Positions 1-64,000 of a DNA stretch of 64,000 bases are shown piece after piece (positions within the stretch are counted from its first letter, which is position 1; the number at the start of each line of letters is the position of its first letter). Location of the stretch: contig CM074816.1 in the NCBI GenBank assembly GCA_037447605.1, positions 883,873-947,872 of the forward strand, written 5' to 3'. The translations under genes were made by a program, and so were the position numbers. The DNA comes from Zygnema circumcarinatum SAG 698-1b (lineage: Eukaryota > Plantae > Zygnematophyceae). The notes beneath the pieces were generated by a model, which made no database searches, was not told the origin of the DNA, and worked only from the letters and a program-made list of their open reading frames with translations.

Positions 1-268
1 TGGCTTAGGGTTAGGGTTAAGGGTAAGGATTAGGGTTAGAATTAGAGTTAGGGTTAGGGTTAGGTTTGGGGATTTGGGTTAGGCTTGGGATTAGGGTTGG
101 GGTTAGGATTGAGGGTTAGGGTTCGGTTTGGGGTTAGGTTTGGGGATCAGGATGAGGCTGGGGTTAGGGTAAGGTTTAAGGTTAAGGTTGGGGATTAGGG
201 TTAGAGTTAGGATTAGGTCTGGGATTAGGTTTGGAGTTAGGCTTGAGATAACGGTTAGGGTTAGGGTT
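1..268 (+). repeat. Degenerate TTAGGG telomere-like tandem array
   Basis: Seen in sequence: about 40 imperfect 6-mer units (ttaggg, ttagag, ttagga, tttggg) from the window start. Confidence 0.9.
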
Positions 269-358
269 GTAGCTTCGGGTTTCCGGCCTGGTTTTTCCGT
301 GTTGCTTTTAAGCGACGCACGAGTAAAGTGAGGTCCAGAGGGGACGGAAGGGAGCTGT

Positions 359-431
359 CCACGTGGCACATCCAACGGCCATTAAATCTTCAACGGCCAT
401 TAAACCTTCCACGTGGCACGTCCAACGGTCA
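359..431. promoter_or_regulatory. Three MSA-like elements interleaved with G-boxes upstream of INTS2
   Basis: Seen: TCCAACGGCCA (371-381), TTCAACGGCCA (389-399), TCCAACGGTCA (421-431); CCACGTGG at 359 and 409. Knowledge: the MSA consensus is YCYAACGGYYA, bound by 3R-MYB proteins. Function is inferred. Confidence 0.5.
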
Positions 432-532
432 CTTTGCAACTGGATTTCTGCCACGTGGAACCCTATTCTGCTTCCTCCCGCGGGCGGTCCCGGCCAGCGC
501 TTGCGCCCCACGTGCGACTCTGCGACCCCAGG

Positions 533-3090
533 ATGCCACGTGGCGCTACCTCGTGGCCGGACCTGCCCGCCCTCCTACAGACTCGCCACGTGGCGGACCG
601 CGCTGCCACGTATGCACGCCTCCCTCTCGCGCGCGTCTCCTTCCACGATGTCCACGTGGCGGCACTGGTTGAAAGGCTGCCAGCTGGCAGCTCCCCGCAC
701 TTTCTGGACGAGCTAGAGCTCAGCCATGGCGGTGAGGGGAGGGAGAAAGGAGAGGGGGAGAGGGAGGGGGAGGGGGAGGGGGAGGAAGGTGGACCTCGAG
801 GAGGAGGTTCTATGGAGGAGTGCGATTCCGTTGTGTTCGAGGCTGCGGAGGAGGTGCGTTACTTTTTTTTTCGGTTGCTTTAGGGTTGGGAAACAGCCAG
901 CATTTGGCATTTGGAAGTTCTCGGATCAAGATTTTAGGATTTCTAGAGGTTGTAGGGTTTGAGGGGGCAGGGACTCAGGGTTTGCACGATGCTATTGTCC
1001 CAGTTTTCTGGTACCTTTGGAGGGATCCGTCAAATTGTGATTCAGTCTAGTTGGTCATAGCGATGGTTACAACTTTGCATATAGTAATAAGCATTTCTAA
1101 TGTAGTAGGTCGACCTACAATGACAACAATATTCCATGTTCACGCAAAATTGAATTATGGAAGTCCCTTTGATGCTGGCAAATGAAACTTGAGTCTCTTC
1201 TACAGTTGGGAAACTTATCGATCTTTTTAAGTATCATTGCACGTGCAGCCAATGCGCGATATATCCATATTGAATATTGTTTTTTCCTTCTGCCTCCCTT
1301 CTTTTCATCTCAGCTTCTTTCTGGATTGGGCAGGCAGAGCGCGTAAAGCTTATAGCCCTTTCTCTCCGTGCCCGAGCAGAAATGTTTGATGCTGCCCTAA
1401 GCACAGCCACCTCGAAATCTGATCCGAGGGAGGCAAAGTTCAGCCATACACAGATCAGCGGGCACGACAAAATTTTCGGATGCGAATTTTGCCTGCCCGA
1501 ACTCCTAAGCATGCTGCCTGTGTTGGCTGGTCGCTTCCCTTCTGAGTTCACTCCAGGTCTGAACTCAAACCTCTTTACTCTGCCCGTCTTTCCCTTGCTA
1601 AGTTTTGTTCCATTTTATTCTATTACTTAAGGTCTTTCTGACTTCATTGGGTGTGGGCTCTGCATGCAGAACGACTGGTAAAGGGCCTCCTCCTTGCGCC
1701 ACATGGCGCCATCCTATTGGTCGCCACCCTGCTACAAATTAGGGTTTTGCGAAGCCCCTCCATCTCTCTCCTTGCCGCCATATCGGAGGCCCTTCTCCTA
1801 CACCCCTTCCCAAGGGTAGCTCCGCAGCCCACCCTAACCAGTGGTGTGGCGACACCTGGCACTGTTGCAGGGCCCGTGCGGCCGCCACATCATCAAGGGA
1901 GCACCTATCCGGTCTTGCCAGGTGGCAGCCAGGGAGCAGCCCACGTGGGCCCCACTACAGCACTGGGACAACAGCATATGCCAACCTCCGGAGGGGGAGG
2001 AGAGAGTGCAAATTCTCTGTTAGTAGGGAAAATTCGTAATCGTTTGAAAGACGATGTGGTGACGATCCTTGTAAGGCTCTGCCAGGTGGCACCCTCAGAA
2101 GCTGCCACGTGTCGGGCTGCCTTGCAGTCAGCTCAAACTCTCCCAGATTTGGTCCTCCATTTGACCTCAGAATTCTTCCACGATGAACTCGAATTCCTGT
2201 CGGCGGCAACGGTGGGTTCGCTTCCGTTGAACGGAATCCGACAGGGGTTGGCAGTGCATATAGCCGCCAATCAGACAAGTGGTAGTGGTAGTACTGAAGG
2301 AGGAGGTAGTCTCCCTCCGTTGGTAGCTGGAGAAGGTGGTGGAGATAAACCTTTGCAGTCTCCAGCCGTCCGATTCAGGGCAGCTCTCACAGCGGACGCG
2401 CAAAAGTCAATTTCTGAGAGTGGATGGAGTGCCCGGACACACTCCCACCTACGCCTGTTCTGTGTGTTAGTTAGAATGGGTCCGTTACAACCTTCCATCT
2501 CCGAGGTGCGTTTCCGTGTATATCCAATAGCTTGCGAAAATCTTAACTTTTCTTTCTACCTCTCTCTCCTCCTCCCTGTCTCACCTTTTCTCCCCACCAC
2601 CTTTCTTATATTTCCTTTTGCGAATTGTATCTTATTTTTCTACCATTGACTGTCGAACTGCAGGTGGAGATGTGGTTGGCTGCTTTAGCCGGCCGAGTGA
2701 AGGAACCACCTTCAGCGACCGGAGGAAACATGGAGAAATCCCACCATCCAAGGAGGTCTATATGTGCAAATACTTTATGTTTAGGAATCGCATTTCTATG
2801 CATTGTTCCGGGGCTAGGGGCTCTCTCTCTGCGCTCTCTCTACCATGCAGCGATTGGAGAGCTGCTCGGTCCCACGCTGCGACATCTGGCAGCTGCGGGA
2901 GGCAGTGCAGAGGGAGACGAGAGCAGTGTGAGAGGAGAGGGAGAGGGAGAGGGAGAGAAAGCGGGAGAGACGGAGGAGAGCGTGATGGTGGTATGGACCG
3001 CAGTACAGCTTATGCTCAAGCGATTCGCAGAAATTGCAGAGGTGAGGAGACCTCCAGTCCTGAAGCTTTTTACGCTCATGTGATGTATCC

Positions 3091-3146
<56 letters not shown>

Positions 3147-6100
3147 ATATGCATGTGCTTTCACATCCCTTTGACTACGACTGGCAGTCCGTCCTCGTCC
3201 TCCCCCTGCCGGACCCTTCATTCCTTTTGAGTCCATAGCCGCTTCAGAGCTCGTAGGGATTCCGGAAGTCTTAGACTAGGATTAGATTATGATTTCATTT
3301 TATAATTTTTAGAGTACTGTACTCTGAGCGATCTTACAGTTTTGGCCGTACAGGTCGTACGGTCTGCCTTGGGTGTCCACGTCACCATCAGCAACGCGGC
3401 GATGCGCGATCTGGTGGACGCCGCGGCGACACCTGGCGGGCCCCTTGCCAGCCTGGCACTCGTGGTCCGGGCGGCAGGGGCTCTCAGGCCCCGCCACCTC
3501 ATCCATGGCTGCATGTGGGACACGTGGCAAACTCTGAGGGAGGAGAGAGAGTATCGAGAGGACATATAGGGCAAACACATCGTCTAAAAGTCGTCAAACC
3601 GTGGAACCTTTGTTTTAAAGTTGTCATAAAAAAGTGATGTAACACAGCAAAGCCATCAGGGGGGGATGCATCTGGTCGCTTTTTGGGGCGTGTTTTTGGG
3701 GTCTGAAGAGGGGGGGAAGTGTGTGGTCGAGTTGTGCAGGAGTGCAGTGCATGGAGTTGTCAATCGGCCAATCCCGTATCGCCATCTGGACTGCTTGCAG
3801 CAGCTGTTCCTGGGGGGACACGTGTCACGCTACTGTGAGAACATAACGGGAGCGGTTGCGCACTGCATAGAACACGCAACCCTGCCGATTCATCCGGTAA
3901 AACTGGAAAATTTTCTAAAAACCCTCAAACCTTGGAGAATCCTGAATTTCTGCTATAACCCTAAATTTTTTCAGACCTGCCAGGGAAAGCCCTCCTCTTG
4001 CATCATCCCTTTGCACTTCCTATAGTGAGAGAGAGAGAGAGTGAAAGAGAGAGAGAGAGGGAGAGAGAGCGAGAGAGAGAAAGAGAGAGAGGGGGGGGGA
4101 GAGTGAGAGTGAGAGAGAGAGAGAGAGAGATTGATTTTTGCATTTTTGGTGCAAATGTAGGCCCTGCCGCCCTTCATCCAAGCATATGCAGAAGCTTCTT
4201 CCGCACAGGCAGGAAGGCCACGTGGCAGTATCACCTCGGCCCAGCAGGCAACAGGAGACTCCCACTCTCTCCCTCCCTCCACTCTCATCTCTCTCCTCCG
4301 TCCCGCCTGCCGAGCCCTTCTCCTTTCTCACCCACTAGACGACAAAGACCTGGCAAAAGCGGCCTTGGCAACTCACTACATGCTATGTCGAGAACAGAAC
4401 GGTAGAAGCCATACCCATGGCTATGTGCCCCATGACATGGCAATGGCTGGATGGGGGGGAGAGGGAGAGGGAGGGGGAGGAGGAGGGAGGGAGTGGGGAC
4501 TGCTCATGGAGAGCGTTCCTTGGCGCCAGCTGGCAGCACGGATGGATGACAGCTGGCAGGCCCTCGAGCCTCTGCTGCCGCTGGTAAGTAGAGGGAGATG
4601 GTGGGAGGGTAAAGGGCTGCTGCAGTTTTTATTTTTTGACTCTTCTCCGCACTTATCATTAATGTTAAAACCTGTAGGGCTTATCTAAGCATTATATCGG
4701 CGATTGAAGCGAGAGGGTTATTATCTATTTGTTCTTTTTCCGGAGAATTAAGTTTTATATTTTATCAAATAAGAATAGGGATTAAACATGTCTCGTAGGT
4801 GCGAATTAACAGAAAGCCAAAAACCCAGAAATTATGACAAGAAAACATTTATAAGGGAGAAAACAAAGAATCAAAATGCCTTTTCATTGTGTTAAGACTT
4901 GCGGTTGTTATTGTTTATTCCAGTGGCAGGCTATGGCGGATGCTCTTCTTCCTCACCACTTTCCTCGAAATATATTAAGTACGAGCCATTTGGATGGGGC
5001 TTGGCTGCCCCATGAGGTCACAGTGACGTCTGCAGACCCAAGTTTAAGGGGTCTGATTGGCTGGAATGAGCCGCCAGGTGGCACTCAGAGATTCGCGGGA
5101 GAAGTTGACCTATGTTTATCCAAAAAAGCAATTTCGGAACAGCTAGGAGTAGCCTTACTGAGGCCCCTGCAGGCCCTTTCTCTGCTTGACACGTGGCAGC
5201 ATTTGGGAGTGTGGGAGAAGGACGATGTGGGAGTGAAAATCGAAGGTTTGAGAAAAGTGAAAGTGGAGGAGATATATCGGCATTCTGATTCTTTTGACTT
5301 CTCTTATTACAGTAGTGAGTGGGAAAGGGAGGCAGCTGTGGTAGAGAGCTTGGCTCCTTTGCTTTTGGATCGGAGATGTGAACGGAGGCTGCAGGAGGGG
5401 TTTAAGGTTTGGTGGGAGAGGCTGCCTCCCATGGGACACGTGGCACTCACTCCAGTGCTCCTGGGTTCCATAAAGGCAGGGGAGGAGATGAGGGAGGAGG
5501 AGAGGAGTTTCAGTGAGAGAGGAAATCAGAGTCCAGTTCCTTTAAGTTTAAGGGCTCATGCCTTGAGAAGGAAGGTGGTAGCTGAGGAGGGTGAGAGAAA
5601 ATGGGCAGGTGAGGAGGAGGAGGAGAGGAGGGTGGTTTCGAAGCGGGTGAAATTGGAGTCAGGAGAGAAGAGAGAGAAGAGAGAGAGGAGGGAAAGAACA
5701 AGCGATCTCTCCCTGTGTGAGGGGATGCCTGACCCTCTCTCTCTCCTTGCGGTACATCCGAGAGCCCTGCGAGTAGGGCCACTCCTGGAGGTCCTCATTG
5801 GCCAGCTCCGCCGTCAGAGGGAGGCGCACTCCCGCCTCGCTTTCTTCTTAACCTCTACCTCACCAGACGGAGCGGGAGGGGGAGGGGGGGTGGGAGTGGG
5901 AGTGGGAGTGGGAGGAGCTGCGGGANNNNNNNNNNGGGAGGGGGATGGGGGCTGAGTTGGGAGGAAGTTTCATCAGCCCTAACGCTTCAAGACAGGTGAG
6001 AGCTGGGGAGAGGCTACTGCGCTATGATGTAGGGTTCAGAGCGAGTTTGTAGTTTGTAGTTTGTAGTTTGCAGTTTGCAGTTTGTAGTTGTGCTGCCTCG

Positions 6101-6801
6101 GTTTGATTCCTTTTCTTTTTACAGTTACCTGTTTGAATTTTTCCTTGGCAGCGCCATCTGTCAGCAGCTGGTGGAGGGCTGTCTGGAGGACCATTCTCTC
6201 GGAGATGAGGACCTTCCAGGACAGCTGGCAGAGGCTCGGACAGTTCTATGTGATGCGCTCAGTTTCATAGTCACAGAAAATCCCACAGTACTCAAGCTCA
6301 TCCATTTTCAGGTAAGAACCACCTGCCTCCCCTTCCTCTCCCTCTCCTATCTCCTACTTTTCCCTTCGCTAAGTAAGTTGCATCATACTGAGGAGGGGTA
6401 TATGGTTGGATCATATATACGGCTGCAGAACTTGTCAAACTGCTTTCAAATAGGAGGCTTCCCACTCATTCTCATGACTTGCACAAACCCTAAAGCTTTG
6501 AAACCCTACAACCCGAAGTTCTCTCTTCTTGTAATGCATGTTGTGTAGTTGCATGGTGGATTCGGTGCAGGGATATGAACCCGTCCTCGTGCGAGTGCTG
6601 GTGGAGAGAGTGCCCGCCATGGTTTCCTGCTCCGAGCTCGCTGTAGAACTCCTGCAGCAGCCGCAGCTGGACCAGCAAATCATGGGCTGCCACCTGGCAG
6701 CTGAGCTGGCACTGCGGTATCCTCACAAAGAAGAGCTCGCAACTGTTTGCGAGCAGGTGAGGTTCTTTTCTACCTCTTTTTTTCAAGCTTTTTGATCCAC
6801 A

Positions 6802-6896
<95 letters not shown>

Positions 6897-7254
6897 CTTT
6901 ATCTTATCAAATAACCGACAATGGAAAATAACTACATTGAGATGTTTTCTTGATTGAGGCAAAGTTTGTATGGCGAAGCAGGTGGTGAGCTATATTGCGT
7001 ACGTTCAAAGCCATGTTGCGGGTTCCGTTGACTTCCTGAGGGAGACCATGGTGCCGGCTGCTCGCTGCGCTGTGGCCTTCCCCTCCCTCGTGCGGCAGAC
7101 GTGGGAGGTCCTGCACACGAGTGTGCGCATAGGCGGACCGCTCTCGTGGGGCGGGCCGCTCCGGGACGAGGACCTGCACTCGGCCGCCATGGCGGCCTTC
7201 TCCCTCCTCTGCAGGGGGCGGCTTCTCATTGGCCGCGCGGAGGCCATGATGTAA
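533..7254 (+). CDS. INTS2: Integrator complex subunit 2 homolog (multi-exon)
   Basis: Phase-consistent exons include 533-853, 1334-1556, 1670-2505, 2664-3041 and 3354 onward, then further exons to 7254. Motifs recalled from animal INTS2: IFGCEFCLPELLSML/ERLVKGLL, LDCLQQL...LPIHP-ALPPFIQAY, EEVSSALTLQDSAICQQLVEGCL, ENPTVLKLIHFQGY, ELLQQPQLDQQI, CAVAFPSL. The start codon and last exon are less certain, and an N-gap lies inside one exon. Confidence 0.85.
3095..3144. repeat. (AT)n microsatellite in an INTS2 intron
   Basis: Seen directly. Confidence 0.95.
6804..6894. repeat. (AT)n microsatellite in an INTS2 intron
   Basis: Seen directly. Confidence 0.95.
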
Positions 7255-8212
7255 TGAAGACCGTGGTTGGGAGCAGCAGGCTTGGGTTTGCTGGAGGAGG
7301 GAAGCTTGCTGCTTCGGTTGGTGATGCAATCTGGTGAGTGAAGGAGTTGTGAGGAGAGAGAGAGAGAGAGATGGGGGGGGAGAGAGAGAGGGGAGGGGGA
7401 GAGAGAGAGAGAGTGTGAGAGGGAGTGAGAGTCGGTGACCCAGCCCTTACAATGTCTGTCTGTACTTTCTGTGTCCTGTTGAACAGAGGCGAAGCGGAAA
7501 AGCATGGAACCTGCTCCGCCGTTGGAACCATCTGCTGCATCGCCGCATCGCCAGATCGCACAAGTATTGGCCAGAGGGAGGCAGGGGTTCAGGGCATTCA
7601 AACACCTTGGATGTTTCTTAGTTGCAAATTTTAGAGCGTGCAGGGATCAGATAATGAGTAGAACTCAAATTCAGAAAGGAATAGATACATTTTCCATTTT
7701 AAATGAGAGCGGGCACACACGAAATTTGGGCCCTTTGCGGAGATGACATTAACAAGAAGGTGAAGAACGTTGTGAACCCTAATTCTTCACATCATCGACA
7801 TAAAGGGGTTTCTCGAGCACCTCCCAATGGCGACTCGCTACTCACACCACATTTACACTTTGCTTATCCCTATTATTATTGAGTGGGGCTGCGAGTCGTA
7901 CGACTTGCAAGTTGTGAATTTAGCAAACCATTTTTTGCCCACAAACCGCAAACTGCAAACGGTCCGAGCATAGGACGTGCTGTGTGGCGCATGTTGGACT
8001 TCGCGTTACTGTAACTGCCGCATGTGCACAGTCAGGTCCGAACTGAACCACCGCGGAATGCGGACCGCTGCTTGAAATTCGAAGCGTCCTCGGCAGCTGC
8101 GATTGGCCAACGGCTCCTCCCGCCCCTTCTTCACCGTTCTCCCAACTTCAAAATGCCTTGAAGAGGAAGTTTGCAGCAAGGTTTGAAGGGGAGGTACAGC
8201 ATCCGCAAGGCC

Positions 8213-11200
8213 ATGGCGGGCTCGGCCGGGCAGGGGGGAACCCTGAAGGCCCTCCTTGCACGCAGCCTTTGGTTTCTGCGGAAGGTATTCCCCGCACAGC
8301 ACAGATAGGAATAGCAAGAGTTTTAATGGCAGGAATGGTAGTAAATAATGCTTAGTGTGTCTGCACTGACGCAGGCATTAGCAACCCTGAGTTCCTGAAA
8401 ACCTAAAAGAGCGTGTGCAGAAAAGAACGGATGATTACGCACTTGCGCTGCAATTTGAGAATCGAAATGTATCAAAATGGGACAAAAGGTTTCGGGCTAT
8501 GTATAAAAAACGCCTTAATCCTTGTATGAATTTTAAAAGAAGGAATTTCTTGGATGTCGGGAGAATCTAGGAACTCTGTAGAAGTTCAATGAAGTTCGTT
8601 AGTGAAAACCAGGCAAGGGAATAAATTCTCCAGCATGGAGAGCGGGGTCAAAATTCGTTAAGAGAGAGCTTTCATAAAAAAATGGATTAGATTTTGAAAC
8701 ATTGGCATACGTGATGCACATTTGTTGGTCCTTTTGGGATGATGAAGGAGTGGCACAAGCATGAAGGTATATACCACTTATAAAACGTCCATTCTCTGCT
8801 AATTTTACATAAACATTCACAATATCTACAAGCAAATAGGTGGCTGCAATGTCTGATGTAGACAGATCTCTCACTAGTTCAAACCAACCCTGATAACAAT
8901 CCCTGCTACAATTCAGCGGCTTGTCGTGAAGCCCTTGCGCCTTCCAGCCTGCCATAGTAATATGTTTAATGCATTTATTTTTCTAGTTTGAACAGCGTTT
9001 GGGTTCGTGGTTGGATCGTGGCAGGAGTCTGCAGGATCCCTCCCATCACAAGGAGGCCCTCTTTCCAAGTTCGGGCGCATTTTCTCACCGGCTGAAGCGC
9101 GAAGGCCTAGCACTTGCTTCTCAGTTTCGACTCCGTCTGCCATTAATTGCATTCTCCAAACACGACCCAACGACGACACTTCCTCGCTAAAATTGAACGG
9201 CTTTCCACCAACAACTGTTTTTAGAGAAGTTCAGTTTCCGGACGCACATGGCCGAGAGAATGGGTATCCATGGCGGCATTCCAGCTACCAACAAGCCATC
9301 ACATCGCCAAGCTCCTCTCGTCAATTCAGAGAAAATGGGCATACCAACACAGACGCAGCAAATAGTCTCACTCATGTCCGCAAGTATAGTAAACAGAGTG
9401 ATATGATGAAAGAGTTATTGGAAACTCAAAGAATGTACTATGAAAGACGAAGGCTTCGTAATGAAGCTCGTAATGAAGCTCCAAAAGAGGAATCGGAAGG
9501 AGCGCTGTTCAAGCCTTCAGATTCCCAGCATTCAGAAATAAATCTTGCGGGCCTGACAGCCATGGCTGACCAGCCACCTGCAACCCAGCCACTGACTGGA
9601 CCCCTAAGACCAAGGTCACCTGAAGAAGTGAGTCTGTTTCCAACTGTTTCTGTTTTTCATTTTTTTTGTTTTTCCTTAAAACGTCATTGCTCTGCTTCTG
9701 TGCTGCTTGTTAGCTGCGATCGGTTCGTTATCATCATGGTTGCCTTTGGAGTGCTCTAACGTAATCAACTGCCTTGCTGTTTGTGTGATGTTTTGCACAT
9801 TGCATGGGTTCAGCGCAAGTTGGCGGATCTTGTAGCGAGACCGGACCTCATGATGACTCGTCTCGTGGAGTGGGCCAACGTCGTTGTGGGCTTTGAGCAG
9901 GCACGAACTGTTCTCTGTTTCTTTACCAACATGCAAGTGAAAGTTCATCAAATAGCGAAGCAAGCACTGCCTCAGTTGTGTGCTGAAGCAAAGATTGTGA
10001 AAGTAACATGCGAAGTCTACTGCGAACGTTTGTAATTTGTTGTTGTTCGTTATGCTCTTAAAAGGTAAAGTACATAGGCACATATTTCTCTTCTTTCTTG
10101 GCTGGTTTAAAGGGGGGGGGTGGGCTTCCCTGCTGTAAGAAGTAAACTAAGCCAACATTTTTTTCTGCAATTTGTAAATGTGCAGCAAAACAGATACATC
10201 ATTATGGACCCACACAAGGGCCTGGTACGGTCTTCTCTTTCCAAACGTTTCTCTTTTCCTTCCATACCATCGTCCTAGCATGCAGACTGCATAAGTTTAA
10301 GGCCAGGATGGTGCAATTAAGCTCTAAATATTGGTCTTTTTTCTGCTCTGTCTGTTTCTTAAGGGCAGACGGTTGGCTTCATATTGGAAAGGAGCAACCC
10401 CCTCCTCCGACAGGTCCGTACGACTGAACTAGCGGACATAAAGCTCGGCATGGAACATCTATTGCAGTGGTTCTATCGCTTTGACTTGTTTGTCCATATT
10501 TCAAGTTTTTTACTGTACAGATTTTAGGTGGCTATACGATGGGACTATTTCAATCTAGAACTGGAATTTGAGATGCTGCACATGCCCATTTTTTTGTGCA
10601 AGTGGAGAGCAGTTCCTGCGTTCAAGACGGTACTTTGACGCCACTTTCTACAATGCTGTGGGAGAGGAGTTATGCGTGGTGAGTTGAGAGGAGGCAGGCC
10701 GGAATGTAAAGAAAGGAGAGAGAGCGGAGAGGAGAGGAGAGGGGAGGGGAAGCGAGTGGGGATGCAGATGCTCTATGTATGCAGAAAGGAGGGAGAGCGG
10801 AGAGGAGAGGAGAGGGGAGGGGTAGGAGAGGGGATGTAAATGTGCTATATGTGCTTTATGCTTTTGTTGGTTCGGTTCAACTTTGGGAGGTAATGCATCG
10901 TGGAGTCCTTAGCTTAGTCCTTAGTTTTAGCTTATGCTATTGCGTAGTTGCAGAATGTATGGAGCACTTTGAAAGGCATGTGGATGTAGAATAGGTAGCA
11001 AATGAGCTCATGGAAACTCCTGTATTGCAAGGAAACCACTTTTTTTGCAATGCTAGGGCCAGAAATGTGCCACAGCCTTCTCGTCTGCCCGCTCTATGAA
11101 CCCTCTGACAGATAGTTTTCTGTACGGCAGGTTCGGCGCCCATTCTACTTCATTAGCAGTACTTTGACGGTGGAGATGGGAGGCCAAGTCAGCATGCTTC

Positions 11201-12806
11201 CCTCACATACATAACTTGTTAGAGGGATATATTCATGCATACATGCATGCGTACATCTGAGAATCTGCAAGCGTTTTCCTCTATTTTTGCATGGCAAGCA
11301 AGGAGGCTATGTATGATGCCTTCAAAAAAGACTCGCTTTCTGGCTGGGTTTGGGCACAGCTTGTGGGACGGGTTGTGCAGCAATGGCATTTGTGGAAGCG
11401 GAACTACAATGTCTACGTCAAGTAAGTGTTCCATGTTACCTCCAAAAGAAAACCTAAAAACAGCATGCAACACCTCACTATGCCACCCACTTCTCTCTAG
11501 TTTCTGCCACTGGGCGGAAACCCAAAAGTAAAAAGTTTTGAGCCGCAATAGTTCATGCAGGCCTTTTCATTCACAGACAATGGGACCCAAAAAGCAGTTG
11601 TAGCTTCTCTCCTTCATAGAAAATGAGTGGGAACTGAGGAAGGGATAGGTCCATGGGTTTCAAACTATGCGCAGTTTGGATGGCACTATGCGGCAATTTG
11701 GGGAAGTGAGCAATCCCGGCTTTTGGTGGTGGACCTTTACGGTGAAGGACGAGCATGGAGAGCCGCTGGCAGAGGTGGACCGCACGTGGCGGGGGCTCGG
11801 CTTAGAGGTCAGAATCACTGCCTCATGTACTTGACCATTGACCAATTGACCATTGACCAATTGGTCAACTGGTCAATTGGTCAATGGTCTGTTGAATACC
11901 AGCAATGAAACAAGAATCGTTGCTTTCGCATGCCCATGTTTTTTACTTTCCATGTCAACTCGGTTCATAATCTGAACAATCCTTAAAACTTTAAAGGTGT
12001 TTAAGGGCCCTGAAGAAGCCCCGTCTCCATGTGGCAGTTGTTCACAGATGCCGGTCGGTACTTTGTGCGATTTGGCGATGTGAGCGCGCATGGAGATGCG
12101 TGCAAGGCCCCGGATCCGGCCAATATCTTGGCGCCACCTGGCGGCCCGCTGGACCGGAGCAGCCTGCAGCAAATGACTCTAGCAGCAGAGCAGGTTCCAT
12201 GATTTTCCGTTCAGTCTCCGTAAAACAGGTCACAGTCAGGGCAGGACTGTTAAGGTCTGGATAGCATACTTTGCTGTGATCTAACACTTTGGCATATTCA
12301 TATGTGTATTCAAGTCTAGAGAGAGAATTCCAGCTTCCGAATTGTGGAATTCAGCATGTTAGTAAAGTCAAACCCACTTGTGGGTGCAGTCAGGACAGGT
12401 ATTGGAATGATGGGATGAGTCGACATCTGATGGAATCAATCCTTAATTTCTGCCATGTTGGGGGATTCCCTTGGACGCAGATCCCTCCCTTAGAGGCTGC
12501 CCGGCCACTCTCTCTGGTAGAGAGAGCGGTAGTGTTGGCCCTTGCCGTCTCCCTCGACAACGATTTCTTCTCCCGCCACAGGCAGGACTGTAGAACCCAC
12601 TTGCTTTCTGTTTTTGCATCAAGCAGGAGGGAGATGTGAGGGAGAAGGCGGGGGAGGAGGGCGAGGAAAGAGAGGGAGAGAGACGGAGACAGGTGATTAA
12701 TGAGACTGACTGCTGATTTGTGTTATCCATTGTTGTGTTGTTTGGAGGGGACAGCTCTGAAGCAGGAGGCATGTTGCCGTGGGCCCTGTTAGGCAGCTCG
12801 GAATGA
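8213..12806 (+). CDS. Phospholipid scramblase family protein (plant scramblase-related / AIM25-like), multi-exon
   Basis: Exons translate to MMTRLVEWANVVVGFEQ, GFILERSNPLLRQ, FLRSRRYFDA, VRRPFYFISS, QWHLWKRNYNVY, NPGFWWWTFTVKDEHG..VDRTWRGLGLE, TDAGRYFVRFG, RPLSLVERAVVLALAVSLDNDFFSRH, ending SEAGGMLPWALLGSSE*. The first exon and start (8213) are uncertain. Confidence 0.88.
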
Positions 12807-14075
12807 ATCATGGAAGATGCTCCTATATGCGGAGCAGTCGGCACCGTTGGTGGACTCAAATGTTCTTTGAGAGACTCTGCGTGTGGGGAGGGGAGCCACG
12901 GGACAGTATGGAGAGGAAGCATTCACCAATACTTTTGGACAGCAGAAATTGAGGAATGTGGCGTTTGGATCCACTTGTTCATCTTTCTTGAGAGGAGTGC
13001 AGACACCAGCTCTATTTTGGATATCGGTTCTGCATGGCGATATCCTTTAAAGGAGTTTTGCAAAGGAGGGACTGATACTGCTGCAGTATGAGTTCCGATT
13101 ATGAACGGATAGTGGCACAGGACAGGGCGGAACAGCACAATCAGTCTCCGAGGAGAAGGCCCCATAAGACTAGGTAACCAGTTGCTGTCAATCAGAGAGT
13201 AAGCTGGACAGATGTGCCCAGTAGAGGGATCCTCTGTTCTTGTGAGTTCTATTCTAAACTGTACATTTGAATTTACATTTGAAATTCAAGCTTTCACTTC
13301 GTCCCTTAATAGTCCAGTTGTAATTTTCATCCATAGCGAGCATTTTCTACGACGAAAATACGTGGCCATATGATATTCTCATCAAGTTTCTTTCACATTA
13401 GCACGTGCTTGTCGGTTTTTACATACTCACCCTTAGGTTTCACCATCTCATGAAGAAGTCCACCAAACAACACAGTTTTATCAAGATTGCACGTGAGAGC
13501 AGAGTGACAAGACAAGTTGCAACGCGCGTACAGACTACCTATCAGCAGTATGAAACGATCACAACGCACTTCATTTCTTAGCTGAATGAGAAAGGCATAG
13601 TAAACCAATGCTATTCCAATATAGTCTTACGTATAAAGGGCAGGAGTGAGCGACGAAGGGAGAGGAGGAGAGAGGGAGGAGGGAGAGGGAGAAGGAGAGG
13701 GCGAGGGAGAGGGAGTGCACGCATGTGACTGCGAGACATGCGCAGCTTTGGGTTCAAACTTCTGCTGATTTCAGCGAAGCTCTAATAACCAGAACAAGCT
13801 GAAACAACCGGCACAAGGGTGAAACAGGAGCAGATGGAGTACCATGCAGTATGGGGGATTCACTGAACTTGAACAATATGAACATCGCCTTATTCAAAAA
13901 ACGAAATGAAAATATTGAACGAGACACTATTAGACCTCATTTCCTTCCAGCGTCTCACAATCAGCACATTTAATGGTGTTTCCTAATCCTAAATCAGCCC
14001 ATAATATACACTATACATAATATATACGAATAGTTTCGGCAACTTTCCTGAACCTTGCTGAAGCGGACCAGCGCA

Positions 14076-16474
14076 TTACGGGAGTTCCAATTCTACTGGA
14101 GACTGAAATGTATGGTGCGACTCTGTTTTCTGTCCGAACAATTCACGGTAGTACAAAATCTCCCGTTCAAAACTGTGCCCCCCCCCGCAGTAACCTGAAG
14201 CGCTGTAGAAATCTTGCGCTGCAGCGCAAATGAGCTTGTCGAGAATTCCTTGCAGGCCATTGTCGATTGCTTCCAAAGGCTCCAAAGTGTAATTAGAAAA
14301 GCCCCGAAAGTGACCCAAAGTAAGCGGATGATGCTCCTTCACAATGTCCTTCATACAGGCGATGGCTACATTGGGAGAGGCAAAAGAGTAAGTATACACT
14401 TGAAACGTCGCCGGAGAAATATCGCTCGCTATATAAAACGCTGGATCGGGCACGTTGACATATGCCGACATCAGCGACTTTTTAATACTCTCACAACAGA
14501 AGGTTAACCTTTGGTCTCTTAAAGTCTCCTCGACTATTGAGAAAGTCGTCCACTCCCATCTCAAATGGACTCCCACCAAGCGGCCTCCAAAGTCCTCCTT
14601 TGCCACCTTCGCCAAGTCAATCAATGCAAGGGAAAACTGCACATCGTCCAAATGAGTCTCAAAGCTCCCATCAACGGCGCCCTCCCAAGTATTCTTCTCA
14701 AAGATGAGAAGGTTGGCCTCAATTGAATTCACTCGTTCAAGAAGTTCGTCTGTCCTAATGGCTCCTTCTGACAGCCTTTCGCCGACACTTGGTCGAAACA
14801 GAGTCAAAGTGTTGGAAGCATTGGGAGCCACCCCGTGAGTGAGAGCCATTAAAGGGAGCCCGCGGTGAACATTTGAAGTATAATATTCCATCTCGCACAG
14901 ATTATGGGTCCTCCTCATACAAAGGTAGTGGACCTTTGGCACAATTCCAAGGCGCAGCATTGACCTCACATAGAACTCGTAAGTCACCCAATCGACCTGC
15001 TTCCCAACTTTCTTCGCATCAAAATAAGTACAATACGGAAAAGTTTGATACATAGCAATGTTGCTGTGTCCCACACGAGGAAGAATGAGTACTCGGCCAG
15101 TCTTCTTAGCCACAAAGATGACCTCACTCATATGAAGGCGGGCTTTTGAGAGCTGCTCTGGAAGCTTGAACACGGCCAAAAACGAGGAAGCCTTGAACCT
15201 CCGAACCGACTGCACGTAGATTGAAAAAAAAAAAAAACATTAAACCATAAATAATCGCAGAAGGCAACATCAAGTATGACAGCACGCAAACACTGAAATC
15301 GGTTCCAAATAATATCTTTATTGAAAACGAACTATTCCCTGCGTTCCTCCTCCCCCTCCCCCTCCCCCTCCCGTTCCCCCTCCCCCTCCCGTTCCCCGTT
15401 CCCCCTCCCCCTCCTCCCTCCTCCCTCCCCCCTCCCCCTCCCCCTCCCCCTCCCCCTCCCCCTCCCCTCCCCTCCCCTCCCCCTCCCCCTCCCCCTCCCC
15501 CTCCCCCTCCCCCTCCCCCTCCCCCTCCCCCTCCCCCTCCCCCTCCCCCCCTCCCCCTCCCCCTCCCCCTCCCCCTCCCCCTCCCCCTCCCCCTCCCCCC
15601 TCCCTCTCCCCCTCCCCATCCCTCTCCCCCTCCCCCTTCCCCCTCACCCCTTCCCCCTCCCCCCTCCCTCTCCCCCTCCCCCATCCCCCCTCCCCCTCCC
15701 CCCTCCCCCTCCCCCTCCCCCCTCCCCCTCCCCCCTCCCCCTCCCCCCTCCCCCTCCCCATCCCTCTCCCCCTCCCCCTCCCCCTTCCCCCTCACCCCTT
15801 CCCCCTCCCCCCTCGTTCCAAAAGGTTGTTTCCGCTTTGTCATTTTTTACTTCCAGCAATACCATGCATTTCCACTAACTTGGTTTAAAACTTTAAATTC
15901 TTAACCACTCCCTCCCTTTCTTCTCCTCGTATGCTCGTTCACTCTCTCCTCCTCTCCTCCTTTTTCTCCCTCTCTCTCCAATTCCCTCACTTCTCTAACA
16001 CTCCCCATTCCAATCTTCCTTTGTCCCTCCCCCTCATCCTCTCCGCCCTCCACGTCCAGCTGCTGCCTCTCCCTCCCCTCCAAACTATCATAATAAAATT
16101 CCGATAAACTTGTCTCCTAATCCCACGCTCCCCCCAACCAACCGACCTACCATATGCCTCGACGTGTCCCCCATCTCCACCGCACAAAGCGGGCTGTCCA
16201 CCGGCACCCCGCCACGTGGCAACATCTCGAACGTCCGCCGATCTGGACCGTCCAGATTCCACGTCCTCGCCCGCGCGGGCCTCTCCACCGTCCCGCGGTC
16301 CGTCATGCGCTCGAGCACCGCCGCCGCACGTGCAAACTCGTCCGCCGCCACCGCCTCGAAGCGCCGCAGGACGGAGGCCGCCCACTCGCGCTTCGCCAAA
16401 GTGGTGTTCGCGGCGGCCGCGGGGCCGAGGACGAGGGATAAGCAGCAGAGAAGGGACAGGCGGAGGGCAGCCAT
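14076..16474 (-). CDS. O-fucosyltransferase-like glycosyltransferase with N-terminal signal peptide/anchor
   Basis: Exon 1 (16474-16151) begins MAALRLSLLCCLSLVLGPAAAA. The large exon 15209-14076 has EQLSKARLH..VAKKTGRVLILPRVG, VGVHLRWE, FYIASD and GILDKLICAAAQDF..SFEREI, matching recalled O-FucT family motifs. A small middle exon near 15875-15852 is possible. Confidence 0.7.
15345..15812. repeat. (CCCCTC)n / (CTCCC)n pyrimidine microsatellite in the O-FucT intron
   Basis: Seen directly; it produces the spurious Gly/Pro ORFs in the track. Confidence 0.95.
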
Positions 16475-17691
16475 GTGGGGGAGGGAGGGAGGGAGGGAGG
16501 GAGTGAGGGAGGGAGNNNNNNNNNNAGGGAGGGAGGGAGGGAGGGAGGGAGGGAGGGAGGGAGAGGGAGAGAGGGAGGATTGAGCGAGAGGGAGAGGCGG
16601 GGTGGAGTGGGCGGCTAACGGACGGATGCCGGCGCAGTACGGGCCGCGGGCGGGCACCGAATCCGATTTGTCGGCGGGCCACAGAAGGCGACAGCGGCTT
16701 CCGCCAAGCGGTCAGCGAGAGGGCAACGTGGCATGGCGCGACTTGTCATCACACGTGGCTAAATTCGCCAGTCAGCGCTCGCCACGTCATTGCGAAAGCC
16801 CTCGAGCGGCAGTCGCGGCGAGCCGTTGAGGGCGGGCCTGCACCTGGGGGGCTTGGGAGAGGAACTCGATGGCCACGTGGCGCGAGATTGGCGGACGCCC
16901 GTTGTGCAAGTCAACGTACTGCAGACGGTGTCGTCTGGGCGCGGTCCACAGGACTGTGTCGTGGTAGCCACGTCATCGACAAGTCAGCAAAACTTGGATT
17001 CTGGCGAATCTTTGATACATACGTGGCATCAATCAATTGGATAAACCTCCTGTACTTACAGCGCCTTTTGTCAAGAAGCGCAGCGCATCAGCCATGTCAT
17101 CGCTACATCAGCGCCACGGTGGCAAAAACGCGCCATGACGCCCAGGATTGCGACAGCCGCTGCGAGGCGCATCGTACGGTAATGGCACATGCCACGTGGC
17201 AGGCTTCTCCTTTCCGCGATGATGAAAGTCTCCCCGTCGCCGACCGCCCGCCGGAAGTCGGAAAGTCTGGGCTTCACCAAGCGTTGTCCAATCATAGGTT
17301 GCCACGTGTCCAGTTTCTCGCTGGACCGTTCTCGCCCTTTAACACTCGGGGCGCAATCGTACGGTCCTCCAACGTGGAAGATACGTGGCGTCGCGCTACT
17401 GGCCATCGCGGTCAACAACATCCGTAACCGCGCCGACCGTATTCCAGGACGTTACCCCAGCCCCCGGACGCCATCACACGCCGAATGCATGTCCGGCCGG
17501 TCAACGATTGGCTCGTGCGACGCCTCCATTGACCGACCGACCTGGCGGGACTTGGTGCGGCATTAATGGATTATTCCGCTGTAGGGGTGGCGTCACGTCA
17601 CGCTCAAAAGTGTGTCTGTACGGAATAGTTCGGACGGCAAGCCACGTCATCGCGCCTGTCGCGAGCATAGCTCGGTACTACTGTATACACC

Positions 17692-17783
17692 TTTTAGGGT
17701 TTTTAGGGGTTTTAGGGTTTCGAGGGTTTTTAAGGTTTTTAGGGGTTTTTAGGGTTAACCCCTGAAAACCCTAAAAACCCTCG
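17692..17783. repeat. T4-5AG3-4 telomere-like array ending in an inverted duplication
   Basis: Seen: seven ttttaggg-type units, then ccctaaaaa-type units. The arms 17721-17745 and 17759-17783 are 25-nt inverted repeats with 2 mismatches. Confidence 0.85.
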
Positions 17784-18025
17784 CTTCTACGCTTTTTCGG
17801 CGTGCTGCGGTTGTTGGTGATCGTGTTGGTGGACTTCCGCCGCTCCCTCCTCGCGACGTGCCTCACATCGGTGACCTTCGCGGCTGCTTCTAAGGGCTGC
17901 GTTGTTGTGCCTAGGCGTAGTCTTCCGCTCCTAGCTTCGTTTTATTGTGTTTCGGTCCTTTGCGACCAGTCCCTCGTGGTTCCACATTTTGCTCGTGGTT
18001 CCACATTTTGCTTTTGTCCACGTAC

Positions 18026-18060
18026 TGTACATTTGATGGCCTCGCCATCGCGAGTTCAAT
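18026..18060 (+). repeat. Dispersed 35-bp hairpin motif, copy 1 of 4
   Basis: TGTACATTTGATGGCCTCGCCATCG(C/T)GAG(A/T)TCAAT; other copies at 27770-27804 (+), 43152-43186 (-) and, partially, 46537-46566 (+). Confidence 0.85.
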
Positions 18061-18619
18061 GAAAGTTTATACGCGTTCGATACATACGGACCTATAGTCG
18101 CGAGTCCCACGACCAATCATATCTCTCACGTATCACATCCTCCCAAAAAATGCATCACATCTTTTGTACGATCGAAAACGATCGTCCGTACAGTCGTTAT
18201 CGATCGATTCGCACCACGTGTCGCTTGTGGCTGCACAAGCGACAAAAGAGCTCCCCCGCCACGCGCGACCCGTGCTGCGCGTCAAAACATGGGCCACGTC
18301 GGCGCCACGTCGGCGCCACGTAAGCGCCACGGTGGAGCCCCACGCACTTACGTGGCTTCCCCCCTCCCTCGCCCACTGCCGCATGCACACACTCGTATTC
18401 CTCCTCTCATGGCGAAAAGGCGTCCTTTATTCCCGGGAAAAGTGTGCCCCAATCCACGGCTGTACATGCCATGCCGTACCTGCTATTGCTGAGTCTACCG
18501 CTACCCTATATGCGCACAGGCTAAGCTGGCTACGGCCATGTATATATGCGCATTGCCTGAACTAGCTTAGCTATGTAAAGGATATCTCTCACAAAGGTTG
18601 AGATTAGCTATGTCTGCTG

Positions 18620-21268
18620 TCAAGCACAGCCGGAAATGAGATTGACCGACCGCTCGCCGACCTCCCGCAGGGTGAGAGGGAGAGCAGGCGATGAGGGGAG
18701 GGAGACGGAGGGAGCAGCGCCGCTGTTGTAGACCTTCCGCCACGTGTCCACCAACTCCTTCACAACCGGCAGGTCCATGTGCTCTGCGGCAGGGTTGAAC
18801 CGCCATGGCTTGGAGCCCTGCAGGTTCTTGCCTCTCAGTTTCAGAGTTTTGGAGTGGAGTTTTACCTGTCGTTCTGTTGTAGGGTGCCTAGAGGCTTTCT
18901 AAAAAGGGGTGCAAAAAGATTAGGGCAACGCAAGGGCTGTGCTCTTACCGCTGCACAGTAGTGGATGACTTTCAAGTCGGAGAGGTCGATGTTTTCAGGA
19001 TGGCGCCACAGCATGGCCAGCACGAGGTTGTACTCCTGCGGGAGCGGCTTGAACGTCTTCTCAAAGAACTTGTTAAGGAAATCCTGCAAATACCAAAATT
19101 ACTCAGCAAAAGAATAGATTAAGTAGTACATTTATCGAAGCAGACGAGCTCAGATACTGTACAGATTAACTCAATGACTACATTCCTCGACTGCAAGAAA
19201 CGCAAGCCGTTATTTGCGCATGGCCTGCTACTCAGTACAGTAATAATTCTCCGCGAAACCTATTCGTACCTGCTCTGCGAAAGGAGTGGGCGGCTCCGTC
19301 TCCAGCAGCCGCAGCATCTCCGCAAAAACCTTTTTGCTCGGCTCAAAGACGAACATTCCCGCGTTGAAGTACAGGGGGGGATGGGCCTCCTTCAGCGGCC
19401 ACTTCGCCCTGTGCGGGCCATGCTGCTGGCAGTATCCGACCTTGTACTGGGGACTGCAGGGGGGCACCCAAACATTCACAACGAGTCAGCTCTCCAGGAG
19501 GCAGGTGAATATCACTCCTTTCATCTCGTCAATCTGATAAACCAAGCACCTATCCTGCATACTCTTCTTCTCTCCCAACAATTGCACCGTAATTCGTGTA
19601 GAGAGAGGAGTTGAAGTGATGGTTCATAGGCTGCAAGTCGGTGGAAAAGCTTCCTTCCCTGCCTCACCTGAATGACCAGGTCGGCTCGCAGAAGCAGTCC
19701 ATCACCGCCCGAAACGAGCCCTTTGCCTGCTGCAAGAGATTGTCGATGTTTTGAACAACAAGCATGTCCGCATCCAGATACACCATTCGGGCAAACTCTT
19801 CAAACTGCACGAAAAGACGCCGAAGTAGATTAAGTAGGATTCAGGTCCGAGATGTTTGCAAAGAGAAAAGAATTCACATCGGAAGTCTGGTTAGTTTCCT
19901 CGTCTTAGCTTAGCTTCTGAAAAAACTCAATTGTACCTTCATTTTCGAATCGCAGCAGCCCAGGAATGAAATAGATGCAGTTTTCGACATTTGAACAGCA
20001 GTAAAGCAAATAACATCTTCACCTGGAAGGCGGGCAATTATATACTATTCTCTGCTAACAGCAATTTTTATGTCCATAAGGAACAGACAACATCCGACGT
20101 TTACCTCCCAAATCCGGAGCTTAGTGTAGTTCTTCGCGTAGTACGCCATGGCGAACTCGACCCCGTGGCCTTCGGGAGGAAGCAGCGGCTCGATCTCGCG
20201 GACGAGGCAGCCATGGCTTCGCAGCAGCGCTCTGTGGTCCTGCGGGACATCGCTCGTCACTGCAGCGATGGAAGGGAGACAGACAGACAGGAACACTCAA
20301 GAGTAGTCAGAAATGCATGCATGCATGCATCCATGCATGCATGGAACTGGCGTTTGGAATGCGCTCAGTCTTTCACAATAACTGAAATTATCATGCTATG
20401 ACCAACATGCAATCCATGCGAAGATGCCCAGTTGTACTGATCGAAGAAATTGTCTCCCCGGACCTCTGGCAAAAGTAAGAGAGACAGAGAAAGAGGGGGA
20501 GGGGGGGGGGGAGGGGGGGGAAGATGGGAGAGGGAGGAAGGAGGAGAGGACACGAGAGAGAAATAGAGACGCGTTCATGCCCGCACAGCTGTCTAGAGCA
20601 GACCAGTCAAATTGATGAAGTCGAATCGTTACCGGAGCTTGCAGTGCTCTATGCATGTGAGAGCAAAGCATAACCACCGCCTACATCGGCCACATCATCA
20701 TCCGATCTCTGCAACACAAATCATCCTCTTCACCAGCCTGCTGCGGACCTGTGGACGGAAATCATAAGCTGCTTCCTGCTAGCTGCATGCGGCATCAGAC
20801 TCTGCTTACTTTATGCATGATTGGCTTAACTTGGCTGGTACGAAATACTAAAGATGAAACCGGGCCAAAAAAGGGCGTCAAGGCATTCCGACATGCGGTA
20901 AGAGCAGAAACATCTATCGAGACCAATGTGGTAGAGAGAAAAACCAAACCCTAAAGCAGCATCATTTTTCAAATCAAAGATGACGCATGCATCTGTTACT
21001 GTTAATTAGCAAGTGGCCCTATATTCCAAATTTCTTTGCTTCCCTTTCCAGGCATTGTGACGAATGTCAGCCAGGAATGTCGGAAATATAGCTGAATCAA
21101 AATGATTTTTTTTTTGACTGAAATATCGTTAAATGAAATCTGGAGAATACCTGCAGCCACAAGAGGGTGCACGCTCCCAACCGCCTTCAGACTCTTTGCG
21201 AGAGCGACGGCCCCCTTTACATAGTCTCCGTCGCCGGTCAAAAACGTCACGTACGCGTATCGAGACAT
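18620..21268 (-). CDS. GolS: Galactinol synthase (GT8), 6 exons
   Basis: Spliced protein: AYVTFLTGDGDYVKG, NYTKLRIWEF, MVYLDADM, AVMDCFCEPTWSFSPQYKVGYCQQ, LYFNAGMFVFEP, PPTPFAEQDFLN, YNLVLAMLWRHPEN, VIHYCAAGSKPWRF. These are GolS signature motifs, and the exon phases I checked are consistent. Confidence 0.93.
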
Positions 21269-22769
21269 GAACCTCTCGGTGCCGAACTGAAGCTCCCTCC
21301 CTCGACCTCTAAAAAATTGGTCTTTCCCTCAATTAAAAAAATGCTTCTAACATTTGTGAGAGAGCTGCAGGACGAGCGCGAGCCTTTCAGAAAGCCGAGA
21401 GGTGCAGCTCTAGTTAAATATGGGGAAGGAGGGGCAGCGGGCAGCACTGAAATGTTTTACGGGCACGTTGGAAAGGGACCGACAAGGAGAAAAATGGTCG
21501 GGCAGGCACAAAAATGCTGACATGGCCGATCCTGAGTGGCTTCTGGTGAACGGGCAGGTCGAAAAGATCGATCGTTGGTTGGAACCGACGGAAGATCTGG
21601 AAGGTTCGGAAAGGCTGAAGGCGCACCAAGCCACGAATCTTGCCGTATGATTCTGGGGAAGGAGAAATGTTTTCTTTTTGTTTATTAGCCGTCCGATTGA
21701 ATCTCTGATGCATCGGACGGTGCGGGTACCAGTTCGGGCAGAAAGGAAAAAAACAGGTCAAGCCAATCTGCGTCCTGGACAACCACGTCAGCGGACCAAA
21801 AGTCGGCCAGGGTGGATCTGGAAAGAACTGCATGAACTGGATTGCCACGTGGCAGACAGGCACGAAAAGGCGCCGGGTTTTTTGGAGAGCCGCCAGGCAG
21901 GATGCGCCACGTGGCAGTTTTCTCGCGTCAAGGTCGAGGCGGCCGCGGCAAGCATTCTTGTGCTGCCCCCAGAGGCGCGATTGGCTGGGCAGCGGCTGCC
22001 CGCTGAAAATTCTTTTTATAGCGGAGGAACACGTGACGGACGGTCGGTCTCTCGTTGGAAGCAAACAATCATGTGCATGTTAACGTGGACGACCGCAAGC
22101 TGATTGGTCATGACGCGCCGCGTGGCACATATGCATAGCGACACGTCAGTGAGCATGGACTGAAACTGCGAATACGTTATGCTGCAGCGCTCTATGAGAA
22201 CGCGGCCAGTTCTACCGGCGACCGAACTGTAGCAAAGGAACGAACGGGTGGCCACAAATCCGTCACCACCCGACGGAGCTGGACATGGAGGAACTCTCAA
22301 GTTGTTGTTCAACAACAAAGCCATCGTATGCTATCATGGCCCACTTTCATCGCCCAAACAAATGAGCTTTCCATTGCTCCAGGGAACTGAACATGTTCAG
22401 CCGCACAAGAACGGTTCATTGGACACTGCATGTGGACGCCGTCCCGTTCAAGCAAGGGTCCAGCCTCGTCACCAAAGCCCAGACCATGATCATCCATCGT
22501 ACATTCCATGGATGGGCATGGCATGACACGTGATGACATGACATGCATGCATGTGCAGCCAATCACCACATGATAAATCACCTGACATGAACTGAAGGTT
22601 CGCAGTTGCACTTCCGAACTATTCGGTTACAACACAACGCAACTGTCAACTGCCAGTGACAAAGAAACAAGCTCTCTAGACGCACACAAAAAAGGACGAG
22701 GTTTGCTATTTGAGGGTTTTGGGGGTTAGGGTTTTAGGGGCCCTCTCCAGGGAAGACAGGCGGCGGAGC

Positions 22770-22855
22770 CCCCCGAGGTTCCGCCGCCCTTTTTTTCAGA
22801 CCGCGCTTCGCCCCTTTAGAGGGCTTCCCAGCGCAGCCGTCACGCAGCCTCGCCC
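22770..22855 (-). promoter_or_regulatory. SECIS element (GUGA core, type II) in the GPX 3' UTR
   Basis: Minus strand GUGAC-GGCUGCGCU-GGGAA-GCCCU-CUAAA-GGGGC-GA-AGCGCGGUC-UGAA (22843-22795). It has a 9-bp helix II (7 Watson-Crick plus 2 G-U pairs), a GA/GA quartet, an unpaired AA and an apical mini-stem. It lies 3' of every candidate GPX stop. Confidence 0.82.
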
Positions 22856-22880
22856 TGAAGATTTATACCCCATTTGTACC

Positions 22881-25800
22881 CTAATCGCCCCACTTCCTCA
22901 AAACGCATTCAAGAAAATTGACAAGAACGAACTCACTATAGCCCATAAACATCATCACCACCATCATCATCGACGACGAGGAGGAATGGTTAACTTTTGG
23001 TGACTGAAATGAAAAGCGCTTAAGGAGCTCCCAAGTAAACTCGCTCCTTTGCAGGAAGGGACCTGCACAGGGCAGGGGGCGGCCGCACAGGGCAGTCAGA
23101 ACCGCCCTGCAAAAGGTCCATTGTTTAAAATGAAGATTAAGATTTTTACCATTAAAAAATATTACTATTAGGGAGGGACATTTTTGAAGTGCGCACATTC
23201 CATTGAGAGCCGCCAGCACATCTTTTTCGAAGTTGAGAGGGTCTGCCGCCGGCTTATAGCGGCGAATAGGATTGCCCTCGCGGTCGATGAGGAACTGCAG
23301 CAAGCGAGGGAGGGAGGGAGAGAGGGAGGGAGGGAGAGGGAGGGAGGGAGGGAGGGAGAGAGGGAGAGGGAGGGAGGGAGGAAGCGGGTCAGCGCACTGG
23401 CTTGACTCACAGGGCTTAGTCGAGTCATCATTTTTACCCCCCCCCCAAAAAAGGCGGACTAGTCCTTAGTCAAACTAATCCAACTAAGACTTAGGGTATT
23501 TAGGGTGAGGAAGTTGACAGGAAGTAAAGCTCAAACTAACCGTGCTGGGTTTCACTTGATACTGTAAAGTGATCGAAATAGCTTCGAAGGATAAGACTTA
23601 GCGAAGAAAAAAAAAACGGTTTTGTGCCCTTACCTTTACATAGTTCCACTGCGTGGTTCCGCGAAACCGGTTTTTGAAGCAATATTTTTTTTTGCCAAAT
23701 ATGTCACATGTCACATTCACCAGCAATCCAAATCCCATACAATAAGCACAAGATACAATATTATCTGATTTTTGAAATTTAATCACTTTCAGAAGCAATC
23801 GATCATTTGAAGAATTTTGGTTCTAGGGTCTGTCCCATTTTTAGGGTTTCCAGGCTCACCTCTATCTCCCCGGGCTGCCTCTTTTTGAGAAATCCGTACA
23901 GAGGATGCATTCCGGGCCCCTTCACTTCCAGCTGCTCCCTCTCCACTCCCTCTCTCTCTCTCACTACACATGCTTCCCTTACATAGAAATACTGGAAAAT
24001 GCAAAGCTGTTTCATTCGTAGGACTTTTATCTTTTAGGGTTTTATGCTTTAGAGGACACCCGAGTTGGGATGTATGGAGAGAGGAAAGAAAAGGTCGAAG
24101 AGGGAGGAGGGGAGGGAGGAAGGATGAGCAAAGGGGAGAGAGAGAAGGGAGGAGAGTGGGAAGGGAGACGCAGAAGAGGGTAGAGAGAGAAGGGAAAGGG
24201 AGGAGTTACCTTATCGAATACTGGGAACTGAAAGAAGTGAGGCCATTCGCACAGAGAGAAACGAACCACATAGAACTGTTAGGAATTCCGGAACCCTAAT
24301 TTTGTGCAGACACCATCTCTTCATGATGAACTTTAGAACATTCTTCCATTTTGAAAACATGAAAGGAATAGATAGGAACGATACGATGCATTGCTGCTAT
24401 CAAAATCATTGAAATTTTAAAAGCAATTTATCTTTTTCGCATGGAGGACACAGGAAGGATTGATTCGATATTCAATATATATGTATCGAAATAATTCGAA
24501 ACAAATAATAATAATTCGATATTGTGAATGCGAAACACATAGACAGTGAGGCAAACTGTCTGACCTCAAATCCAAACTTGTAGTACGCATATTCCCGCTC
24601 TTCATCGCTTGACCCCGGAGCCTGCCCCCCAAACTGAAACCCTAATTCTGCAAATTGTGAGAAACCTTAAAAGATTCAAGTTCCTTTAAAATTTCATGCC
24701 CCTCCTTTTCGAATACAGTCCTACAATATTTAACAATTTGTGTATTGTCCAGCGAAGCTTAATCATCCATTCAGACCCCGGGTCTAGGAGGGCAGTCCCT
24801 GCTTGCATGGCTCAAGCAAGTTCAAGTCAAGAAGGTGAGAAGTAGATGATTTTTGAGAGCCTAAAAACCTAAAATATAGATAAAGATTTGAAAGCCTTTG
24901 CTTCTTACCTGGTTGCAGGGGAAGGCAAGCAACGTGAACCCCTGTAACCCATTTTTTACAGATAGAACGAGTAGGAACAATCTTCAGAAAGGGTCTGTAG
25001 AGGAATGCTTTCAAGCCATGAAAATGCTCAAACTTTAACAAACAAAAAAAATGCAGTTGAAACACCACACCATGTGGTAAGACTGTGCAGCATCGACCAA
25101 AGTAAACAAGTGAGACAGGAGAACAGGTTTAACACAACAGCTCAAGAAGGAAGAGAGAGAAGGAAGAGAGAGTGAGAGAGGGAGATGATAGAGGGAGAGA
25201 GAGAGGGAGAGGGAGAGGGAGAGGGCGAGGGAGAGCACGGAATATATGGCTCACCTGGTCTCGATACTTATTCCACAAGTACCGCAGACCTGCACTCGCC
25301 CACTCTCACATCTCAGAAAGGACAGAAAGAAACAGCGATGCAGGCCGAGATCTCAGTATGTCGCTGTGATTTTAAAATGCAAAATTGACCAAATAATGGA
25401 AAAAAACCGGTCGTAGCCTGCTGCTTCCTTGCTTCAAGTACATGCGATTATCTATAGAGTTGCATTATTCAGAGAGCAAGAAAGGACCTGGATAGTTCTG
25501 CACAACAAAGCAGCACAAGAGAGATATGATAAGGGCCAGGAATACGACCGAAAGAACAAGCACGGAATCTCATATTACATCTATATCCATCTGAGGAGCA
25601 ATAAGATAGTTTCCATTCCTATAACCCTTTACTGCAGGCTAGGGATCAAGAGCCCTGCATGTTTATAATGAGCAGATTGCATTCCCTCTCACCACGTTCT
25701 GCAGAGGTCAGGCAGAAGCGATGTTCATCACAACGGACACCTGTCAAGGCACGCATTTGAAAACAGGGAAATAGAACGTTACTGAAAATTCTTAGCCCAA

Positions 25801-27434
25801 GTACAAGAAATTTTCCTTAACAGTAACAAACCAGCCTCCTGAGTTAGTACTACGCAGGGAATATCCTGAGAGAAATGGGGATGCAGAGTAGTGCATAGGA
25901 AGTCTCTTTGGCTTTTAGGGTTCCGGCTTAGGGCTTCGGACTATTGCATGAAAGCAGGCATACCATGTTCTTGTATGGCGAAAGAGGCGCGTCCTCCTCC
26001 TTGTACGTCATGGTGAAGTCATACACCGACTTTACCTCACCACCTTCAGCAACTGAAACGAAAGCAAGACGACAAAGACATCTTAGAAGAACGTACACCT
26101 GGCATTGAATCCAAACTCGCCCTCTACACATGAAATGGAAAGGACGAGAAAAAACAAGCAGGGCAAGTGGCCCATGGTTCCATGTACATACAGAAGTTCT
26201 CAGAAAATAGGCTGCAGTATGCATGTGTGTGGGGTAAAGAGTGAGTGAGAGAGAGTGAGAGACAGAGACGGAGAGAGGGGGGGAGAGAGAGAGGGGGGAG
26301 GGGGAGGGGGGGAACGAGGGAAAGTGAGGGAGGGGGAGGGAGAGAGAGAGGGAGCGAGGGAGCGAGGGAGAGACGGAGAGGGGGAGAGAGAGAGAGAGAC
26401 GAAGAAAGAGGGAGAGAGGACGAGCATGAGAGCGGGAAGAGAGAGGGAGGGAGGCAGAGGGGGAGCGGGATAGATGGACAGGGACAGGGAGAATGAGAGG
26501 GGAAGAGAAAGAGAGACAGAGTGAGAGATGCACATACCAGTCGTTCCTTTCATGCGGCCACATACCTTGGGGAAGAAGCAGAGGGGAGAAAATAGAAATT
26601 CCGGTGGCTCCTGCTGCCAAAAGAGCGTCCCTTCTTTGCAAGCCCTTCTCCAAAGGCTCTCCGTCCGGGCCCAGTAGAGAGGCTCCCTTGGAGACGGACG
26701 CGCCTCTTGTATCATGTTTGGAGACTTTCGAAGAAGCTGCAGTAACCCTTGCAGCTGCTCCGCAGCCATGAATAGGGATGGAGAGCCTGGCTGGCTTCAA
26801 ATTACGGACTGCAAAACGAAATTACATAAAATTTTACAATTAAAAAATAATAGCGAAGGAAAGGAAAACGAAGCGGACGTCACTATTGGGGGTGATATTC
26901 ACGAATGTTGAGTGCAGGTGAAGTGAAAACATAGTTACATGATATCATACACGTGAGTGAATGTATAGTTGTGTGAGTGGTGATGCGTTTCCATATGAGA
27001 TCGTCATGTTATGCATGCGCAAGGAATCTTAAACCTGTGCTATACACACGTACATTTTCGTGTATCCTGTTTAAAAAATGGAACTCTTTTCATGTAGAAA
27101 CAGACAGACTTTAAGACATTTCCGCCGCCATTCACATTGCATAAGACTACGCTATTATTTTTCCTGCAAAATAAAACTATCAGTAATACAAGTGCAGAAT
27201 TTTCCTGGTTCAGACCACGAACTCGGCGCTTCAGTGCGTGGTTAAGCCTTCTGACACTAAAAGCAGCTGAAAAGGAGAGAGAGAGAGGAAAGAGAGAGAG
27301 AGAAGAGAGAGAGAAAGGAAAGAGAGAGAGAGAAGAGTGAGAGATAAAGGGAGAGAGAAAGAGACGTCACCATTGAGCTCGATGGCAGGAGCGAGCACTG
27401 CAGCGGGCGGGCGCCCCCCGCAGAGGGAAGCCAT
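22881..27434 (-). CDS. GPX: Selenocysteine glutathione peroxidase with plastid transit and twin-arginine signal (about 13 exons)
   Basis: Exons: 27434-27371, possibly about 27271-27218, about 26811-26566, 26052-25964, 25740-25693, 25497-25488, 25289-25255, 24941-24909, about 24634-24566, 24227-24210, 23931-23860, 23648-23634, 23294 onward. Protein: ..QRRDALLAAG..VAEGGEVKSVYDF..VMNIASA(U)[56 protein letters not shown]. The in-frame TGA at 25710-25708 occupies the catalytic position. The last exon and stop are uncertain. Confidence 0.92.
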
Positions 27435-28282
27435 GGCTACCGCGCTACTGCTCTCCTCCCTCCCTCCCTCCCGGAGAGGAAGGCAGAGGTCCATCGTCCG
27501 TACACCATTCCGTACGGTTCTCCCTGAATCCAGTCGTCTACCGTACGACACGGCATGTTAGTCGTGTTTGCATACGTCAGGTCAGTGAGTACACGTGGCG
27601 TACGTATGACCGTCAATCTGCGGATCGAACGGTCCCCGCGGCCTCCCTCAAACGCTTGCACGATTTCGGAGCCGTTCGCTTAATTCGTGGTTTCCGAAAG
27701 GGACACGAATGGAGCGAGTAGCAAAGCAGAGGGGAATGAATGAATGAATGCCCATCCTGATGTTGTCCATGTACATTTGATGGCCTCACCATCGTGAGAT
27801 CAATAGGGAGGGTCAGACATTAACCGTGGCCATACTAAATTCCCAAATTTAGTATACTAAAAGTCAACGTTTCTTGTACGAATTCTGGGTCGGGATCCGC
27901 GGCTTCGCCGGACACAGCCGTACCGAAATGCGTACGTACAGCCAGGGGTCCTCATATTTTCCACACTGGTTTTGGCCAATAATATGAGGCGAAAATATTG
28001 ATTTTGCATATATAAGGTTCGTGTTACCAATAGACGGGCGGTATTATGTTAGAGTTTATGTTGGACCGTACGTATCGTACCGTAATATATAGCGTATCGT
28101 ACTGTATCGGCTACTACAGCTCGTACGGCTAGTACGGATAGTGCCGTATCGGGGCGTTTCGTGTCGTACCATATCGTATCGTATCGTATCGTATCGTATT
28201 GAATCCAAGAAGAAGGGTAGAAGAGCGAGCGCCTCTTACGGCGGCACGTGCGGGGAGATTAGGTGAGTTTTGCGTAAGCCTG

Positions 28283-29254
28283 TGTAGCACAAGATAAGTG
28301 GGGTTAAAAGGAGATTGCTGAGCTAGTCGCAGATGCTGTACGGCCACCCGAGCGTCCGTGCTGAAACTGACGTAAGGTTGGGGTGGTGCTGTGGGTCTGC
28401 CTGCAGCATAGAGCCAGGATCCGGGGGATTCAGAGGTACGCGCAGCGGAAGACGTAGGGATTNNNNNNNNNNCCCTTCCTTGGGGACCCTCCTCCCCTGT
28501 CCTCTCCTCGGCTAGTCTCTTAGCTAGGCTTCTAGTGATCATTGGTCATTGAGAGTAATGCAAGGCAGGATAGAGCAAGATAGGGGCTTGGCATAGTGAC
28601 AGCAGAGGGAAAACAGGACACAACTTAGATAAAGGTGGTATTTTGGAAACTCACCCCAGCCAACGGTTGGCTGGGGAATGTCATTACAATGAACGCCTTC
28701 ACCGGGAAATCTTTGTCTAATCGCTGAATGGGACGCCTAAATGCTATCGCAAGAAGAAGACTCTTTCTCTCTCTCTCTCTCTCTATCTATGGCATGGAAC
28801 TCTCTCTCTCCCCTTACTTAGCATCTGTTGCCAGAATCGAAGAGGAAGGAAAAGAAGAAAGAAGAACAAGACAACAAACCACACAGCAAATACAAAATAC
28901 TGCTTCAGCACTAAAAGACAAACAAGCATCACCGACATCCCATCTACTTAACACCCATACCAGATCTTGAGTCTTGCAGTGACAGTCCCCTCGACACAAT
29001 TGCCACCGAGGCCTGACTGACTACGCGGAGCCTCTCGGATAGGTCAATCTAATGATAATCGGGCGCCTTAGGCGTGTTCCTGAGTAGCGCCTTGCTGGAT
29101 GGTGTGTCGCCGCGGGCCGCCAACACATGGCGCCGCCTTCTCGCATCCTCCGTTGGCAGCTCCTGGATTCCGCTGATCCGTGACACGGAAGAGGCATATG
29201 TCAAGTACAATTGAACTGACGCAGATCCGTCGAACGCAGCTCCGTTACGCTACA
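28283..29254 (-). repeat. 3' LTR of gypsy element 1 (TGTAGC...TGTGCTACA)
   Basis: Homologous to 35751-36728, 37435-38433 and 59852-60838; has the terminal inverted repeat TGTAGC/GCTACA. Confidence 0.9.
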
Positions 29255-32200
29255 TCTGTAGCACATGCCGGGGGGGGGAAAACAAGCGCACGCCCCTGCG
29301 GGCGCAATGAAGAAGAGACAAAGGGCATGGAAGGAGCCAATGATGACGTGGACGGGGGGCCGCGTGAGGCGAGTCGGTGGCCGTGTGGAGAAGCTGCCGC
29401 GTACATTCGGCAATGGGGAGTATCGGCATGACCGCATCGGAAGAGACGGCCGGCTGGCGAAATGTTGGCGAAGTGGCAAAAAGTGGCGGGAATTAGAAAT
29501 GGACCAATGAGGAGTCGTCATGGCAGGGGGGGTACGGAGGATGCCGCGCTGTCGGTCGCGAACGGTCAGCCATCGCTGGCAGGAACCGCCACGTGGCCGG
29601 CACGATGGCGCGATCCAGCGCTACGCCAGCCCGTGCCATGAGAGTCAGGGCCCTCCGCAATGGGGGCGCTCAACCCGGGATCTCCACTGGCTCAGCAGAC
29701 TAAGGGGCCCTGACCACGGGGAGCCCGCCAGCCGGTTGACCAATTCCTGAGCCAAATGAGCTTGATGTGGCGCTACCTTGACTGGGCGAGAGGGACTGTG
29801 CGGCGCCTCCTAAGCTCGGTGAGTTGTCGCTCAACGCTCGTCGAGGTGGTGGGAGGCCATGGAATCTAGGGTTTGGAAGTGGAGGGCCAGGAGCTGAAGC
29901 TGGGCGACCCGATCCGGGGGAGGCGCGTCATCGTGGAAGAGGGGCTCAGCAGAGAGGAGGTCAAGGGGAATGCGGGGCTTACGGCCATAGAGGAGCTCGT
30001 AGGGAGAGAAGCCCGTGAGGAGTGGACGGAGGCATCACACGTGAAGACCAGGATGGATCGCGCGAGCCCGCCTGCAGCGCCAGCCGCGGACGCACGCACC
30101 CCCGGTTGCCCGATGGCACGTTCTGCAAGCCGATTCTGCCAGGGGGAGAAGGGGCTCAGAGGTGTGGTGATGACTGTTAAGCTCTGCAGGAGCTAAATGC
30201 CCCTTGTATTTGGTGCCATTGTCAGTGACAGCAGTAGGAGAGATAGTGCGGTGACCATGGCCGCCAGGAGGCGAGCAGAGTGGATGGAGATGCTGAGGTC
30301 CTGCGATGAACTTCTACTCACTTGGTGGTACCTGTCCACGTGAGGAAGACCCGGACAGCCCATAGGGGTGCTGAGCCCTGGGGGATAGAAAGGACGATGT
30401 TCCAGTTCGTGACGCCTCGCATGGGGATCTCACCCATCTCCAGGGGGTTGATGGTTCGGCAGGGAGAAGCGCTTTGTGCGGCTTAACGAGGATGTTTCCG
30501 ATGTAATGGCTTACCGTGCCATGGCAGGCCTGTGATAATAGTGCCTCCCTGGAGGCAGGCGACCATCTCTTCCGCCAAGGCGAACCCCGCTGGCTTGATC
30601 GCAACATCCAGAATCTCCATGCGTTCATTGGGGAAAGGAACAGGAAGGCCAGAGGGGAGGTACAGTATCTGTCCGTCATCATCAACAGAGAAGTGCCGAG
30701 CGCGGCGGAGCAGCCGAGCCCGCTTGGTGTCCGTGACAAAGGGGGGTAATGTGCGGGTCATGACGTAGCGCAGAAGGGAGGAGTCTGAATGGACGTCATT
30801 GGCGCTGGGGAAATGGGGAGGAAGTAAGGGAGCGTCGCCATCGTCATCCATGAGGAGTTCCCACGGATCCGCATGGGGGTGGCCGTGGGTGAAGTCAGGG
30901 TCCTCCCAGCGATGGAGGGTGGTGGCGGTGGCCGGAATATCGATCAGCCCATCTGCGAATAGGACATCATGCAGGGCTTGAGCGGCAATAAAAATCTCAA
31001 TGGGAAGATGCTCAGGGTTCAAGAGGGTGGGTGGAGGGATGGGTTCAGGAACGGCCGGATCGTGACAGAGGAGGGGAGCCGAAGGATTGCGACTGAGGCC
31101 ATCAGCATTGCCGTGACTACGGCCGGGACGGTGAGTGACTTTGAGTACATTGTACTCCTCCAACTTCATCACCCATCGTGCAAACTTAGGGCGTAGGGTA
31201 GCCATAATGTGCAGCCAGGTGAGGGGCATGTGGTCAGTCCGGATGATAACGGGCTGGTAGGCCGTGAAGAGCTTGAACTTCTCGAGTGCCCAGAGGATAG
31301 CCGCGGCCTCACCCTCAGTAGGGCTGTACTTGGTCTCGGTTTCTGAACAAACCCTGCTAGCATAACTGACCGGGTGTTCCCCATCCGAGAATGCTTGACT
31401 GGCCACTGCCCCAAAGCCCGTCTGACTCCAGTCAGCGTCAATAATGGTGGGCAGGGTGGGGTCGAATTGATGCAGACAAGGAGCTATAGGGCACTCTGAG
31501 TGCGCGTGAAGGCCAAATCCTGCCCCGGCTCCATCGGTCTGGGATCTCCGTGCTCTCCAAGGCATGTAGGGGACGTGCAATAAGGGCATAGCCCTTGATG
31601 AACCGGCGATAGAATGAGGTGAGCCCCAAGAAGGACTTGAGCTGAGTGAGGGTCTAGAATTGGCATAAGGAGAAACCCCGTTTCAATTTGTCGAGCTATG
31701 GTTCCAGGCCATCTGATGCGAGGGCGGTGCCTGAGACTGAGTGATCTCTGCGCTGGACTCGGAGCTTTGGGGTGCAATCTTCAAACGTGCACTAATGAGC
31801 TGCGCAGGACTTGGCGTATGTGACCAGGTGGGAGGACCAGTCCTTGCTGTGGAGGGAGGCATCATCCACGTAAGGCTCGCAGAAGGCGCGACAGGGGCCG
31901 AATACTTGGTTGGCCAGGCGCTGGTGAGTCTGGCTGGAATTCTTGAGCCCAAAGGGAAGCACTGTCCACTGCACGAAGCGTGTGGCTGTGCGCAGCCCTG
32001 TCTTGCAGCGATCGGCCTGCCGCAGGGGGATCTGCCAGAAGGCTTTCTGCATGTCAAGTGCCGAGATGATCGACTTATCAGGGGAGACGCCGTGGACAAT
32101 TAGGTCCACATTTGGTAATGTGTAGGGATTCTGACTCCCATTGCATTCAGTTTCCGGAGTCCCCACAGAAGCGAGTGTGCCATCCGGTTTTGCAGCACTG

Positions 32201-35200
32201 GGCTGCTCACGCCCTTCTCCAGGTTCCATCAGTCCTGAGTCGTTTCTGCAGTTTTGACCGCCGCTCCACATCGCCTTTGACGGGCGGAGCGGCAGGGAGT
32301 CATGGTCACCATGGGAGGTCATCCTGGCATCCATATGGTGCTCAATCAGGTGGGTCTTGCCGATGTCAAGTGAATGTCGTGCGAAAACTAGGTGATTTCG
32401 GCGCAGCACTTGTCGTAGTTGAGAATGCTTGATCGTGTCTGAGAGTACTGCTGGCCCCAATCGCATCTGCGCCTCTATTTCCAGCCACTCCTCATCACTG
32501 ATGGTCTCATGGGGGGGAAAGCTGGGTGCAGGTAGCACTGGCGGCAACAGTTCTTCCGTCGACGCACCGAGAGCTGGACTCGGAGAAGAAGGAGGGGGAG
32601 TCTCGTCATCGGTATCAGAATTGGCCGATCCATGAGAAGAATGGGGGCTGCTGACTCGAAATGCATGGTGATTTTGCAGAGACCCGCCGCGCGTGGCGCC
32701 TGGGGAGGGCGGGAGACAGCATCTTTGAGGACCATGGGGAAGGAGCAGCTCGCCCGCAGGAGTACAAGTGCAGCTGACATGCATAAAGTTGATCGTGCTC
32801 CCATTCAATGAGCCAATTTGAGCTGGCTAGGATAGAATAGTGCGAGTGGCCGCCATGGCGCATTCACTGCTGGCTCCCATCCTCACACCGACTACCATTG
32901 TGGCGCTGCCCACCCCTTCACTAAGGCCCCCCCTCAACCCACATATCGGGGAACCGGGCTCGAGCGTCCTTGTCCAACCTGTTTCATCACAGGCCGGCAG
33001 AGGCAACGCGCGCATAGCCCCCGTGTCGATCATGGCTTTGCTGGGATGACCGTTGAGCCATACATTGACGATGATCCGCACGTTGGGCGTTGGGATGAGA
33101 GGGAGGATCTGAATCTGGCGAGGAGGATGGCGAGGGGAGCGGACTGGGTCCGGCGGAGACGCCGTAGCCATGTGGTGGATATCGGGCCGCGAGGGATGTC
33201 TGGAGGACATGCCACTGGAATGGGAGGCCGCAGGTGGCCTCGCAGCGCCAGCTTTTGAACCTACGGCGCACATCACGAGTCGGCACGATGGCGACAAGCA
33301 TGCGAGCCACGTTGCATGTAGTTGATGAACCATGCGTTTAATCAGGAGAGGCCGCTGCCGGGGGGAGTGGTCACGATCGGCTGCTTGGGGGTAGAAACGG
33401 GCTGCTCGAGGACGATGTGGAGGGTTGACGTGCATCTCTTCGGTCGCCGGTGGCGTCGGCTCTGGCTGCGCCGCTGTCGGCTCCTCTTCATTGAGATCTT
33501 CAATTTCCTCCTCAGGCAGGGATCCCAAGGGATGACCCGTGAAGGGAGGGATGACTGAAGTTCTTCCTGACAGGGTGGCTACCGTGGAGCTGTGTCCTTG
33601 AGAACCGCGCGAGACGCAGGAGGATGGGAGGGGATGGGGAGAATGAGGATCGCTTCGGTTGACAGGGAGCCTGCGCAGGGCAGTTGCAATCTCGGCAATC
33701 CGGGCTTGTGCATTAGCTTCAAAAGTGATGGGGGATTCTGACAAAGCCGGTTGAAATGCCGCGGCAACCTGGGCAGTGCGTGATCGGGCAGCAGGATCGG
33801 GCTCAGCACCCAATACGTTTGACAGGGAAGGGGAGTCCATGGGGTGCAGATGGATAGGTGGTCGCTGCAGGATGGTGTAAGCGGGTGAAGGAGGTGGAGG
33901 CGGGCGAAAGGGAGCTGGTGTTCTCGGTGGTGTGGGAGCAGCCGGGAGCATATCCATGAATGTGATCTCTGCAGGTGAGTTCCCTGCTGCTGCCTCTTTC
34001 CCCTTCCGGGCCTTCTCACTTGAGAGTCTCCGCATGCACACACGGGCATCGTGTCCCGTGATCTGGCAGAAGGTGCAGGTCCATGGTCCGCAACGCAGCC
34101 GCGGATTATGATTCAGGCCGCAGGCAAGACACACGCCCTCTGGAACCCCTGCCTCTGTCATCCGACGGCGCAGATCGGCCCTAGCAGCTTCTCTCTCTTC
34201 GGGTGTGCGATCGGAATAAGGTGGAGCCCGATATCCTGGACGAGAAACATCTGGTATGTGAGGATTCACCGCCGGCTCAATGGGATGCGCCGGATCATGA
34301 GGGTATGGGGAAATGTGAAGGGGCTTGATCGCGCTGGCTGACAGCGAGAGGGCTGCACCATAAGGGCTGCCCCCACGTCTGAGCAGGGATGCTGGAGAAG
34401 ATGGCTTGTTTTAGGAAGATGCAGCGAGTGATCACACATGCTGATCCTGTGTCTTCAGGACGCTGCAGAGGCCGACTCTGTTGTGGACCTGGGCGTTCAT
34501 GTAACGTGGTCGCACATGTCGGTTGCCCCTCATCCTTCCTGACGCTCCGCCCGCCCTAACAATGCCTGACCGTGGTGGTCGCTCAGTTTACGAATTGAGG
34601 CGGAGATCCTTCTTGCGATGGCCTTGGAACTACTGACACTTCGAAAAGTCAGGCAAGTTCTCGATTGATCGCCACGGCGCAGTAGTGCGCCGCCTGAATT
34701 CAAAGAGTTGCCTGATCACTGCAGCATTCTACGTAGCGAAGTTGGCTCAGCACAGCTGGTTCGCATTCTAAATCCAACGCTGCTCTGCAGCTGCTGAACG
34801 CGTCCCTTGTCAGGGTGGCGACGACATCTGCTTTGTGCCAGTTTCGGGACAGCTTCCAGTTGACTGCCTCGCCTTCCAGCGCTCCAAGGGCAAGCTTGAT
34901 CCACTGGTCCTCCTTCAGGTCTGCTTGCGCTGCCTTCTCCTCAAGGTGTCTCAGCCAAGACTCTGCATCTTCCTGCTTGCCGGTGAAGCCTCTAGTGATG
35001 ATGCCCGTGGTATCCCTCACCTCACTCTTTTCAGGAATCAAGGCTATCAGTTTTGTCATCACTCTTTTCCATCTGCCGGCAACTGACATTGACTCGTGTG
35101 TCTCCCGCAGGCCGGTTTGAAGTGCAGGGTCCATGCGACCGTCCTGCCCGCCCTGAAGCGCTCGCCTCGGACTGCGGAAATGGGCAAGTGTTAAGCGCAG

Positions 35201-35738
35201 GTGAGGGTGCTCTCATGATTCTTGCTCCGCTGAGTGACGCTGCCCTTGCAGTGCTTGAAGGGACTCCTGGTGTGCTAGTTATCCGATCGACACCCGCTGG
35301 GTCTGCCTCTGCGGGCGTGGGGACCTCAGGTTTGACGCATCTCTCTTCACGCATCGCGGCCGCTGTGGAGTGGGCCCTGGGGGGGGCTCTGCAGCTTGAC
35401 CATCGCGTGCGCACGCGAGGCGAGTTCTGTGGCCATTGTGACTGCGAGGACGGAGTCCGCTGCAACCTTCAATTGACTCCTCATCTGCTCAAGGTAAGCC
35501 AGACCGGTAAGAGTTCTTCGTTATGCCCATCTTCAGCCTCTCTTGACCGCCTCCTTCCTCTGAAATCGAATCCGTCTTGCATTTCCACTCGCCGCTCTTC
35601 TCCCTTGAGGTGCCAAGTCTTCATTTAATACTCATGAAGATCTGCTTGTCCCTCTTGCCGCAGTTCATCCATGGCGGCCGTGCATATGGGTTAGGATCGG
35701 AGCCTCATGTATCAAGATGCATCTGTACTTAACCTATA

Positions 35739-36728
35739 GCCTTGATACCAAGATAAGTGGGGTTAAAGGAGATTGCTGAGTGATTGCAGGATTACCGTGG
35801 ACGGCCACTGGAGCCTTCCCTGACCAAACGCTGACCCGCAAGGTTGGGGTGGTGCCGTGGGCTCGCGCGCACATAGAGCCAGGATCCGGGGATTCAGAGG
35901 TACGCGCAGCGGAGACGTAGGGATTCTGAAGACGCTCCCACCCGCCGCTTGGACTCTAATGCTAAATAGCCCTTCCTTGGGACCCTCCTCCCTGCCCTTC
36001 TCCGCTAGCTTTAGCCAGGCTTCTAGCGATTCACTGGGTTATTCAGAGTAATGCAAGGCAGGATAGAGCAAGATAGGGGCTTGGCATAGTGACAGCAGAG
36101 GGAAAACAGGACACAACTTAGATAAAGGTGGTATTTTGGAAACTCACCCCAGCCAGCGGTTGGCTGGGGAATGTCATTACAATGAAATTGTCTTCTCACT
36201 GAAATCTTTGTCTAACTGGGCTGCAACGGGATGTCTAAAATGTATAATCAGCAAGACATCTTTCTCTCTCTCTCTCTCTCTCTATCTATGGCATGGAATC
36301 TCTCTCTCTCTCCTCACTGAGCATCTGGCTGGCCCCAAAAACTGAAGGAGCAAAAGAAAGAAGAACAAGACAACAAACCACACAGCAAATACAAATACCA
36401 AGCCCAGCACTAAAAGACAAACAAGCATCATTGCATCCCACCCATTAACAATGAGAATAGACCTCAGCCCTGAGCTCATCTTGTTGGCCAACTGCCCACC
36501 AGAGGCCTGACTGACTACCGTGGAGCCTCTGAGAGGCCCAATGAATGACACGCGGCCTGAAGGCGGGTGTTCCCGAGTGCGCCTTGCCGCATGGTGCCGC
36601 GGCCGCCAATAGATGGCGCCGCGCCCTCCACCGCTGGCAGCCGCATCCGCGACCCGCTAACACGGAGGAGGCATATGTCAGTACAACTGAGTTGACGCAC
36701 ATCCGTCACGCAGCTCCGCCACGCTACA
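35739..36728 (-). repeat. 5' LTR and tRNA-iMet PBS of gypsy element 1
   Basis: Starts TGTAGCG at 36728 and ends ...CCCCACTTATCT directly followed by TGGTATCAAGGC, a degenerate TGGTATCAGAGC. Confidence 0.88.
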
Positions 36729-37434
36729 CTGCACGGCTATACAGACATACGGTGAGTACGAACAGCACGAATAACACGGACAGGCACGAATACTTAAGTT
36801 ACGCGGACGCGGATTCCCCAGAGCAGAAAGGTGGTTTTGGCAAATTGGGGCGAAACTTGGGGATGACCTCCTCAGGGCGGGAATACCAGGACGTTGATGC
36901 AGGCCAATGCCTTAACCGCGCGACAGGCGACCAAATTGATTTGGCGTGGTCAATGTCTTGTCTAACACTGTCATTTTTGTCACGAATGTATCAACATCGG
37001 ATGCTGATCGGCAACCATTGGACAACCATTGGATGTATGGTTGACGCTCACTGGTTGGCAACCAGCCGACGTTACATCTATCACCATGGTTGGCAACCAT
37101 TAAATCACTAACCTAGCGAACTGTAAATGCCGTACTACCAATGCGTCATTTTTGCAGTTATTATGGATTGGCTTGTATATTTTTGCCACTTGTATTGAGT
37201 TGACTGTACGAATCCGTATGAATCTGTATGGCATTAGGCTTGTCACATGACAGCTCAATTATGTTATAGTGTCCATGTTGGTCTCCCACACATTTGTGTC
37301 ACTATATCGGTAATGACCCGTTTGTCATTTCACATTTATAGTAACAATGTTATTACATATGTTTTTGCAGTATATCCGTACGACTTTGATACCGTACATT
37401 GTACTTTTTGGGCAGTCGTCACGTGGGTAGGTGT

Positions 37435-39248
37435 TGTAGCACAAGATAAGTGGGGTTAAGAGAAGATCGCCGAAGAAGTTGTAGTGGTGCCGTGACGCTA
37501 CCCGCTACACCAAAAAGCTCTAAAACTAATGAAGGCTAGTTGGTGCTGGGTCTGCCTCGCAGCATAGAGCCAGGATCCGGGATCTTGTGGAGGTACGCCA
37601 AGAAGCGAAGACGTGATCCTGAAGATGTTCCCACCGGCGGCTGGACCCGATGCGCAAAGAGCCCTTCCTTGGGGGCTCTCTTCCCCTGTCCTCTCCTCGG
37701 CTATTCTCTTAGCTAGGCTTCTAGTTATCATTGGTCATTGGGCGGAGCATAAGGCAGGATTTCACAAGATGGTAGCTTGGCATAGTGACAACAAAGGGAA
37801 AACAGGACTCAACTTAGATAAAGGTTGTATTTTGGAAAGTCACCCCAGCCAGCGGTTGGCTGGGGATTGTCATTACAATGAAAGTATCTTCTCACTGAAA
37901 TCTTTGTCTGGCTGGGCTGAATGGGATGTCTAAATGCTATCAGCAAGAAGACTCTTTCTTCTCTCTATGCAATGGAAATCCTCTCACTCTCTCATACTAG
38001 CATCTCAAAGGCCGGAGTCAAGAGAGGCAGAAAAGAAGAACAAGACAACAAACCACACAGCAAATACAAATATTTCAAGCCCAGCACTAAAAGACAAACA
38101 AGCATCAATGTACATCCCATCTACTTAACACCGACAATAGATCTTGAGCTTCCAAGAGTGACAGCCCCTGATTGGCCAATCGCCCAATCGAGGCCTGACT
38201 ACAATTCACGCGGAGCCTAAGGATAGGTCAACAAATGACAATCGGCGTGCATTATGCGGCAAGCTGAAAGTGCGCCTTGCTGGCTGGTGTGTTGTTCCTC
38301 CGTGCCAACACCTGGCGCCGCTTCTCAAGATTTCCGCCGCCACTCGATCAGCCGTCCGCGACACCGGTGATAGAGTATGGTAAGTACAACCGAACGGACG
38401 CTGATCCGCCGAATCCAGCTCCAGCACGCTACATCTGTAGCACATGCCTGGGAAAAATAAGCGCACGCGCAACGGCGAAGCAGACAAAGCGGGCAGGGAG
38501 GAGCCACGATGACGTGGACGGAGCCGCTGGCTGCTGGCCGTGGTGGGAGAAGCTTCCTCGCATATTCGCAATAATGGGGAGTATCGGCAGACCGAGGTGG
38601 AGGAGAGACTACCGCTGGCGCAAATGTGGGCTAAGGGGCAAAAAGTGGCTGAAGTGCGTAATTGGCTGAACGTAGAATTGGACCAATGAGGAGTCGTCAT
38701 GGCAGGGGGGGTACGGAGGAGTCCGCGCTGTCGGTCGCAAACGGTCAGCCATCGCGGGGGGGAGGAACCGCTGACGTGGCGGCCCGAATGTCGATCCAGT
38801 GTGAACGCCAGCGCCGGGCGTTGCCACTAGAGTCAGGGCCTTCCGAAAATGATGGCCCAACCTGGGATCTCCGACGGACCGACACAAATGAAGGGGCCCA
38901 ACCACGGAAAGGCCCGCTGAGTCGGTTTACGGTGATCTCGAGCCAAATGAGCCGCATCGGCGCTACCTGATCGGGCGGAAGAGCAACATGGGCCTGGCCG
39001 GCCCCAAAGTCGGGTGAGTTGTCGCCAGGCACGCTGCTCGAGGTGGTGGGAGGCCATGGAATCTAGGGTTTGGAAGCGCAGGGCAAGGAGCTGAAGGTGG
39101 GCGACCCGATCCGGGGGAGGCGCGTCATCGTAGAAGAGGGGCTCAGCAGACAGGAGGTCAAGGGGAATGCGGGGCTTACGGCCACAGGGAGCTCAGAGGG
39201 AGAGAAGCCGCTGGAGGAGTGAATGTGAGGTGTCAGACGCGGAAGACC
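37435..39248 (-). mobile_element. Truncated gypsy copy of the same family: 3' internal region and 3' LTR (37435-38433)
   Basis: 38434-39248 matches about 29255-30050 of element 1, and the LTR ends TGTGCTACA. Homology stops where the copia LTR begins. Confidence 0.88.
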
Positions 39249-40693
39249 GTTGAGCCCCGATCTGCCGGCCGCCCGGGCGCCACCACGCCTCCATTGGAAC
39301 TCCGTTCTACCTCCTCGATGAACATTATCTTCACTCTCTCACACTTATCTCACTTCACCATAGCCCATAACCCCGCCAGTAATGAACGCTAGAGACGAGC
39401 ACGCCGAAATCACAATAATTTGTGAGAGTATAGAGAAAGCTCACGGCTCTAAAACTCCTTTATAAGAATAAATACCCACATGAAGCTCTCCCTCTCACTA
39501 GCTACTTCTCCTTACTGGCCTTGCAACACACAAAGGCAACAAAGAACACTACCCAGAAAGCAAAAGTAATGTATCAAAGTCAATTTCGGACCACAAAGAG
39601 TCTAATGTGGTTATCCCACATAACAAAGCTAAACCCTATATACGCTGGCGTACGCAGTTACGCGACATCTTCCTTGTTGACCAATGTCACCGCCACGCCG
39701 TCCTCATGCTCAAAGAGTCGGCACGCTGCTCAACATCCACTATGTCTTTCAGAAACTTACGCCAGCACCGTAATTCAGTCGTCGTCCGCATAGCTCGCCC
39801 ATCTGAACTTGTCGCCCGCTTCGAAGCGCAGAACTTCCGGGCCGCCGCCCTATCGCCCGCCGAATGCTACAAGATGTTCAAGCTACAAGACTGCATACTA
39901 TTTCTCCAAGGGCTGCCCGCGACGAAATTCCGCTGCCGTGATTTCAAGGCTGTTACACTTGTCCGCTGTATTGCTTACTGCTCCCTCCGTAGTTGACTCC
40001 GGGCTACAGCCTCGCTGGATCAAGCATTTCCAGGGTCTGACGCGTTCCTACTTAATATCACCTATCCTCCCGGTACCGGTGCCGCATCTGCCACCTATTT
40101 GGCCCCGACCAGATTTCCTAGAACACTACTAGCAGATCTCATGCTTCCCAATCGAGATCACAACAGCAGGTGAACCCGCATAAATGTCTAACTATAGCAC
40201 ACTAACACTAACAATCCCCCTCTTGGGCCTCAGTTCCTCATGGGCCCTAGCCCAATGAGTCTGCTATTCACTAGTAGCGTCTCACCACTAACTCCTTTAG
40301 TCAACATATCCGCAGCCTGCTCCTTCGTCCCCACGAACTTCACAACAATCATCCCCTCCTCTACCAATTCTCGCACATAATGGTATTGCACTCTAATGTG
40401 CTTTGTCCTCTTATGAAACACAGGGTTTTCAACAAGAGCTATGGACGACTGATTATCCGTGAACAAAGTCAAGGGACGTTGTGGCCTCTTACACTCATCA
40501 AAGAAATGTTGGAACCAAACTCCCTCCTTCTCACGCGCGACATGCTCCCCATGTACTCTTCGTGCTAGACAACGCGAATCAACTCGTGAGCTTCGGAAGC
40601 TCCATGAGATCGCCTCCACCGCCGCCGCACACAACCGAGGTCGATCGCCGGCGCGTCCACGCCACCTCCCCGCCAGAGTCGGGTGTATCCCAT
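39249..40693 (-). mobile_element. Ty1/copia 3' fragment: RNase H, PPT and 3' LTR (about 40213-39249)
   Basis: LFTDNQSSIALVENPVFHKRTKHIRVQYHYVRELV..EQAADMLTKG. PPT AAGAGGGGGA followed by TGTTAG at 40213. TATA-like CTTATAAAGG inside the LTR. The fragment is cut by the N-gap at 40694. Confidence 0.85.
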
Positions 40694-40793
40694 NNNNNNN
40701 NNNNNNNNNNNNNNNNNNNNNNNNNNNNNNNNNNNNNNNNNNNNNNNNNNNNNNNNNNNNNNNNNNNNNNNNNNNNNNNNNNNNNNNNNNNNN
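40694..40793. other. Assembly gap (about 100 N); shorter gaps of about 10 N near 5926, 16516, 28463 and 57851
   Basis: Seen directly. Confidence 0.98.
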
Positions 40794-40954
40794 TCCCTGA
40801 CGGCGCATAAGCCGAACTCTCTGCTTCTGTCCCAAACGTCTTCCAGGGTGGCTCAGTGACCTGAGCTGCGTAACAGAGAAAGAGTCTATACAAAGGTAAT
40901 TCAATAAATTCCTTCTCTATGGCATAACGCCCTACCCCCTCCCCCCAACTCCTC

Positions 40955-40996
<42 letters not shown>

Positions 40997-41407
40997 TCTC
41001 CCTCCCCCTCTCTCTCTCTCTCGCGCGCGCTCTCTCTCACATTATGTTTTCCAACTCAGCTACCCAGTCTCCTCCCCTTCTCAGTACTCCAGCACGGCAG
41101 CAGCATTGTTCCTTCAGAGGTAACACCTTGCAATTTTCTGTACAACGGAAGACGGTTCCTGCCTTAATCCTCCCTTTAACCAGCCAAAGTCCTGACCTTT
41201 TTCCAGGCCCTAACCACTTACGCCCCCGTCTTTTAAAGCCTTGCGTTCAAAATGTGGCTGCAGACTCTCTGCGCCTCACATTCACGGCCTCAACCGTTCA
41301 TGCAGCCTTCGGGCGAACCATTCGCATTCGGGGGCCTGCAGTACTGCTCCCAGTTCATTCGGTTCCGTTCTGTTCCCTTTCACTGACAAGGAACGGGCAT
41401 GCACCGC

Positions 41408-42368
41408 TCACGAGCGCCCCCCCAAACCAGGGGCTTCGGCTGCATGTGGGGGAGGCACTTCTGGCGGAGGTGGGGCCTCCACTCTGACTCCAATGAGAGG
41501 GTCCGCAGCGTCGGGTTCGGAGTCGGGCTTCAGAACGACTCGGCAGAGGGGGCAGGAGCCGTTGGATCTCAGCCACGTGTCAATGCAAGGCTGCAGCAGG
41601 AGCAGCAGGCACCACAGGCGGTTACGGGCGTTTTTTCGTTCATTGGAACGGAGACTATGCAGCAGATATACGCGCGGCGACTTGTGCAGAAGCTGCATTT
41701 AGTATCTATTTACAACTGAGCAACAAAAAGTCTATAGATTTAACATTCCACATGGCCGCACCACGCACCACGCACTTTATGCAGAGAAAGGGCGACAAAA
41801 AAGGGAAAACCAACAGAGCGAGAGCAGGTAATGAAAAGGAAAGGGAAGGACAGCAGAGAGGAACGAAGCCCACATCCTAAACCTAATGTCTCACCTGATG
41901 GAAGGCATGACTACACTTGTCCAGGCGCCGACAGGTGTCCCCCTCCTTGTACTCCGCCAAGCACACAGCGCACTCCCTCCCCCTCCCCTCCCCAGCCTCT
42001 GCGCTCCCTCCTTCCAACACAAACACCTCTCCAAGAGCCGCCACCGCCGCCTCGTCCAACCCTAACCCTAACTGCGCTCCCGCTTGGCTCCTCCTCCCTC
42101 CATCCCTCTCCTGCTCTCCCGCCGGGACCACAATCTCCTGAGCTGCGCAGCGCTGCCAAAAGTACCTCAGCAGGAATGTGAGCGTCATGATGAAGATGAG
42201 CGCCACCACGCTCGCCACGCCGATCTGCGACAGAATCTCAAGCGAGTTGCCGCCCGCACCCTGGTCGCTCCCGCCATCCTGCATCGTCATCGCGGCGACG
42301 GGGGGGGAGGGCGAGGGAGGCCAGAACAGGGGAGGAGGAGGAGGAGGGGAGGGCAGGTCACGTGTCAT
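41408..42368 (-). CDS. ATL-type RING-H2 E3 ubiquitin ligase (2 exons)
   Basis: Exons 42368-41895 and 41590-41408. TM helix IGVASVVALIFIMTLTFLL, GLD-like GLGLDEAAVAAL, and RING-H2 CAVCLAEY..CSHAFHQ|PCIDTWLRSNGSCPLCR. Confidence 0.9.
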
Positions 42369-43362
42369 GCTGCCGACACTCCGCCACTGTCGACGGCAGC
42401 CATGGCATGGCCACTGTGGCAAGGAGCAGCATCTGTACCAGGCACTGTACCGGGATATTTTCTTTCTTTTCTGCCCCGCCATACGGCAGTCGACGTGGAC
42501 CTTCCGATGCTCCATAAAAAATAATCGTTTTTATATCGGACGGTACGCGTTCGATTTCATGTCTGCCCGATAATACGGGCAGATCCAAAGAAACTACATG
42601 GACCGTCGGATTAGTCTTGTTGCGATCTGCAGGGATCGATCTGCGGTGGCGCCACCGAGAGGAGGAAAAAGCGTGACATCGACGGGGCGGTGGCCGTACG
42701 GACGGAGGCGGCTGGAGGCTCAGATCAGCGCCACGTGGCGTCGCTGTGCTTGCCGGCTGGCGACAAAATCCGTAACGAGAAAGGTACGGCAAAGCGGCTC
42801 CGCAAGTTTTGTCGTTTTTTCTGGCGATTGTGTACGGAGGGAGGATTTCCTGGCCACTACGGAAGCTTCGTTGAGTGCAATTTGTCGCCTTGTGTGAAAG
42901 ACAAGTGGCCGGCTCCAAGTGGTTTCGTACGGGACTAGCAGTCACTGCCGTACGTCAGCAAGGGGCACATTATGTCCGAGAGGCTAGGGACCAAGGGGAA
43001 CTCGTAGGTACCTAGGCTTGTGGAACTTGACTTCATGGTTGGGCATATAGAGGTCGACTGTAGGGGCTAGGGGAGCATGAAGGAGCCGGATCGGCTGTGC
43101 AAAGGTAATCGAAGTGTCGAATGGACCGGGAGAAAGAGGAATGGAAGTGGCATTGATCTCACGATGGCGAGGCCATCAAATGTACACGGACAAAATCAGC
43201 ATGGGGAACCACGAGGAACTGGTCGTGAAGGACCTCAGCACAAGAAAATAGGAGCGGAAAGCTACGCCTAGGCTCAACAACGCAGCCCTAGAAGCAGCCG
43301 CGAAGGTCACCAAGCGGGTGTCCCTGCCTGCCAAGCACACAGGCGCATGGCTGTACGGCGTA

Positions 43363-43965
43363 GGTCGGACCATAGGGTGGGCAACCATTGGCCAACCATT
43401 GCTTGGTCCCATGGTTGGCTGGCAATGGCTCGCGACCACTGCAACCAATAGTTCGAACCATGGGGAATGGTTGGCTAGGTTCGACACCAATGGTTGCCAA
43501 CAGTTGGAACCACTATTACAATAACCTCGATGCAGGGATGACAGCTACTTGGGCTGCGCAAATTTGGAAGCTTGCTTTCACAGCCTGTGCAGCTCGAAGC
43601 TCTGCTGGCTGGACCTGCCCCTCGGCGTGCTCCAGACTTGCTTTCAGGGTGGCCACCTGGCATGCCAGAGGAGAGAGACAGGATGAAAGGGAGAGTGGAG
43701 AACGTGGCCTTAGATTGAGAATAATAGTGGGAGGTGGATAGGAAGGGGAGAGAGAGGGAGGGAGCGAGAGGGAACGAGACGAGGGGGGGGAACGGACATG
43801 AGACGAACACGACCTCAGGGGCGGTGCAAAAGGACTGAGGGCATTACTTGGTAGGAAAACATATCTAATATTGAACTGGCTCCCTAACTGATGGTTGGCA
43901 ACTTGCTGGCAACCATTGGCAATGATTGGCTGTGCCATTCCAACAGTTGGTCCATTGGTCCGACC
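43363..43965. mobile_element. Putative MITE / non-autonomous DNA element with subterminal GGTTGGCAACC repeats
   Basis: 10-bp terminal inverted repeat GGTCGGACCA (43363) / TGGTCCGACC (43956-43965), with clusters of CAACCA/TGGTTG motifs just inside each end. No clean TSD. Confidence 0.5.
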
Positions 43966-44365
43966 CGTGCCTGCCCCCACACTCCAAATTTACATTTCAC
44001 CTTCACTTCCCTGAACCCAGATGATCCACGGTTCCGTACGGTACGGGGCCCATCCTGACCCCCGATCCTGAACCCTCCGCCTTACAGCCCCGCGCCAAAC
44101 ACAAAATATCGGGGGGATCGCGCAATGGCCCAAAATCCGGCGGGCCTCCGCGGCACCTCATTGGCTGCACCGACATTTTTTTTTGTCTGTCCGGCGGTGC
44201 AGCCCCTCCAGCCCGCGCTCTGGGCAACCCTAAACACGTGCGTCCTGCCACGTGTCACCGCCTCCTGCGCCCTCTCGTCCGTCCCGTCCCACCTCCGACT
44301 CCCTCTCTCTCTCTCTCAATCTCTCGCTCACACTCTCTCTCTCTGCTCGGCAGCCGCGCACAGCC

Positions 44366-46066
44366 ATGGCGGCTGCTGCTTGCACTGGCGCGGGGCTGGC
44401 GGCTGTCTGCGGCACGCATGGCAGTCTGCCATCGAGGACCGCAGCCACGTGTCAGCTGGCGGTTGCAGATGCGCGTTCACGTGGCGTCGGCCACGTTAGG
44501 CGCCACACGTGTGCGCTCCGATCGGCGTTTGCGGGGCGGGATGTGGCCGGTGAGAGGCGAGGGGCGAGCGGAGAAGGGCGCCGGGAGGCAGGCGCTATCT
44601 CCTGCAGCAACGTGGTATGCGGACGGATGAGGGGGAGGGAGGAGGGAGGGACGGGAGGGAGGGAGGGAGGGAGGGAGAGAAAAGGGATAGAGGAGGAAAG
44701 TGGGAGGAGACAGAGGGTGGGGGAGGGGATGTGGGAAGTGAGTGGAAAGAGAAATTTTATGAGGGACTGAGGATAAGGAATGGGGAGGTGGAGTAAAAAT
44801 AGAGGCAGAGAGGAAGGAGAGAGAGGTAAAGGAAGAGCAGGGAGGCTGGAGACAGTTAGCAGTGAATATTGATGCTTTGCACTCTGAAGGCGGCTTCCAG
44901 GATGAACATTAGAGCTGACAATCCTCTAACCTTAAAGATCATTGCAAACCCTACAAAGATATTGAAAGCCTAACCTTAAAATCCAAAGAAAAATAGACTC
45001 TGAGATATTGCTTAAGGAACGCTTAATGAGGAAGGGTCTCTTGTGGCGGGATGGCGCAGCAAAAAGTGAGTGCGAAGGAGCTGACGGACATGCTGGTGCT
45101 GGAGCGCACTGTGCCCATAGTGGTGGACTTTTACGCCACGTGGTGTGGCCCCTGCCTGCTGCTCGCGCAGGAGCTCGAGAAGGTGCGCCCCTCTGCGCGC
45201 TCTACTGGAATGAATACGTGCGGCTTCAATTGTGGATGCGAAGATGTGTAAAACTGTGTTTAAGCAGTTCTATTTTGCGGTCCTTCTCGTATCTTAGTGG
45301 TAGGACTTCAGCGATATTAGAAGTAGCATCATTAGTAGTAGCAGCAGCGGCAGCAGCAGTAACAGTAACTGTAGTACTAACAGCACTAGTGGTGGGAATA
45401 GCGGTAGGAGTACCAATAGTAGTATTCCTAGAAGTAAAAGGAGTATCAGTAGTTCGAGGAGTACTGCTATTAATAGTAGCAGCAGCGCCTGCAGCAGCAG
45501 CAGAAGTAGTAGTGCTCTCTTATGAGTTGCAGAAACGCTGATAGCAATAGTGAATAGTAGTACTAGTAGTAATGTTTGTAGTACTACTAGCAGCTGTAGT
45601 CGTAGTACGCAAGTATTTGAGTTGTCTCCCTATTGAGGTGCCGAGGGCTCCACCATTGCTCCTCTGCTCCTCCTTTCTTTCTTTTTTAAATCTTCACGGG
45701 GGACTTTTTTCTGTGGGCAGCTGGCGCTGGAATACGACGGGCAGGTCAAATTTCTGAAGGTGGATACGGATGAAGAATACGAGCTTGCAAGCCAGCTTGA
45801 GGTGGGTCTTCAAATCGGAGCAGGACAGGGATGAATGTGGGTGTCATTTCCAATTGGCATCGTATGATGTGATACGATGTAGTATGGTATTGTTTACTGT
45901 TATTTGATGTCTGTATGGTATGGTATTGAATGAGTATGGTGAGGGTGCGCAGATTCGCGGACTGCCTACCATGATCTTCCTGAGCCGCGACAAGGACAAG
46001 CTCGGCAGCCGCGTGGAGGGCCTGCACTCCTCTGAGACCATCCGCGGCATCATCGCCGAGCTCTAG
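44366..46066 (+). CDS. TRXz: Thioredoxin z (CITRX), plastid-targeted
   Basis: Transit-like exon 1, then [31 protein letters not shown] | [27 protein letters not shown] | [24 protein letters not shown], matching the recalled TRX z pattern. Confidence 0.88.
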
Positions 46067-46939
46067 CTCCTGCCTCACTCTCTCCTCTTAGACATTAGAA
46101 TTTTAATTTTCATTTTTTGGTGGCCTTCATGTCGTACAGACAATAGGTGGTCCTCGCAGTTCGCAGTTTGTAGATTGTAGTTTGTAGCTTACGGTAAACA
46201 GGTCTGCTGCTCTGCTGCAACTCTTCGCACAGTGGAGAGAGTTCACGAAGGCGACCTTATTGTTTTGTTGCGTTTAGAATAACAAAAGCAAGGGAGTAGG
46301 AAACTTGAGGGCGAGCATAGGCCTTTTGCCGATCAATCAGTTATTTAGGGATTATGGGGTTTTATGGTGTTTGCTTGCTGGCAATATACTGTGTTGTACC
46401 CCCCTTCGGTGGTTGCGTAGGGTTCAGGTTTTTGAAAGTGGCAGGTTTGAACGTACGTACATAAAGAAACATGCATATTATCACTTCACTTTTTTAGCTG
46501 CTCAGTGTCACTAGCGCAGCAGCAAAACAACTAATCTGGCCTCGCCATCGTGAGTTCAATGCCATTTTCCCCTCTCCTTATCTGACATCCCATCAACATT
46601 CAGCCTGTCACTGGCTCAGTGATTTGTTTGGGCTCTCAGAGTTGAGAGCTGATGTGAGCAGAGCAAATTCGGGTCCTATGAAAAGTTGGACATATACGGG
46701 CTGTGGTATCGTAAGTACCTTCAGAGATGTTCTATGCCCGTGACGCAGTTGCCTGTAACAGGGTGCACTTGCCAGAACCAAAACCAGAAACACATAGAAC
46801 GGATCGAAAGTCTCAAACCCTAATTTTACACTGTCGACATCCTGCAAACCATATACCACGTCCGTCCCTTCCTTCCCTCCATGCGTGCGATCATGACACG
46901 TGTCGTCTCCTCCGGGCCTTGCAGGCCCCTTCTCCTGTG

Positions 46940-49900
46940 ATGGCCTTGCGAATTGCATCCATGGCCTGCTATTCCTTCACCCCCTCACGCCCGCCATGGC
47001 CCGCTTCCTGCAAGCCCCCGCATCTGCAAAGAATGCACTTGCTGCTGCCGCCATGGCTGCGCCACGTGACACTCCTGCAACCACATGGCGGCGCCGCGCA
47101 GCTCCTTCCTGCAGCGTCAGGCTGCTGCAGAACCTTTTCTCTCCTGAACCCTCCTGTCTCCTATCTGTACACCTCACCAGACCCTGTTCCGAATCCTAAC
47201 CCTATTTTGAACCCTAGTTTTACCCCTAGTCAAGCAAGTGTGCATTCTGGCAAGCTGCCATGGCCGGTGCATTCACGGGAGAGCCGCTGGATTGTTAGGT
47301 GCCTTTCCGGAAGCTCTGTAGTGGAAAGCTTGTCATTGACGTCTACTGAAACAAGAAAAACTGCGGAGAAAAAGCCCAGAAACAAGGCAACCAGGAAGAA
47401 GAAGGTGCTTCCGGAAGTGCAGGAGACAGACAGCTTAGGATTAAGTGCTGAAGTGGTCCCAAACCCTAAAAGCTTTCAAGGGGACTCGACAAACCCTCCG
47501 CCAAAAACCGTGCACGTAAGATGTGTCATGCTTTTTTGTACTGTACAGCCTTGCTCATCAACCAGCAAAAATTCTCTAGAATATTTTTCCTAATTGGGAA
47601 ATCATGGTTTTTGACACGGGCTTGCCTTTTAAGTCCTTCCGTGGTTGGCTACGTTTCTTGTCTCATTTAAGTATCTATATACAATAAAGTCGAACAGGTG
47701 GAAATCAAGCATTGCGAAAAATGTATTGCGTCCTGAACATGCGTAGAAGCTGATAGTGGACTAGTTTACAGCCTCGCAGAATGTGAACGATGGGATAGAC
47801 CATGACGAGTAAGGTCCACCGTAACGCACGATGATGGTGATAAGGTGAAAAAGAACAATGAGGGTAGGCAAAAAGGTTTAGAAAATGGTTGTTGTCCTGA
47901 ATTTCCAACATGCGGAGTCAGTGTTAATTTCTTTCATGCTACATGCAACGGATGCAACGCATTGAACGCATGCAACTTTCAGACCGATCTGAAGCACAGC
48001 ATTGACTCTCTCCAAGGTTTTTGAACCAAGTGCATTTTGGCATTTGAAAGCTCCTGTGACCTTGAAAGCTCACGGTATCGACATTGAATTGCTTTGCTTC
48101 ACATCTGTTCCTTTGAGCAAAAAACACTTTTAGCATAACAGGCACTGAGGCATCTTTCCCTTCTCTCGAAATCGGAGCAAAGGAGCTCCCAAGCTGAGCA
48201 ACCGCGCATAAAATTGAGAACTAACTTCCATCAATACTTACAGAACTTAAGTCATCCTAAAGCCCATGAACCCCTATTAGCTATCGAAACCCCTGGCATG
48301 TCATGCTCTGAACAAATGCTGCATGGGATGTAGGTGTGCTGAACAGGTAGGAGGTCCTGAAGGGGCGGAATGGGAGTCTGTGGAGCAGTGGGTGGTCTTC
48401 TCAGACCTCCACTTGAGCCGCCGGACAGCCGATGTTTGCATGGAGGTCTTGAAAAGGGTCCATGCGGAGGCGCAGAAGCGGTAGGGATACACCTTTGCCC
48501 TTACATGACGTATTTACAACATTTTTCACTATACGTATTGACTACAGAATATATCAAATACAAACTGCTCTCAGGACTATGCAGCAAGTACTTGTAGTAG
48601 TGCCATCATTCCACTGTTAGGCGCCGCCGGTTGTGCACATCCTCTTAATCTCTTACAATAACGACTATTGACGACCCATGCGAATCCTTTCCATGCCCAC
48701 AACTAAAAAGACTAAATACGTCTTGGCAACAACTTGAATGCAGACCTTCCTTGTGTGGATAGCATCGATCGCAGGCAAACACGGAGAGTGTCCTCTTCTG
48801 AAGTTCCTGAGTCCTTGTAGGAAACTTGGATGTTCAGATTTGAGAGTTGAAGGGTTGAGTGTGGGAGTGGGGCCGGCGGCAGTGGTGCGGGTATCCTGTT
48901 CCTTGGAGACTTCTGGCACACCAGAGGAGCCCTTCCTGTTGAGCCTCTCAATGCGGCCCTGGAGGAGATCAGAACGTGGACCTGTCCGGCAATCTTCCTC
49001 ACAGGAAACCACGATCAGGTCCTTCTTCCTCTATTAGGGTTCGGCAACGCTTCATCCTTCTATTCTTGACAGAGCTTTGCATTCGGTTTTTTAAAACTCG
49101 CCTGTGCGTTTGTTGTTACAATCTAGTTCATAGATTCGAAGCCAACTTGTCCGTTCCATGTTGAGAGGAAGCCTTACACAGAGCTCTTCAGCAGGCTCAA
49201 TCATGCATACAGTTTACTCGAATTCCAAAACTCACTCTGAACCATGTGATCCGAAAAGAAATAAGCCTCTTTAAAAACCATGAAAGCGGCTCAAAACCCT
49301 ACTTTTACCATGCATGCATGGCTCTGCATTGCAGGTCTCCCTTAGTGGCCACATCCATGGAATGGAGGTGTTGGAAGTTGCCAATAGGCTTGTGCGAGTG
49401 GTAGACTCCCCCATGCTCTTCAAGGAGGCGCTGTGGCTTCCGTACAGTCATGACCAGTCCCTTCTGAAGGGGGCCATGGCGGAGCATCCCAATGTCAAGG
49501 CCATCTTCTGCCACGTGGACATTGTGAGCCCATGAAACCCCTGCTTTTCCATTATGGGTTTAGGGTTAGCAGGGAGCTTCCGCATGAGCGTATTCGTTGG
49601 GTGGGTAAGGTCATTTTATCTTATTGGTTTTTAGAGATCTCAACAGAATCATATAGACGGCTCTGTGAAACGTTGGGAAATTCCGCATTTAGTTTTTGTC
49701 ATTTTGTCATTTTGTCATTGTCATTTTCATTTAGAGTCGATCTCTGAATGTAAGCAGCTCTTTTAACTTCTGCAGGTTGGTGCTTTCATGAATGAAATCA
49801 GCCAATCCCTGCACGGAATGGAGCCTCACATGTTTCCGCAAGGAACGCCGGTTTACAGCGGACATTACCACAAACCCCACTGCGTGGCTAACACAACCAT

Positions 49901-50954
49901 CACATATGTGGGGGCGCCGTATCAAATTTCTTTCAGTGAGTCCGGGCAGGCAAAACGTTTCCTTTTGCTTGACCGGGATTGGAAGGTCAGCTGCGCAAAT
50001 GTTGTCCCAAATCGAAATTTTTGTGGTGTGCTAAGCAGACAGAGTTCAAAGGGAGGGAGAGGGAGTGAGAGAAACAGCGAAAGAGAGAGAGAGGGAGGGA
50101 GGGAGGGTCAGAAAGAGGTGCTTTAAGTGCCTTTGGGAACAAATGGCTCAAAGAGCTCAACTGCTTTGCAGGCATTCCAAAATCTTTTAGAGCTTTCTCC
50201 GTAGATTTTCTTGTTCTTCTGGTGATTTTCGTGTGTTTAGGGTCTCCCCTAAACAAAAAGTGAAAAGAAGAGAAAGGGGTTTCGGTCTTTGTGCTTTACC
50301 CAGTCAATTCAGCATTATACTCAAGCTTGTTCTTTATGCGTCCATCGAACCTTCTATTTTTTTCCTTTTTTTGTGAGGAGGGGCTCTGTACAGACACCTC
50401 ATCCGTAGCAATATCCTAATACGCACAAATTTCTATTTCATTGTGTTCTTTATTTCCCCTTTTTTTCCCAGAAAGTGAGCGATATTCCCATTGACTTGGG
50501 CCCCCGCCATTTCACTCTCCCGCCAGATGGCGTTCTGCCATTGGAGGAATTCCGAGAGGGAGATTTTGTGCGATGGCAGCCTAACAAAGAGCTCGAAACT
50601 GACCTTTTGAAAAAGCGCACGGTATTTTTCTTTTCTTTTTTTTGTTATCCTCGATATTTGTTGCATTTTTTTTCCTTTTTCATGTTTACCGCGTAAGTCG
50701 GAGGGTGACTATTACGAAGCTGTTTTTTTGCTGTTTTTTTTTTTTTTTTTTATTTATTTATTTATTTGGCTCGATAGAGGCTTGCTCTCAGTACGGCATG
50801 ATGCATTGGTTTTGTAGGAGAAGAGTGAAAGGACGTCTGTTTGTTGGGTCAACGCAGGAATGGCTTCGGGAAAAGGGAGTCCGAGTGGAGATACTTAATA
50901 CTCCTGCAATAACAAAGCCTCGAATAGCCTCTGCAGAGCATATGGTGCTCTCTC

Positions 50955-51005
<51 letters not shown>

Positions 51006-53609
51006 CGTTCGCTCGCTCGCACTCTCTCATCACTTGTTTCTATGTAGGATACTCTATAGGTGCTCCTAAGTTGAATCAAACTTTGGCATCTGACACTTAT
51101 CAGAATCAAGCATCCATTCGAAGCCTTTTCAGATTCCAAAGTTGAGAAATTCTTGTCCTGATTGTGAATGGGGACGTTGCTTTCTTCACACGTGTGTGCA
51201 GGACGCGTTCTGCCTCTTTCAAGCATATGCAGAGAGTGTTCACATGTCTAAAGCGAGAGTTGAACTGGCCATTCAGATATTGCGAAGCCTACACTTACCC
51301 CCTCAGCTCCTCTTGCAACAGACAGGTATGGGCAAAAGTTCTTAAAATCTATGGTTTAGTCTTTACTCCAACGCATATCAATAGAAATGCAGAGCAATGA
51401 TGAGCAGATGGATGTAGGGCTTGCATTGGAATGAGTGAATTTTTCTGATGCTCTCAGTTCGGCCTATTCTTGCGTTTGAGGAGAGAAGGGAGAGTGGCTT
51501 TTGCCTCCCCGACTTCTCTCTCTCTCGTCTTCCCTCCCTCCCCCATTCTTCCAACGTCTTCCTGTCCAGCCCGCTGCCCTCTCCGTCCATCAGTCCCTCT
51601 CTCTATTCTGCTCTCAGCTCCTCTCCTCTTCCTCACCAATCTCCCTCTCTTGCTCCGCTATTGCTTCATCTGTTTTCTCCTCACTTATCTATCCTCCACC
51701 CTCGACCTCAGCCTCTCCCCTTCTCCTTTTGGCGCTCCCTCCTCCTCACACCTCTCCTCTCTACTCTACTTTTCCATCTCCCCCTCCTCTCCCCATTCCC
51801 CCCCTTTGTCTCGCCCCACCCAGCCCTCCTCTCCTCCTCCTCCCCCCTTCCTCTCTCCCTCTCTTATCTCCCTCTCTCCCATCTCCCCCTGCAGTGGACC
51901 CACCCTTCACAAACCCCCTCCCCCCGCTTTCTCCCTCGTCCCCTGCTCCTCTCTCTGCGTCTCCCCCTTCTTTCCCTTACTCTCTCCTCTCTCCCTCTCT
52001 CCACTCTGACCCTCCCTTCCCCACTTCCCCCCCTTCAGTTCGCCTGGTCTTGGAGAGCGTGGAGGTAGAGGCGTACGGCCCCTTCCTCTCTCTCTCCCGC
52101 TACCCCCTCCTCTCCCGCGGGCTCCGAGTGGTTTCCGGCCTCAATGCGGACAGCGGCGCGGCCGACTGCAACGGCGCCGGAAAGACCGCCCTCGTCATGG
52201 CTCCACTTTGGGCACTCACAGGCAAGGGCGGCTTACTTTCTAAGAGCTTTAGGGTTTCAAGCAATCCTCAGATTTTTCAAATTTTAGGGTTTCTCACATC
52301 ACAGAATGAGTGATTGAGTCATGTCAGACGACGTCGCAGGGGTTTTTTTTTTTTTTTTTTTTTTTTCTGTGCTGGACCATCTTCAGGCAGAGCTGACAGA
52401 TGCCTTCCCTTTCACGACTTTCGAAGATATTCGGAAACCCTAAACATCTGTACTTTCATAGAACGCAAATATCCCTGAAAACTCTCTCTGTCTCTCTTCC
52501 CTCCCCTCCCTGAATGCCCACTGTCTCTCTCCCGCATCTCGCCTCTCTCCCTTTCCCACCTTTTTCTCTCTCGCTCTCTCCCTCTCTCTCTCTTTCTCTT
52601 TGTTCCTCCCCGCAGGCACGACTGACCCGAGGCCGGATAGCAGCCGTGGCCTTACAATGGCGGAAATGGTCCATCACGATGCTGACACGTGTCGTGTGCG
52701 CGTAGCCGGAACCGTCAATGGAGTGCCTTTTGAAGTTGAACGGGCTGCTGGAAAGTACGGTCTTGTCTGTTTCTGCCGCATGGATCAACTTTTGTTGGGA
52801 CTGAACTGAACAGGGAAAGGCTTTTTTATCATTTCAGGATGTCTCATTATGAGGGTAAAGGTCTTAAGGGCTCTAATATTTTGGGGATTTTTTTGGAGTC
52901 GTAGTTTACATTATTGCCTTAGGTGTGAACTCGCAACCTCATCTCTGTGTCTAAAACCTACATGGTGATGGTGGATGCCGAACTTGCAGCCCTGAAACCC
53001 TAAAAAAGCTGTGTTTCAGTACTATGTATGGAGCCTAATGCTTCCCCTTCCTAGTTCGGATGAATCCACTTCTGCAGGAGAGGAGGACTAAAGTTGTGGG
53101 TGGATGGAGAAGATCACACGTGTCAAGAGATTCGGCTGACTCAGCAACGGCTTGATGAACTTCTGTACGCGCCAAAGATGCCTTCCAAATCTGCGAAAAA
53201 CCCTAAAAACTTTTCAAATCATTCCCATGATGGCTGTTGAAACATGTGGAGTTCCCTCTGCTTGCTTCATCGCTCTCTTTACTTCGTTCTTTAAGCTGCA
53301 TTTCAACTTTTCATCGTTTGATGTCTTCAAGTCTGTGTGGCGATGATGCAGGGGAGGATGCAACTTGTTGCAGAAAATTGTGTTCCACGGACAGCATGGA
53401 GGAGGGAGGCTCCTTGAAGCGTCCGATAAAGAATTCAAGGTAGGACTGGAATCTCTATAGGCCCTGAAACATGCAAAAAAAGACATAGTCACTCTCCGCA
53501 TTCTCACTTTTCCCTTTCCAAACAAAAAAGTTAACTTTTTGTGTATTACTCCCTCCCCTCTCTCCCTCTCTCTCTTCTCCCCCCCCCTCTCTCTCTCTCT
53601 CCCCCTCTC

Positions 53610-53645
<36 letters not shown>

Positions 53646-56600
53646 GCGTAGTGTTTAGAAGCCGTTCCACTGACGGCGTCACATGTGTTGGCAGGACGAG
53701 CTGAGTGAGGTGGCGGTGCTGGACACGTGGGCGGCCGCAAAGGACAAAAGCTCCAAGGCGCTGCGCGAGGCTCGGACAGCTGTCAGCGCGTTAGAGGGCG
53801 CCCTCAAGGAGCTGCACCGCCAGACGCTCACTCTCACGGCCAAGGTGCTCAACCTAATCTAACCCTGGCCTGGCCAGCCTGGCCTGGCCTGGCCTGGCCT
53901 GGCCTGGCCTGGCCTGGCCTGGCCTGGCCTGGCCTGGCCTGGCCTAGCCTGGCCTGGCCTGGCCTGGCCTGGCCTGGCCTGGCCTGGCCTGGCCTGGCCT
54001 GGCCTGGCCTGGCCTGGCCTGGCCTGGCCTGGCCTGGCCTGGCCTGGCCTGGCCTGGCCTGGCCTGGCCTGGCCTGGCCTGGCCTGGCCTGGCCTGGCCT
54101 GGCCTGGCCTGGCCTGGCCTGGCCTGGCCTGGCCTGGCCTGGCCTAACCCCTAACCCTGACCCTAACCCTAACCTTAACCCTAACCCTAACCCTAACCCT
54201 AACCCTATCCATGAACTCCTGACCTAACCCTAACTCTAACCCCTAACGCTAACCCTAACCCTGAAAGTAACCCTAACCCTAATTCGTAACCCTAAGCCTA
54301 ACCCTAATCATGAACCCTTGAACTAAACCTAACCCTAACCCTAATCCCTAACCCGTCGACCCTAATTCTGAACCCTAACTATGAACCCTGACCTAACACT
54401 AACCCTAACGCTGATTTCGGACCCTAATAATCTTAAACCCTCATCCTAACCCTAATCCTTATTCTAAACCCTGAACCCTAACCCTGACTCTAACCAATCC
54501 TAACCCTAACCTCAACGCTAACCCGAACTTTAACCCTAACCATGAACACTAACCCGAACCTTAACCCGAACCCTAACCCTAACCCTACCCTAACCCTAAC
54601 CCTAAACATGAACTCTAACCCTAACCCTTATCCTAACCCTAACCCTACCGTGGACCCTAACCCTCACTCTAATGCTGAAACCTACCTAGTCGTATAGTAT
54701 TATTAGGGTGCAAGCTTTTAAACCGGCTAATTTTGACGAAGTAAAAAGATGCCTTCGCAGGTGGAGGAATGTCAGCAATTGGAGAACCAATGGGAGGCTG
54801 ACAGGTGTGCAGCAATGTTGTACCTTAGTGCAGGATTTGTCCATTTCTGAGCAATTTGTTGCCCCGCTATGCTCTGTAGGGTGTGGAGATACTTAAGGCC
54901 TTCAGCAGCTTAAGGAGCTGCTTGGAGTTCGAAAATGTCATTCCCTAAAAACCCTAAAACCCCTAAAGAATTCCATTTTAGAGCTTCACTCACATTCAGC
55001 TTTTAGGTGACAAGCAAACCATCTCGTTCGAATGCAGGATGAACAGAATGGTTGAACTTGAGAAGCAGTTGAATGCCCTTGACAAGGAACTGAGTTCCTG
55101 GTCGGAATGCTGCAAGGAGCAGCTGCATAGTGTGAAGTCAAGGCTGGAGGATTGGGAGAGAGAGGAGCAGGAACAGTACTATGCTGAAGGAGGTGACTTT
55201 GCTGACAGCGATAACGACAAAATAACTGCTCTGAAGGAGCGATCGGAGGAATCATTTAGGCGTTTCACTGAGGCTGATGTGAAGGTGCTAAATTCGGTGT
55301 TTCAAGTCCTTAGAGATTTAAGGTTTTGGGGAAAGGGAGGGGAGGGCGAGATGTTGGAGATTTGGCAGGATCTGAGCACTTGCAACTGTTGTAGCTGAAT
55401 TGCCGAATATCTCACTGACAACTATCCACTTTATGTCGCAGTTGCTTTAGACTCATTGCAAAAAATTGGAGTCCTGAAACTAGGGTTCCCAATCACATGA
55501 CTCTGAATCTCGACCATAAATGTAACATGTGAAGTAGTAGTAATAGTAGTCGTACCCCCAATACCGCAAACACTGCAAACCTCCTCCGACTTCTGCAAGC
55601 CTTTCCAATTTTTTTTTTTTTTTTTTTTTATTTCTCCTCCTTTCCTCTCTGCCGCAGATGCACGAGCTGCAGCGGAGGTGGCAGGAGGAGGTCCTTTCTC
55701 TCTCTGCCTTTCAGCAGCGAACTGCGGGCCAGGCTCTATGTGCCACCTGCCAGCAGCCAATCAGCGCTGGCCACGTGGCCTCCACAATGCAGACCATGCA
55801 GGAACGCGTGCAGACGGCCGAGCACGCATATAGGGACCAACTGCAGGTCTGTTTCTATGGGTTTTTGGTTTCTATCGTTTTTAGGATTCATATGGATTTA
55901 GGTATATATGGCTTCCTTTTCTCTTAGATGCTGGGAGTCAGCCCACTGCAGGACATCCTTTCATGGAAAATTCTCTATTTCTGCCTCTCCTCTTGCTCGT
56001 CAAGCACAATCACAACGTGTGTCTCTATCTCACAACCTGTGATAGTAATGCAGAGCTAAAAAAGGTGTGAAAACCCCAAAAATCTTAGATACTTCGTGTG
56101 ATGTTTATAGTCCGGCCTGGTCATGAGCTGAATAATTCTGCCATTCTCATCCATTCATGGTTTTCTTGTTGGTTTTTTTCAGAAAGTAAACGCAGCCAAA
56201 GCAGAGCAGGCTGCCGCCCGCCATTGCCTGCAGGCCGCCATGAGGGAGGAGAGGGAGGCCGCAGATCTCCAGCGTGCGGCCGCCATGGATCGGCAGCTTA
56301 AGGTCTGTGCCATTCTGAACCCCTACCTTAAGCCCTTTCGAATTTGCTGCAAATGTTAGGGTCTTATGATCGGGACTTTTCCTACAGATCCACCTCGGAT
56401 TCGTCAAATCCGAAGGTGGGACATTTAGTTTTTCTCCTCGTTTTAATTCTTTCTTTCTTTCTTTCTTTGTCGATCTTGTGAGTTTGCAGGCTCAGAGCCG
56501 GAGAAGAACTTTGCAAGGGATGCAGTTCCTTGTCAATTCTGCAACGCAGCTGTTGGACTCCGTTCAGATTTTTCTCACACGAAACTCATCGAGTGGACCT

Positions 56601-58562
56601 TTGAAGGCTGAGGAGGGTGAGGCAAGGGAGGAAGAAAGGGTCTGTGATTGAGAAAATTGAGAAGATAGTGAGCAAGGTGGGAATAGAGAGAGAAGAGGGA
56701 GAGTCAGAGGGAAGTGTGTGGGGAGAGAGTGAGCCGAGGGAGAGGACAGGGACTGAGAAGGAGCAGAGAAGGTGACAAGTGCGAGAGTGAGAGTGAGCAA
56801 GTGGCCATTTGAAGTTTGTCTCTGGGAGAGTGAATGCTTTTCGCCATGTTTCGACTGTATGCATCTTCTGACAACAACGTGGTTCTTATCTGAGTTGAAC
56901 AATCTCTTGTCAATCTCTACCCAACAATCTTACATCCAAAGTATATTTCTATTGGCCCCTTTCTCAGTTCTACCTCTTTTGGCTTGTCTTCCCACAGAGT
57001 TGGCTTCAAAAAATGTTCCGCCTCTCTTATCCGGCTCGGTCAGCTCCAATTTTATTTCGGAAGAATCCACGGAGGAAGTTATGAAAGCTCTTGAATTTGC
57101 TTTGACCTCCGGTCGCAGAAAATTCGAACTGTCGCAACAGAAAGAGGCGGAGAAGGGCTCTCTTCTTAGTGAGAAAAATCCTTACACTGCGGAGAGAGTA
57201 GTGCTGCAGAACCTCTGTGAGCGCTCACTGTTGGATGTGAGAGAGAAGGAGGAGCAGTGGGAGAGGGAGCAGAGAGCGGCCGAGGACTTAAAGGAGGTCG
57301 ACAATGCGTTTGGGTTGACCGGAGTGCAGGTGAGGGGAAAGTTGTGGACTAACAAAAGTAACAAAAAATAGCTTTTCAAACCACGCGTTTTCGTAGGGTT
57401 AAGAGTTTATTGGTTTTTAGTTTGAGCTTTATTTTACTGAAGCGACGCTCTGATCATTTCTCCCACTTTCTGTAGGCCAACACATAATCTGAATCCTTGT
57501 ATGAAAATTACGTCAAAGCGTCCAATTTCAAACCCCAGAAACCACACAAACATGCAATGTAAATTTCTCAGCATCACTCTCAAATCTTTCCGTTCCCCCT
57601 ACCTCTCTCCCTCTCTCTCCACCGTTCGCTTTGTCTTCTCCTCTCCCTCCCTCCCGCCCTCCCTTCCTCCCTCCCTTCCTCCCACCCCCTCTCGTCCTGC
57701 CTTCCTCACTCCCTCTCTCCCTCCCCCTCTCCGCCTCGCCCTCCCCCTCTCCGTCCTTCCCTCCTTCCCTCGCTCTCCCCCCCCCCCGCCCTCCTTTCCC
57801 CGCTCGCCTTGCCTTCATCATTCTCTCCATTCCTCCCTCCCCATGTTACCNNNNNNNNNNCCTCCCTCCCTCCCTCCCTCCCTCCCTCGCAGAGCTACGT
57901 CCTGGAGGAAGGCTTGGCGGAGCTGCAGGAGCGAGTGGCCAGCTATTTGGCAGTCCTCTCGGGCGGGGCCCTCAGTCTGCGGCTCGCCCCCGCGCGGCCC
58001 CTCAAGGGAGGGAGAGCGAGCGTGGAGAGGATCCGCAAGTCGGCCGTGGCCCGCCTCGAGGACGGCCGGGAGGTGGACCGCTCCGTACGGCAGCTCAGCG
58101 GGGGAGAGCAGAGGAGGATGGCGCTCGCCCTCTCTCTCGCCTATTCGGACTTAGCCGCAGAGAGGACCGGGTTCTCTTGCAACCTTCTCGTGCTTGACGA
58201 AGTTCTGCAGGTGGGTTGGAAACCCTTTTTTTTTTTAGGTAAAGGTTTTGGTTGAGCGACGGTTTTGAGCTTGGATAGAGTGAGGGAAGGGGTTCGGGGG
58301 GAGGCAATGTTGGGAGTGGGAGAGGGAGGATTAACAGAGGAGGGAGGGCTGGGGGTGGGTCACGTGGCAGCATTTGGATGCAGAGGGGCGTGGTCGCGTG
58401 GCCTCCATTCTGAAGGAGCTCCCGCAGAGCACAGTGCTCGTGGTTTCGCAGGCGCACAGCGACCTTGTGAGCACCTTCGACCGCGTGGACTGGGTGGTGA
58501 AGGAGAGGAACTGCGCTACCGTGCTGCTGGCAGAGGAGGCGGGAAATAGGCCTGTGGTGTAG
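46940..58562 (+). CDS. Fused SbcD/Mre11-like phosphoesterase and SbcC/Rad50-like SMC ATPase with organelle-targeting N-terminus
   Basis: Nuclease motifs: VFSDLH, LFLGDFWH, TGNHDQ, FCHVD, YSGHYHKPH, YVGAPYQ. In-phase join (51326 to 52039) into the ATPase: Walker A DCNGAGKTAL, coiled coil, hook CATCQQPI, signature LSGGEQRR, Walker B LLVLDEVLQHLD. Stop at 58562. Confidence 0.9.
53864..54145. repeat. (CCTGG)n pentamer array, about 56 units, intronic
   Basis: Seen directly; nearly perfect, with two variant units. Confidence 0.95.
54143..54672 (-). repeat. Degenerate (CCCTAA)n interstitial telomere-like array, intronic
   Basis: Seen directly; 6-mer ccctaa/ccctga/ccgaa variants abutting the CCTGG array. 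Confidence 0.92.
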
Positions 58563-59192
58563 AAGCGTGGAAGTCAGGGGTTATAGAGTGTAATTTTTTT
58601 TGAACCTGTTAAGGGTATGGAGGTTAGGGAATTGAATCTGGAAGATCATGCAAAGGCTCGAAAACGGTATTCTGCTGGGAAGGTTTCGTAAGCCATGGCA
58701 TGCTGAGACGTGGAGGCGGAAGGGATGGGTTCGGCGAGATGGGCTTTCCCTGTTTTCCACGTGCCAAATTGTACTTATACTTTTCAACAATAATGCATTG
58801 TAATGATGTCGTGCAAATACGATGGGCATGCAATTCATGAGTCTCGCAATTTCCCATACTGTGGGGTTGCCGTTATTTCTATTTCATTATTTCTATGTAG
58901 ATGCCCCTTTGAAGGCTCACGAACCCTTCGACAACACAGGACTCAAGTGCCCATGAACATCTTTTGAAACGGCAGGTAAAGAACCGGAAAACATACGGCT
59001 TTTCTTTGGACTTGCAAACAAGCTGAATCTATCTTCGAAATTGACAGAGCTGAGAACATCCTTTACTCGAGGGATGAGTCCCACTCTCCCCGAAGAAGCC
59101 CCGCTCTTCCACAATCCGCGGCGAACCACCCATCATCGTCGCAGTGCGACCTCCGTTTGGCATCGCCACATTCGCCGTTCATACATTCCACA

Positions 59193-59470
59193 GATCGGAC
59201 CATTAGACAAACCAGTCGACTGGTTGGCAACCAGTGGTTGCGGACCGAAACAACCATTCGACTGGTTGCCAACCAGTGGCTCAGGACCGAAACAACCATT
59301 CGACTGGTTTGGAACCAGTGGATGCCACTGGTTGGCAACCATTCGACTGGTTTGGAACCAGTGGATGCCACTGGTTGGCAACCAGTCGACTGGTTGCGAA
59401 CCAGTGGCGCAGGACTGAAACAACCATTCGACTGGTTCGGAACCAGTGATCCAATGGTTGGCAACCATTG
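59193..59470. repeat. Array of nested palindromes (AACCAGTCGACTGGTT, GGTTGGCAACC, AACCAGTGGATGCCACTGGTT)
   Basis: Seen directly. It begins with GATCGGACCAT, which resembles the 43363 terminus. Related motifs occur at about 37005-37100. Confidence 0.85.
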
Positions 59471-59851
59471 AATTTCTGAAATTATGCCTTTTTGCAAAAA
59501 TGGGCCGTATGTGTTTTTTGGTGGGTTGCCAACCGTTGACAACTACAGTCTAATCACGTTATAGTGACACTGTTTATAAGAACAGCATGGATATACTGAC
59601 TTTTTTTCCGGGAACGGAATTGCACCACTGCAGATCCTGCGCCAGTAGTGACGCCATTACGGATATAATGACGTTGAAAAACCCTGATTGTTACTATATA
59701 TTCAAAATGTCGATATTATCCACCCACGTATTGGAATATGCGTTACAAATATATTTACGACCGTACACATTATCGACTAATATCGTCAGATATCGACTTG
59801 ACCGTACATATCAAGTTGTCCGTACACATGCTCACTAGGGTTCGTACACAC

Positions 59852-62800
59852 TGTAGCGTAACGGAGCTGCGTTCGACGGATCCGCGTCCGTTCAGTTGTA
59901 CTTGCCATACTCCTATGCAGTGTCACGGACCGGCCTGATCCAGGAGTGGCCGACGGAAAATGCGAGAAGGCGGCGCCAGGTGTTGGCGGCCCACGGAACA
60001 GCACACCAGCCAGCAAGGCGCACTCGGAACGCCGCATAATGCCGCCGATTGTCATTTGTTGACCTATCATAAGGCTCCACGTAGTTAGTCAGGCCTCTCA
60101 GTGGGCAGTTGGCCAATCAGGGGCTGTCACTGCTAAGGCTCAAGATCTATTGTCAGTGTTAAGTAGATGGGATGTCAGTGATGCTTGTTTGTCTTTTAGT
60201 GCTGGGCTTAGTATTTGTATTTGCTGTGTGGTTTGTTGTCTTGTTCTTCTTTTCTGCCTCTTCAGCTCCAGCAACAGATGCTAAGTATGAGAGAGAGAGA
60301 GAGAGTTCCATTGCATAGAGAGAAAGAGAAAGAGTCTTCTTGCTGATAGCATTTAGACATCCCATTCAGCCCAGCCAGACAAAGATTTCAGTGAGAAGAT
60401 ACTTTCATTGTAATGACAATCCCCGGCCAACCGCTGGCTGGGGTGACTTTCCAAAATACAACCTTTATCTAAGTTGAATCCTGTTTTCCCTTTGTTGTCA
60501 CTATGCCAAGCTACCATCTTGTGAAATCCTGCCTTATGCTCCGCCCAATGACCAATGATAACTAGAAGCCTAGCTAAGAGACTAGCCGAGGAGAGGGCAG
60601 GGGAAGAGAGCCCCCAAGGAAGGGCTCTTTGCGCATCGGGTCCAGCCGCCGGTGGGAACATCTTCAGGATCCCTACGTCTTCCGCTGCGCGTACCTCTGA
60701 ATCCCCCGGATCCTGGCTCTATGCTGCAGGCAGACCCACAGCACCAACCCAACCCTTCATTAGTTTCAGCACGGACGCGCGGGTGGCCGTACAGCACCTG
60801 CAACTAGCTCAGCAGTCTTCTCTTAACCCCACTTATCTTGGTATCAGAGCTGAAGGTTTTGCAGATCCACGTACCTTGATACGTGAGGCTGCCGATCCTG
60901 TGACCCGTGTCACAGCCGCCATGGATGAAGAGCTGCAACAAGAGGGACAAGCAGATCTTCATGAATTTTCAGATGAAGACTTAAGACATCAAGAAGAGCA
61001 GACGATAGGAAATCCAAGGACGGATTCAGACTCAGAGGAAGAAGCAATCAGAGAGACTAAAGATGGGCATCACAAAGAGAACCCTTATCCCAGTTTGGCT
61101 TACCTTGAGCAGATCGAGTCGATTGAAGAACTGCAGCGACTCCATCTAGGCAGTGATGGCCATAGGTTTCGCTGGCGATATGCACGCAGGATGATCAAGC
61201 TTGCAGCCTGCCCAGTTGCTGTAACGGCCGCAGATGCCGTGAAGAGAGGAGTTCCGTTCGAACCTTGAGATCCCTTTGCGGCCCGCCAAGACAAAACCCG
61301 CAAAGATGTCGAGTCGAGTAACTACTCCGCCAGGAGTCCCCTGCGAGGCTGCTCAGAGGCGGCACGCAGTCCTCAAGCAAAGCAGATCACAAAAGCACCC
61401 TCACCTCCCGGCGTTCACAACTTACCCATCCGGCAGCCCCAGGCGAGGGGCTTCAGGGGCAAGGGTAGGACGATCGCCAGGACCCTCCAGCTTTCGCACC
61501 AACCTGCAGAGAAGAACACGAATCAGATCTGAGTTTCCCAGCAAGATGGAAGAGATAATGACCAAACTGATAGCAATGATTCCTGAAAAGAGTGAGGTGA
61601 GGGATACCACGGGCATCACACGGAGGCTTCACCGGCAGCAAAGATCAGGAGCGTGGCTGCGACACCTTGAGGAAGAGGCCACAGCGGCAAGCCTGAAGGA
61701 CCCATCATCAGTTGGCTTTAGAAGCACTGGAAGGAGAGGCAGTGAGCTGAAGCTCTGGAAGCTGGCACAGCGCGGATCTCGTCAGCTCGCAGGGACACAT
61801 TCAGCAGCTTCAAGCAGCAGCACGATTTCAATGGATCAGCTGTGCTGAGCCAACTCGCTACATAAAATGCAGTGATGAGCGGCTGTTGAATTCATCAGAC
61901 GTTTTCTGCACATGGCAACTATACGAAATTTCTATGACTTTCCCCGAAGCCTCAGTGAGTCCGCAAGGCCATGGCCGAGAAGGGTCTCCACCTCCGATCG
62001 TGAGTGCGCGACAACCCACCAGCGAGATGCCCAGGCCTTGTTAGAAAGGGCGGAGCAAATTCAGAAGGAGTCAAGGGAGGGCGAGCCAGACATGCAAGCC
62101 ACATTCATGACAGCACAGATCCACGACAAGATCGGCTCTACCAGCAGTTCCTGAAGACACAGAATCAGCAGTTGTCTGATCCCTATGCTACATCTTCTAG
62201 GAACAAGCCGTCTTTCTCCGGCATCCCTGCTCAAGACGTCCGGTCAGCCCCTGTGGTGCAGCCTCTGGCTATAGCCAGCACGACCAAGCCCCTTCCCCTT
62301 TCCCCATACCCTCATGATCCTGCACATCCCATTGAGCCGTCGGTGAATCCTCACATCCCAGATGTTTCTCCAGGATCTCAAGCCTCCTATCCTGGCAGCC
62401 CCGAAGGAGAGAAGCTGCAGGCCAATGGCCGTGGGATGGCAGAGGCAGGAGCTCCAAGAGGGCGTCTCTCTAGCCTTGACCTCAAATCGTGATCCGCAGA
62501 TTCCCATTTCCAACCATGATCCTGCACCTTCTCAGATCCCAAACGTGAGTCTCCGTGTATGCCTAGAGAACTGAGTGAGAAGGCCGGGAAGGGGAGATAC
62601 AGCGCGGGAGCTTCAGGCTCCAGGGGTCACTTCATGGATATGCTCCCGGCTACTCCCACACCGCCGAGAACTCCAGCTCCCTTTCGCCCGCCTCCACCTC
62701 CTTCACCCGCTTACACCATCCTGCAACGTCCGCCTATCCACCTGCACCCCATGGACTCCCCTTCCCTGACAAACGTATTGGGTGCTGAGCCCGATCCTGC

Positions 62801-64000
62801 TGCCCGCTCACGCACTGCCCAGATTGCCGCGGCATTACAACCGGCTTGGTCCGAATCCCCCATCACTTCTGAAGAGGGTGCTCAAGCCCGGATCGCCGAG
62901 ATTGCAAATGCCTTGCGCAGGCTCCCTGTCAACCAAAGTGATCCTCATTCACATCCCCTGCCATTCCTCCCTGCCGATGTCAACGGCGCCAGCTCCTCTG
63001 GCACGGCTCCACCGGTCGCCACCCCTGTCCGGAGAACTTCAGTCCTCCCTCCTTCCACGGGTCATCCATTGGGATCCACGCCTGAGGAGGAAACTGACGA
63101 TCTCAATGAGGAGGAGCCGACAGCGGCGCAGCCAGAGCCGAGAGCACCAGCGACAGAAGAGATGCACGTCAACCCTCCCCATCGCCCTCGGGCAGCCCGT
63201 TTCTACCCCCAAGCAGCCGATCGTCGACCACCCCCCCCGACAGACGGCCTATCCCTGATTGAACGCATGGTTCATCAGCTCATGGGAGACAAGGCTTGAG
63301 TCGGCATTACCTGTGCGCGGTTGATGCAGCTGAGTCCTCTCAGGATTCTGCGCGATGGCGCTGGCGCGTCAGAGGGCCACCTGCGGCCTCTGCGCGGTTC
63401 CCATGGCACCTCTGCCGGACATGCTGGCGGCCGGATGTCACCGCGTGGCTAACGCCTCCGCCCTCGCCGCTCCCCTCGCCATGCCTCCTCGCCAGATTCA
63501 GATCCTCCCTCTCATCCCAACGCCCAACGTGCGGATCATTGTCAATGTATGGCTCAACGGTCATCCCAGCAAAGCCATGATCGACACGGGGGCTATGCGC
63601 ACAGTTCTGTCCAAGCCTGTGATGAAGGCGGCAGGGGTTAAGTTGGACAAGACGCTTGAGCCCATCCCCCGATATGTGGGAGTTGAAGGGAGCTTACATG
63701 AAGGATTGGGAAGCGCCCAAGTGGTCATCAGTCTTGGCGAGATGGGAGCCACGTGGACTGCGTGGCGTCGCGCGGCATGTTTCTGTATCGGGCTACAATT
63801 GAGGCATTCCCGAATGGGAACACAGAGTCCGACTTTGCTGGTGTCCAGCTCCACTTCCTCTGCTGGCGGGACCAGGCTGCCCCTCCCCATCATGCTCAAT
63901 CCTCCGCTCCCCAGAACGCACGACCACAGCGCAGGTCTCCTACCCAGAGATCACCATGTACCATTCGGTCGGCAGCCCCCATTCTTCCTATGGATCGGCC
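59852..64000 (+). mobile_element. Ty3/gypsy element of the same family (5' part; runs off the window)
   Basis: 5' LTR 59852-60838, perfect PBS TGGTATCAGAGC at 60839-60850, frameshifted gag, and protease (VNVWLNGHPSKAMIDTGAMR, about 63540-63600). Homologous to 32800-36728. Confidence 0.92.

Follow-up and report, generated by a model that had tools for sequence, protein, structure and literature searches.

Eukaryotic SECIS elements of the type II form, as represented by the Rfam family SECIS_1 (RF00031) and by the SECISearch3 consensus, reside in 3' UTRs. They combine a core of tandem G.A pairs, whose published consensus is UGAN/KGAW (PMC3753652), with a helix II of ~9-11 bp, an unpaired AA on the 5' side and a mini-stem above this AA. 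In Chlamydomonas reinhardtii and two Ostreococcus species, most SECIS elements follow a GUGA_AA pattern, with a G before the quartet and an apical AA; this pattern is also known from sponges (PMC3473315). Streptophyte algae are reported to retain the complete Sec machinery, with a few selenoproteins in each (PMC6627142, PMC7539508). Because selenoproteins and Sec machinery are already documented in these algae, a SECIS element in a streptophyte alga is in itself expected, and a possible branched architecture is the only part of the present case that could go beyond the routine.

We analyzed a stretch of 64,000 nucleotides from the green alga Zygnema circumcarinatum, a close relative of land plants (the window; all positions are counted from its first letter). 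Its minus strand carries a multi-exon glutathione peroxidase (GPX) gene with an in-frame UGA and, in the 3' UTR, a hairpin that shares the type II features listed above (Table 1). We consider the element at 22843-22796 to be, very probably, the functional SECIS of this GPX. The same interpretation had been given in the initial annotation, and it gains support from the spliced 3' UTR in which the element resides, from a UGA at the catalytic position, from a core that agrees with the consensus and from a homologous element in each of ten orthologues.

The upper part of the element is built as the initial annotation had described it. Its GUGAC and UGAA core strands, its 9-bp helix pairing GGCUGCGCU with AGCGCGGUC, its unpaired AA 13 nt from the core and its apical mini-stem of GCCCU with GGGGC were all recovered at the positions given in Table 1. 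Two of the nine contiguous pairs of helix II are G-U, and an unpaired GA separates the GGGGC strand of the mini-stem from the 3' strand of helix II. Both helices are present in the centroid fold (111 nt) and in the unconstrained MFE structure (126-nt context). The core quartet, UGAC (22842-22839) with UGAA (22798-22795), fits UGAN/KGAW. Helix II length and AA spacing fall within the usual limits for SECIS elements (9 pairs; 13 nt), and the presence of a mini-stem (helix III) above the AA places the element with type II.

The term "GUGA-type" in the initial annotation is right insofar as a G precedes the UGA, but it does not denote a special class: such elements lie inside the known consensus and are reported to prevail in some green algae (PMC3473315). 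The element shares with these the G before the quartet and the apical AA. It differs in that the G is exceptional within its own gene family, since all ten GPX orthologues collected here have A before the core UGA and the window provides the only exception. Because AUGA is found in 10/10 orthologues, the G in the window looks like a single tolerated substitution and not like a rule of the lineage.

Table 1. Positions of the parts of the GPX gene and of its putative SECIS element in the window
Feature	Position	Strand	Basis or remark
In-frame UGA, putative Sec codon	25708-25710	minus	exon 25740-25693, context NIASA-U-PLQNV; translation and frame
Micro-exon, 10 nt	25497-25488	minus	AG/GT borders, spliced RNA contigs
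Micro-exon, 18 nt	24227-24210	minus	AG/GT borders, spliced RNA contigs
Micro-exon, 15 nt, WNYVK	23648-23634	minus	AG/GT borders, spliced RNA contigs
Last intron, 134 nt, GT..AG	23063-23196	minus	joint 23060/23195 (cut +2) in 4/4 runs, depth 92-175
True stop TAA, after ...LNGMSLPAKERVYLGAP	23020-23022	minus	frame across spliced exons; C-terminal motif conserved in P0001-P0006
3' UTR, at least ~620-680 nt	22341-23019	minus	contigs with last coding exons
Long-range helix I (predicted), 5' strand: UCUUCAGGG, bulged C, GAGGC	22847-22861	minus	constrained and unconstrained MFE, 126-134 nt context
Putative SECIS, upper part, type II form	22796-22843	minus	sequence, folds, Rfam SECIS_1, clade model, covariation
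5' core GUGA	22843-22840	minus	followed by C at 22839
Helix II, 5' strand GGCUGCGCU	22838-22830	minus	partner is AGCGCGGUC
Unpaired GGGAA above helix II	AA at 22826-22825	minus	AA 13 nt after core UGA
Mini-stem GCCCU/GGGGC, 5 bp, loop CUAAA	22824-22820 / 22814-22810	minus	folds
Helix II, 3' strand AGCGCGGUC	22807-22799	minus	partner is GGCUGCGCU
3' core U-GA-A	22798-22795	minus	sequence
Predicted side hairpin, 10 bp + 3 bp	22758-22789	minus	folds; directly 3' of A-rich linker 22795-22790
Alternative short-range helix I, 3' strand GCGG-AA-CCUCG	22774-22784	minus	pairs with 22852-22844; mutually exclusive with side hairpin
Long-range helix I (predicted), 3' strand: GUCUUCCCUGGAGA	22744-22757	minus	MFE

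GPX motifs are present in the translations of short minus-strand exons upstream of the element. From these translations we read a U in NIASAUPLQ, a Q in FPCNQFGGQ and a W-N in WNYVK, which we take, by comparison with GPX motifs, to be the putative catalytic Sec, Gln, Trp and Asn. The exon structure was derived from contigs of four public RNA runs from three studies, which were placed on 22000-27600. Every contig joint is GT..AG on the minus strand with a depth of ~90-275, and unspliced contig pieces have a depth of ~2-22 only. Because they are spliced, the contigs derive from RNA. They correct the initial annotation in one respect: the frame had been read without splicing from 23294, and the contigs instead remove the last intron and lead to the TAA listed in Table 1.

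Contigs that carry the last two coding exons run unbroken from 23060 to 22341 (X1), 22363 (X3) and 22402 (X5), and in the remaining run (X2) to beyond 22000. Because such contigs pass through the element without interruption, it lies in an exon and is carried by the mature mRNA. Its start is separated from the TAA stop by 168 nt and from the in-frame UGA by 576 nt, so the claim that it lies 3' of the stop of a UGA-containing GPX is borne out by spliced contigs in all four runs. Among the circumstances that the initial annotation had named as speaking against it are that the segment is intronic and that polyadenylation occurs upstream of 22855. The element is, however, within the last exon of spliced contigs, and these contigs, which do not mark poly(A) sites, reach 22402 or lower in 4/4 runs. 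The SECIS is thus inside the 3' UTR of a spliced and expressed multi-exon GPX mRNA, although shorter isoforms that do not include it may exist.

To collect related mRNAs, the last coding exon was used as a query; it was supplied as ORF 23294-22885 with the intron left in place, and scoring was confined to residues 1-40. This query retrieved P0001, a 131-residue ORF on RNA contigs, and a search with P0001 produced further ORFs, 131-157 residues in length, which start just after the Sec position. Pfam searches with single exons of the window yielded nothing, as the exons are too short. The orthologue P0001 matches the Pfam family PF00255 (GSHPx) at 6.8e-18, and a tblastn comparison of P0001 with the window is collinear, with 55-100% identity, across all exons downstream of the UGA apart from the 10-nt micro-exon. 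In this comparison, residues 118-131 map to 23064-23023, which is the C-terminal exon past the last intron. We assign the gene to the putative Sec forms of glutathione peroxidase with a GSHPx domain.

The set of relatives consists of ten distinct mRNA contigs (L001-L013), encoding the proteins P0001-P0007, P0018, P0021 and P0039. All ten have an in-frame TGA at the same position, in the context N-I/V-A-S-A/E-U-PLQN, and GPX sequence is conserved over 131-135 codons past this UGA. An element of the form AUGA-C/U ... AAA ... U/C-GA is found 50-170 nt after the stop in 10/10 of these mRNAs, and in each the A run follows the core UGA at a distance of 12-14 nt. In most of them, sequences and folds judged by eye show a hairpin above this run. 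The window therefore resembles the seleno-GPX mRNAs of related algae in its Sec codon context, in the distance of its SECIS from the stop, in the spacing of AA(A) and in its mini-stem, and it shares the tail ...KER-x-YLGAP with the closer ones. In contrast, almost none of the sequence is shared in helix II, in helix I or in the side hairpin, and the differences are compensated.

The relatives were used to build a covariance model of the clade. A MAFFT alignment of all ten relatives (A1) was dropped, as it placed three distant sequences out of structural register. The model (R1) was instead based on an alignment (A2) that omits the window and contains the 3' UTRs of seven GPX orthologues; 11 bp were assigned to helix II and 3 bp to the mini-stem. 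On the minus strand, R1 matches 22849-22792 with 31.0 bits and an E-value of ~5e-6 (75 kb, consisting of the window and the loci of the relatives, both strands), and it produces no other match in the window up to E = 10. When filters were turned off on 20000-28000, the element was again found with 31 bits. Searched against the three most distant contigs, L011-L013, R1 recovered none of the three, with L011 giving a 10-bit partial match; thus, the model is limited to the clade.

Covariation was assessed in an alignment fitted to the structure of the model (A3). Standard pairs occupy 82% of its cells, compared with 39-49% when partners are slid by 1-3 columns; the fitting somewhat inflates these pair counts, and the slid-partner controls use the same alignment. 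Changes on both sides are seen in 11/14 pairs of helix II and the mini-stem, and none of 500 shuffles reaches the observed covariation score. For the three modelled mini-stem pairs taken separately, 82% are paired across the relatives, and two of the three show double changes. Judged by these alignments, helix II and the mini-stem appear to be conserved with compensatory changes in orthologous selenoprotein mRNAs.

Below the core, the element appears to depart from SECIS_1. Helix I has three candidate pairings and is not predicted to be the simple 5-bp stem of that model, and on the 3' side an A6 linker precedes a predicted 32-nt hairpin. The 3' flank, which is the region of this side hairpin, has an MFE of -24.8 with z = -2.4. 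The initial annotation proposed that helix I forms with GCGGC or CCUCG. Both partners exist, and they can pair jointly, as CGAGGCUGC (22852-22844) with GCGG-AA-CCUCG (22784-22774) gives a duplex of -11.6 kcal/mol. However, folding models favor a long-range helix I over this pairing by 12-14 kcal/mol, and the GCGGC and CCUCG segments would then lie within the predicted side hairpin (22789-22758), as one arm and its apical stem.

When a 134-nt context is folded freely with the core held unpaired, the MFE structure (-67.1 kcal/mol) is a three-way junction composed of a 14-bp helix I (22861-22847 / 22757-22744, with one bulged C), the SECIS arm and the side hairpin. Pair probabilities of the long-range helix are 0.69-1.0. 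Folds in which the short-range helix I is forced reach -53.4 and -55.1 kcal/mol. On these models, the element of the window is more likely to be branched than unbranched. A similar prediction was obtained for L004, which folds into the same branched topology with unrelated letters; L004 appears to be the closest relative, as read by eye from the peptide sequence. By a fixed criterion, 7/10 sequences are predicted to be branched, compared with an expectation of 3.1 under shuffling of both flanks (P ~0.01). When the 5' flank is shuffled alone, the window gives p = 0.02, and the signal is weak for most relatives.

A competing reading, and a real possibility although it falls short of being probable, is that the SECIS is genuine but unbranched, with a short-range helix I formed by 22852-22844 and 22784-22774 (CGAGGCUGC with GCGG-AA-CCUCG, or GCUGC with GCGGC). 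In this reading, the downstream GC-rich inverted repeat would remain unformed or would be a separate element. Such a structure has the canonical SECIS architecture, and its duplex is of respectable stability. The best short-range duplex of L001 has the same layout, in which helix I abuts AUGA and is followed by an 11-nt 3' loop, and our reading of the two sequences reveals a C-G to G-C swap between the L001 duplex and GCUGC/GCGGC of the window. L013 is also predicted to be unbranched. Against this reading stand the energetic cost of forcing the short-range helix, the long-range pairs that lie near probability 1 in the ensemble, the topology shared with L004 and the excess of branched predictions among the relatives.

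A wider reading is that the functional element is a three-way junction, in which the SECIS arm would be enclosed together with the side hairpin by a long helix I (22861-22847 / 22757-22744), and that this is a conserved, lineage-specific architecture of zygnematophyte-like algae. We put this wider reading forward tentatively and consider it less likely than not. If the element is such a junction, it may alternate with a fold based on the short-range helix I, the 3' strand of which would be sequestered in the side hairpin, and an alternation of this kind would constitute a structural switch on Sec insertion. In the relatives L004 (943-985) and L001 (1155-1200), the short-range helix I partner overlaps or adjoins the predicted side hairpin, and thus the choice between two exclusive folds recurs there. 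L004 also has UCUUG twice, before and after the hairpin. Two further comparisons did not bear on the matter: a search for helix I by MFE, in which the inner part was blocked, was dominated by local hairpins and gave no information, and the near-identical contig pairs L007/L008 and L001/L002 contain no variation informative for the branched model. Among the papers searched, none describes a branched or three-way-junction eukaryotic SECIS element, and the search returned only the "extra stem" of archaeal VhuD.

Whichever form helix I takes, the hairpin could in principle resemble a SECIS by chance within a GC-rich UTR. In that case, the UGA would either terminate translation, producing a truncated inactive peptide or a target of NMD, or be recoded by some other element. 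Folding energy lends itself to this view, as it is not better than that of dinucleotide shuffles (z = -0.64), and in so GC-rich a stretch stability alone is therefore no argument for a SECIS. A descriptor requiring RUGA, a helix II with a minimum of 8 contiguous pairs, AA 10-14 nt further on and a 3' GA matches only the element at 22843-22796 in 128 kb (both strands of the window), at a chance rate of 0.13 matches per 128 kb under a first-order Markov null; however, the descriptor was written after the candidate was seen and is thus biased toward it. Even with looser settings, the descriptor detected no rival SECIS in the 3' UTR.

The Rfam results can be read in the same direction. At gathering thresholds no SECIS is reported in the window. 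SECIS_1 does align end to end with 22851-22783 on the minus strand, spanning model positions 1-64 of 64, with E = 0.033 in a 1-kb search, but the score of 24.7 bits lies below the gathering score of 35, and the element has G where the model has A before UGA. A whole-window run for E-values lost this match, and because stricter filters on long input are what drop it, that run is unusable as a null for 24.7 bits. SECIS_1 also found nothing at E <= 1 in the contigs of one relative, L001-L003. Given the sub-threshold score in the window and the lack of matches in that relative, SECIS_1 is insensitive in this algal clade.

We nevertheless judge a chance look-alike to be very improbable. A clade model that was built without the window detects the element and nothing else there, ten orthologues retain the UGA together with the 131-135 GPX codons that follow it, a homologous element in every one of them shows compensatory changes, and the 3' UTR offers no other candidate. 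Least likely of all is that a second segment downstream, 22156-22104 on the minus strand, is the functional SECIS or an additional one: it is the runner-up of the filters-off R1 scan (13.2 bits, E = 0.045 in 16 kb) and the X2 contig extends past it, but it scores 18 bits lower than the element at 22843-22796, lies beyond the contig ends in 3/4 runs (22341, 22363, 22402), is not found by the descriptor scan and, being downstream of most transcript contig ends, probably matches by chance.

If the element at 22843-22796 acts as SECIS elements are established to act in eukaryotes, the tandem sheared G.A/A.G pairs of its GUGA/UGA core would create a kink-turn-like motif that is bound by SECIS-binding protein 2 (SBP2). 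SBP2 would in turn recruit eEFSec with Sec-tRNA(Sec) to ribosomes arriving at the UGA, which lies 576 nt upstream of the element, and this codon would then be read as selenocysteine at the peroxidase active site, with no termination. Both the binding of SBP2 and actual Sec insertion at the GPX UGA are put forward here by analogy.

With a putative SECIS in place, the case for this GPX as a true selenoprotein of the alga is complete in its parts, comprising a UGA, expression and a cis element. The gene model is also corrected by an extra intron, the true stop and three micro-exons. Moreover, the eleven diverged orthologous SECIS elements that have now been collected raise a testable question, which is whether these algal SECIS elements are branched.

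Automatic annotation breaks selenoprotein genes of this kind, as exemplified by P0013 from Mesotaenium endlicherianum (eukprot jgi/Mesen1/9191). In this protein, ...YKNK joins GFTLLAFP directly, and FPVFDK and WNYVK are absent. It appears that the public gene model skips the Sec-codon stretch together with two short motifs further on, an error typical of the annotation of selenoprotein genes. P0013 is also among the proteins that extend past the usual GSHPx end with a C-terminal tail of the form K/Q-E/K/Q-R/S-x-Y/F-L-G-A-P/A. This tail is found in P0001-P0006, P0013, P0021, P0027, P0038, P0039 and the window, where it has its own last coding exon at 23062-23023.

Several repeats were observed in and around the gene. 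Some contigs join 27472 to ~23940 (23944/23937), with low depth in X2 and X5 and a depth of 43 in X3. Because 27472 and ~23940 are both CT-rich low-complexity tracts, these joins are probably assembly chimeras at repeats. Elsewhere in the window, Rfam microRNA families give sub-threshold matches on both strands at 3074-3160 and 59313-59405 (mir-297 scores 43.6 bits against a gathering score of 90), and our guess is that they represent repeats of a low-complexity or palindromic kind. Several introns of the gene are filled with long (GGGA/CTCC)n tracts of low complexity, for example at 23390-23300 and 26530-26250. Short units resembling the plant-type telomere repeat, CCCTAAA on the minus strand, occur at 22745-22715, ~24040, ~25930 and other sites, in the UTR and in introns.

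Follow-up and report, generated by a model that had tools for sequence, protein, structure and literature searches.

An in-frame UGA at the peroxidatic site of a Zygnema glutathione peroxidase gene most probably encodes selenocysteine

On the minus strand of a 64,000-nucleotide stretch of the genome of the streptophyte alga Zygnema circumcarinatum SAG 698-1b (contig CM074816.1, positions 883,873 to 947,872; hereafter the window), the reading frame of a glutathione peroxidase (GPX) carries a TGA at the position of its catalytic residue. An initial annotation, made from the letters of the window alone, took this codon to specify selenocysteine (Sec). Does the TGA end the protein, or is it translated as Sec in a functional peroxidase? 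We conclude, with a probability of roughly 90%, that the locus is a genuine, expressed Sec-GPX gene with UGA at its peroxidatic site and a conserved SECIS element.

The exon in question, minus-strand positions 25740-25693, reads VSVVMNIASA-TGA-PLQNV as claimed at the outset, and is bounded by an AG acceptor and a GT donor. Chaining the adjacent exons through GT-AG sites yields an open GPX frame in which the TGA, at 25710-25708 and codon 143 of a 278-codon model, is the sole internal stop. The exons 3' of it encode NYPGLRYLWNKY..., FPCNQFGGQ, FPVFDK and WNYVKFL with zero other stops. In a MAFFT alignment with the GPX proteins of rice, Nymphaea and Diphasiastrum and with two bacterial GPX, the TGA shares its column with the peroxidatic Cys of the NVASxCG motif, and the spacing from this residue to the NY motif (U/C +6) is identical in the window protein and the aligned plant and bacterial enzymes, precisely the register that the initial annotation had proposed. 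The complete catalytic tetrad can be assigned, namely Sec (the U aligned with Cys), the Gln of FPCNQF, and the Trp and Asn of EWNYVKF. The same alignment bears out two atypical traits noted earlier: Pro follows U in place of the usual Gly, and the FACTRF of plant GPX is replaced by YAYYKF, so that the resolving Cys is absent. Among the algal sequences compared, both are features of the whole clade.

Searches with the mature protein, carrying X at the Sec position, returned 445 GPX-family matches, the best at 1e-77. PF00255 (GSHPx) is annotated on all but one of the 120 matches listed and on all of the best matches (1e-77 to 1e-66); the PF00255 membership of the window protein rests on this Pfam annotation of its homologues. 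When an orthologue 88% identical to it (P0002) was compared with solved structures, the best matches were the GPX4-type entries 2obi, 2vup and 2p5q (E 1e-32 to 1e-23). A search of the ESM Atlas gave generic GPX fragment clusters only.

To follow the codon into mRNA, RNA contigs from four public runs (X1-X4) belonging to three studies were placed on positions 22200-27600 of the window. These contigs confirm all splice junctions from exon 26808-26566 through the last exon, through the joints 26566/26052, 25964/25740, 25693/25289, 25255/24941, 24909/24633, 24565/23931 and 23860/23294. Letters inserted at three of these joints reveal microexons, one of 10 nt inside 25693/25289, one of 18 nt inside 24565/23931 and one of 15 nt inside 23860/23294. 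The resulting model, 278 codons long, is divided among 13 exons:

27371-27434, minus strand: putative exon 1, start ATG at 27434-27432 and the N-terminal part of the chloroplast transit peptide (GT donor at 27370; RNA depth)
26566-26808, minus strand: exon 2, remainder of the transit peptide and twin-arginine motif, LQRRDALLAAGATGISIFSPLLLPQVAEG (joint 26566/26052 in four runs)
25964-26052, minus strand: exon 3, beginning of the mature GPX domain, KSVYDFTMTYKEEDAPLSPYKNM (both flanking joints seen in four runs)
25693-25740, minus strand: exon 4, active site VSVVMNIASA-U-PLQNV with the TGA at 25710-25708 (spliced contigs; alignment with the Cys column)
25488-25497, minus strand: exon 5, 10-nt microexon, NYP-G (letters between 25292 and 25693 in four of four runs)
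25255-25289, minus strand: exon 6, LRYLWNKYRDQ (RNA joints)
24909-24941, minus strand: exon 7, GFTLLAFPCNQ, region of the catalytic Gln (RNA joints; alignment)
24565-24633, minus strand: exon 8, FGGQAPGSSDEEREYAYYKFGFE, without the resolving Cys of plant GPX (RNA joints; alignment)
24210-24227, minus strand: exon 9, 18-nt microexon, FPVFDK (letters between 23933 and 24565 in X2-X4; joint 23931/24210 in X1)
23860-23931, minus strand: exon 10, LEVKGPGMHPLYGFLKKRQPGEIE (RNA contigs)
23634-23648, minus strand: exon 11, 15-nt microexon, WNYVK, catalytic Trp and Asn (15 unplaced contig letters lying between contig pieces 23860-23933 and 23195-23294; AG/GT sites)
23197-23294, minus strand: exon 12, FLIDREGNPIRRYKPAADPLNFEKDVLAALNG-M (joint 23195/23060, cut +2, in four of four runs)
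22341-23062, minus strand: last exon, SLPAKERVYLGAP, TAA at 23022-23020 and 3'UTR (contig ends)

The join between exons 1 and 2 would keep the frame open and give the junction peptide NVRNL, as in the orthologue L002. At the other end, the transcripts reveal an intron, 23196-23063, that splits the apparent last exon. The later exons are intact, as first proposed, but the gene end implied by that proposal was incorrect: the protein terminates in ...NGMSLPAKERVYLGAP, followed by the stop TAA at 23022-23020 and a 3'UTR extending to about 22341-22372, the transcript contigs ending at 22341 (X1), 22363 (X2) and 22372 (X4).

These transcripts bear directly on the possibility that the TGA never reaches a ribosome because the 48-nt exon is skipped, the codon is edited in RNA, or the assembly is in error. 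Skipping would preserve the frame, 48 being a multiple of three, and most public models of the orthologues do omit the exon; it would, however, delete the active site. In all four runs the contigs join 25964 to 25740 and continue from 25693 onward at full transcript depth, with the TGA unaltered. Across the four runs, no joint skips the TGA exon and no variant letter appears at 25708-25710 at the 10% level. We consider this explanation close to inconceivable.

The depth of the transcripts bears on a second reading, namely that the locus is a pseudogene or null allele in which the TGA, a stop in the standard code, truncates the product to a 142-residue fragment without the catalytic centre. Exon junctions downstream of a stop normally trigger nonsense-mediated decay, yet despite its many junctions downstream of the TGA this mRNA is abundant, the spliced contigs having a depth of 145-390 compared with 4-22 for contigs that contain introns.

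Comparative evidence weighs further against a pseudogene. The 11 orthologues come from ten transcript contigs, among which nine sequences are distinct, and from the genome of Klebsormidium nitens. The closest matches, at 77-88% identity, are open reading frames on transcript contigs of about 1 kb that start 1-5 codons past the Sec position. Extended upstream in frame, 11 of 11 orthologues, from both streptophyte and chlorophyte algae, have TGA at the Sec codon (contigs L001, L002/3/4, L005, L006/7, L008, L009, L011, L012 and L013; L010:4024-4026 in the K. nitens genome), and PLQNVNYPGL follows it without variation. The check that the initial annotation had proposed, an alignment of UGA with Cys across orthologues, thus places every one of these codons in the column occupied by Cys in the Cys-GPX.

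Between the window and the streptophyte orthologues, dS exceeds 1.5 or is saturated or not computable, whereas dN is 0.07-0.15 after the UGA, with omega of 0.02-0.10 where computable, and 0.18-0.35 over the 34 codons upstream of it. The UGA is therefore not only aligned and conserved among species but flanked by coding conservation on both sides, and the 135 codons that follow it are under strong purifying selection. An invariant TGA amid saturated synonymous sites fits a translated codon under selection and is at odds with a stop.

A third reading grants translation but not Sec. The UGA could be read through by a near-cognate tRNA as Cys, Trp or Arg, or the Sec pathway could insert Cys when selenium is scarce, giving a Cys-type or inactive GPX. 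One metagenome gene model (P0008) indeed writes W at the codon, which shows only that the frame is open. Against this reading, a one-base change to TGT or TGC has occurred in none of the 11 lineages despite saturated synonymous sites, although at least one would be expected if Cys could do the same work. In addition, green-algal Sec-GPX is cited as verified by mass spectrometry in Chlamydomonas (PMC9404770). Plain read-through, moreover, needs no dedicated, conserved SECIS, and such an element is found in the 3'UTR:

22786-22853, minus strand: type 2 SECIS element in the 3'UTR (subthreshold Rfam SECIS_1 match; covariance model built from orthologues only; covariation)

Its core pairs GUGA (22843-22840) with UGA (22799-22797), and it has a 9-bp helix II, an unpaired GGGAA and a 5-bp apical stem, the core starting about 177 nt past the stop codon and about 585 nt past the UGA. 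In terms of the published core consensus UGAN/KGAW (PMC3753652), the element has UGAC/UGAA, together with helix II and the unpaired AA within the GGGAA loop. Its weak points are a poor helix I and a strong GC hairpin directly adjoining.

Rfam models by themselves give little, and the window's subthreshold match is the point at which a pseudogene gains some credit. At gathering thresholds Rfam finds zero matches in the window; with relaxed settings SECIS_1 gives a sole match, 22851-22783, at 24.7 bits (E 0.046 in 1.4 kb), short of the gathering score of 35. The relaxed search also found no SECIS match at E<=1 in seven orthologue loci, and the elements were therefore aligned by hand and modelled by covariance. 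A low score against a consensus model is not disqualifying, since the authors of SECISearch3 excluded the Ostreococcus SECIS from their own consensus model on account of lineage-specific characteristics (PMC3753652). The GUGA core, shared by the window and L013, belongs to the GUGA_AA type that is common in green algae and prevails in Chlamydomonas and Ostreococcus (PMC3473315).

The orthologue 3'UTRs carry the same pattern, RUGA-C-R-G, then 37-42 nt, then YGA, and each inter-core stretch, folded alone, forms a helix of 9-10 bp and an apical stem of 3-5 bp with AA(A) unpaired between them, the type 2 form. In the alignment of 11 sequences, 72.7% of cells pair, compared with 56% after shuffling (0 of 500 shuffles reach the observed value) and 34-51% when the partner strand is slid. 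Changes on both sides occur in 13 of 14 pairs, the covariation score is 0.51 versus 0.13-0.28, and RNAalifold finds both helices without guidance. With the window left out, a covariance model of ten orthologues (R2) detects 22853-22786 at 40.6 bits (E ~2e-8), and no other credible match over the 64-kb window; a second match to this model and its counterpart R1, at 17105-17061, was rejected, being a fragment that scores 18 bits, has AUGG as its core and lacks the apical part.

A SECIS conserved with covariation, an mRNA that retains the TGA, the TGA of 11 orthologues and purifying selection together back a selenoprotein gene as first proposed, and make a pseudogene extremely unlikely. Read-through without Sec we judge highly unlikely.

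The expectation that standard gene callers would fail on the window gene is realized in the public models of its orthologues. The Sec codon is lost from the annotated models of Mesotaenium endlicherianum, K. nitens, Tetradesmus, Chlorella ohadii, Micractinium, Asterochloris, Myrmecia, Haematococcus and Cymbomonas; most of these models skip the Sec exon, and those of K. nitens and Chlorella ohadii cross the region in garbled form. The Mesotaenium model misses the same three microexons, and the intron positions are therefore common to both genes. A gene lost in automatic annotation thereby gains a correct model, backed by RNA, that includes three microexons and a recoded UGA. Among public models, the same error is present in Mesotaenium, in Klebsormidium and in the genomes of at least seven chlorophytes.

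From these features we infer that a nuclear gene gives rise to a monomeric, GPX4-like peroxidase, in which the UGA of codon 143 would be recoded to Sec at the peroxidatic site. The type 2 SECIS of the 3'UTR would direct recoding by recruiting SBP2, EFsec and Sec-tRNA(Sec); a tRNA search of the 64-kb window returned none. Reduction of H2O2 or of a lipid hydroperoxide would leave a selenenic acid on Sec, whose recycling would presumably fall to an external thiol (GSH or a thioredoxin-like protein), because the resolving Cys of the thioredoxin-dependent land-plant GPX is absent.

Is such an enzyme unexpected in a streptophyte? The initial annotation presented it as a surprise, and here the selenoprotein itself stands while the surprise was overstated. 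Complete Sec machinery has been reported for every major lineage of streptophyte algae, the genomes of Mesotaenium and 'Spirotaenia' included, with few selenoproteins per streptophyte alga and zero in embryophytes (Liang 2019, PMC6627142); the supplementary text of that study gives no per-species selenoprotein families and none of the motifs of the window protein. Two selenoprotein genes are known from Klebsormidium, and GPX ranks with the selenoproteins that occur most widely in algae (Jiang 2020, PMC7539508). Because Sec machinery and a few selenoproteins were thus already reported (PMC6627142, PMC7539508), the window gene is a well-supported addition to the published picture of selenocysteine still in use among algae related to land plants, rather than a new phenomenon.

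The window protein resembles the Chlamydomonas reinhardtii enzymes GPX1/PHGPx and GPX2 in its GPX fold, its peroxidatic UGA-Sec and its 3'UTR SECIS (PMC7539508, PMC6627142, PMC9404770). Unlike the Chlamydomonas Sec-GPX as described, its clade has Pro after Sec and a twin-arginine presequence, and the UPLQNVNYPGL block is invariant in 11 sequences of this clade; CrGPxA, one of the Chlamydomonas Sec-GPX, has Gly after Sec (PMC3095285), and one of the two Chlamydomonas Sec enzymes has been suggested to be mitochondrial (PMC9404770). With mammalian GPX4 and other monomeric GPX4-type enzymes it shares a short, monomeric form without the oligomerisation loops of GPX1, and mammalian GPX4, like the window protein, has Sec and no resolving Cys. 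Identity to the GPX4-type structures is about 40-45%, and the window protein differs from them in its plastid- or lumen-type presequence and in having UP rather than UG.

Land-plant Cys-GPX such as poplar GPX5 and Arabidopsis GPX1/7 belong to the same family and share the tetrad and the FPCNQFGGQ and FPVFDK blocks at 44-48% identity. In contrast to the window protein, these enzymes are thioredoxin-dependent and stromal or cytosolic, with Cys for Sec and a resolving Cys (FACTRF). The pair of peroxidatic and resolving Cys that defines a thioredoxin-dependent Cys-GPX is not found in the window protein, which has U and YAYYKF.

The presequence points to an unusual destination. In ten of ten full-length aligned sequences (the window and nine transcripts) the N-terminus contains RR, a hydrophobic stretch of 15-20 residues and an AxA-like site, and in the full-length orthologues a Ser/Thr/Arg-rich region precedes the RR. 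Several annotated chlorophyte models show the same pattern from RR to AxA, one of them with KR for RR. Pfam has no match for the Tat presequence, and the bacterial TAT_signal model TIGR01409 passes only in L005, at 16.9 bits against a cut-off of 16.7, and not in the window. This layout is that of thylakoid Tat substrates and suggests import into the chloroplast followed by Tat export to the lumen. To our knowledge, the thylakoid lumen has no glutathione pool. Our literature search found no description of a lumenal GPX. If the prediction holds, the enzyme would be the first selenoprotein of the lumen, and its reductant in that compartment would then have to be sought. The conserved twin-arginine presequence is its less expected trait, and makes a lumenal selenium peroxidase directly testable. 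A possible functional analogue is Arabidopsis peroxiredoxin Q, which PMC3095285 cites as a thylakoid-lumen thiol peroxidase; it is a Cys-based member of the Prx family, whereas the window protein is a GPX whose lumenal location is predicted only.

A maximum-likelihood tree sets the gene among its relatives. The window sequence falls in a clade with 98/98 support together with Mesotaenium (Zygnematophyceae), two Klebsormidium sequences and five transcripts, its neighbours being, in order, L002 (85%), L001 and Mesotaenium; the chlorophyte orthologues lie outside this clade. Land-plant Cys-GPX and the bacterial enzymes form a separate group (100/99), which means that the land-plant enzymes did not arise from the window gene by conversion of Sec to Cys. 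Land-plant proteins reach at most 48% identity among the matches listed, and the three aligned land-plant GPX are without the U-P-L-Q-N-V block. Since the land-plant Cys-GPX are not its descendants, the Sec enzyme would have been dropped, not rewritten, at the transition from water to land.

Taken across the green lineage, these observations lend themselves to a wider reading that we regard as evenly balanced between right and wrong: an ancient, undescribed clade of GPX4-like Sec peroxidases with the U-P signature, exported by Tat to the thylakoid lumen, represented in prasinophyte-grade and core chlorophytes and as far as the algae nearest to land plants, lost rather than converted to Cys in land plants, and hidden because nearly all public gene models omit or garble the Sec exon. 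Its members differ at their C-termini. The streptophyte proteins end in PLPxKERxYLGAP and offer no candidate resolving Cys, and the chlorophyte proteins carry a tail, ECxxHPGRKVC, that contains two Cys.

The gene for the selenocysteine glutathione peroxidase (GPX) contains three microexons, of 10, 18 and 15 nucleotides, and all three are confirmed by RNA contigs:

25488-25497, minus strand, 10-nt microexon
24210-24227, minus strand, 18-nt microexon
23634-23648, minus strand, 15-nt microexon

The Mesotaenium GPX gene model lacks these same three microexons. Contigs from three of the four public RNA runs (X2-X4) also carry odd joints linking position 27472 to 23937-23944; both ends are CT-rich and of low complexity, and the joints are probably an assembly artefact at repeats.

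Within this GPX clade, the public gene models for seven chlorophyte genomes, for Mesotaenium and for Klebsormidium nitens have all lost the Sec codon, with the Sec exon either skipped or read in garbled form (locus L010:4024-4026 of K. nitens DF237305.1; protein models P0014, P0010, P0011, P0013, P0024, P0025, P0050 and P0072). In the K. nitens genome, the Sec exon and the following NYPG microexon form one fused exon.

At the amino terminus, the mature selenoenzyme is preceded by a conserved presequence comprising a twin-arginine, a hydrophobic stretch and AxA (26566-26808, minus strand; orthologue N-termini L001-L013). Judged from sequence, this presequence suggests Tat export of the GPX to the thylakoid lumen; the cut-off of the bacterial TAT_signal profile TIGR01409 is passed by one orthologue only. 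At the carboxy terminus, chlorophyte orthologues (L011-L013, P0010-P0013) bear an extension, ECxxHPGRKVC, whose two cysteines may possibly form an internal resolving pair; streptophyte orthologues lack this extension.

Directly 3' of the SECIS element lies a strong GC hairpin, which overlaps the bases aligned by Rfam as SECIS helix I. The next gene downstream appears to encode a GT8 protein of the glycogenin/galactinol-synthase type, and in run X3 one transcript contig extends out of the GPX 3'UTR, past 22200, in the direction of that gene:

22759-22790, minus strand, GC hairpin GGCGGCGGA...UCCGCCGCC
from 21266 downwards, minus strand, GT8-like gene, protein start MSRYAYVTFLTGDGDYVKG

Elsewhere in the window lie a single-exon ORF, whose O-fucosyltransferase match is weak and under the Pfam cut-off and which returned no homologues at 1e-10 in a search of 5.8 billion proteins, and retroelements, the two gypsy-type copies being related to each other:

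14076-15215, minus strand, 379-aa ORF, weak PF10250 match
28100-36000, minus strand, gypsy-type LTR retroelement copy with gag, protease and RT/RNase H ORFs
60500-64000, plus strand, gypsy-type LTR retroelement copy with the same ORFs
40230-40904, copia-like integrase fragment with an N-gap

Follow-up and report, generated by a model that had tools for sequence, protein, structure and literature searches.

Split-repeat ends and a palindromic internal junction in a Ty3/gypsy retrotransposon family of a streptophyte green alga

Results

Unequal LTRs and a proposed displacement of the integration termini

A Ty3/gypsy family in a streptophyte green alga has LTRs of unequal length, arranged in the order A-PBS-internal-B-GA-A-B, where A is the part shared by all LTRs and B is the 9-mer TGTGCTACA. 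We pieced this layout together from four LTR ends belonging to three diverged copies (el1, el2 and el3) in the window, by which we mean the whole 64-kb stretch of DNA analysed. As the initial annotation had proposed, the layout is a real feature, conserved across the ends of el1, el2 and el3. The mechanism that we infer from it is that the integration termini, TGTAGC...GCTACA, are displaced by 9–11 bp from the termini of reverse transcription, and that a joined intermediate is then cut by integrase. We give this reading a probability of about 0.5.

Three decayed copies of a gypsy element

Judged from sequence, the element is a high-copy Ty3/gypsy LTR retrotransposon family of a streptophyte (freshwater) green alga. 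The four LTR copies are ~1 kb long and share 71–88% identity with one another, and the abundance of the family is extreme, with word depths of 1e4–1e5 in contigs of public runs. Every copy in the window is old and broken and has mosaic LTRs; this mosaicism may partly stem from polishing with reads of other copies.

Coding content is best seen in el1, whose internal region (29266..35738, minus strand) is interrupted by stops and frameshifts. Its gene order, 5' to 3', is gag, protease, RT, RNase H and a decayed DDE integrase, all on the minus strand: gag lies at about 34700-35134, a zinc knuckle and the protease motif DTGA lie upstream of RT within 32827-34269, RVT_1 spans 31792-32808 (E=1.3e-13) and RT_RNaseH spans 30483-31589 (E=6e-28). 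Downstream of RNase H, at about 30313-29834, this decayed copy retains a probable remnant of a DDE integrase core. By tblastn the integrase region gave 100-aa matches to integrase cores that are weak (E 0.002-0.02) and include TDNG and SPYELLYGR motifs, and the piece 29834-30034 scored E=1e-7 with a custom integrase profile, a value that is partly circular since the profile was built from sequences matching the same piece. Seven stop-free pieces of the integrase region returned no Pfam family. No tyrosine recombinase ORF or domain was found among the ORFs and stop-free pieces examined. Together, the gypsy gene order, the primer site described below and the weakly matching integrase-core remnants uphold the original description of a tRNA-primed element with probable remnants of a DDE integrase.

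The other two copies are partial. The internal 3'-end remnant of el2 (38445..39248, minus strand) holds the C-terminal part of the integrase, is 78% like el1 and is truncated at 39248, while the leader and gag/protease region of el3 (60851..64000, plus strand), also 78% like el1, continues past the edge of the window. The window has no second LTR family that could act as an internal control. An exhaustive protein search and a word-index search for closer relatives returned generic gypsy polyproteins only, at 35–44% identity, and neither the U5-B 23-mer nor an invariant LTR 30-mer had a match in metagenome scans.

The 3' LTRs carry nine base pairs that the 5' LTRs lack

The 5' LTR of el1 (35751..36728, minus strand) consists of A only; it begins TGTAGCG and ends in AACCCCACTTATCT (...CTTATCT), without a terminal CA, and directly adjoins a primer binding site of decayed tRNA-iMet type, TGGTATCAAGGC (35739..35750, minus strand). 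The 5' LTR of el3 (59852..60838, plus strand), likewise A only, has the same end and adjoins a canonical site of this type, TGGTATCAGAGC (60839..60850, plus strand). We take both primer sites to be the complement of the tRNA-iMet 3' end; the window contains no tRNA gene.

On the minus strand, el1 carries an internal B (29265-29257) and a GA spacer (29256-29255; together 29255..29265) before the A part of its 3' LTR (28292..29254), which is followed by a terminal B (28283..28291) and then by the flank CAGGCT. The same order is found on the minus strand in el2, with the internal B at 38444-38436 and GA at 38435-38434 (together 38434..38444), a gap-free A (37444..38433) and a terminal B (37435..37443), after which unrelated flank begins. 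The context before each 3' LTR is GGCA-TGTGCTACA-GA-TGTAGCG (29265-29249 and 38444-38428), just where the initial annotation had placed B-GA-TGTAGC, and every LTR coordinate and motif that it gave is present in the sequence. Both 3' LTRs carry 9 terminal bp that both 5' LTRs lack, namely B, including the CA, and the inverted-repeat ends TGTAGC...GCTACA with a terminal CA arise only when B is included. Since both B and the primer site begin with TG, the join is ambiguous by 0–2 nt.

The junction and the termini are conserved

Exact copies of B occur four times in the 64 kb, all at the four predicted places, against a chance expectation that we estimate at ~0.5; a shuffle control for the 9-mer, which counts sites with up to one mismatch, gave 12 found and 9.3 expected. 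Internal B, GA and the start of the LTR form a perfect 14-nt palindrome (6+2+6), GCTACAGATGTAGC, or GCTACA-GA-TGTAGC, which occurs only at the two junctions (29262-29249 and 38441-38428). In the corresponding shuffle control, with up to two mismatches, 0.27 occurrences were expected and none of 100 shuffles reached four. Both junctions contain a CA-NN-TG palindrome, as in the 2-LTR circle junction of two att ends.

El1 and el2 share an identical 23-nt block, GGCA-B-GA-TGTAGCGT, in surrounding DNA that is 78% alike, and the terminal 18 nt are invariant in all four LTRs, where mean column identity is 81%. Since the termini and the junction are invariant while the remainder is 71–88% alike, they are under selection. 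The absence of a polypurine tract before the 3' LTR, another of the original observations, was borne out: neither 3' LTR is preceded, over 700 nt, by a run of at least 8 purines, and the final 25 nt before each are rich in T and C. RNA folds of the leader and of the B junction were no better than those of shuffles (z -1.6 to +0.5).

The window contains three assembly gaps. One, of 10 N (28463-28472), lies inside the el1 3' LTR, 170 nt from the LTR end; its flanks are colinear with the other LTRs, and about 35–45 nt are missing. At the gap the likeness of this LTR to el3 rises from 82% to 93.5%, and the parts on either side may therefore derive from different copies; this spoils the target-duplication test for el1 and leaves the end motifs unaffected. 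The gaps at 40694-40793, in a copia-like fragment beyond the truncated el2, and at 57851-57860, 2 kb before el3, touch no LTR end. The stretch of el2 that runs from the internal region through B-GA-LTR-B into the flank (39248-37350) is free of gaps.

B belongs to the element and not to the target

Contigs from three public runs that carry the uninterrupted flank repeat match the window up to exactly 37434/37435, the outer base of the el2 terminal B, and then run on into the sequence that precedes the el3 5' LTR. The empty site that they define reads GGGTTCGTAC-ACAC-CTACCC, without B, and with one target consistent with a 4-bp duplication. B is therefore element DNA, as the flank contigs stop at its outer base and it is missing from the empty site; the latter result led us to exclude B as a target sequence. 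The putative 4-bp target-site duplication lies outside B, with its 3' copy, ACAC, beyond the el2 terminal B (37431..37434, minus strand) and its 5' copy, from the same target repeat, before el3 (59848..59851, plus strand). The assignment of B to the element and the position of the apparent duplication outside it together support an integrase-type cut at TGTAGC...GCTACA, and the insertion looks integrase-type. New here are the assignment of B to the element through empty-site contigs and the location of the apparent 4-bp duplication outside B.

The el2 3' flank and the el3 5' flank fit a single target, to which two half elements in opposite orientation are attached; the el2 and el3 halves may or may not represent one insertion. 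The flanks of el1, whose 3' end lies beyond the gap, match over only 3 bp (CAG).

Ordinary reverse transcription does not restore B at the right end

The 5' end of strong-stop minus-strand DNA is fixed by the primer site. A single minus-strand strong-stop DNA is the source of U5 in both LTRs, which means that the right-hand B cannot come from ordinary reverse transcription, and the reasoning of the initial annotation on this point is sound. It follows that at some stage U5 must have been joined to B-GA-U3 and the joint cut at CA|GA|TG.

The simplest route to such a product would be a 2-LTR circle cut by integrase, with the plus-strand start, the joining of ends and the cleavage all deduced from the layout. 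tRNA-iMet would prime reverse transcription directly after ...CTTATCT, so that the right end of the cDNA would stop there without a CA. The left end of the cDNA would lie at B (TGTGCTACA-GA-TGTAGC...), 11 bp before the integrated left terminus. Both ends would be joined, most simply in the circle, to give U5-B-GA-U3, and the DDE integrase would cut both strands of the palindrome at CA|GA|TG, yielding two 3'-recessed CA ends with 2-nt overhangs. Concerted insertion would come next, with a 4-bp target duplication. The net outcome would be the relocation of B to the right end and the loss of GA, while the internal B-GA-U3 copy would stay as the template for the following round.

We compared contigs of four public (Logan) runs at 80% likeness. 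Among the contigs listed, which are unitigs of 100–200 nt, none carried the U5-B-GA-U3 joint ('goes back about 1009'), nor did any carry B inserted at the border of 5' LTR and primer site; with contigs so short and a listing cut short, neither absence carries weight. Some points run counter to the proposed displacement of termini. The identical internal palindrome must be spared by integrase, and only the bases to the left of B differ; no plus-strand primer sequence ending at GGCA|TGTG is recognisable; and one of the two 3' ends, that of el1, adjoins an assembly gap.

A number of other mechanisms were rejected on paper. A tRNA copy retained at the right end would give TGGTATCA and not B; a 1-LTR circle cut at the palindrome would give LTR-PBS-internal-B and lack a 3' LTR; a start at the (GA)n tract within the LTR would leave the 5' LTR truncated; and self-priming by B on a read-through RNA would give a hairpin. 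A GT-AG intron that restores B to the 5' LTR has no fitting acceptor.

Discussion

The alga element shares with canonical Ty3/gypsy elements (Metaviridae) the gag-protease-RT-RNase H-integrase order, the RT_RNaseH domain, LTRs of ~1 kb, a tRNA-iMet primer site beside the 5' LTR, a short (putative 4-bp) target duplication and, once B is counted, TG...CA termini. It differs from them in that its 5' LTR lacks the last 9 bp including CA, so that the LTRs are unequal, in that B and no polypurine tract stands before the 3' LTR, and in that its integrated ends cannot equal the ends of its reverse transcript. In our literature search we found no LTR element described as lacking a polypurine tract, or as combining split ends with a DDE integrase.

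A circle-junction att model was reportedly put forward by Panganiban and Temin in 1984. The integrase of the foamy virus PFV cleaves the palindromic LTR-LTR junction of 2-LTR circles, in which just two nucleotides separate the conserved CA and TG (PMC1180852), as in the alga element, and HIV-1 integrase also cuts the LTR-LTR junction palindrome in vitro (PMC1905944). Loss of the HIV polypurine tract has been argued to move plus-strand starts upstream and to favour circles (PMC5974467). The alga element has in common with retroviral 2-LTR junctions a CA-NN-TG palindrome in which cleavage of both strands by integrase could produce two 3'-processed ends at once. In retroviruses, however, it is the ligation that gives rise to the palindrome, and linear DNA can integrate without having one, whereas in the alga element the palindrome pre-exists inside the element and the proposed point of ligation lies 9 bp to its left. 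With no CA at the right end before joining, the joined form would be obligatory. We advance only tentatively, at a little short of even odds, the claim that a DDE-integrase LTR lineage integrates obligatorily through end-joined cDNA (a 2-LTR circle or its equivalent).

Other explanations have to be weighed against the displacement of termini that we favour. A replication step that we have not imagined could restore the right-hand B, for example through read-through genomic RNA with U5-B or a second primer that binds B, with the palindrome serving some other role such as plus-strand initiation. The missing purine run upstream of the 3' LTRs would fit such a step, as would one 'RNA?' contig with unexpected processing across U5 and the primer site; we nevertheless regard it as unlikely, as the variants worked through lead to a single-LTR form, a hairpin or B on the left, and none yields A...B-GA-A-B. 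We are somewhat more sceptical still of a route in which the same U5-B-GA-U3 junction is made by reverse transcriptase and not by ligation, with no circle needed. Here the plus strand would pass the end of U5, copy one or two tRNA bases (TG) and jump, through TG microhomology, onto the minus-strand copy of ...CA-TG-TGCTACA-GA-U3, and integrase would then trim the right end at the CA of B. The TG shared by primer site and B, with its 0–2 nt of ambiguity, would suit such a jump, which would account for a joint that is exact and reproducible even if the plus strand did not start precisely at B, and would let the left end be normal, GA then being the customary 2-nt extension. However, two nucleotides make a very short homology, the added stretch would form a single-stranded tail on which integrase would have to cleave far from the end, and no tailed form of this kind is known in gypsy elements.

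Two further explanations appear highly improbable. Split direct repeats of the form A1...B1-A2-B2 are known from the tyrosine-recombinase retrotransposons PAT, TOC, kangaroo, Ngaro and VIPER (PMC4157794), and a circle inserted by a recombinase, as in PAT, Ngaro, TOC and kangaroo, would give a layout formally identical to the one found here. The repeat order is shared, the internal B-A junction is in both cases the sole place with a complete end-to-end join, and such elements occur in green algae. These elements, though, have a tyrosine recombinase, no tRNA primer site and no target duplication, whereas the alga element has a primer site, a B of only 9 bp, a putative 4-bp duplication that suits a DDE enzyme, and a gypsy-like gene order with integrase-core remnants in which a recombinase ORF or domain was not found. 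An artefact, whether an assembly chimera at repeats, a B that is a site-specific target sequence, or chance, might be suspected from the 10-N gap in one 3' LTR, with the jump in likeness across it, and from the mosaic LTRs, perhaps in part a product of polishing. Against this, four ends of three diverged copies agree, one of them gap-free from internal region to flank, the empty site lacks B, and exact 9-mers are confined to the predicted places.

In the textbook view, linear cDNA is the substrate of integration and 2-LTR circles are dead ends. If displaced termini and a joined intermediate are the true explanation, such an intermediate can be productive, in a successful, very high-copy family without an integrase site at its unjoined right end, and the built-in palindrome would be the target of integrase acting as a site-specific nuclease. 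The family would then exemplify in nature the circle-junction model of retroviral integration, long since abandoned, and would functionally link LTR elements with the tyrosine-recombinase elements that have split repeats. It would also provide a natural setting in which to study how integrase cleaves palindromic junctions and how the plus strand is primed when no polypurine tract is present. The usual LTR-finding programs look for two LTRs of the same extent with TG...CA ends, for a polypurine tract and for a duplication immediately beyond the repeat. This family would be discarded by them or given the wrong boundaries, and the annotation of repeats in streptophyte algae may therefore be biased.

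Element copies and coding content

Self-comparison of the window revealed an LTR of ~1 kb in four copies, which are distributed over three partial or whole elements of one Ty3/gypsy family. One element, el1 (36728-28283, minus strand), has two LTRs; el2 (39248-37435, minus strand) consists only of a 3' LTR and the final 800 bp of the interior, and el3 (plus strand) has a 5' LTR starting at 59852 and an interior that runs to the window end. Likeness between copies is 71-88% in the LTRs and ~78% in the interior; stops and frameshifts occur throughout el1, el2 and el3, and all the copies in the window are dead. The coding order is gypsy-like, with a gag-like part, a zinc knuckle and DTGA protease, RVT_1 (E=1.3e-13), RT_RNaseH (E=6e-28) and, after this, a decayed integrase core remnant at 30313-29834 with the motifs TDNG and SPYELLYGR. 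The initial annotation had described a tRNA primer binding site (PBS) together with DDE integrase remnants. The PBS is present and the integrase core motifs can be seen, yet Pfam did not recognise any of the pieces from the integrase region, which is barely recognisable as such and makes this part of the evidence weak. No recombinase domain was found in the elements.

Asymmetric LTR ends

The coordinates and motifs of the initial annotation all proved correct on re-reading the sequence. Both 5' LTRs end in ...AACCCCACTTATCT and are directly followed by the primer site (TGGTATCAGAGC in el3 and TGGTATCAAGGC in el1), the el3 version of which is the complement of the initiator tRNA-Met 3' end. Both 3' LTRs end as the 5' LTRs do, then continue into the 9-mer TGTGCTACA (B) and only then into unrelated DNA. 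Upstream of each 3' LTR lies GGCA-TGTGCTACA-GA-TGTAGCG, so that the overall layout is A-PBS-internal-B-GA-A-B, where A is the LTR body. Four exact matches to the 9-mer are present in the window, at the two internal and two terminal positions only, and the GCTACA-GA-TGTAGC palindrome occurs in the window only at the two B-GA-LTR junctions. A terminal CA is the end used by DDE integrases, and inverted-repeat ends TGTAGC...GCTACA with this CA arise only when B is included. As had been claimed, no polypurine tract precedes the 3' LTRs: there is no purine run of at least 8 within 700 nt upstream of either one, and the final 25 nt are T/C-rich.

El1 and el2 share an identical 23-nt junction block in surroundings that are 78% alike, and the last 18 nt are invariant in all four LTRs. 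At the level of sequence, this conservation argues that the termini are maintained by selection across diverging subfamilies and are not frozen accidents. Every LTR also contains a perfect hairpin, CCCCAGCCA-ACCG-(C/T)-TGGCTGGGG (60421-60445, 37840-37864, 36150-36175 and 28650-28675), inside a 99% conserved block, and ~150 nt upstream of it lies a (GA)n tract that is the element's only long purine run. The primer site is able to pair with a downstream CTTGATAC, a mimic of the tRNA 3' end (60839-60885; 35750-35700), in a hairpin that folds no better than shuffles.

An empty site and the status of B

Logan contigs from four public runs for this organism were aligned to 35600-39300 at 80% likeness. 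The abundance of the family is enormous: in conserved LTR blocks its summed word depth reaches 1e4-1e5. Its contigs span just 100-200 nt. The el2 3' flank (37284-37434) is itself a repeat, and in contigs of this repeat from three runs the match breaks off precisely at 37434, the base adjoining B on its outer side. Beyond this point the contigs read on as GTACGAACCCTAGGG..., which, reverse-complemented, is the sequence upstream of the el3 5' LTR (...CTAGGGTTCGTACACAC|TGTAGCG). From this, the empty site reads GGGTTCGTAC-ACAC-CTACCC, which is without B and places ACAC on either side of the insertion. Its lack of B indicates, from these contigs, that B is DNA of the element and not of the target. 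The flanking ACAC points to a putative 4-bp stagger of the target cut, as with gypsy integrases, a reading that rests on halves in opposite orientation.

Besides this opposite orientation, the el2 and el3 LTRs are mosaic, being 96-100% alike in the middle and 77-85% alike at both ends, and transversions between them are about as many as transitions. The two could represent a single insertion that an inversion, or mis-scaffolding at the 100-N gap, has divided, or else two insertions sharing one site; the boundary at B holds in either case.

Both sides of the insertion site (37284-37434 and 59700-59851) are an AT-rich dispersed repeat with word depth in the thousands, which looks MITE-like and has inverted CCGTAC/GTACGG-bearing arms. 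Tandem repeats of ~42 bp occupy 59210-59470, and two long arrays that resemble microsatellites, at 15301-15884 and 53807-54210, have periods of ~12 bp and exactly 10 bp. One contig from run X20, which is RNA by guess only, joins ...CTATG in U5 straight to the leader motif CTTGATACGTGAGG, skipping ~151 nt that include the U5 end and the primer site (joint at 35872 in the el1 U5, el3 equivalent 60724-60874, exact joint uncertain). On the antisense strand the skipped stretch runs from GT to AG, so the contig may reflect a spliced antisense transcript.

Assembly gaps and LTR mosaicism

A 10-N gap (28463-28472) lies inside the el1 3' LTR; on either side of it the sequence aligns colinearly with the remaining LTRs, and ~35-45 nt are missing. 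Likeness to el3 rises across it from 82% to 93.5%, which suggests that the U5-B-flank piece of el1 may come from a different copy. Such an origin would account for the lack of a clean duplication in el1, whose flanks GCAG and CAGG have CAG alone in common. The 100-N gap (40694-40793) interrupts a copia-like RNase H fragment (C-terminus with ...TDNQSSIALVENPVFHKRTKHI..., 40230-40904, minus strand) located past the point where el2 breaks off. The ORF of this fragment runs through the gap, and the scaffold join is thus inside a repeat and may be wrong. A further gap (57851-57860) lies 2 kb upstream of el3, and el2 is gap-free from its interior via B-GA-LTR-B into the flank. In an alignment of the four LTR copies (A1), the LTRs are mosaics of subfamily blocks (columns 331-830 versus the flanks); the two el1 LTRs have their middle variants in common, and the U5 part of the 3' one is nearest to el3. 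This mosaicism is consistent with subfamily recombination, or with polishing by reads of other copies.

How B could reach the right end

In ordinary reverse transcription both U5 copies derive from one minus-strand strong-stop DNA. Since the primer site fixes the 5' end of this DNA, the cDNA terminates on the right at ...CTTATCT. The genomic RNA would read R-U5-PBS...B-GA-U3-R, with a single B upstream of U3. The earlier assertion that the standard process cannot put B at the right end stands: retention of a tRNA copy, 1-LTR circles, priming from the (GA)n tract in the LTR, self-priming of read-through RNA and splicing were each worked through, and all give products other than A...B-GA-A-B. 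Every workable scheme shares a single requirement, the joining of U5 to B-GA-U3, and the left end of the cDNA would therefore have to begin at B, 11 bp beyond the integrated terminus.

In formal terms the layout is permuted in the same way as the split direct repeats of tyrosine-recombinase elements, as the initial annotation had noted, here with a probable DDE enzyme instead. Foamy-virus integrase cuts the palindromic LTR-LTR junction of 2-LTR circles, which has just two nucleotides between CA and TG, as in GCTACA-GA-TGTAGC here (PMC1180852), and HIV-1 integrase cleaves such a palindrome in vitro (PMC1905944). Loss of the HIV polypurine tract has been argued to shift plus-strand starts upstream and to favour circles (PMC5974467). 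The initial annotation knew of no described family of this kind, and our search of the open-access literature likewise yielded no DDE-integrase LTR element described as having split ends or as lacking a polypurine tract.

The simplest joined form would be a 2-LTR circle. Among the listed Logan contigs of 100-200 nt, which would not reliably reveal such a molecule, no U5-B-GA-U3 joint appeared. Cutting of both strands of the circle by integrase at CA|GA|TG would leave two CA ends, each 3'-recessed and with a 2-nt overhang; this is precisely the processed state in which integrase inserts DNA. The identical internal palindrome would have to be spared by integrase, and the conserved TTAACCCCACTTATCT that precedes B could belong to the right-hand recognition site. 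The same junction could also be produced by a plus-strand template switch, via the TG common to the primer site and B. The feature itself is real, and we give about even odds to the proposed cutting of a circle junction, the net result of which would be B at the right end, loss of GA, and an internal copy of B retained for the next cycle.
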